46,306 nucleotides of DNA from Catajapyx aquilonaris (GCA_000934665.2 JYFJ02003109.1:1-46306); one strand, 5' to 3'. Positions 1-46,306 are shown, counted from the first letter of the stretch. A program made the numbers and translations. Notes: generated from the letters alone by a model not told the origin.

Positions 1-1280
1 TTTCCGACAAAAATTTTCGCTGATGATAACATTCCTAGTGACCCAAAAAGAAGGCCAAACAGTGACTTATTTCGGGAATGTGTTTTCCGAAGTCAGTCTT
101 GAGTCTTGACAGCAATGTACTGAATCAAAATAAGCAGTTGTGAATCATAGATTTTTTCCGCCCACAATAGTAAGTGTAACTGTGTAAGGAGTAGCCTACT
201 ATTCTGCAAGTAGACTCACCTCAGCCTATATTGCTTATTGGAAATCAGCTAAATAAGGGGAATTTATGTAAGCAGTAGTATTGGTTGGACCACCATGTAT
301 AAGAAAATTGAGTTAATTTACTCTTGAATTTACTTATTCAAGTTTCCGGAAATTGACTTACTGAGACTTGAAAAGGATAAAGAAGCCCATCAAGTAACAC
401 GTTCTATGTGAAAAATTTTATATCAAGTTGGCCACCTTTTTTCCTTCACTGTCACCAATTTTTGCGATATTCGGTATAATTAATTTGCTGTACTAATAAT
501 CACGCATCTGTGGACGAAGAGGTTTTGCCATCATGTACAGATTGGTTGTTTATTTTCAGGGCGTGGTACATGGCAGATAATATCGCCATTTTCGAATGAG
601 GCCATAACTGACTTAAAGATGGAGATGACCAATCAATCCTAAGCTAAGTGTAGAGCGACACATTATTTTGCAGTCCCGTTTTACGCTATTTATTGTAAGA
701 AGTAGGCCTATTTGTTTTAATCCATTTCGAATATGTAACTCAAAATATAATTATGTTCCAATTGAAAATTTTAAAATTTTCTCATTTTGAATGCTTTAAT
801 TTTTTAATGGGGGCATCAAAACAACCTGGCTATGCCTTCTTTACAACACCAGGTGGTGAAAATGGAAAGCCATGCCGTTTGACAGCAGTGACACAAGAGT
901 ACACAGAGGTGTAGGTATCGTAATATTACCATATTAGACCCCTGTCCAAGCCATGTTTTGAAGTCAGAAATAACCTTATAACAGCCCTATGACACTCCTC
1001 GAATACGGTAGTGTAATAACTGTGTCACATTGTTCGCTAAGACGCCATCTTGTTCAAGGTGCAGCACTGCAGCTCCTGTGGTAGGTAGTCCGCGATTGGC
1101 TGGATCTTTCTTTCCTTCCGCAGACTTACCACTAGAGTGAGCCTTGAAAAACATGGCGGATAGCGAACAAAGTAGCGCCGCCCGCCAGCGCCAAATTCCC
1201 AGCCTTGCGATCACACAGTAATTAAACTACCGTAGCCATACAACTAGGGGGGGGGGGGGNGGGGGGAAGTGACATGGAGC

Positions 1281-1570
1281 TGATATAAATAAAGCCGTTT
1301 GGGATCATTCTGTCTGTCTGTCTGTCCGCCTGGAACGCCAACCGTCATTTGTCTGCCATCTGTGGTCCGCCTCCTACACCTACACCCTCTCCCGCCTGGA
1401 ACGCCGACCGTCATTTGCCTGCCATCTGTGGTCCGCCTCCTACACCTCCAACCTCTCCCGTCCCGGCCTTCCTTTAATTAAGATTCCTAATTACATGTAT
1501 TTTTTTGCCTGTCCTTTTCAGCTTGCTTTCCATTCGTTTCTTCCCGAGCAACGCCGGGTATCGCAGCTAG
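1281..1570 (+). mobile_element. Non-autonomous Helitron-like element, copy 1
   Basis: 5' ATATAAATAAAGCCGTTTG, (TCTG)n, internal ~66-nt tandem duplication, 3' hairpin CCCGAGCAACGCCGGG followed by CTAG|T. Homologous to 44412..44729. Confidence 0.7.
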
Positions 1571-2060
1571 TGACTCCTAAATCCTGCTTAGAGTGGAAAA
1601 AATTATCTTGATATTTCCGACAATTTTACACGCGGTCGCGTCGCCAGGAATGGTGGACATAGGCCTTGCTACCTGCGCCCAGAGCAGTGTAAAACAGCTG
1701 TAACTCGGTTAATTGTGATCGAATTAATTTTAATTTTCAATGTATATACACTAAGGTAATATACTCATGCTTACCCTGATGACTCTAAAAATTAATATTT
1801 TAATTATGTTTGGAAGTAATTGGTGTCTGGTTCAGCGGGTTCCGCTTGTGATGTTTTGCATTGCATTTTGCTCTTGGGCCCGAAAAAGCTACTTCCAATT
1901 GAAATATTTCTTTTATCTCAACATGTATAATTATGAAATATACGATATGTGTGACAAAATGCCGCTTCCATATTTAATATTTATTTATATAGATTGGTCC
2001 ACAAAGAAGTGAGATCATGGTGTCTAATTCCACTGCCACGATGTCCACCATTCCTGGCTA

Positions 2061-2506
2061 CACTCTTTCACGTGAACTCTTTTTTTTACTTAGCTTTCAA
2101 CAATTCCGCTGATTTTTTTGACATTTTCTAATTAGTACACTAACGAATATTTTCAATTGGCTTTGAAACATCTCTACACATTCCTCTTGATATTACTTCC
2201 AAAATGGACCAGAACGCCAAATGACTTCAATGACGCATTATCCTCCTGTCCACTTCCACCACATTTGATCACGATGAATCGATTGACTCGATTCCGTATT
2301 CGCGCTGCTGATTCCAAACAATAATTATGTTGATCTACTTTGGCTGTTTTGAGTGTCAAGTAAACATTCGAATTATTTTTTGAAACCCATTCAAAAATAC
2401 TTGTATAATATTTTATGAGCCTAAATTCGAGAATTTTTAATTTGAAAAATTCGGTGTTGGATTTTTTTAGAGATACGTAAGATAAATGGGTTCACGTGAA
2501 AGAGTG
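2061..2506. mobile_element. Non-autonomous TIR element
   Basis: 17-nt perfect inverted termini CACTCTTTCACGTGAAC / GTTCACGTGAAAGAGTG; TA present on the left flank only. Confidence 0.5.
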
Positions 2507-3943
2507 CGAAAAATATTTGGAAATCACATATCATTTTCAGAGAGAGATTTGAAAGGCTGTGTCACAAAATCGCCTAATCCGAGAGTAGGGACGAAAATGG
2601 GAGTGCATGAGAATAATCTTCTGTGTTCCCATTCCCAAGCTCGCGAGAAACAGCCGTAGCGAAAGCGTGAACGAATCCCATTGGTCGGCTGAATCCACAG
2701 ATGACTCCACGGACCAACAGGGCTCGAGAATTGGCTTCTCGTTCTCGCTCAGGCTTTCGGTCCCCAAAAGTTGACGGCGAGTTTCACAAATTCGGAGCTC
2801 GAAAAACGTGCGACACCAATTTGGAGAATTGTACTGAGCCTTACAGTTAGTTTTCTAGCTTAGTGTTTTCCGTTATAGCAGAAACTTGCCTCTTACGGAA
2901 AATGTTTGCGAGACGGTGCGATTCCGCTATATGAATAAGGTTTCACTGAAGTTATTTGTTTTTATTGCATTCATCGCAGCAACTTATTCCTACCCTGTCA
3001 CCCGTACCCCCCATTGAATGTGATTTTAGTGCGCCTTCTACAGTAAGTTTATATTCTAGACAGTAAGAATCGTTGCCACTGATTTCCTAATATATTATAC
3101 AGAGACTTTCATAAAATTATTTGGAAGCTCTTCCCATTATCGACTGCCGACCAATGGTCCTCAACGAAAGTACTCCCGATGAAAGTACCCAATATATTGC
3201 TTTAGCAGATTATCGTATTTGAAAGTGTCCAAAGCAAAAAGCCCCTTTCCAAAATTCCAAGCAAGTGGTCATTCTCATAAATGACCGACATTAGTAGTTG
3301 ATGTTCGGCTTATGTCGCATAACAAAGTGCATGTAAAGCAACAGGTGTTATTTGGGCTAGAGAGAGTCTTTCCCTTCTTTTTCTCTTCGTTTCTCTCGAT
3401 CCATCTATTCAACTTTGTATCTTCTAATAGAGCCATAGTTACTTTGGCTCCTTCCCACTCAAACCAAACAAACTGCAGTATATACCACAGAGCCGCCAAG
3501 AGCAAACAAGGCCATATATTCAGAACTAAGCCACACTGGCAGTAGGCGCATATAAAAAAGGAGCAATACCGTAGCCTATACAGCTTTTATGCTAAATGTG
3601 ATTTGTATGCATATTTTGCAGACTAATCTAAATTAGTGAACAGAAATATATTCAGTCCATCATGAGTTTCTCCAACACACCCCAGGATGTAATTAATTGT
3701 TTCGAAAAACATTGCCTTTTCTTTACTGTCCCGGTCGATTGGCCATTTCCAAACAAACTTCGGGATAGGCGGTTGGGCATATCGTATGTCGCGTGTGGAC
3801 TTCATGTTGTTATGTCTTTCCGAAGTTTGGTACAAATTTAGCCCAGGGTCTGAGAAGTCAAGTTTATTTTGAGTAAAGTTTACAGTGTTGACGCCATTGG
3901 GAGTTCTCCATTTTCGGCCCTATTATTTTCCATGCCCTTCACA

Positions 3944-4190
3944 CACGGTAAGTAATGCCAGATAACGGTGACGTACGCGCCCACGAATGGAAGGGTCTCT
4001 GGTTCGATCCCAAGCTTGGGATTTACCCCCTTCCTCTCGTTCAGAGTTGGGTCGTCTCTGTCTTTGTCTCAGGTGGAATAACCACCCCTGAGGGGAAATC
4101 ACAACTACACTGCACTTGCACTTTGCACTTCCCCTCCAGCCCAACCTGCCCATGGACCCGGGAGTTTCGCAAAAATGTATAAATAATAAA
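3944..4190 (+). mobile_element. tRNA-derived SINE, family B (degraded)
   Basis: B-box GGTTCGATCCC; body (ACGTACGCGCCCACG...CAGAGTTGGGTCGTCTCTG...GAATAACCACCC) shared with 43246..43563 on the - strand. Boundaries approximate. Confidence 0.6.
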
Positions 4191-4634
4191 GGTAGGTGCT
4201 AAACTTCTTTGAGGTAGCCTACAGACTATACCCAATATAATCATTATTATAGGTCACATATTTAAACTTCCTTCGCAACATAATCAGGTGAACAGAATAG
4301 TAATAAGCCACTACTGTTGCAAAGCAATGGCCTGAGGAAAATTCAAGTTGACGAATACAGGAGCTAATATCCTGTACAACAGGTACTCCTCTCACACGCT
4401 CCACTGTAACATGTGGTCCATGTAGGTGTGTCTGATTACCCAGAATCTAAAGAGGGTGAAAAAAATGGCCCTTTTAGATCGATCGTGGTCTTGTATATAT
4501 GGTTTGTAGGGAGGGGTATAGTGGGAGGGAGAGTGGGAGTGGGAGGAAATAAGGGAGGGAGGAGCTATTTCGCAACGGGGAAAGTAGACAGATGTACGCC
4601 CACGAGGGGTATAGGAGTCGCCACCTTCGCGGGC

Positions 4635-4670
4635 CTTAAAACCCTCAAGATGAGGCGCTTGAATGTCAGT
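4635..4670 (+). promoter_or_regulatory. Candidate CCHa1 core promoter (TATA-like CTTAAAA plus arthropod Inr TCAGT)
   Basis: TTAAAA starts at 4636, 32 nt before the A of TCAGT (4666-4670), which is 185 nt upstream of the ATG. Confidence 0.4.
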
Positions 4671-4852
4671 AGGTATCCCAATCGCATATCCGGCATATCC
4701 GCAAAGGAAGGACCAATTAGAGCCTTCCCTCCGCCCGCCAAACAAGACCAGCGAGGAAAGAAAACAGAAAAAAACCATCCTGCAAATCACTTTTGCAACT
4801 TGTAACCTGTAGCCTGCTGTTTGACATTCTGTAGTTCTTGAGCCGCCTCACC

Positions 4853-4916
4853 ATGTCGTCGTTCCTCATGATTTTCTACGGGTGCCTTTTCTGCTCCATG
4901 CTACACAACACTGCAG
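4853..4916 (+). CDS. CCHa1: CCHa1 coding exon 1 (signal peptide)
   Basis: Kozak-like CACCATG start; hydrophobic MSSFLMIFYGCLFCSMLHNTA; phase-1 donor CAG|gtgaga compatible with exon 2. Confidence 0.78.
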
Positions 4917-7900
4917 GTGAGAACTCTTTTGCAAGTACGATTGTTTCAAATGCAATATGTGCACTTTTACAGGGTTTTTAATGTCAAATTCATTTCTATG
5001 CGAGGTATGACGTCTTGTTGGAACCTTTTTTGCATGTAAATTTGTCATTTTGTTGGGTTTGTTGCAAATAGGGACTTTGCAAGTGGGGAGGGAAACGCAC
5101 AGAGTTGACGCGAGATTCTGCACCTGTTGCTGTCGGTTGCTGTGTACAAGGATTCAAGTTGGAAATCTTTATTGCGGAGTTTCAGTGATAACAAACAATT
5201 AGGGTGCAATCACAGTTCAGTTCAGCAGATATTCTATTTTTCAATGGTAAGATGAATTAGCAGTGTATGGCTTTTCAAATGGTAGGTGTCTGCCTGTGCG
5301 TAACAATTAATATCAACTTTTGATGTAGCCTATCCCAGCAAATAATTTCAGTGACATCGTAGTCATTATTGTTATTAATCTCGGAGGTGTGGCATAAACT
5401 TGAAATTACCTTCCAAATCACCCACTACTGGTCGTCATGCCATACATTTCTTCATTATACAGAAAGGCATTGCTGCCCTTTGACAATAATTATGACAAAT
5501 TATAGGAATGGGTTTGCCAAAAAGGAGGTCACATTTGAAGCAAAAATTATTACCTGCCATACTTGCAATGTACGTTTTTGGCCGAATATGAAAATAGTGT
5601 TCCCAGTCCTGCAACAACCATAAAACCAACGTCAGCAACACTGCCGCACTGAAGCATTTAACCTGCCGGTTCCATCGTCTCATGTAACCAAATAATGTCA
5701 TCAAACATTCGCTTAAGCAGTAAAATAATACCGGCGCAAATCCCGCTTGAAAAAAACGCATTAAGTCATTAAGATTACAACCGCACTAAAAGTGGCCTTT
5801 AAAATGTTGCACTCAATGAATGTTAGCCTCCGCAGGTAAATCGAGCCTTGAAAAAATGTGCTCGACTTTTTTCCTGTAAAGTCTGAAAGAGCAGTCGTTT
5901 AGGAAGCCATTGTGTCACCTAGTTGAGACTTTTAATGGGATTGTAAGGTTGTAACGGAGGGTGTCTTGTTACGACAGCTGACCATGCAAAGCGACAAATG
6001 CGATAGGAATTAGCACTCTCTACTAAGGCTAAAAAGGGCATGTTTTATTCAGCGAGGGTTTCCCGTCAGGGCAAGCACTGTCATCATCACTTTGTAATTG
6101 GAGTGAATGCATACCGTATATTGGGTTATCTGGCTGGAAAGCAGCAAAAATCATTTGGGAACTGCAAAATTTGTGCCACCTTTACCGATCTAGCTGCTAC
6201 CAAATCGTTATACTATTAGCATAACCAAGAGCGACCCAAGAGCTTGCCCCTTTGACTCTACATTATTTTGGCCAAAAGGGTGACTTAAATCTTCTTCCTG
6301 AAAGCTACGAAATGTGAGACACGTGGGTGTTAGTGGAGCTATTAAGTTGGAAATAGAGGTCCATGAACATGTATCGGGCCATTGCTACATAGTGTGGAAT
6401 GCAATACATACCCTGCTGAATATTGCACAGATTTTACCTTGTGATGGAGCTCTCTGCGATTTTTCTTGCTGTTGTTGGGGGCATATAGTCATGTGTGTTC
6501 CTCCCAGAAAACACAAAAATAACAATAGTAAACATCAAGCCATTTTTTTGTGAATTCTGCCTCTGGTGCAAAAGTAAGCAAGGAAAACTACTAGTGCAAG
6601 TAACTTATAATATGGATTAATATTTTGAGCATCCTGATGAAAACCTAATCAAGATAGGATCCAATTGACATATGACTGAATTACCCTAACAGCTAACAGA
6701 TTAGAAAAAGAAAGGTCACTTATGGAGAAGTTTCACTGTCCATTTTGGATGGAGTAACTAATTGATGAATCTGTTTCAGTATACTTAATAGTAAATTACG
6801 CGAATGGCTCCAAAAGTATCATATTGCTACTTTATTCTAATTTTGACCCAATGTTAAATTTACGAAAGCTTTCTAAGAGTCACAGAACTGCGCCTGGTCC
6901 CACAGGACAACTGAGTGGTTGTTTGTGTGTTCCTAATATACTCGACCTTGCTGAAGGTAGAGGCGTGAATTTTTGTGAAACGATGCTGAACGTACTGGTA
7001 AGTTTCACGTAAAAAATGGAAGAGAATTATATTACCTTGAAATCTATAAAGGGTGTATCTGAACTCAGTGCCCCGACGTATATGACTGCCTTCCTAGCCA
7101 CCAGAGGATCAACTTATGTAGAGGAGTCATTATGTCTGGGCAGCCTCATTACTGAGATACACTCTTTAGCGATTTTTGCCTAATCGCTCCTTCTGACTTT
7201 TAAATAGAATTTTCTGGTGTAACTAGCCAAAGAGGCCTTACCACCTGTGGGCAACAAACCAACAAAGTCCCGCCCTCAGACCTTCCAGAGCCTTCTGACT
7301 GGGGGAGGGTTCGATGGGTGGCCTAACCGACAGGATATTTTGTACTACATGTTTGCGGCCAATTATCTCCGTAATGCGGCGGCCAAACATAATGACTCCT
7401 ATACTTAAATCGATCCTCTGGTGGCTAGGAAGGGAGTCATATACGTCGGGGCACTGAATTCAGATACACCCTGTATAGACACCTAAAGAAAATATTATTC
7501 AGGAGGTTGTGCGTATACTTGTCATGACTTTTCCGGGCAACATTGCTGTCGACATGTATTGGTGTAAGTGTCAATAATATTAATTAATTATTGAGATCAT
7601 TATGTTGTACTAAAATCTCCCGCCGCAAGTCAAAATGATATGCAGTTTACACATATGCACTTTTCCAACAACTGTCAGGAAAAAATGCTGCCGTTTGACC
7701 TGCCACCACTCGAGTTCAAGTGACCTTATCAACCACTAAATATACGACCCTATAATGAGATTTTCTCCTCTTTCTAGTGCACTATGCCAATTGTTTCTAA
7801 GTGCAACAGGAAAGGAAAGGAGTAGGGTTGAGAGGCATCGCGGAAAACGGGAGGGTGAGTAGTGGCCAGGGGCAGTGGCTGTGTCGCAAACGCAAGGCTG

Positions 7901-10900
7901 CAAGTATTGATCTTTTGGATTTCGTAATGACAGACTGCATGTGGCAGGGGAAGGGATATGCTGTACCAAACTAACCTAACCTAACCTTCCTTCCTTGCGG
8001 ATACAGAACTATCTTCAGCGGATACACGCCTATCCTTCAGCCTGCCTGCTCCGTGTTTGTGACACAGCTACTGCCCCCAGCCACCACCAACCGCCCCGGC
8101 CGTCGTCGGTGGCGGCGTGTTAACCTAGCAAACCTACTCTATCCGAAAATGAGGAATGCCGAAATAGGTTTTGAAATAGGTGGTCGGAGGATGTGACACC
8201 AGAGTGACGCTTATTTCGTGAGGAGCGGGTCAGGTCAACTGTGTGCCAGGGAAAGATCACGATGATGCGGTCGGGGGCAAGGGGGAACACAAGGTCGGTC
8301 TTACTGGCCTCTAATACTGTGCGGATGATAACCGGGAAAAAACGGGCGCACATTAATTGCGTGGTTCAGATTTGTGTTTCTCGCTGCGGCCGACCGGATT
8401 TAACGTCATAATAACTATGCAGCCTTGTGTGCCCATGCCTGATGCCGGCCAGGAAAGGCAGTGCGTATTACCATCTGGGAGCAAACCAATCCGCAAATAA
8501 ACCAATTAACTTCAAAATAAGGTATTTAATGCTAAAAATGGGTATGCTACTGTATGTAACAAAAAGGCAATGATCTTAAAATAAATCATTAACTGTATTC
8601 GACTCACTACATAATATTATGCAAAGGTATACCGTAGACTATGTGACATAGTGTACATCCGGATAGATCTTTTTCTGCATTCACTATTATATTCACTGAG
8701 GCTTCCAATAAACACTCAACTTCTCAGTGAGACTTTATATTTGACTGTGAGTAGTAGGCATACAGGCTACATTAGGCTACAGTCAGTACAGTGTAACATC
8801 AAAACATGCAGTGAAGCAAAATTAATCAAGAGATGTGCAAGTAAAGGTGAGCCCTCCCCCCTCCCCCCCCCCCATCCTTATCATCATGAAACCCACATAT
8901 GCCCTCCCCGCTCCCATCGTGTCATTATTACCCCCATTTCCACCCATCCTGAACTAGCGGTGACCCTGCTTTTCCTCACTAGTCTGCCGACGTGTGTGTT
9001 GTCTCGATTGTACCCACGTGATCACTAGTTCTCTCTTCATTGACAGCTTTCATATGTTATATCGTTTTGCAGAGTACTCCTGCTTTTCGTCCTGCATTTT
9101 GCCATTTATTACTATCGGCTTAAAATCGCCTAGAATTCCCGGAAGACCGTGAAAAAAAAAATACTGTCGAGTGCGCAAAGAGACGCCGTGACATTCATAA
9201 TATCCAATAAAATGCATTTTGTCCAAAGTGCATAATTATACTGTATAGCGTTTTGCCATGTGGCGGGAGATATGCTTCATACAAAATCTCAGAATAGGAA
9301 ACAACAAAGTAAATAAGACTAATGGCCGGTTTCACCGAGCCCGGTTTTGTTAAAACCCCCGGTTCTTTTGGAAAATTCCTATTTGCAGGGTTTTCCGAAA
9401 GATTCCGATCAAAACCGGACTCGGTGAAACCGGCCCTAAACAACATAAGGGACAGTTACGATTGGAAATGTGGCACTATCTGTCTCGCTTTTTTCTCCCT
9501 ACTTTCAGCAACCAGCCAGAAACTCAGCATGAGTGTATCAATTCAGAAAGAAATAATAATTGCTTGCAATATTCCTTATAGTTCAGCCAATGCCATTAAT
9601 CGCACGTTTAGACGAAGTGAAACAAAAATATATTATAAGGTTTGTGTAGCCTACCAGCTGAACTCGGGGTTTATTTCCGATTGTTCAATACCTTCTTGAA
9701 TACCATGACACTTCCAAGTACTTTTATAATGGGACCATAGTTTTTCCTACGGCACATAAAATGGCAAATATTTAAAAATGTGCCTAATGAGTCAACATCT
9801 TCGGCAGCAGATCAGAGGCGTACTATCACATTCCTCTGGGCGTGCAATACCACAATAGTGGACAACACACGGCACCAGTATCATTTTCCCCGAAGTGCAT
9901 GCTGGGATCGATTCACTGATACACATTAAACCATGTCGAACACTGCGTGTGTCTCCCAGTAAACCAATATTGGAGTGCCTCGTGACGCCTCTGAGACCTA
10001 CACACTACACTGGGAGTTTCAACTGCACTGAGCCTACAAACCTCATTTTTTTCTATTCGCCGAAAAATAAAAAAATAAACACAGTGAATGAATTATCATT
10101 GCTCCCAGCTCATGGAGCTCATGGATGCAAAGTGAGTTTAACAGTGTATTACTCACTTTGCATAATGTAGTCCATACTCTTTGCTTTTTCAGATAATATG
10201 AGCATATAAGTGATGGCCCCTTCCCCCTTATGATTTAGTAGTCTAATATGAAGACCAAGATGCAATAAGGGCCCATCTGTCAATTTTTACGGAAATGCTT
10301 TTATGGCATAAATTATGGTACTTCCTCTGGTGGATGTCCATCCGTATAAAATGCAAGAAGAGCCGAAATGTCACTAGTGACGCCTGAAAAAGGCTTCTAA
10401 CCATTGAAGAACCTAAACGCGATTTCTGGATAGCAGTGACAAACGTGATTGACACTAGAAAAGCGCGATTTTAATACACTACTAGTGACCCGGGATTTGA
10501 AAATAGCAGTGATTTTTAAGCGCGACGTGATTTTTGTCTAAGCGCTACTTCTAAAGGAGATGCGTTACTTTACGATTAGAACGTTCCCCTCTGAGGAGCA
10601 GTGGTAAACCCAGTGGAAATAAAGTAGACTTGTGAGTCTGTATGCCACCAAAAAATCTTTGACCTACGCCCTCGGGAAGTGGTCGAAAATGGCCGCTACT
10701 TTATAAGGTAGACCTAGGTGGTAAGGCATGGGAGACAAAAAAAAACATTAAATATTCAATTAAATATGTGTAATTACTCCGAGGCGAATACTATGTCTCC
10801 TGCATATCATAATAATTCATTAATTTTATCCTGAGACGGGTTTTTCTCCATATTTAAGCCAAATGAATGATACAATGCAATAAGGGCCCAATTGTGAGCA

Positions 10901-12244
10901 TTAAAAGTATTTAAATAAATTAAATATAAATTACATGGACATTTTTGAAAGTGCTGTCAGGTATTCATGTTGTACATATCTGTCATTAGGTTTAGAGCAC
11001 AATTGCCTACCATGAACAGAAACAGAAATAAATAGGGTTTTTTCGCTTCCTGGACATTTTTGAATTGTGGTCTTCACATTGCCTGCCAACAATGGATTTG
11101 AAAATAGGAAAAGGGCCATTCTTTCAAGTCAGATCCCTTATAAGTACGAATCCACTTTGGTCAACCAACTCGATAACTGAGAAATGTATGAGGTTGTGCA
11201 AGGCGTGGGTTGATATACGGAACACCCTGTATAATTATGCCAAGCATTTGACACAAAATACCTAGGAAATTATCATAGGAAGACATGACAACTCCGCGTC
11301 TTGCCAAACTTTTCATCGCCCTTGGTTATCGCGTTGAGTTGTCCGGAATGGGTAGCATTCAAGCAGGTTGATGGGTTCGATCAGCATTTGAACAGAAAAT
11401 GCACTCTGGTAGGCCCCATTTGAACATTCTGCTATAGTTGTAGGGTGGTCTCCCGGTTGAAGTATCCTATACAAAGTATAGGAAATTGCTCAAGTAGTTA
11501 AAGAGTTAACATTCTTCATGATGAGAAATATTGTAATTTCCAGGCATAGCATTGCGATTATCAGTAACTTACTACGTATTCCTCGAACATCCATACAATT
11601 TGTAATTTACCGTCATTAACATACGTAGTTGCGCTACACGGAGAAATGATTCTGGGTATTTTCCAAGTCAGTCTTACAAGTGGTTTGTCAGGAAATTATT
11701 AGAGTACTGTGCTTAATAAATATACAGTAATTTTACACCGGGTGTGTCACAATGGTTCCGACAACGTCCTATAGGGTGAACTTGTGCTGAGCACCAGCAG
11801 ATCACTGTAGTAGTGTAGTGTCATCTGGAATCTGCAAGTCTCGTTACCGATATAATGAGGCTTAAATGCAAGGAGTAACTGCCAAGAATTCCACTCCTTC
11901 CCAGTAACTTCGCATTTGGTTGAGAATATCTTTTAGCGTCACCATGAAAAATACTGCGCTCTTTGAGGGCGACACGGTGGCCGAGTGGTTAGCGCCGCAG
12001 CCTTCCACCCCTAAGGTCCCGAGCTCGATCCCCGGGTCGGACGGAGGATACTTATGTGAATAGAGTTTCGATGGGTTCTCTCCGTGTTCGCGTGGGTTTT
12101 CTCGGGGTTCTCCCGTTTCCTCCCACTATCAAAATCCATCACATTACAGGCAAATGATTAAAGTCGGGTATTCAAAAGATCTGATGATCCCCTAAGAGGC
12201 CCAAGGGGCCTATCACGGGGTATATATTATTATTATTATTATTA

Positions 12245-12304
<60 letters not shown>

Positions 12305-15300
12305 TACTGCGCTCTTTGAGTATGTGTATCGAGCAGACGCCGCGCCGGGACGATGGAACTGTCGTAGCTGATATTCGAAATGTACGGTAGAATATGGTAG
12401 GTTATAATTTAACATTTTGATAAATAATTATTTATCAAATGTTAAATTATATAGATATTAGATTATTAATTCTAATTAATTCTCTCGGTTACGAGGCTGC
12501 AGAGATAACATAACACATCTATACAAAATAACTCCCTGGTCCCCAGGAGGTCATCCTGGACGTTTGTCAAAATCATAATGAAACACCCTTTAGTTTATTA
12601 TTATTAGTTATCCGCGTGGGGGCGGGTGGCTTTCATACGGAAATGAGATGACGTTTTTAACGCAAATTCTTCATCCTAAATTTAAACCGCATTAACAAAT
12701 ATTTCCGACCAGAGACGAAATAAGCATGCCAGATCAGAGTTGGTGGGGGTGGCTAAAGTGAGATTTGTCGTCATGTCTGGTCCTCACTAGGGAATTAGTA
12801 GTGTGATAATGTGCCATCATTCCGTTGTGTTGCTTTTTTCAGGAGGTTTTAGGTGTCTAACTAGTTTTTACTTTACGAACGAGCCAATATTACATGCCCT
12901 ATAAACAGCAACTTCCTCGTGCGAAGGATCGCCTTTCTTTTTCCAGATGTGATACTGACTAGGTTGATATTCATGTGCCATATAATACATAGTAGTACGT
13001 CTGATAATAAAACGAACAAAGAATATTGCAATGAGTCCCTGTACGAGAAAAGCAAATCGAAAAATACACACTTGTCTTCATGAGCAAGTGGAAATCAGGC
13101 TCCTCAAGATCTGCACTTATGAGGATGTGAGCTAAATTCTGAAGCACAAGGTATGAACTAAGAATATACCAAATCTCTTTAGGTGCTCTTCAAACCTTAC
13201 TTCAGGCGATTCGAGAAGAAGGAGAGAGTCTGTGTGGAGTTTATAATTATTTGCTCCCTTATCCCGTAACAAATCGTACCCATGATATACGTAGGGCTAC
13301 TCTATCCTGTCAAGCAAAATCGATATGATATCAACGAAATCAATTTCGGCTACAATTTCCGAAAGTGTAACGTACAAACGGGAAACAAAGTCTTATATGG
13401 TGCCTATCTCAACACCTTTCTCTTCATAATAGGTATAAAGATCAATTACGAGGAAAGCAAAGAAAAATTCACACTGACCGGAAATCTTCCCTGTATGAGG
13501 TGGACGCTGCAATTATTATTCTCCCTCAGTTGTGGCTTCGTGCAATTTGTTATACGTAGTTATAGTGTATTGAAGAATACTAGGATGTTTCAATTGAAAT
13601 GACAGTTTTCGTTAGGTATTACTAGAAACTATTCTGCTTACTTTGAAATATTTACTTGTAGCAGGTGTCAAAAAAAATCAAAAAGTGGCTATTTCAATAT
13701 GGAACATCTTGTACTGGTTTTCTAAGTTGGAAACTCCAACTGTGGAACGGGACAAAACGTGATGGATGATTGTTGCAGGTGTCAACTTAGGAAGTGTAAT
13801 TATTTAGTGTTATTTTTTTGTTGGTTTCAGTAGGGTGAATAGCTAAATATGTTGAGAGGAAGACACTAGATGGCTGTCGTAGATGTGTTTCGGTACAAAT
13901 TCCCATCTCAATTTGCATCGAACAAGGTCTACAACAAGAACTCCACCGAAACGGGCAGGCTGACACCGCACTAGCTTTTCCAATTAGCTTAATTTTACGT
14001 TTGGCTGCTATTTGTCAGTTTACTTGCTTTCTGCAGTGCGAAGCACTGGTTCATTGGTTTAACAAAAAAAAGCGCCCTGGTCAGTTATTAATAACATATC
14101 CTATCACAGATATATACAGTATGTACCACGTGCTACATTTGAAAGAGTAGTCTACTATAATCAAAATGCAATTTAAAATAAAGACATAAAATGCAGAATT
14201 ATCACAGTCAAGTCATTTCGAGATATGAAGGTTGAAGTCTTTAAAAAACTATTTTGTAAAAGATGTTGACCACTATAATAATTATGCAGCCCCCTTTTTT
14301 AAATTTTGACCAAAGTGTGACTATTTTTAGGCCCATATAAATCAAGGTTTCATGCTATAGGCTACTGCCTCAACCAGCTACTTTAGGTCTGTCGCGTATT
14401 AGCTCGTAAATCCAGAACAAGTGGTTAATTCATATCATTCACATAACATCCATGACTAGATCTCAATTTATTATCTATCATGAAATCGGGCTCCTTACCC
14501 CAAACATGTCAGTCATGAGACCAACAGTTAATGGTTACTAAAATAAATTGATGTCACAAGTCAGCAGTTTATGTCAGTGTTGCTTTTTCACGCCGAATAC
14601 TGGAAACATTGTTCTGTGACATGTGTTATGGAGGATTCTCTCCTTTGAAGTGCTACCAGATGGAATACAAGCTAATTTCGAAATCTGAGATACGATCATG
14701 ATTCTACAATTATTATTTTATTCTGCAATTTCGTCAGAATATGAGTTACTAATAAAACATACAGGTATTTGTAAGCAGGGATGGAAAAAGAACCGCTTCT
14801 TGGAAGGAAGCGGTTCTTTTTTCCAACCCTGAACATGGAAAAAAGAACCGCTTCCTTCCAAGAAGCGGTTCTTTTTCCATCCCTGTTTGTAAGGCGTCTA
14901 CTGTTTTTGTGCACTTATTTATAGCGCAATATAAAATTCACAATTCCATCTACGAGATGAGCTCGTAGATGTTTGTTGGTTGTGCCAAAGCAACTAAGGC
15001 TATCTGGCAATAGTATAATAGTGGGTTTTCGGTAGTGGGAGGAAACGGGAGAACCCCGAGAAAACCCACGCAAACACTGCGAGAACCCATCGAAACTCTT
15101 TCCACATAAGTGGAGCTCGTAGATGAGCATGAGACTGAGATAGAGATTTTAGTCTTTATTCTGTTTGACAACCCGCTCAAAGCAGATAGTTATGAGCAAA
15201 ACAAGACCAAAGTCAAAATATTATTATACTTACGGATATCGATGATCACCTCTTCAACTAACATGTAGGCATACAATATAATTTCATCCGGCTTTCTTTC

Positions 15301-18300
15301 TTGCAGCTTCCTGTTCCAGATATGGTCACTCCTGCTGGGGAGGTAAGTACTATTTATTACAATATAGTAAATTACAACTATAAATACTTCCAGCACTTAT
15401 TGACGGAAAGTACAGTACAGTATACTGTAGTCTGTAGGATAAAAAATAGTAACAGCGACCCAGATATTTTATGCAACATACAATGATTGGATTAAGGGCC
15501 GGTTTCACCAAGCCCGGTTTAGGAAAATCCCTGCAAATAGAATAGGGATTTTCCGAAAGAACCGAGGTTTTATCACACCCGGGCTTGGTGAAACCGGCCC
15601 TAAGACGGACTGTTATAATATGAAATAAGATGCATAAGCCTATACCTTCTTCTAAGAAACAAGGTGCTACATGTAGTCATCGGGTTGCTATGCACATTTG
15701 AACACTGCGGTACTTTCCAATTTACCGAGAGGAAAATATGACAACCACCATCGAGAGCAGTGATTGCACAAGTAATAATTTGAAATGACAATAGTTTTTA
15801 CAAAAGCTTAGAACAATATATGGTGTTCGAATATGGATAACAGCTTGTTCAGCGCATCATTGACATGTTGTCGATGATGCATCTCATGAATAAGCCATAT
15901 TTAATTTGGAGACCAAAGTTCTAATATTAAAATATCGAATTTTTGGAATAGTTACGGAAAAATACAGCTACGACGTGGGTGTAGTCAGACTACTCCGGTC
16001 AAAATGTTCCCCACTTCTCTAAGAGCCTCTGAATGAGCCACTGCCCCATATAATCATTACCCAATATTACACATGCATTATAGTGACTGACAAGTGTAAT
16101 ATAATTATATGGTGGCGGTGATATGTTCACTGATGCTTTGTAAATCACTACCTTTAGGACCATTGGATCTCAGTTATTTATTGTTAAATTTTGTTTGATC
16201 CGTAAATTGAGTTAATTTTCACAAGTCACCATTCAACATGCACAAATCATGTTACAATAATAACGGGTACTCGGGAATGAAGGCCGCCACCACCTTTTCC
16301 CCCCTTGGAGGTTTTAATCACGTATGGAAATAATGTTCTTGCAAATTATGTTTTGGCTTTGTTTGACAAAAATGTAGGTGGAGTTAGTTAATTAAGAGAG
16401 GTGATCAATAATTTATGTTAGAGTTTGTGTACATGTACAGTAGGCTACAGTTCAGTACTTCATTTTGATTCTACTTGTATGTAGGCTACTAGTACATAAT
16501 GTACTGTACATTCACATAATTTATCTAGTGATAGTCCTTTGGATATAGTCCGATATTTTGCTTGGATTGTCATTTTTAAGGCTTCCCTGGATGATTTTTA
16601 ACAGGGATTGCGATGTTGCATACACTGTATAAATTTGCACTATTATTTTCAATGCTTACGTCACTTGGTTCGTCACTAACTACCAATTTTATAGGGTTGT
16701 TTGGTTATATTCTTCTTGCTGCTGTCGTTTTAATTTCCATCCACCTACTTTTTGTCGCCGATAAAGAAAATTTCCTATTCCACTGAATATACTAAACGGG
16801 TTCGTATCAGTTGAGAAAAGCTATGCGAGAGCCACGAGAGTCAATAACCCAATGGCGACTATACTCATGCTTGAGTCTGTTCTTTCTCTTGAATAGGATC
16901 CTCAGCCAGATTGGGGGAGATTGACCTGGTGGTCTCGCCTCAGACTCTCTTTTTTGAAATCCCAACCAAGGCGGTGAGGCATGAGATGCATTTTATGTGG
17001 CGACGAATTAGAGCTGGCGCCTGAAATCAACAGGTTTATGTCTCTTTCGGACAATATGTATCCTTTTAGTACCCCATTCGGCTTCCGTCATGGATCACCC
17101 TTCTCTAGATTACTGAACCCCACGACCACACACAGACTGACTCCGATAACGTCAAACTATAGACATTGTACCCAATTTTATTGCTCACCCCCCTCTCTCT
17201 TCACATTTGAGCCTAACGAAACTTACACAAAAACTAATCGAAGTAGGTCTATGCACATCTTTGTACTTGGAGAGTACTACCGTAGTACTAGTAGCTACAA
17301 TTGTACGACACGAGTATTTTTTATTTAAGAAATTCTGAAAAATTTCTTCATCTTGTGCTCCAAAACTTTGACTGCATACAACTTTAAAGGTTTGATCGTG
17401 GAATGTGTCCCCCAAACTCTCAGTAGCTCAGTGGTAGAGCACATGCTTCCCAAGTGGAACACACGGTCCTGGGTTCGATTCCCAGCGGGGAGTTGGAAGT
17501 CCAATCCTAGCTCAAACTTGCCGCGGTTTATTCATATTTGAAATTAGTAGGCCTATGGGGCGCAGGTTGTCCAATAGCTCAAACCAAGACCCACCCCCTC
17601 AGCAACATATCGGCGCATCACAATGTCAATTGCACCAACTAATAGCAATGAGATTTCAGCACAAATACTATAATGAAGTGTTCCCAATTGACTGCCGATG
17701 CAACATGTCATTGGTTTTCAGCTCACGGGAAACGCAGTGGAGGCAGCTTAGACGCCCCAGCACCGTCACGTCTGGAAAAACTCTTCGACGACGAACCCCG
17801 ATCTGCCATTACTACCGACACTGACGAGAGGATTGAAGACCCTGACACCGACCGGCTTGTGGATGACAGGTAAGTAACTTTGCTATGTCAATATGTGGGG
17901 AGAGTTGGGGAGAGAGTCAGGGTAAGCGCAGTTACCTGAATAACCTACCTTCATTATTTATGCGGGTTGCACGACTCAGTGATCTACTCAGGATTGAAAG
18001 GATGCTACTCATTGTTTAATTGTGACCAGAAGTTAATTACGTCCGTTACCTTTTGATTCGATTACCTTCCTTGGCTGGTGCAACCTGGCCTATGAGCTGC
18101 ACAACTGCCCATATGCCCATATATGAAACATAAGTAACAAACAGTGCTGGTGTTATCTAAGGGCTTTTACACTCGCATGATTGTAGCTTCTTTTTCAAAA
18201 CTCTCCCTGCTCAACTAATGTTTTCATCTAACAGTAGATGGTTGGTTCCAGCTGTCAATTAATGACCATTAGACATAAAATTTACTGATTGCAATTCCAC

Positions 18301-19099
18301 ACATCACTTTCCATAATTAGACTACAGGTTACAAAGTTTATTTTTTAAACAATCTATTTTGGCTAATTTACATCTGAATAGCCGAAAACCTGACAGCAAC
18401 AGGTTCAAATTGTGTCTTTTGCCATTCACACTATGTGCGCAAGTTAGGTTTCATTTTAATCATAACGCGTTAGTGTAGCAATGCGAAAGTAGCCCTAATT
18501 TTATTACAGTATCATTTGCATGAACCATATTAGTCACTTCTCATGAAAGCTGGACTAACCACGCAACAAGGCTAGTCCATTATGTTCTGTAATGACATTA
18601 ATATTGGAAAGCTACAGTACATCGGAACCTTCGTCCACGTGACGTCAAAATCCCCTCGATTTCTTTACAATAAACAATATTTCCAACTGGATTACCAGCC
18701 CCAAGTGTATTCCACTGAAAAATAATATTTTGTCATTGAAGGGTTTTCTGATTTTCTTTTCAGCCCTGGAATGAAGTTTCCTAGTGGTCGTCAATCGTCT
18801 GACTGGGCTACTGATTACCTGTTGCTTGCCATCCCACCAGAGGTTACAAGGCAAGGCAGAAAAGACAACAATTCCAAGTCGAAATTCTCGCCCACCAACC
18901 GGAATACTCTTTATAACATTTTGGTAATGGCATCCTAAAATTATCATAAAGCGGAATATTAATATTTATTGCTAAAGTGTGTTCAACCTCAAACTTTTTC
19001 GGAAGAAATTAAGTTTGCTGTCGATGTCGTGGAGTATATTCCACCGAACATGACGTTTTAATCGATTTTGATATAATTAATTTTCCTCTATTTATAGTC

Positions 19100-19180
<81 letters not shown>

Positions 19181-19269
19181 CTTGCTTGCAGGCAGTTCCA
19201 TATGGACAGACAGACGAAGATGATTTCTTCCGTAACGCTGCACAAGACGACGACTCTGGAGACAAATAG
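4853..19269 (+). CDS. CCHa1: CCHamide-1 prepropeptide, join(4853..4916,15307..15342,17722..17869,18764..18923,19192..19269), 161 aa
   Basis: Five GT-AG-bounded, phase-compatible exons (intron phases 1,1,2,0; 486 nt) give MSSFLMIFYGCLFCSMLHNTAA-SCSRYGHSCWGAH-GKR-SGGSLDAPAPSRLEKLFDDEPR...DDFFRNAAQDDDSGDK*. The architecture is signal peptide, two-Cys peptide ending in His, GKR amidation/cleavage site, acidic propeptide. The peptide resembles insect CCHa1 (SCLxYGHSCWGAH). Confidence 0.9.
7049..7473. mobile_element. Tc1/mariner-type MITE
   Basis: About 90-nt inverted repeats starting (C/A)AGGGTGTATCTGAA, flanked by TA on both sides. Confidence 0.8.
9323..9436. mobile_element. PIF/Harbinger (Tourist-like) MITE, copy 1
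   Basis: TIR GGCCGGTTTCACCGAG; TAA target duplication; homologous to 15496..15600. Confidence 0.75.
11968..12304 (+). mobile_element. Full-length tRNA-derived SINE, family C, with V-domain-like core
   Basis: A-box TGGCCGAGTGG, B-box-like AGCTCGATCCC, core CCGTGTTCGCGTGGGTTTTCTCGGGGTTCTCCCGTTTCCTCCCAC, (TAT)n tail; 16-nt TSD TACTGCGCTCTTTGAG at 11952-11967 and 12305-12320. Confidence 0.88.
14776..14885. mobile_element. hAT-type MITE (110 bp, palindromic)
   Basis: Termini CAGGGATGG/CCATCCCTG; about 50-nt perfect arms; exact 8-nt TSD TTTGTAAG (14768-14775, 14886-14893). Confidence 0.88.
14972..15112 (-). mobile_element. 5'-truncated family C SINE
   Basis: Reverse-complement match to about 12050-12135; 13-nt direct repeat GAGCTCGTAGATG at 14959-14971 and 15113-15125. 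Confidence 0.75.
15307..15342 (+). CDS. CCHa1: CCHa1 coding exon 2 (36-nt microexon, (A)SCSRYGHSCWG(A))
   Basis: Acceptor gctttctttcttgcag|, donor G|gtaagt; encodes the CCHamide core with both cysteines. Confidence 0.93.
15496..15600. mobile_element. PIF/Harbinger (Tourist-like) MITE, copy 2
   Basis: TIR GGGCCGGTTTCACCAAGCCCGG; TAA on both sides. Confidence 0.82.
17419..17490 (+). mobile_element. tRNA-like SINE head or tRNA pseudogene, family D
   Basis: GTAGCTCAGTGGTAGAGCAC (A box) and GGTTCGATTCCC (B box); anticodon arm irregular; related to 29561..29622. Confidence 0.55.
17722..17869 (+). CDS. CCHa1: CCHa1 coding exon 3 ((A)HGKR plus propeptide)
   Basis: Acceptor ttggttttcag|, donor AG|gtaagt; HGKR completes the peptide begun in exon 2; lies within ORF 17673..17873. 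Confidence 0.92.
18764..18923 (+). CDS. CCHa1: CCHa1 coding exon 4 (propeptide)
   Basis: Strong acceptor ctgattttcttttcag|; open from the phase-2 entry (SPGMKFPSGRQSSDWATDYLL...LYNIL); donor TTG|gtaatg, phase 0. Confidence 0.68.
19100..19178. repeat. (TAA)n microsatellite
   Basis: About 26 perfect units, read directly. Confidence 0.97.
19192..19269 (+). CDS. CCHa1: CCHa1 terminal coding exon (AVPYGQTDEDDFFRNAAQDDDSGDK*)
   Basis: Acceptor ctcttgcttgcag|; more GC-rich island in AT-rich surroundings; acidic tail typical of neuropeptide propeptides; TAG stop. Confidence 0.68.
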   Translation, partial: AVPYGQTDEDDFFRNAAQDDDSGDK

Positions 19270-19397
19270 GCGAGCAAATAAGCCTGATAAATCTTGGCCC
19301 GCATAAAACATTATTATGAGTAGATTATACAGTACTACATTACACTGCATTTCTGGTTTTTCTTAATTCTGTCGGCAAATATTATTATTAATTTATA

Positions 19398-19674
19398 CAG
19401 GAAGTACTCGTTTTACGCCGCTCCATTTTACGCCGTTTTACATTAACGCCCGTTTTAAAATTACTTATTACATTTGAAATTATTGTTTATCGCATTTTTA
19501 AACTTTTTTTGAAGATAACAGCACAATCTAAACATAAACACACATGGATTTTTTTTGGAAATTTTGGAACCTAATCTCGTATACTTATATTATAATATTG
19601 TCTCGTTTTACGACGATTCACTTTACACCGCGTTTTGCTGGAACCAATTAGCGGCGTAAAACGGGTACTTCCTG
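19398..19674. mobile_element. TA-flanked MITE (pogo/Tigger-like)
   Basis: TIR CAGGAAGTACTCGTTTTACGCCGCT / AGCGGCGTAAAACGGGTACTTCCTG; TA on both sides; internal TTTTACGCC repeats. Confidence 0.8.
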
Positions 19675-21675
19675 TATTTATCATTTATTTATTTGATATC
19701 TGTCATACTTACTTGATTTTGAATCCAAGAAATGGGTTATCTTCTTTGACGACGAAAGAACGTGCATGGAATGGATAACAGTAGTGACAACTATTTTGCA
19801 ATTATTTTAAAAATAATCATTTCAGAAGATGGTTGTTACATTGAACAGAATTGCATGACGCACTGTTCCAAAGAGTTAGGTGCATCCAAGTAGAGGTGAC
19901 GAAAGCAAGGTTTGGGTGTGATAGCGCAAACGGACCACCAATCAATATACTAGTTATCCTTTGAACTTGCATGAGCCATTGGGGCAGTAAAATAACCTAG
20001 GATTACAAGACGAGAGGCTAAACAATTTTACACAACAATGTGGAAGGTATATAACTCTGACTAATAATGAGCCTACTGTCTAGGGTTTTTTCTGTTGATA
20101 TCGGGTTTTGAGGCATCACAGGTTGAAAATTGCCACAAAACACGCTCAAGGTGTTCGGTATTTTTGATATTACTTCATCTTCATTCAATATTCCTAATGC
20201 TACTAATAATAATCTGCTACTTGTATAGTATTTGGCGCGCCTTTTAAAATGTAATTACACCGTATGTCGGAATAACTGATAATAACAGTGTGCACTTGTG
20301 CTGCCGTTCAATAATACAGTTGTGAAATCTGAAATGCACCACACGCAGAACTTTGACTTCTTAGGTATTTACAGCATTTTGCTTATTCGCAGTGCTTAAC
20401 CAGTTGGTATTATTATTACTCCATGGCAGTCATCTACCTCATAAGATTAGGTAGGTATGATTTTGCATGTTTTTCTATGGCTGTTAGGTTCGGTAGGTTA
20501 CGTTAGGTTAGGCTATGAGTATATGCTGATAATATTCTTCATAACGTGGAGAGTGAATGGTTTTGCTTGTATGTAAGTGAATTTTATGCGCCAGATCTTG
20601 CAAGCCTCTTTTGTCGCTTCTCCCCCGGATGCCACTTACGACATTACGTATTTATATAGATCATCCTGCTAGTCTAGCCATGGACTTTGCCAACAGAAAA
20701 TCGTGTCGGGCCACTTCGTTTTTCTAAATAAAGAATAAGCTAGTTTCCACTACTTGTTATCCAGTCACAGATCACTGTCTCACATGCAGAATTTATTTAA
20801 GAACAATAACCCTGACTTTACAGCATTAGTACACTTCATAATATCGATGGTGGATGTTTACACAATATGACTTATTCAAAATGATATTCATTTTAAATTC
20901 ATTCTCATTTTGTCAAAAAAAAAAACATTATTTTGGTCCCATATCCCTCGTAATATTATATAACTACTACATTTGGAAATGGCTGCCTTAGAGTGTGTTA
21001 ATAACCTTGTATCAACTATTCCAAGTCTTAAAGCTGGTGAATAACAATGTTAGATTCAACCCAGCGATAAATACAAAGACTTACCCATTGTGAACGATAC
21101 TCATCAGCCAAGTCTTACAATCATTATAATTTCTCTCCCTCTTCCCCACTTGATCTTTCTCCCACCAGAAACTACAGAAAACTACCCGTCCCTTCCAATA
21201 TTGTCTGTCTTGTCTATTAAGCTTGTAAAACACTCAAATTGATAAATAAAGATTGTGGATATGAGGCCACTGAAAAAAAATCCATGCGCAGTCGGTGATT
21301 CCTTTCTGTTCAATTGTTGAGGTAAATGCAATAATATTCAATAATCATGTCGCGTGCAAGTTGCGTTTCAATTCTATCTACCTGAATGAATACAAATCCT
21401 GAAAATGCACACCCAACATCCCTACATAGAGAAAATAGACCGCATGTTTCGGAACTGAGCTCACATCCGATTCCGTAAAAATCTCGTGAACGCAAACTCT
21501 CAACTGTGACAGTAACTTCCACACACCATCATCGTGTCAAAAGGTTCAGGTAAGGCGAGCACAGATACCGTATGTAGCTTTTGTAACAGTTGACGTCATT
21601 TTGATTTTTCTGGTAGGCCTACTGTACGTAGCGCCGCGCCGGCTGAATTGCTGATACCTGGCAGTGATGTGGCAC

Positions 21676-21679
<4 letters not shown>

Positions 21680-21751
<72 letters not shown>
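21680..21751. repeat. (GA)n microsatellite
   Basis: About 36 perfect units. Confidence 0.97.
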
Positions 21752-21753
<2 letters not shown>

Positions 21754-21820
21754 TGGAATGAACACTAACAGTAAGATGAATCACAAGACCTTTCCATAAT
21801 AATAATAGTCAGGACGTTAA

Positions 21821-22263
21821 GGGACGAAACTGTGCATTTGGTGAGGGCAGCATGAAATTGGGTAGAAATGTCCTTGGGACCATACTCTTCAAATTCGGAT
21901 ATGGCGCCACACCCGTTTTGGCCCCGGAGGCTCGTAATTGCGGGTTGGCTACCTTGAAGTAAGTGAAAAGTCTTTTTCTGAGCGAACTATGCTTCTCAGG
22001 CGGAGATGTGCCAAACAAAGGTGGTAGAGAAACATGTATTCTACAAAAAGTATAGGGTACCTTTTCCACGTACAGTCCGTATTTTCGGAACTACAGCGAC
22101 TTGAAAAAGACTTTTCCCTCGCTGAAGGGTAGCCAACCGACAATTACGGGCATTCGGAGCAAAAATGGGTGTGGCGCCATATCTGAATTTGAAGAGTATG
22201 GTCATTTCTACCCAATTTCATGCTTTTGTCACCACAGTGCACGGTTTACCCTTTTTTCGTCCC
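21821..22263. mobile_element. TTAA-flanked foldback element (Kolobok-like termini)
   Basis: TTAA|GGGACGAAA ... TTTCGTCCC|TTAA with about 160-nt imperfect arms. RR...YY termini plus TTAA fit Kolobok rather than piggyBac (CCC...GGG). Confidence 0.7.
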
Positions 22264-22347
22264 TTAATTCCATGACTATTTTATGTTCAAGTCCCTGTAG
22301 CTCTGAAAATAAGGGCTGTACGTGGAAAAGGTACAGGAATTATTCTT

Positions 22348-22462
22348 TGGGGACCGTGGGAAACCACAGAAACCACGTTCAGGGTCGCCGGCCCTGGGAT
22401 TCGAACCCAGGACCTCCCGATTAGCCGGCGGACTCCCTATCCACTACACCAACCTGCTTCGG
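22348..22462 (-). mobile_element. tRNA-derived SINE, family A (3' part missing)
   Basis: CCGAAGCAGGTTGGTGTAGTGG...GGTTCGAATCCC; homologous to the copies at 30438 and 43583. Confidence 0.75.
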
Positions 22463-23480
22463 TTAAGACGCCTAATAGTAAGCAGAGACCACCTTATGAT
22501 CGAGAAATGACTCACCTCTTGTGACGAATATTGTTTTGGCTGCCCTCTGCATGTTTGCTCCCCCACGGGCGGGTTTTTGTGTTGATCCATGTTCTGAGAT
22601 GAGCAAGAGTTCGAAAATGCCAGTTCCGAGCTACAGGCTCCTTTGTCGAGTGAGCATTAGGCTACATTATTAGTATACAGGGTGTTTCAGAGTCGCGGGT
22701 CAAGCGTGCGTGAGGGGGTGGGGAAAAATCGTAGGTGGCGATAACCCCGGTGTGTTTTATAAAACAATTAGAAATACGGCAGTAATCAATTTATTTATTA
22801 CGGCCGTACGGCGTGACGTCACATCCTTTCTGTTCGAATTGACTGGCGCGGACTGGCAGGTGCAGCATGGGTTGAACCTGGTTGAACGGCTTTTTAGCCT
22901 TGCGGGTTGCACTGAAAAAGGCGCTCTCCTGCTATACCGGCAGGGTACTGTACACCCTACTGTACAGTAGTACACTATACACACAGGCTATGTGTGCCAA
23001 GGACATTCTGTGATTTGGGAGGGAAGTGCAAGGTGGCGGGCATATTTGGGAGGAAAAAGGCAGAAAGGCGAGAAAGGATAATGTACTATTTTCGCCAAAA
23101 TATTAATAATACAATGTCTGTACTTTGCTGTTGGACCCTTTCGCAAAAGACTTGAAATATTTGCGAAAAATGTTAATGAATTTGGAGACAAAATGTCTCC
23201 ACGTCACCACCGGAGGAAGAACTATTTGAAGGTCACCAGCCGAAGTTTAAGGGTCAAAACATGTGACCTTTCATACAGCCATACCTGTAGGGGTGTGGCG
23301 GGCAGTAGGAATGTTTCTCGAAATATGCGAAATTTACCCGGGATATTCCTCTGTTTCTGAACAAAAGAGCTAATGACTCTAAAAATTACGTAAAAATAGA
23401 AACAGAATAATTATTATATATTATATAATATATTATTATATATAGCTAATTTTATCGATTTTCTGATAATTTAATGATAA

Positions 23481-24792
23481 CACTATGCAACACGATATTT
23501 GTCCATGGAAATTCATTGCTATTTCCATGTTCCTTAGGTCACAAGTAACTCATAATGGGCATTCACTTTGTCTTTGATTTGTTTTTGACCTCGGGGCAGG
23601 CAAAAAACCAAAGTCCTCAAATATAGCAGTTTTTTCCCAATCAAGTGGGCCTAATTGTTGCTAAATCATCTCGGATTTTTCTGAAAATAATCACAGCTGT
23701 ACACACCTATGCCGCAACACTGCATATCAAGTTTCAGCCAAATTGTGAAATACCGTGGGGAGGGAAAATATCGTGAATTTTTGAAAATGAGGCCTTTTTT
23801 GGATAATTTTTTTCGGTTATTGGAAGTGGTCAAAACCCAATCAACATATACATCAAATGAAAGAGAAACGCTAGTAGAATGCACCTACGGAATATGTGTC
23901 TCTCGAGAATGCACCCAGAAAAACATGTATGGCATTCCATCAGTCACATGCTCAGTAACATGTCCAAGTGTTTAGACCCCACAAATTAGTGATGTATTTG
24001 CGTAAGAGCAGCCATATTTGGTGACAGGAGTTGTGACTCATACAAGATTCAATATGTTTAGTTTCAAGCCTGGGTCATGCATGGCTCGCGCGAAAATAAT
24101 AGATATGTTTGCCGAATTGCCACTATTTATTTTAATGGGGCCGAATTCTTGGACATGTGACTAGTCAGATATTAACGGGGTTATTCCAGACCATGTAGGT
24201 CCTTAAACCCCGGACCCCAGATAGGGCCTATATCATCACTCTAAGTCCCTTCCATCGTGGTCCGCCAGAGGCGGACCACCCGTTCGCTTCCGAATCGAAC
24301 CCAAGCCGTCATAGGGTGGACATGTGACTGATGAAATGCCACCATGTTTTTCTGAGTGCATTTTCTAAAAAGGCAAATTCCATAGACGCATTCTACTCGC
24401 GTGTCTCTTTCATTTGATGTATGTGACTATATGTTGATTGGGTTTTGACCACTTCCAATAACCGAAGAAATAAATAAATAAAAAAACAGTTTCAAAATTT
24501 CGCGATTTTTTCCCTCCCCACGGTATTTCGCAATTTGGCTCAAACTTGATATGCAGTGTTACGGCATAGGTGTGTACAGCTGTGATTATTTTCAGAAAAA
24601 TCTGAGATGGTCTAGCAACATTTAGGCCCGCTTGATTGGGATAAAGTGCTATATTTGAGGACTTTGGTTTTTTGCCTGCCCCGAGGTCAAAAACAAATCA
24701 AAGCCAAAATGAATGCCCATTATGAGTTACTTGTGACCTAAAGAACACGAATACGACGATGCATTTCCATGGACAAATAGTGTTGCATAGTG
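23481..24792. mobile_element. Large foldback DNA transposon with CACTA termini
   Basis: About 470-nt inverted arms (23481-23950 and 24321-24792); termini CACTATGCAACAC / GTGTTGCATAGTG; TAA on both flanks (3-nt TSD). Confidence 0.82.
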
Positions 24793-25660
24793 TAATTTTT
24801 AGAAACTGTCCTATGCAAATGGACCCATGGGCCCCGATACCCGGGGAACAGTGGTCCGGAAGTGATTGGGACCCCTAATTCACCAAGAAGTATATTTCAT
24901 TTTTATCCTACGTCTAACCCCTCTACATAAACAAGAAATGAATAAAAGGGACTTCTGTTACTGCAACCTGAGGACACTAGTGAAACATTTTCTCTCTCCG
25001 GAAAGTTGACCTTGTCCTCCCACATCTTTGGCCTGAGTTTGGCCGAGTTACCTAGGAGCCTCCTGAGTTTGGTGAGCCTGCGATGCTCCTTTGGCTTACA
25101 GCGAGGCTCAGAGCAGCAAGTGCATAATTTATGTGCCAAGTCATTTTGGATTGGACTTAGATTGTTTTCTGATTCCATGGTTCAATTTGTGAAAATTCAA
25201 ATGACTGTAAGAAAAATTATTGTACTGCTGCAATGATATGCTTTATACAAATACCACCCCATATTTGGCTCGTGATTTCGTCCAGAAAATCTTCCACTCC
25301 CAGGAGCACATTATTTGCTGAAACGAACCTTGCCGTACCTTCGTTGCCGTTTGTCTCCTCAATCACATGGTCCTCTCCATCACTCCTTCTTCTTCCTCCC
25401 CCGGAGCTCTCATGGGCGCATTTGAGGTCTGTTGTGGAGTATACTGTAGTAAATACGTTCTATGGACCCCTAGTTGAATGGAGTTTGTTGGAGAATAGTC
25501 CACAGGGAAATTAGTAATCCGATTTGTCGGGTAAGGAATCGATTCTTGCACGACCTTTGGGCACGCACGCATGTGTGTGTGGAGGTTAACACGCTTTATA
25601 CGTCAAGGGTAGTATAGGCTATACTTCAACACTGATGGGAACTTTAACAAAGGGTTGTAG

Positions 25661-25726
25661 TTTATTATTATCAGGAAGCTTGCATCGGGGCTGTACACAA
25701 ATGTGCTATTGACTGTGTCCTTTATT
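25661..25726 (-). promoter_or_regulatory. Candidate CCHa2 polyadenylation signals (two AATAAA)
   Basis: Plus-strand TTTATT at 25721-25726 and 25661-25666, about 430-490 nt downstream of the stop codon. Confidence 0.45.
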
Positions 25727-26154
25727 AGCAGTAGTGAGCATAAATTACATCCGAGTCCAATAAGGAAGAATAAAACAACGTGGCCATTGTTGCTACTCTG
25801 TACATTTTAGTCGACATAGATTGGTAACGTGAGAAATAAGATGAGTGAACACAATGGTAGCGACATCAAAGATTAGCAAAGCAGAATGACAACAATATTG
25901 TTCATTGTGTGAAGCAACCTGGCCTAGCATATGTACATTTCTCCAGCACGCATGCTCACTGTCAGAGCACATGACTCGGAGAAACATATGCGTAACTTTA
26001 TTTCCTACTCTAGGCGAGCTACCGAGTGCAATGATTGAAAAGAAAAAGGGGGTGCTCCTAGGTAATTCACCTATTCTTTCCCCATGAAAGTGAAGTTGGA
26101 TAATAAATTGAATACGTCAGCTCCCTTTTTTGTCGAAAACATCACGACATCCAG

Positions 26155-26184
26155 TTACGCTCTGTTGTGCTTCAGGGAGAGCAG
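26155..26184 (-). CDS. CCHa2: CCHa2 terminal coding exon (LLSLKHNRA*)
   Basis: Branch-like CTGAC, long pyrimidine tract ctattttctttcctctctttcgcag|, phase 0, TAA stop. Confidence 0.78.
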   Translation of the reverse strand: MLSLKHNRA

Positions 26185-29100
26185 CTGCGAAAGAGAGGAA
26201 AGAAAATAGAGTCAGGTATAGTATACATTATGAATCACCTTGTACAGTGCCCAGCTTAAGTCAATGCTCGCGGGAATGGCAAGTAATGCGCTCGAAATTA
26301 TTAATGGCAGTTGATTCAATCACCTCCCCTTCTTTGCCGCCTTTCCCCTGCCCTGCACATTATGCGTTGGTGGCCGGAAAACGCAGCTTCTCTGCGGGAA
26401 AATTGCTGGACTCGATCATCAAATGGGGCTGCTAAAGCGACTCACTCAATATGTGTACAAACAACCATTGCACAACTTTCATCTTTTCATCCTAATAAGT
26501 TAATACAGTATATTTTTGGCAACTATGCAATAAGCGTGTTCAGTTATTATAATGTGGCAATTGGTTTTCATTGAAATGCGCTCCTTGGTGGATATGTCAA
26601 GTATTTTTTCTTAGCAGTCAGTACCTTGAGGAACGTGATGCAATTGTCAAATATCTGAAATGAGGTCAGTTTCTGAAGGAGCTACAATAGATTTAAATTC
26701 AAGTAAGGTCGAGTGTACGCCGTGCGTCATGTCCATGCAAACTTCTCATTATTATGCCCATAATCTACACTGAACAATATCCCAAGAGTACTGTACCTCT
26801 CAAAATATTGACCTACATTCCGTCCATTTCTCAGAACAGGTGCTCCAATAATATTATGTGAGAGCAACATGAAACTGTGTAAAATATTGCAGCTTACAGT
26901 ATTCCTATTGAGAGTAGCAGATATATACGAAATTTGCTTCAAGCACTCTTTGCATCAAAGACAAGCGAGAGTATTGGATTGAATTTCCCTGAAGTATCCG
27001 AATGATAGACTCACCCATTCCCTAACGAAAGGAGAGAGTTTTTGGGTTGGTGGCTTGAAAGGGTAGGAAGGTATCCCAGCCGGCCCACTAGGATTGTCAG
27101 CATCAGGCTGATCGACGGAGTCTGTCATGGCAGCTTCCTCCAAAGCTTCCCACAGGCCTTCTGCAGGGGGTCGGGGACGTGGGGGACCCATTGCTGCTGC
27201 TGCCGACTCACCTCGTTTCCCATGGGCTCCAAAGCACGAGTGGCCAAAGGCTGAGCATCCACCTGCAGGAAGAAAGGACGGAGACAGAGAAGGCGGTTCC
27301 CAATCAAAATAAGCAACCAAGACGTCAGAAGTGCCATTCACGTGGATTGTGAATGGTTCTTTCTTATTAATTGCTGAGATCATGTTTCACATTCACATTC
27401 ATTGCTTAGTCGGCAATTAATATAAATGAAAGACACGTACGGAACATCTCTTCCGTGTTCGCCAACTTTTAGATCAGTTCAAACTTAATATCAATCTCGC
27501 GACCCTTTGCCAATTGCGTTCTTCTGGTGGCGTGGATGGTGTTTTCCCACGTTGAGATGATATTCAGGATGATAAATTATTAGTGTCATTAATATTGATC
27601 AACCCCTCCATTTTCGTAATAATTATTGCCGCTAGTTTGTCTTTTCCTCGTGCGTAGCCCAATTTCGGTAATGTGAGGAAAAATCATGCATGCTGGTGCG
27701 GAAGCGTCATTATGATAAACGCTTCATAAATATTTGCAAAGATTTTGATTAATGGTAGGCAACCTTTTTGCAACAGTATACACTCTAATAGGTGTTGAGT
27801 CACTTGCGGAGGTAATACAAAGTAATGTGGGTTTCTGAGAGGAGGACTGCTTTGACTTGAGACAATATTAAGGTGAGGGACATATTTCCCCAGGGAAAGT
27901 GCAAGTATTCGCATGGGGGAGAAGAGAAAGGACAGCGTTCTTTTTTCCCACAGCACTCTACCTCCCCTTTAAGTCTTTCTTGACCAGGACGAGGTCACGC
28001 AGACAACCGGCACAAAATGTGGAAAAACTATTTAAAATGGGAAAAGGCAAGGGGGTAATCACTTCGGTACTCCGGTGTACACCTGCGAGTGGTACTCCCT
28101 GGTACTCCTCAGGTATACCTCACTCTTTAAATATTACGCCTTGGTACTCCTTGAATTTGGTACTCCAGTGTACACTTTTCAGTCGAGTGATTACCCCCTT
28201 GGGAAAAGGCCTAGTGACTTCATGAAGAATACTTCTAAACTCTAACGTTTCAAGATCAGGATTAGCGCATATTCTGTCAAATAATATAAAAATAGCTTCT
28301 TTAAGCATGTGGGGCAGATATAAGCCAATGGACTCCCTTAACAGGCCGTTGTGAAGTCTCATTTTGCCGTGGCAAAGGAAGTTGTAATGAGTGATAACTA
28401 CCGCCAGTGATGAAATAATGGATCATTGTGAAAACGGGCCTCATTTTCTACTCAAATGGAGGTTAAATGAAGAGGAATATTGTGGGGAAGTTAATTAACG
28501 ATCGTAATAAACGAGTGCTAAGGCCCCACGGTGGATTGATTAAAGAAGAGCATTCTGCCTGGTTCGCGCTGCTCGTAACGCGTGTCCACACCATTGTTGG
28601 TGCGACTCATCAAGCGACTTAATAACAGGGAAATCCGGGCACAACGCGCTATTCAGCTACAATTACCAACTTATCCATGTCATTATTGTGACCCTACTTT
28701 TAGAAGCCGGAGGTGTGCTCGTTATTAAAAGGCGAAATTCTGTGACTAAAACTTCACACAAACCTCGAACTATAGTTACACGTGTACATGAAACATTGAA
28801 ATAAGCACCACTTTATCATTCTGTGCTATATACTTTACCTGAATTAAGAATAAGGACAGGGGGAGAATTATTGAAGGAGCATGATAATATCCCCAGCATC
28901 GATCCAAGTTACTTGGTTAGGTTAGGCGTATTACATGCACTCCTGTACTATGTTCAAGTGCAGCAGCCCTTATTTTCTCTGCTTAATCAGCCCTTCCTCT
29001 CGCCAGCATATTAACTAGAAACCGGAATCAGAATTAGCCTGAAAATGGAGTAACCGGCATTATGCTTAACTTTGTAATAACATTACAGTAAGATTTAATC

Positions 29101-32100
29101 ACCATATTTCCCGTCCAGGTTTGCAAATGACGTCAGATCATTGTTTCCGTTGAACTTCAGCATGTGATTGACCTACTGACATTTTTCTGGAATGGTAGAT
29201 GGCGCATTCGCCTCACTGACGTGGCATGGCTGGAATTGTTTGGTTTTCTGATTATTCTTGTGTGCAGCGGATCTCGTAATGAGTTTGGACAGAAAGATCG
29301 CGACACCTGCTGAGAATTCTAACAATTCATTAAGGTCGGCTGGATGACGGAGCTTTTGCTATGGCTTAACTATACTGCCCACCAACAAGGTTCGTTAAGC
29401 AATGTCCTTTCCTCCTCCCACTACTCCTTCTCCAAAATACTTGGATTCCGTTCATGAGCCAAACTCGATTTCATTATTCTAATCTGGGGCTAAAGTGGAC
29501 AGACCCTCCTTCTAACTTAATTCCACTGTGCGTAGTGGAAGATAGGACTCCGGACATCCTGTCCCCCGCCGGGAATCGAACCCGGGACCTCCTATTGTGC
29601 TCTGCCACTGAGCTACGGGGGGTGTGGGCCATGAGCACCTTCCACATCGCTTGTCACAGTTGGACTTTTGCAATATTTTCATTCATATGCAATGAATGGA
29701 GTCCAAAATAAGGACAGACAAAACATGGACTCTTATTGGATCAAGCCTGTACAGATTACTTTGTACATTCAGGCACATATCCGATTGACTGATCGAACCC
29801 AGCTGGAGCTGTCTTACTAGGAAACGTTTCTCAAAGGAAAGGGATTTGTGAGATGGAATTGAGTCTGGCGTCATGAAATCGGATTATAAATGTGGTCATT
29901 AGCTGATTTCATTTAGGTATCGGTCGAAGATTCAACCCATATTTGTCCCAAGTGAGACGGGCAATTATGATGCCAAACAATAATATTACGGCCATTACTA
30001 AGAGTAACAACTTCATACATAGTACATAGTGGTAGCATGCAGTAATGCTGAAAAGTTTAATTTTACTCTCTATGAATGAGGTACCGTAGTTTATTATTTA
30101 TCAAGTGTAGCGGTATATTAAGTACTAATCGCGTCGGCAATAAAACACTCCCATTTCTGAACACGTACGGTAATGCTTTCATAATAATTATACTGTAGCT
30201 GCGGGCTACAAAGAATCTGCGAAACAATTATTCTGTTTGCTTCTGTTTCTGGCTCAAAAGTTCAATTACGTTTACCTCTGGAAAGTTTCATTGCATAATT
30301 TTGAATTAATCCCCACGAAATGCGTTCAATCCATAAGTCACTTTTGCTCTAGTGGAAGCCACCAGAAAATTAGTGCGAATTTACCACAATATAATTGATT
30401 ATTATTGTCTTTAGAAAATATATTATCAACAAGCAAACCGAAGCAGTGGTGGCGGAGGGGATATGGTATCCGACTGCTAATCGGGAGGTCCTGGGTTCGA
30501 ATCCCGGTGCCGGCAACTCTAACCGTGGTTTTCTGTGGTTTCCCACGGTTCCTCCAGGAGAATTCCGGAGTTGTTTCATAAACTAATAGGCCACAGCCGC
30601 CTCCTTCCTTTCCTATCCTATCCCAAAAAGCGCAGTAAAACCGAAACGAAGAGTTCCAGTCAAAACAAAAATTTCCCCCCTAAAGAGCCGCCCGCCGGCT
30701 GATAACGGGGTATGAATTGTTGAATTATTATTATATGCAACTCAATATATGAACCGAAATTCAATGAATCCTATCATTTCCTTGTGGCCACTAGATGATC
30801 ACGGAATTCAAAATGGTGTTTTTTTGTCGCGCGTGATGAGAGGGAAAGTCGTCGCAAGTAATACTAACTTTGATTTAGATGTTCTTCCAGGTCCCGGTGG
30901 AGTACAAAGTTTTGTTATTTCAGTTGGGAGTACTAGAGGGAGCGGGGTAAATGTTCAGCGGTATAAAACTTTATTTGTTGCTGCGATGGTCGAGGTTTTC
31001 AGTAAGGTAAGAAAGGCATCGCTAGAGAACAGAATCAACTCAATAATCGTGTTAAACGGCTCAATTGTTCAACGTCAGACAAATGCTGCAGACTGAAAAT
31101 AATTTATTGGTAGACAAAAATGGTCACTCATCGACAGTAAATCGATTTGGAAACGAGTTATTTTAAGATGTATACAGAAATCGAAGAATCAGCCAATCGA
31201 TGTGTAAGCGAGGGCACTGTCCGAGATATAAAATTATGGAACACTCTTCGAAAACTGAAAGTGCATAATTATAAACCCAAAAACATCTGGGATTTTCCAT
31301 TCAATACGCTGGTGACAAGGATTGACGTAAACAATGACTAATTGGAGTAATAACTCATAATCCGCGTGTGAGAAAGTATACAAATGCTGGAGTCAATTTT
31401 TTACGATTGGTATCGTCCTTCCAGAGAGATTCCATTAGCTAAAAAGCAGTGTGAACATCCATTGTGGTCGAAACACGTTCAGGCACGCATACCAGCCCCA
31501 ACAAGCAGCTCAAAGGACACATTCCGAGGCCGTAGATTATCGTGCCTTTTAGTGTTCAGTTGACGTAAGGGTCTAAGAGTGATCTGGTTTGATCTCGGAT
31601 TCGGTTGATCTGTTTCACCTTCCGCTTTGGTCAGCTAGGGATTGTTTTTCCCCCCTCATAAACATCCAAAAAGCCCCACAAAAATGACAGAATATGTCTA
31701 AAAATTCCCACAGGATAGCAATTGTCTCATTTGTTGGTAATTAACTCTGACAATAAAATTTGCTAATGCCTAATTAACGAGAGCTATTCCCATTTTTAAA
31801 AGCACCATAAGACCATTGATACTGAATAATATTGTTTATATCTTTTTAATGAAAGGCACGTCCTCATTACTTAACATGCATATTAGTCAGTATTGCAGTT
31901 GGTGCATCATTAAGCTGCATGTACTACTTATAATAAGTCTTTCTCAAGGCTAATATTCCTACACATGCTGCTGCTGCTGCTGGTGTTGGTGGTGGTGGTG
32001 GTGGTGTCTCTACGACGACTACCAAGTTACTACTTCCTAGATGCAAAGATTATTTCGCAATAAGCGAAAGTGGTGCTTCCTGTGTAACTGGCCGATCATT

Positions 32101-35100
32101 TCCAAAAATAATTCTTTCTTCTTCGTGGAATTCTCCACGATGATTTGAACGAGCCATTTGATATGGCTCCACCGCACCATCCAATAGAAAAAAGAGCCCG
32201 AGACCTACTTTGTCGAAACCAATCATCATTGACGACTCATCTTCAGACGTGGGAATGAGAGGTGACACCTCTGTTAACCCTCTGGTGATAACGTCATGAT
32301 GGGTACCCACTTTGTCTACCAATCAATAATTTATGTCATGCGAAACTACATCCAAGCCAAGTTACAGGTCACGCCACACTGTAAATTCAGGTAGCCTTTT
32401 TTTAAATACGTCATTTTGATAGCCTTCTCTCATGTGTATACGGATCCTTTATTGGGGAACCAATCCATTAATTTTATTTACGTACAATCAATGTACATAT
32501 TCACTGTATATCCTTCATTTACTGTATTATTTAAAAAGGAACTTACTGTCGAAAGTACAATCAAAGTCGAATATCTGAATGAGAAATGCTGGAAGCTTCT
32601 GAAATATATTTTAATTGCGCCTACCCATGATATACAAAGGGTGCTGACTATGCAAATCTTGCATAATGCCATTTAAGCACCGCGTGTTTTGCTGGGGATA
32701 ATATTTCAGATACATTGTTAGTGGGCTATATTTAGATTTTCCACGCCGCCTCACAATGGTTTGATATAACCACCAGAGTTGCCCCATTTACATGTCAGGG
32801 AAAGGTCCTCCTACTATAGCAATGCCAATGTATAGACTGCAGATACTTTATAGACTGCACAGAATGAGAACGTGCTATCGGGTTCAAATACTTTTGGCCA
32901 CTTTAGCCTGGTCTTGAAGCAACCCTTCACACACACACATACACACCTCCTTAATGTGGGGTCTGTGCGAATGGTTGCTTCTAGACCAGGATAAAGTGGC
33001 CAAAAGTATTTGAACCCGATAGTACAGACGTCAGGTCACACAAAAGGTAAAGCCAAACGTTTGGCTATCAATGCTTATTCAAAAAGTTTCACGTCAGGTT
33101 AGAATATGCAGACCTGTGTTACACAATCATGTATCTAGTAGAAATATCATCTAACGCCAAAGCCACCGAAACTTGCGATGATGTAATACTGGCATTATAA
33201 TAAGAACGAGTACAATTATGCGAGAACTCACAAGAAGATATAAACCACCACTTTGTCTAAGGTCCACTGTGTAGGTCACGACAAATGACAATTCCTCCAG
33301 TCCGGGTTATGCTAATGTATGATCACTGCTCAAGAGTGCAACCATCTTAATAATGAAGCAGTTAAGGAGAGGCGTGACTCTTTCCACCACATTTGGCTTC
33401 ATTTTGCATTCCTCCCTAGTTTCTCAAATTATCGTGCCGGCCCATGCAAATATCTCTATTGTGACAATGAACAAAGGATTCCAGCTGTCATTTTCTGTGG
33501 CATTTGCATATTTTGTTCCAAGGTGACTTAGAACTAACCTTCCTGTGACATGCTGCGTCATTCGTGTGTGTCTTTTATTCAATGTCCCCTTGATTACAAA
33601 AAGGGGGACCCAGATAGGCCTATTAATGTTGATTCAAACACTAACTCTGAAAGTAAGCAGGTAGTATATAGGAAGTAGGAAGTAGGCCCATACTGTAAGT
33701 ATTAATACTGACAGTACCAATTAGGTAAATATACGGTACACAAAGTGGTCCAATTGAAATATATTACGTATACAGGGTGGTCACGATTTCGTCTGCCAAA
33801 ATGATACGGATGGTAACGGATGAGCATGGAAGAAGCATGGTATGGGCCCGAAAATCCGGCGACGACGTAGACGTCGACGATGTCCAACCTGACAAGTATA
33901 GATACCCCCGTGCATCCCTGCATCGCTGGTTGCCGGGGTCAGGCAATGGTGTAGGAGTGCGAGCGCCTGGAACCGGCAACCAGCAATGCAGGCATGTACG
34001 GGGGTTTCCATACTTGTCAGGACGGACATCGTCGATGTCAAAGGTCGACATCTCCTAGACGTAACGTCGACGGCCTTTCAGGCCCATGCCATGCCTTTAC
34101 CATACGCACCCCCGTATTATTTTGGCAGACTAAGATATATAGATCTGCTTATCTTGAAAATAGCAGTTATTACCATTTTAAAATATCATTTATTACAAGA
34201 GAGACTGTTCGTTAAGGAGACGAACGTATGAGTCTAAATTTATACCAACCTCATTTTTGACAAAAATTTCCACTGCCAGCTTCCACAGGGAAAAAAACTT
34301 CTTTTCACCCTCCCTTAAATAAGTTTCGACCGGAACCATGATAGAATAAAGATGTTTTGAAAAGGCGTTGGTAACGACATAATTGTGATAAAATTGGGTC
34401 TAAAATAATGCCCTCTTTCTGCACAGGCACAAGACCACCACAATCTGCAATATGGTATTATCGTCTCTATAACGAGGTGAAATGTGGTTACGAGTAAAAC
34501 ACATTCGTAAAATGTTTGTAAAACTCGCCATTTGCCCTTGTGATCTACCTATTCAACACCGAGGGTTAGCCAAAATTAAGTCCAATGTCACATTTTCAAT
34601 TATGGCTTATCGTAAGGAAACGTAAGGATTGCATTAGTGTCGCAATTGTCCAACTCTAACCCAGTGAAAGCCTAAAAGGCGGGTAAGACTGGATTACCAT
34701 TAGAGGAAAGTCAAACTGTGAAATCTGTGCTAAAACCTTTCCCGACTCGTCCTGATTCAATTAATTAATGACCTGACGCCCGTTGTCTGACTAAGGGATG
34801 CTGTCCCTTTCCACAAGCATTATTTCTAAGCTGCTGTAACACAAAGCCGGAGTTAATGATTCACGTAACGAGAGAGCGTCCAAGCGCCAATTTAGTGTAT
34901 GTCCAGTGGAACCTAATATACAGCATTTGACTACTTGTCGCCATGTAAATGACCTATGCAGTACGGTACACTAAACACTGAGTATGCTGTTACTGTTTGT
35001 TTTCACTCGAATCGCCAATTAAGCGTTCGTATTATAATATGTAAATTAATTTTGAGGGCCGGCCATCATGCAACAACAAACTGTAATATGAAGCTGTGTT

Positions 35101-38100
35101 TCCGAATTATGAAACATTTTTATACGTACGTATACACAAGAGCATATTAAGATGAGGCACATCACTAACCTTAGACACGAAATGCCCAAATCAAAATAAA
35201 TAATGGACAAGTAGGGATTGGACAAACACGCAATACTGTGCTGTATCAACATGTATATTTTTCATCAGGTCTGTGGAAGCAAACCTAGAATTCCCTCCTT
35301 GCTCTTCCTTTCTGTATCAATTCCCGATTTCTCCGGTTCTTTGCAGAATGCCTCCGTCTTGGGCCCTGCATCCTGCAGCTCTATATACTCTGTTGACTTT
35401 GCTCCAACTTGTTCCCTTCCCTCATTTATTCGTTGATTCGCACACCCGTTGCATGTGCTCCTCAGGACTACCTCGATCTCCATTCTGTTCTATATACCTT
35501 ATATATCTTGGCCTTCTCCCATGCCATTACAAAGCATCACCTATCCAGCAGCCTGCATTTATTGAAGCCCTTGAATTCGCCATTCGTTTCTAGTCTGAAT
35601 GCGTCACCGGACTCAATCCCGGGAAAGGGATCCATAGTATGTTGATTGGGTAGGAGGGCACTTGGGTTCAAATGTGACATATTAAGGCCGAGATGAGTAA
35701 GGTGCGTTCCAATCAGTCGCGAAATCAAGTGCAGGTAATGAACTTCCTATCGCCCTTAATAAGAAATCGATCCAATTTGTGATTGATTGCCCATCTGGAT
35801 AATCAACGGACACCAGTGCATTCCTACTGGCTAGCCCATTGGAGTGTTAAATTATCCATCTGTCTCAGGTGGGACTTTGAATCTACGCCACAGTGTCCAG
35901 ACTGGCATAAATAAAATAACTATTGCCAGCAAGTGATGCGATCAAGGCGGCTGGCTACTTTTGACTGGATGACGAGGCTCATTCTATTTCTCCGATAAGG
36001 TCAGCACTGATATTACTGTACAACGACATGACGTCATTTTGGTGTGACCTCTGTAAATGTCTGTTCTTAAATATAGTCAGGAGTTATTGCGTCATTACTC
36101 CTACTCATTTGGGCAAGAAGGGGGGGGGGGGTATTACTTACCTGATTTTATACGTACGGTACTAGATCCTTGGTTTAAAAATTTCATAAAAATATTTGTC
36201 TTTTGTAATACGGTATAAGCCATATGAACCGTGGTTGGGATTTAAATACCGGTACTGCATATTGGGATGAATGCTATCGTCCCTTATTGGGTGAAGAGGA
36301 ATATGCGCTTACGCATAATACAGGCCTATCATGCGTTTGTAATCCCACTTTTGTTGGTATATTTATAACAGGGATTTCCCACTTTCAAACACCCTCATAA
36401 GAGGCATCAGTTAACATGAGAAAGCAAAACCAGTAGTAAATTATTCAGTCATCCTTTCAGGGAAGTTAGTGACCGTAATAATGTATTATGTGTGTAAGTA
36501 CTGCTCCGTCCGTGGAAAATCCCACTATCATGGCATTTCTGACATTAAAAACTCATGATCCGATTCACCTTCCATCCCACAGCATGATTTCTTTCGTCTT
36601 ATAGTGTATGCTGTACAGCATATGGGCGCAAAGAGCATTATTAGCAGACGCTTTTAAATGATTACGTTTATACTATAAGAAAATATCACCTTGTTGTTGA
36701 CTAGTGTTTCAGTTAAGCAATATGATTGTCATACGATGCAAATAAGGGTCTCTGTAATTACTTTTGGATCAGGGCAGTGCAAACAATCTAAAATTTGATC
36801 CCCATGAGCTGTGTGCCACTTTTGCTGCAATGGGACTTGATTTCACTATTAATGGTCAGGGCCGAAGCAGCATTTAAAATTCAGGGAAAGTTGTGATCTG
36901 ATATTGGCACTAATGAGGATGTAAATAGCTTTCCTCGATTATCAGACTGAAACAAGGCAAATTCCAGGCCAATAATATGCTGTATAATGATGATAAAGCA
37001 ACAAATCTGGTTTCTCCCTTTCCAACTGTCTATCGATCGGGAAAAACCCTTATAGATATCTGCAATTTGCCAGCACTTCTGTGGAGAGCTGTTCAGTTTG
37101 GTACTGAAAGAATCACATTATGCCACATAAACAGTTTAAAATATTTCAGTTCATATAGCGTAATTAATGTGCGTGTAACTTGCTTTATGTATATCATCAA
37201 TTTGCATTGCTCATTGCGGACATTGCAATTAGCGGAAGATAGACGTAGTTCTCACTTACTTAGCATACAGTTCGAGTGGATACTCGACTGTGTTGTAAAA
37301 AAAAAGGTCAGGCTTATATTGGCGCTATGCAACCATTAGCAATTCAATTTTTTCCCCAGTCATTTTATCATGGACGAGTGCTAGCTGATACAGGTAGGAT
37401 ACGCTTGGACTAGTTTTTTTGCTGAGATAGTACGTATCAGCTTATGGTATACACTATTCCGGCTATTTAAAGAGCCGTTCTATTGCCCCTGTTCGAACAA
37501 CCTGTTGCAACAAATAAGAGCTACAAGTTATGACTATGTTCTGCTATTAATAATATATCAATAACTTGTATTTTCTGTGACAGTAGTGCATCATACGGTA
37601 AGATGAGGGGGGGGGGGGTGACTTTGCGACAGTTTTTGATGTTTTTCGTATCAGCAGAAACGGTTTAATGTTTTTCCAATAAATGTCTTATTCAGATTTG
37701 TACCCTCATCCTTCCTCTACATATACGTGTGCAGATCATATCGATAACTTTATCCGTTACAAAAAGATTCATATTTACATTTGTCACAAAGTCACCCCGA
37801 AATGACTTTGTGACAGTGCTAATATCCGTAAGATTGAACATGAGAAACAGATAATATAACAAAGGGACACCTAAAACTCGCTATTTTATACAAATTTTCG
37901 TCTTTGCAATGATATATTATTTTATAAAATTGATCATTTATTATGTACTAATTATGATTAAAAACATCTTGTCATTTTCGAAGTCTTTTCGTTCAAGTCC
38001 TTAACTTCGCAAAGTCCTCGGCGGATGGTTTATTTCGATTACCATTTGGATGTGTATAATTTTGAGTGGCACGGTACCCTAAAGGACAGGGACATAGGTC

Positions 38101-39026
38101 AAAAAGTAAGATAATATCCGTCAATCTGTGGACTGACTTTGTGACAAGTTAATGCTGTCACAAAGTCACCCCGCAAAAGTACGAAATTCATCTAACACCC
38201 TCGTATCTTCTATACAAATCAAGTTCAATCTTGCATAATATTTTGTCATTTCTTAGCCAATGAATTTGTCTTCAAAATAAGTTACATGTTTTACTCTCAT
38301 CGCAATTATGGCGGTCGCTGTGAGGGAAAGTAATCGGAAGAGGACAAGAGGTTCCAACAATCCTCGCAGTTTGCAAACTGGGAATGTGACTGCCAACAAT
38401 ACAAGAGATGTAGGAGCTTTCCAAGCTAGCTCATAGGTAGCACAACATACGTAGCCATCTACTGGCGCTGGTTTCAGTCAAAAGGTCAAAATAATAGTGG
38501 CGCGAGTATTGAAAAACTGATTGGTCACCTTACGGTAGGTTTAGTTTTCGATCCTACCTGTTACAACAAGCTGCTTATTACAATAACTCTTTCATCTCAT
38601 TTTAAAAATATATCGCAGGCTTTACCCCCCACAGTATAAACACTATCCAGGTCCCATATGGGATCTACCTCTTAACACATACGAGCAGTTAGTCAAATCC
38701 ATAAGCAAAAACCAGACTATTGCACCCCCACACTTCGCTTGCGCAATCGGCCCCTTTTGTTAGCACCAACAATCAAGGATTTGGCTCTTAATCTCGTCAG
38801 ATCTGCCTCGAGGCAAATCAACCCCTAGTTCATAAAGGACTGTTTGGGATAATCCCTGCTTGGTACCCTGTCAAATACTGGTTTCGGCTCAACTCTTGGT
38901 GGGAAATGAAGCAAATTGAGATGAATAGAGACAGACAACCACGTGCACGTCCCTACCTGAAGCAAGATGTAGCGTCAGACCAAAGCTGAGCAGGAAAAGA
39001 ACTAGAGGGAAGCTTGAAGAGGCCAT
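26155..39026 (-). CDS. CCHa2: CCHamide-2 prepropeptide, complement(join(26155..26184,27015..27262,38957..39026)), 115 aa
   Basis: Three exons (348 nt; intron phases 1,0) give MASSSFPLVLFLLSFGLTLHLASG-GCSAFGHSCFGAH-GKR-GESAAAAMGPP...KLSPFVREWLLSLKHNRA*. The peptide differs by one residue from the widespread insect CCHa2 GCSAFGHSCFGGH. Confidence 0.92.
27015..27262 (-). CDS. CCHa2: CCHa2 coding exon 2 (mature peptide, GKR, propeptide)
   Basis: Acceptor ccgtcctttcttcctgcag|, donor TGG|gtgagt; lies within ORF 26955..27383. Confidence 0.95.
29561..29622 (-). mobile_element. tRNA-like SINE head, family D
   Basis: CCCCCGTAGCTCAGTGGCAGAGCAC...GGTTCGATTCCCGGCGGGGG; anticodon arm largely deleted. Confidence 0.55.
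30438..30735 (+). mobile_element. tRNA-derived SINE, family A
   Basis: B-box GGTTCGAATCCC; body GTGGTTTCCCACGG...AGGCCACAGCCGCCTCCTTCC; short (ATT)n tail. Confidence 0.78.
32875..33022. mobile_element. Palindromic MITE, family E, copy 1
   Basis: About 52-nt arms CTATCGGGTTCAAATACTTTTGGCCACTTTA...; homologous to the copies at 40105 and 42721. Confidence 0.82.
33773..34131. mobile_element. Degraded GC-rich foldback element (CAGGGTG left end, Tc1/mariner-like)
   Basis: TA|CAGGGTGG left end; 33790-33945 is imperfectly reverse-complementary to 33965-34130. Confidence 0.6.
37596..38535. mobile_element. Non-autonomous TA-flanked DNA transposon with internal TGTCACAAAGTCA repeats
   Basis: TA|CGGTAAGATGA ... 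TCACCTTACGG|TA; five copies of a TGACTTTGTGACA motif in both orientations (about 37619, 37782, 37803, 38134, 38156). Confidence 0.5.
38957..39026 (-). CDS. CCHa2: CCHa2 coding exon 1 (signal peptide)
   Basis: AAGATGG start; hydrophobic signal-like MASSSFPLVLFLLSFGLTLHLAS; phase-1 donor CAG|gtaggg. Confidence 0.85.
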
Positions 39027-39079
39027 CTTTTGCTGACTGGGCTGACTGCTAGCTGACTGTCTGACTTTGTCCCGCAGTT

Positions 39080-39115
39080 GGAGTGGAGGAGAAAAGCTGT
39101 AGTCGCGCATATAAA
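39080..39115 (-). promoter_or_regulatory. Candidate CCHa2 core promoter (TTTATATG plus Inr-like CCACTCC)
   Basis: TATA-like motif at 39115-39108 lies about 30 nt upstream of a YYANWYY motif (A at 39084), 58 nt before the ATG. Confidence 0.4.
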
Positions 39116-40104
39116 GGAAAATATCCCGCGGTGGGGCAGGGGTGGGGGGAAAGAGTGGGCGAATGGGGATGTGTCCGGATGGCCGAACGAGAGGTGGGGG
39201 AAGGGGGCTGGTATGGTGTTCAGCGCAGATGTCCCAAAGCGGTTACGTGCGCCAAAGCAATGTTAGGTCAATCCAAAAAATTAGAGCACTGGGTATAGAA
39301 TTTGGGGGTAGGGGGAGGAGGAAGGGAAAGGAAATAATATTGAAGCTATTGTTCACACGTTCAAGAATTTTTGGATGGTCGATAGCTTGTATGGTAATAG
39401 TGAGAGATGTGGGTGCAGTAACGTTGTCAGTAACTAATATAAAGTAATGCTGGTTTGGCTCCCTTTTCTATTATTTGCGGCTGGAGTTTTGGTTTGTCCG
39501 ACCTTGCTTCAGGACAGATTATGTCGACATATTGCACGCTTGGGACAAGGAGGTTTTATCTGAATGGGAAATTGGAAATTTCTATTCATGCAGGTAGAAC
39601 CTTGCTGGCCACGATCATAAGCCAGGAGTGGACCTGGTAGGCTGATATTGTTTTCAACCTTTCCAGCGTTGCACCCGTGACATTTGAATACCTGAGAAAT
39701 GGAAGGGAGCAAAGTGCTTCTCTGTGACAGGATAACTTCATGAATATCATGATTCTGTTGCACTTTTCCAATTTTCTGGTGCAATGTTTCTCGTCAATGG
39801 CATCCTTCTTTTCTAGGGGAAGGGAGATAGTACCAGAATTCGGTATGGGTGTAGCACCATTTGAGGGAGGAGAATTGTGCAGGTAGTTGTATCGTGTACA
39901 CTGGGCCTAATGTGAGTCGAAACAGTCAATTTACGTAGGGGCACACGTAATCCTGCCCGTGGCTTGTGACAGCGCGCTGCTCCCTGTCCTCCGTATAAAA
40001 GTAATTAGCTGGCAGAACCGTTGTTTCAGTTGATGCCTCATGCCAGTAGCTCACATACTCATCCTGCATATAGGAAGTAGGAAAATTGGTTTACTGTACA
40101 AGTA

Positions 40105-40252
40105 CTACGGGGCTCAAATTGTTTTCGCCGCTTTATCCTGGTCTTGAAGCAACCCTTCACACAGTCACACACACACCTGCTCATCGTGGGGCATGTGCGA
40201 AGGGTTGCTTCAAGACCAGAATAAAGTGGCCAAAACAATATGAGCCCCACAG
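40105..40252. mobile_element. Palindromic MITE, family E, copy 2 (diverged)
   Basis: CTTTATCCTGGTCTTGAAGCAACCCTTC arms shared with the other two copies. Confidence 0.75.
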
Positions 40253-42672
40253 AACGTCCAGGACTTAGGTTTCTCGTGATATTCCAGAATGAATGTTTGT
40301 ACTCTAAAGTTAATTTTTTGGCGATTAGGTTTCATTACTCACTCAACGAAATGTTACGATTACTTTTGACGCACATGCTAGAAATAAGGATCACCCTACG
40401 CGTCAGGCTACCCACCAAACACTGATGTATGGGTCGCATAGGGTGAACCCTACTACCAGCATATGTGAAAAGTTAATACTATGTACAGTTATTTCTACAT
40501 TGAAGAAATATCAATAACTGAACTCCCTGTAATCATATCGGAGATTATTATAAGACTCCGGCCCTACCACATCAAAGTTGGGGGTCAAGACTACAAGCGG
40601 ATCAAATCCCCTGTGAGCAGCAATAACCTAAGCAATAATCAAGTATCACCCGTGAACCTAAATCAACAGCAATGTCTGAATCACCCGAGGCGAGTAAATA
40701 CGGTGAAACCCGCTAGTGCTCGTGGTAAAAATAGGTCTACTACTAATACGACCAGCACAATGGGTAGTCTATACCAGGTCTATACAGTATACGTAGGTAT
40801 TGAGCCTTTACACTGACCCAAAAAAAGTTGTACCACTACCAGGTATCCCCAGAATAACGGTCGAATTTATGTAACAATAACATAAATGCTGTAACTAAAA
40901 AAGTAATCCATAGAAACTGCTTGTCTTGACTGATCCACAGCTATCAATACACTGTATTTCTTCCATTCATATGAAGGGGTGACGATGACGGACCGAATCA
41001 GCCAGAATCCATTGAGCTCTTGGCTATAATTATCCTTGTCCATAGCAAGCCACATGACACCACTGTATAGAAAAAAGCCTAACTTGCAGGGGGGAAACCG
41101 GTTTGATTATGCCTCTTTACAGAAACCAGGGGCAGGAGCATGGTCGCATATGACAGTAGCTATCTGGATAGGAAGGTAAAGGCCACCTTCAGAAATGACG
41201 CCATTTTGGAGAATATATTTGCTCCCTTCGCTATTACTGCTGCTACTTTCGGGGTAGATCAGCCCCAATTACTCAACAAAACAGTGAAAATTGGAATAAT
41301 CACGCTGCGTAGCCTCACAGATGGGTAATGTTTAATTTATAATGACATGACCACGGCAGAATACCACATTTACATCAAATATAGTGCAGGGAAATAATAA
41401 TTGAACGACATATCTCAAAACAACGCATCAAATGTCTCAAAAAGACACCAAATAATACTCGCTTTAATATCATATCAAAATAAAGGAAGTCTTCGGGGGA
41501 AGAACGATCAAGGTCCAAATTAGTTAGTCACAGGATAGTTTCACTACCGTAGAATATTATAGTTTGGTCGTGTGTTGTGGAGTAATGATCATAGTCCATT
41601 ATGGAAGGCTCCGAACGTAGGGCGCACAATAGAAATTGTAGGTCTATAGATATTAAAGACAGAAGGCTGATTGTCATGAGATTCTTCATTATTGTTGGTC
41701 GTAGAAATTTTAATTTACAATAATCATTATATTTACACTTTAGGGGGTATGTCCTCACTGCACTGAAATGGAGTAGATTGCACATTTAAAAAAATAATCC
41801 ACACACTGTTAACGTGTCTTACGACATTTTCGAATCAAGAATTTCAAAGTCGCTAATTTCAAACCCGGCTTTTCGCAACACGGGGAATCAATATAAACGG
41901 AAAGCAGAGTTTTATTTTTGCACCAGGTATTATTAGCAAAAAAATTCAATTAATTATTAAAGGCGGTACATGTCATGACCTGGCTTTGAAGGGTTTTATC
42001 ACGCCACGCCGGTGCGGAAAATGAAAGATATCTTATGAAACTACAGGGTGATCCAAAATTGTACGCATCTATTTTCATAAATAAAATTCTGTCTTTATCA
42101 ACTGCAATATGTGACGTTGCATACTTGATTAATATGCGGATGTTGTAAACATTACAAATAATATGGAACATTCACGTGATTCTGGCCACCTTTTTCCTTC
42201 ACTCTTATCGATTTGCAATCTATTCTATATCTAACGTATAGGCTATTGTTGACATGCCAAAGTCTTTCGCCATGTAGAGATTGATTGTCTATTTCACAGA
42301 AGCAGATAATGTGGCCATTTTGGGTGAGGCCATGCTTTGGCGATACACGATCATGACGTAAATTCTATGCGAATGTATAATGTTCCCTGCATTACAGATT
42401 GACAGTAAAATATCTATGGGACAGGAAAAAATCTTCGAGTTATAGAAGATTCGAGTTAAAGAAGTTTGGCTGTTTTTAAGCACATAACTCTATAAGGAAG
42501 CCTGCCTTTATATCCAGCGACGAAAGGCGTTCAAAACTTAAAAATAACTGTCACTATCACATCCGCATTGTTTTGTTGGAAAAAAATCTCTGTTAGTATA
42601 GGGACATTTGCCCACTCTTAGATCGGCTCTCACTCTTAATAAAGGATTCAATTGTCACAATCATGTCAAACA

Positions 42673-42914
42673 CTTCTTTCGGTAGACGGAGATCAGGAAA
42701 GAGTCTTTCTGTACATGTATCTATCGAGTTCAAATACTTTTGGCCACTTTATCCTGGTCTTGAAGCAACCCTTCGCACAGACCCCACGTTAAGGAGGCGT
42801 GTGTGTGTGAAGGGTTGCTTCAAGACCAGGATAAAGTGGCCAAAAGTATTTGAACTCGATAGATACATGTATATACAGAAAGGCTCTTTCCTGATCTCCG
42901 TCTACCGAAAGAAG
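42673..42914. mobile_element. Nested palindrome: family E MITE (42721..42862) inside a second palindromic element
   Basis: Outer arms CTTCTTTCGGTAGACGGAGATCAGGAAAGAG / CTCTTTCCTGATCTCCGTCTACCGAAAGAAG surround near-perfect family E arms. Confidence 0.8.
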
Positions 42915-42938
42915 TATTATACTTATTTATTATTTAAT

Positions 42939-43003
42939 AAATTATTAAGTGTCCAAATCTCATTGCCAAAATTTGGCAATGAGATTTGGACACTCAATAA
43001 TTT
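42939..43003. repeat. Near-perfect 65-bp palindrome
   Basis: 32-nt arms (AAATTATTAAGTGTCCAAATCTCATTGCCAAA), one mismatch, 1-nt spacer. Confidence 0.9.
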
Positions 43004-43245
43004 TAATGGGCACCAAAATGAATGTCTACCTGATAACTACAAATTGTCAGTGATCAACCCACCGTTTAGCGTCAGCAACGCAAAAACTATAAGCTATATT
43101 ACCAATGTAGTTCTGACAATTAAATACTTATGACGTCAGTACCATTCCAAGGTTGTAGACATTATACAGCACATTCTTCCTATAGTATAGTGGTGGTTTA
43201 GAGATATAACAAATTCAATAAATTTTCTATACTGTACAAGTATTT

Positions 43246-43563
43246 AATAATAATCCGGTAGTGCTTTTGCCCCTCTTGGGGTCTAACGCAGGAACCTTTA
43301 TTAACCTTAGTACAATCAGTAGGCTACAGTACATGCGGAACCTTTTTGCGAAGCGCCCCGGTCCACGGGCAGGCTGAGAGAGAGGGGATGTGCAACGTCG
43401 GTACCTGGTCATTTTGTGAACTCCCCCGGGTGGTTATTCTCAAGGAATCCCACCCGAGACGAAGCCAGAGACGACCCAACTCTGCACAAGATGAAGGGAG
43501 GAAACTAACCCGGGATCCTTACATCCGTGGGCGCGTACGTTTCCGCAGCGCCACTCCGCCTCC
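43246..43563 (-). mobile_element. tRNA-derived SINE, family B
   Basis: Homologous to 3944..4190; flanked by the 20-nt direct repeat TCTATACTGTACAAGTATTT (43226-43245, 43564-43583). Confidence 0.75.
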
Positions 43564-43582
43564 TCTATACTGTACAAGTATT

Positions 43583-43880
43583 TATTTATTTATTTATTTA
43601 TTTATTTATATTTATTTTTTATTTATTTATTTTATCATACCTCGTGCTAGAGCCTTTGGCCCCCTTAGGGGGGTGGATTACCACCATTGGATGGAACCAG
43701 GGATAGGGAAGGAAGGAAGTGGCTGTGGCTTATTTTTACGGAAACGACCCCGGAATTGTCCTGGAGGGGACCATGGAAAACCACAGAAAACCATGGTCAG
43801 GGTCGCCGGCCCCGGGATTTGAACCCAGGACCTCCCTATTAGCGGGCGGGCTCCTTATCCCATACACCAACCTGCTTCGG
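43583..43880 (-). mobile_element. Full-length tRNA-derived SINE, family A, with (TAAA)n tail
   Basis: A/B boxes present; tail at 43583-43633; 14-nt direct repeat ACTGTACAAGTATT (43569-43582, 43889-43902). Confidence 0.85.
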
Positions 43881-44411
43881 TGTGTACAACTGTACAAGTA
43901 TTAACAACACGTCAAGAAAAATTGTTAAGTGCTTCATATTACAAAGTTAAGAGATGGTTCTCCCTTATTGCAAAGGAACTAGGTCATTCCAGGCACAGAA
44001 TACCAGGAAGATGAAAACACAATTACATCATAATTAAATATTATTACGACTCATATAGGCCTACTTGTAGAAACTGCTGCTCTAATGGCATCGCAAGTAT
44101 AACTGAACTTACTATCCCAAAACTAATGCAAATAGATCAGCCCAGATAAATTTTCCTGAAAAAGTTCTTTTTCTTTCTGTCAACATAATTGATATTTTCC
44201 CAGCACTTTGGGAGTGCGGCGGCCATTATGAGGCGAGCCAACTCCCAGTTCAGGAGTGATTTACCCAGTCCAGAGGTGCCATTTTGATAATGCCACTTAT
44301 GGAAATTAAGTACTGTAAGTCGAATTCTTACTTTCATTCCAGCCACGACAGTGAAGTGGCTTAGTATACAGAAGCATTTGTCTGGACTACCTTTCCTTCT
44401 TTATCCTAAAA

Positions 44412-44729
44412 CTAGCTGCGGCACCCGTCGTTGTCCGGGAAGAAATGAATGAAGGGAAACCACCTGCCAGTGGCCCCGTCAACTGTCTGTTTGTCAGTGT
44501 GTCCGCCCACCAATGCCATCTCCTGCTACTCCAACACCTTCAACCTCTCCCACCTGTATAACGGCAACCGTCATTTGCCTGCCATCTGTATTCAAAATCC
44601 CCAACACGGCAACACCTCCATCCTGTTCCGGCCTGGGGGTGGAGCACAGATGGCAGGCAAATGACGGTTGGCAGGCGGACAGACGGACAGAGATGCAGAC
44701 AGACTCACAAACGGCTTTATTTATATAGA
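44412..44729 (-). mobile_element. Non-autonomous Helitron-like element, copy 2
   Basis: On - strand: A|TCTATATAAATAAAGCCG ... CCCGGACAACGACGGG-TGCCGCAGCTAG|T. This gives canonical 5'-TC, 3' hairpin plus CTAG, AT insertion site and no TSD. Confidence 0.78.
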
Positions 44730-45085
44730 TTATGTCATACTGTGTATGTGTTGATCACCATAGGTACTGTACAAAGTGCCGCGTGTGTTAGTGGCCAATC
44801 ACCATTTTTGTCCCATCTTTTGTCAAACAATTTCCCAGTGGTCAAGAAAGGGTGAGGCAAATGGATGGGGACATTGTTCATCAATCAATCAATAACCTTT
44901 ATTTTAGCCTCCCAACCTAACCAGATTGTGGAGAAGGCGTCGCACAGTGCTCCAGAATCTCAGAAAGTCCGTACATAATTATAAATGCATGAATTTGTGG
45001 GTGTATTAGCATGAAAATCGGACCGAAGGGGTTTCCAAAGTCGCTGAGTCCGAATTCGATGCTCATGGCCTTGGTCTAAGTATAC

Positions 45086-45285
45086 TGTGGTGGAATCCGG
45101 ATCCTGACCCGGATTCTCAGCCAGCTCGTCTAGACCGCTGATCCTCAACCAGGATGTACTGTACCCTTCAACCGGAGCGTTAGCGCTCCTCCCCCCCCCC
45201 ACCCCCATTTTCTGTATTTAAGCAGCACCTGAAAATAAACACCGACCAGTCTTCCTTCAGCTCTGACTTTGATTACAACACGCCA
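45086..45285 (+). repeat. Candidate 5' LTR (about 200 bp)
   Basis: TG...CA ends; internal TATTTAA (45215) and AATAAA (45234); lies immediately before the PBS. The 3' LTR is outside the window, so both ends are uncertain by a few nt. Confidence 0.6.
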
Positions 45286-45288
45286 AAC

Positions 45289-45303
45289 TGGTGACCCCGC
45301 CGT
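45289..45303 (+). promoter_or_regulatory. Primer binding site, tRNA-Trp type
   Basis: TGGTGACCCCGCCGT versus the complement of the eukaryotic tRNA-Trp 3' end TGGTGACCCCGACGT (one mismatch; reference recalled from memory). Confidence 0.75.
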
Positions 45304-45318
45304 TCATCACGCAGCGTC

Positions 45319-46119
45319 ATGGAAGAGCCTACCGCGGTTGCCACTGTCTCGATCAAGATCCCGCCGTTCTGGCCGGCTGACCCTGAGCTGTGGTTTGCAC
45401 AAGTGGAAGCGCAATTTTCCACTCGCTCTGTGACCTCCCAGAAGACCAAGTTCGACCACGTCACGGCCTGCCTGGCCCCAGAAGTCGCGACGGAGGTTCG
45501 AGATGTTTTGTTGAACCCCCCTGACACCGACCAGTACACGGCCCTCAAGGCCGCGCTCATCAGCCGAACAACGCAGTCGGAATCACGCCGTCTGCAACAG
45601 CTGCTCCAGGAGTTGGATTTGGGGGACCAGCGCCCGTCCCAGATGCTACGGAAGATGGAACAGCTGTTGGGGAAACCCGCTGGGGATGACCCTGTCGCCA
45701 AGCAGCTCTTTCTACAGCGACTCCCACAACAGATCCGGGTCATACTGGCGGGATCCTCCGGAACGACGTCGACAGCTCAGCTGCCTGAGGCGGCGGACAG
45801 GTTAGTGGATGCTGCCCGGCCCTGCCCATCGGTTGCGGCTGCCTCTGCACCGGACCAATCCGGCGCCATCCAGGAGCTCCAGCAGCAGGTGTCTGAGCTC
45901 ACCGCTGCTATCAATCGACTGTCGGCCCGCCGCCCGGCCACTGCTGAGCCCCGACGACAGCCCAACACCGTCCGCCAGCCCTCTCGCAGTCAGCTGCGGA
46001 CCCCGCAGCCCTCGCCGTCACCTGCGGATGATATCTGCTGGTATCACACGCAATTCGGGGAGGCCGCCCAGAAATGCAGGGAGCCGTGCACGTTCACGGG
46101 AAACGACGCCAGGTGCTGA
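45319..46119 (+). CDS. gag: Retrotransposon Gag-like protein (266 aa)
   Basis: N-terminal IKIPPFWPADPELWFAQVEAQF motif, LGDQRPSQMLRKM, coiled-coil region and C-terminal CWYH..FG..A..C..PC knuckle, all typical of this gypsy Gag type. Confidence 0.92.
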   Translation: MEEPTAVATVSIKIPPFWPADPELWFAQVEAQFSTRSVTSQKTKFDHVTACLAPEVATEVRDVLLNPPDTDQYTALKAALISRTTQSESRRLQQLLQELDLGDQRPSQMLRKMEQLLGKPAGDDPVAKQLFLQRLPQQIRVILAGSSGTTSTAQLPEAADRLVDAARPCPSVAAASAPDQSGAIQELQQQVSELTAAINRLSARRPATAEPRRQPNTVRQPSRSQLRTPQPSPSPADDICWYHTQFGEAAQKCREPCTFTGNDARC

Positions 46120-46306
46120 CGTCGGCGGCCGCCAGCCCTCATGATCCTCATTGCCGCCTTTTTATCCTTGACCCCAACACACACCTCCGTTTCCTGATCG
46201 ACACCGGCTCTGCCCTCAGCATCCTCCCTGCCACCCCCACAGATCATAATAACCGACAACCTCTCACCTTGGAAGCCGCCAACAAAACCGCCATTCCCAC
46301 TTTCGG
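46098..46306 (+). CDS. pol: pol N-terminus (aspartic protease) in the -1 frame, partial
   Basis: The -1 frame reads GKRRQVLTSAAASPHDPHCRLFILDPNTHLRFLIDTGSALSILP...LEAANKTAIPTF; DTG at 46200-46208; open to the window end. Confidence 0.88.

Follow-up and report, generated by a model that had tools for sequence, protein, structure and literature searches.

Neighbouring CCHamide-1-type and CCHamide-2-type precursor genes in convergent orientation in an arthropod genome

CCHamide-1 and CCHamide-2, two gut-brain peptides that have been studied in depth, take part in feeding, insulin signalling and growth and have one receptor each. A stretch of arthropod DNA of 46,306 nucleotides, which was analysed as a whole and is called the window below, carries a CCHamide-1-type gene on the + strand and a CCHamide-2-type gene on the - strand, arranged tail to tail with about 6-8 kb between them (Table 1). 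Does this locus retain the arrangement in which the two paralogues arose? If the pair is linked and convergent and its first introns coincide in position, its structure is direct evidence that the duplication was local. The convergent orientation, put forward in an earlier note on this DNA, holds in the assembled stretch, with zero N between the genes. The core pattern C-x2-[FY]-GH-x-C-[WFY]-G has two occurrences in the six-frame translation of the window, solely at the two CCHamide genes, and was found in none of 300 Markov-simulated windows. Its looser six-residue version, GH-x-C-x-G, is not rare (mean of 0.21 per simulated window; at least two matches in 5 of 200).

Table 1. Positions of the two predicted genes and of other features in the window. 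A slash marks an exon boundary.
Feature	Position	Strand	Description
CCHa1-type coding exon 1	4853..4916	+	ATG at 4853 and 21-residue signal-peptide-like segment; phase-1 donor CAG/GTGAGA
CCHa1-type predicted intron 1	4917..15306	+	10,390 nt, phase 1, signal/mature-peptide junction
CCHa1-type exon 2	15307..15342	+	completes Ala, then SCSRYGHSCWG; phase-1 donor GAG/GTAAGT
CCHa1-type exon 3	17722..17869	+	completes Ala, then HGKR, acidic spacer to ...RLVDD; phase-2 donor CAG/GTAAGT
Earlier proposed last exon	19192..19269	+	AVPYGQ...SGDK, TAG 19267-19269; good acceptor
Candidate last coding exon of CCHa1-type gene	19826..19844	+	acceptor tcatttcag/A; AGA (Arg) completed, R-W-L-L-H, TGA 19842-19844
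Predicted + gene product			SCSRYGHSCWGAH-amide
Spacer between coding ends	19845..26154	.	zero N; no Pfam-bearing long ORF
(GA)36 repeat	21680-21751		in spacer
SINE tail	22370-22463		in spacer
MITE-like element	23496-24779		in spacer; inverted arms of ~300 nt
CCHa2-type exon 3	26184..26155	-	LLSLKHNRA, TAA stop 26157-26155
CCHa2-type exon 2	27262..27015	-	248 nt; G-GCSAFGHSCFGAH-GKR, spacer, ...LSPFVREW; phase-0 donor TGG/GTGAGT
CCHa2-type predicted intron 1	38956..27263	-	11,694 nt, phase 1, signal/mature-peptide junction
CCHa2-type coding exon 1	39026..38957	-	ATG at 39026 and 23-residue signal-peptide-like segment; phase-1 donor CAG/GTAGGG

The - gene was correctly modelled in the earlier note, with its stop at 26155, an intact frame and 115 aa. 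Its exon 1 ranks first among 158 ATG/phase-1-donor candidates by an ad hoc hydrophobicity-plus-donor score, and its donors rank 12 (exon 1) and 26 of 2637 GT sites. The peptide, GCSAFGHSCFGAHGKR, is encoded within one exon and agrees with the CCHamide-2 hallmark GC-[QAS]-AFGHSC-[YF]-GGH, followed by GKR, at 12 of 13 positions, with Ala for Gly at position 12. When the exon was searched with phmmer against 1.84 billion representatives, eight matches were obtained at E <= 1e-3, five of which, all single-copy precursors of CCHa2 type, align over residues 1-82 (E 7e-6 to 7.5e-4); among these five, Zootermopsis nevadensis XP_021940632.1 is 44% identical across the 82-residue exon. At a termite-like locus (L004), the corresponding exon is likewise 248 nt long, with acceptor ...tgtag/GT GGC TGT and donor CAG TGG/gtaaga, and at a further locus (L010) the acceptor of the peptide exon has the same position and phase as in the - gene.

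The likeness to insect CCHamide-2 precursors (the Zootermopsis protein and Cryptotermes secundus LOC111871277) extends to the whole layout: a signal peptide, GCSAFGHSCFG-x-H, GKR, a variable spacer and a C-terminal L-[ST]-P-F-[LV]-R-[QE]-W, with introns of phase 1 immediately ahead of the peptide and of phase 0 directly behind the Trp. Within the SPF[LV]R[QE]W part of this motif, P, F, R and W are invariant in the alignment, and exon 3 aligns with Zootermopsis ...RQW/FQALRH and, by eye, with ...MDWLLSAHR of Folsomia. Unlike insect CCHamide-2, which ends in GH, the - peptide has a terminal AH, as do the peptides of the collembolan Folsomia candida and of decapods, and no Lys-Arg or Lys-Pro precedes its Gly-Cys. 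The tail WLLS also occurs in a collembolan, unlike in about 200 polyneopterans, and the polyneopteran supplement covering those roughly 200 species does not contain the exact - gene peptide. A consensus donor, GAG/GTGAGT, lies inside exon 2 at 27212/27211. On the - strand, a TATA-like TTTATAT occurs at 39114-39108, near exon 1, and AATAAA signals follow the stop at 26002, 25726 and 25666.

On the opposite strand, exon 1 of the + gene ranks first of 112 candidates by the same kind of ad hoc hydrophobicity-plus-donor score, and the donors of exons 1 and 2 rank 7 and 2, respectively, among the 2641 GT sites. The predicted peptide, SCSRYGHSCWG/AHGKR, spans exons 2 and 3, with a second intron inside the peptide itself, and depends on the predicted splice 15342^17722. 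It shows the CCHamide-1 hallmark SC-x-x-YGHSCWGAH followed by Gly-Lys-Arg, and the HGKR of exon 3, read as AHGKRSGG..., provides an amidation and cleavage site. The run AHGKRSG(G) is common to the + gene, polyneopteran CCHa1 and Drosophila CCHa1. Like insect CCHamide-1 (ancestral GSCLSYGHSCWGAH-amide; Drosophila NP_001097784.1; Cryptotermes LOC111871276), the + gene encodes SC-xx-YGHSCWGAH and GKRSG(G) directly past a predicted signal peptide, with two Cys and an acidic spacer beyond the cleavage site. Unlike insect CCHamide-1, it has Ser-Arg at positions 3-4 of the peptide, instead of Leu-Ser or Leu-Glu. Its predicted precursor is much shorter, at about 83-120 aa according to which 3' model is taken, against 115-241 aa reported for polyneopteran CCHa1.

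From what is known of the family, the signal peptide of exon 1 would direct each predicted prepropeptide into the secretory pathway and would then be cut off; cleavage at the KR site, trimming, and amidation using the Gly would follow, and a Cys-Cys bridge would cyclise the peptide. The product would be a C-terminally amidated peptide of 13-14 residues which, judging from the literature, may act on its own bombesin/endothelin-related GPCR.

In the + gene and the - gene alike, the codon split by intron 1 is that of the residue two before the first Cys, and intron 1 therefore lies at the signal/mature-peptide junction; the earlier claim of phase-1 introns of 10,390 and 11,694 nt at this junction was exact in both lengths and in position. 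Moreover, no unrelated gene was found between the two. Local duplication of an ancestral CCHamide gene best accounts for the adjacency and for a long intron 1 that agrees in position and phase between the two genes. We consider it likely that the window contains two genuine, anciently diverged CCHamide-1 and CCHamide-2 precursor genes, convergent and produced by such a duplication, whose copies are still linked, and the original inverted duplication may plausibly survive at the locus.

The genes may instead have become neighbours by secondary rearrangement, whether the original duplication was local or not, so that their tail-to-tail arrangement would be a lineage-specific state and not a relic of an inverted duplication. 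At the DNA level, the two genes are not connected by any long inverted repeat, the repeats found being SINE, MITE and microsatellite only, and this lack of a trace is in line with rearrangement. So are the surroundings of D. melanogaster CCHa1, which is flanked by Npc2b and foxo and not by CCHa2, the gene ids of CCHamide1 and CCHamide2 in the shrimp L. vannamei, which are about 7,000 apart, and the literature searched, in which no description of CCHamide linkage or synteny was found. However, it is unlikely that a small family's only two members met by chance within 7 kb, the position and phase of intron 1 are common to both genes, and in Cryptotermes secundus the ids of CCHa1 (LOC111871276) and CCHa2 (LOC111871277) are consecutive, a hint that the two are neighbours in a second lineage as well. 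On balance, we regard rearrangement as an unlikely alternative to a local duplication whose copies stayed linked.

The wider distribution of the linkage was also sought in metagenome contigs, which yielded 10 loci with a CCHa2-type exon. On both sides of this exon, over distances of up to 10 kb, no CCHa1 exon or motif was found at these loci, which include termite-like contigs, and neither was the last exon of CCHa2; as CCHa2's own last exon is not reached in the termite-like contigs, the absence of CCHa1 from them is uninformative. A preprint on Aedes CCHamides mentions neither chromosome, exon, intron nor duplication. For small neuropeptide paralogues of another peptide family, local duplication has likewise been proposed, and no comparable statement on CCHamides was found in the literature searched. 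The most far-reaching reading, in which the convergent CCHa1-CCHa2 pair is what remains of a single local, inverted duplication behind the two-ligand CCHamide system and is conserved between the arthropod of the window and termites, is put forward only tentatively, and we lean against it. If it were true, and if the source of the window lies outside Polyneoptera or Pterygota, as the AH-amide end and WLLS tail of its CCHa2-type product may indicate, the duplication would predate the 'early insect lineage' to which the literature dates it.

The 3' end of the + gene required a different solution from that of the earlier note, which had ended the gene with a stop at 19269. The TAG is indeed present at 19267-19269, but the frame of its exon does not agree with the consensus donor at 17869/17870, from which it is one base off. 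This donor is perfect and ranks first among the 2641 GT sites of the + strand, and the exon at 19192-19269 was not upheld as the last exon since joining 17869 to the acceptor at 19191/19192 shifts the earlier frame by one base. That frame can be reached solely via a very poor donor, CTT/GTGGAT at 17858/17859 (-3.0 versus 8.7 bits), and the earlier model therefore does not establish that the + gene is complete. Acidic composition does favour the frame of 19192-19269 (8 of 25 residues D/E, binomial p ~1e-4); its conflict with the splice phase could stem from an assembly error of one base or from some other gene structure.

Judging by splice phase and by the C-terminal motif of the family, the last coding exon is more likely the candidate at 19826-19844, or else another exon, than 19192-19269. 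The candidate exon (19 nt) is in phase with the 17869 donor, and its RRWLLH-stop resembles ...REW/LLSLKH of the - gene. It comes from a post hoc motif search, such a site being present in 74 of 2000 simulated regions, and its polypyrimidine tract is weak. The C-terminal motifs of polyneopteran CCHa1 (RW[FY]LSK; [KN][LM]R[VIL][FY]K[IL][ML]) were not found by regular expressions in the 15.3-27 kb part of the + strand, and in a looser scan of this strand RRWLLH-stop at 19826-19844 was the sole match. Unlike polyneopteran CCHa1, then, the + gene lacks RWFLSKL/KLRVYKIM and has a reduced RRWLLH tail at best; such motifs are documented for Polyneoptera only, and so may not define the CCHamide-1 family at large.

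Could the + gene be a decaying or truncated copy that has lost its proper 3' exon, with the - gene as the only functional member of the pair? The out-of-frame earlier exon and the missing polyneopteran motifs would agree with such decay, and certain lineages, such as Ensifera, are reported to have lost CCHa1. Yet the predicted signal peptide, both Cys, the GKR and three top-ranked consensus donors are intact, and a short, phase-compatible candidate terminal exon with a family-like motif is present. Even read-through past the 17869 donor, which adds R and then a TAA stop (17871-17873), still yields a short, complete precursor ending at 17873. We find decay improbable, and continue to read the + gene as a genuine partner of the - gene.

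The linkage itself could be false if the assembly contained a chimeric join between 19.3 and 26.1 kb. The spacer does hold repeats able to mislead assemblers, namely (ATA)26, (GA)36, a SINE and a MITE with 300-nt arms, but it runs without N or gap, the sole N of the window being at position 1260, and the consecutive termite gene ids point to real linkage elsewhere. An artefact of this kind is very improbable. The Rfam matches in the window are two tRNA-like (SINE) matches and no others.

As for the relationship between the two genes, by-eye counts over 13 positions place the + peptide nearer ancestral pterygote CCHa1 (11 identical) than CCHa2 (8), and the - peptide nearer ancestral CCHa2 (12) than CCHa1 (8), with 9 identities between the two window peptides. 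On these counts the two genes are old paralogues, each predicted peptide being nearer its own orthologue type than its neighbour, and the earlier assignment to CCHamide-1 (+) and CCHamide-2 (-) is upheld by the peptide identities and by the Zootermopsis CCHa2 match of the - exon. That the pair is instead a recent lineage-specific duplicate of one CCHamide gene, mimicking CCHa1 and CCHa2, is scarcely credible: lineage-specific copies are known (two CCHamide-1 genes in Strigamia, duplicated CCHa2 in Leptinotarsa), but against it stand the lower mutual identity of the peptides, precursors that cannot be aligned by eye outside the peptide, signal exons with 6 of 17 identities (E 0.095), the extra intron inside the peptide of the + gene, and the lack of any nucleotide-level repeat linking the genes.

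Outside insects, decapods also have two paralogous CCHamide genes, whose products, CCHamide I (SCSQFGHSCFGAH-amide) and CCHamide II (GGCLNYGHSCLGAH-amide), resemble the window peptides in that one has an SCS- start and one GGC-, both ending in AH-amide; in their core residues there is no one-to-one correspondence with the window peptides. The exact window peptides were found in none of the main texts searched, and the polyneopteran supplement lacks both. Nor did a Pfam search assign a family to the CCHamide exons of the window, and the Zootermopsis control also gave none, the library being without a CCHamide model. In a word-indexed protein search, the CCHa2 exon had no words in common with any candidate and CCHa1 exon 3 had no match at E <= 0.01. 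The family PF27941 CCHa1_2 is named in the Atlas output (rank 5, score 0.83), and we take this as a lead only.

Overall, the pair consists of two ordinary family members, and their linkage is of modest evolutionary interest. It offers a simple marker of microsynteny, and the duplication could be dated by scoring this marker in a range of arthropod genomes; the practical gain is a corrected gene model, in which the - gene stands and the + gene receives a revised, candidate 3' end. Shared regulation of the two genes, also suggested earlier, found no support, with the two promoters about 34 kb apart and facing each other. In the rest of the window, Pfam searches on the long ORFs gave no family for 38 of 39, and a gag ORF has 616 protein matches at about 45-55% identity, the sole named one from a sea cucumber.

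Both CCHamide genes of the window, a CCHamide-1 (CCHa1)-type gene on the + strand and a CCHamide-2 (CCHa2)-type gene on the - strand arranged tail to tail, are real and ordinary, with good coordinates and one correct model (see table). In a six-frame motif scan of the window, the CCHamide core turned up at two sites and no others. The stricter pattern C-x2-[FY]-GH-x-C-[WFY]-G, also with two occurrences, was absent from all of 300 sequences simulated from the window with a first-order Markov model; the loose six-residue core by itself is not rare (mean of 0.21 per simulated window). Each predicted prepropeptide opens with a signal-like N-terminus and closes with a C-terminal motif; between them lie two Cys, a Gly-Lys-Arg site and a spacer.

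Predicted features of the two CCHamide-type genes (forward-strand positions)
Feature	Position	Strand	Description
CCHa1-type exon 1	4853-4916	+	ATG, 21 residues, donor CAG|GTGAGA
CCHa1-type intron 1	4917-15306	+	10,390 nt, phase 1
CCHa1-type exon 2	15307-15342	+	donor GAG|GTAAGT, phase 1
CCHa1-type peptide SCSRYGHSCWG	15307-15342	+	AHGKR from 17722, 2.4 kb downstream
CCHa1-type intron 2		+	2,379 nt; contains tRNA-Gly-like putative SINE head at 17417-17493
CCHa1-type exon 3	from 17722	+	split Ala, HGKRSGG..., acidic spacer, ...RLVDD
Candidate last CCHa1-type exon	19826-19844	+	acceptor tcatttcag|A (19825|19826), phase-compatible with the 17869 donor
CCHa2-type exon 1	39026-38957	-	ATG in good context, 23 residues with hydrophobic core, donor CAG|GTAGGG
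CCHa2-type intron 1	38956-27263	-	11,694 nt, phase 1
CCHa2-type exon 2	27262-27015	-	248 nt; end ...LSPFVREW, donor TGG|GTGAGT
CCHa2-type peptide GGCSAFGHSCFGAHGKR	27262-27213	-	single open frame
CCHa2-type intron 2		-	830 nt
CCHa2-type exon 3	26184-26155	-	LLSLKHNRA, TAA at 26157-26155

The CCHa2-type gene model put forward in the earlier note was borne out: intron 1 measures exactly 11,694 nt, and the 115 predicted codons are in frame throughout. Exon 1 ranks first among 158 upstream ATG-plus-phase-1-donor candidates under a simple score, and AATAAA signals lie 3' of the stop at 26002, 25726 and 25666. A phmmer search of 1.84 billion representatives with the 82-residue exon returned eight matches at E <= 1e-3. 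Five were single-copy CCHa2-type precursors aligned over residues 1-82, including Zootermopsis nevadensis XP_021940632.1 (44% identity to the exon), two were multi-copy CCHamide-like precursors, and one, a bacterial PEGA-domain protein, was evidently spurious. The nearest full-exon matches in a large protein library were termite-type. When the exon 2 product was aligned with CCHa2-type relatives (alignment A1), the peptide and a P-F-x-R-x-W motif were invariant; in Zootermopsis CCHa2, ...RQW is followed by FQALRH, whose counterpart in exon 3 of the window gene is LLSLKH. An exon of this type was also present in 10 metagenome contigs. One of these, the termite-like L004, has the same phase-1 acceptor just before Gly-Cys, the same donor just after Trp and the same 248-nt length, and another, L010, has the acceptor in common with the window exon.

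Exon 2 of the CCHa2-type gene also holds an internal consensus donor, GAG|GTGAGT, directly after GKR (at 27212, within 27205-27220, - strand), ranking second among 2637 GT sites of that strand. Being in phase 1, this donor does not fit the last exon, which is in phase 0; the site may be cryptic or used in alternative splicing. Two relatives from the exon search, P0121 and P0122, are precursors from other sources, each with five copies of KRGCSQFGGSCFGAHGKR, a CCHamide-like peptide in which Gly replaces the His of the GH pair. The CCHamide precursors compared from the literature are all single-copy.

On the + strand, intron 1 has precisely the length assigned to it earlier (10,390 nt) and the same phase (1). 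Among 112 candidate first exons, exon 1 ranks first, and the donors of exons 1, 2 and 3 rank 7, 2 and 1, respectively, among 2641 + strand GT sites in a simple donor matrix. Exon 3 closes at a perfect donor, CAG|GTAAGT (17869|17870, phase 2). A motif scan of the + strand between 17.9 and 26.2 kb for the family C-terminal pattern gave one match of interest, a candidate exon encoding an Arg from the split codon, then R-W-L-L-H, and ending in TGA at 19842-19844. The resulting RRWLLH tail recalls the ...REW|LLSLKH end of the adjacent - gene and, as judged by eye, Folsomia ...MDWLLSAHR and polyneopteran CCHa1 ...LRVYKIMNH; the polyneopteran CCHa1 C-terminal motifs themselves are absent from the + strand between 15.3 and 27 kb. 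A comparable site arose in 74 of 2000 simulated regions under a null test defined post hoc, and we therefore rate 19826-19844 as the best current candidate for the last coding exon, not as established.

The earlier note had instead ended this gene with an exon at 19192-19269, reading AVPYGQ...SGDK to a TAG at 19267-19269. The acidic composition of that frame (8/25 D/E, binomial p ~1e-4), which resembles exon 3 (14/48), favours it, but splice phase counts against it: the only donor that leads into this frame is CTT|GTGGAT at 17858|17859, whose score is -3.0 bits, versus 8.7 bits for the consensus donor at 17869. Splicing of the 17869 donor to the good acceptor at 19191|19192 leads into the +1 frame, which reads ...SWPA before a TAA at 19303-19305. 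The exon ending at 19269, being off frame with the consensus donor, is wrong or unproven; spliced from that donor, it would require a one-base correction. As a third possibility, exon 3 may be read through to a stop codon, the TAA at 17871-17873. A perfect (ATA)26 microsatellite lies at 19101-19178, directly upstream of the 19191|19192 acceptor, and its complement, (TAT)27, also perfect, at 12225-12306 within intron 1.

The assignment of the two genes to CCHa1 and CCHa2 was supported by comparison with the ancestral pterygote peptides as quoted by Bläser and Predel and the hallmarks as quoted by Li et al. (2013). The + peptide is identical to ancestral CCHa1 at 11/13 positions and to ancestral CCHa2 at 8/13; the - peptide at 8/13 and 12/13, respectively; the two window peptides share 9/13. 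The + peptide is followed by GKRSG(G), a sequence that stands at this place in CCHa1 of cockroach, termite and Drosophila too. The AH-amide end and WLLS tail of the - gene resemble a Folsomia candida (Collembola) sequence listed in the supplement of Thiel et al., and the AH-amide end also occurs in decapod CCHamide peptides. Neither exact peptide appeared in the supplement for ~200 polyneopteran species or in the main texts searched. As judged by sequence, the two genes are old paralogues. A recent copy pair was rejected, since each peptide is nearer its own CCHa type, the signal exons are barely alike (6/17 identities, E 0.095) and no inverted repeat connects the genes within the window.

The coding ends lie 6.3-8.3 kb apart, depending on the + gene model, across a gap-free spacer with no Pfam-bearing long ORF. 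Because the genes are adjacent and their first introns identically placed, we infer a local, possibly inverted, duplication as the origin of the pair. Their linkage would be a neat but modest evolutionary marker. CCHa1-CCHa2 adjacency was not found described in the open-access paper texts searched. Consecutive identifiers in NCBI annotation usually denote neighbouring genes. In Cryptotermes secundus, CCHa1 and CCHa2 are entered as LOC111871276 and LOC111871277 (Thiel et al., supplement) and, by these identifiers, would be neighbours. Against universal linkage count D. melanogaster, where a gene-model note places CCHa1 beside Npc2b and foxo, and L. vannamei, where the identifiers given for the two CCHamide genes are ~7,000 apart. 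The termite-like metagenome contigs L003 and L004 extend 10 kb past the CCHa2 exon on its downstream side and hold no CCHa1 exon there; CCHa2's own last exon is not reached either, so these contigs count neither for nor against linkage. Nothing supported the earlier suggestion that the genes share regulation. Some 34 kb separate the two promoters, and transcription is convergent. To judge by the poly(A) signals found, the transcripts probably end several kb apart.

By analogy with the family literature, each precursor would lose its signal peptide, be cleaved at the dibasic site, and acquire an amide and a disulfide bridge, giving the predicted products SCSRYGHSCWGAH-amide and GCSAFGHSCFGAH-amide; these would act on separate bombesin/endothelin-related GPCRs.

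SINE, MITE and microsatellite repeats abound in the window (G+C ~41%, sole N at position 1260). tRNA-like sequences at 17417-17493 (+; Rfam tRNA 39 bits, ARAGORN tRNA-Gly(TCC), 230 nt 5' of CCHa1 exon 3) and 30443-30515 (+; Rfam tRNA 32 bits), together with repeated tails at 22370-22463, 43788-43881 and 30450-30552, have the appearance of copies of a SINE of tRNA origin. The intergenic spacer carries a MITE-like element (23496-24779) with a ~700-nt core and inverted arms totalling ~300 nt, 90-92% complementary. A short palindromic MITE-like repeat occurs in three copies of 82-94% identity, one in CCHa2 intron 1 (32872-33025) and two upstream of the CCHa2 gene (40102-40255 and 42704-42879). Finally, a Pao/BEL-type retrotransposon gag ORF (45295-46119, +; Pfam DUF7041, E 9e-34) sits in the G+C-rich last 2 kb, running towards the window end; a large protein collection contains 616 of its relatives, at ~45-55% identity.
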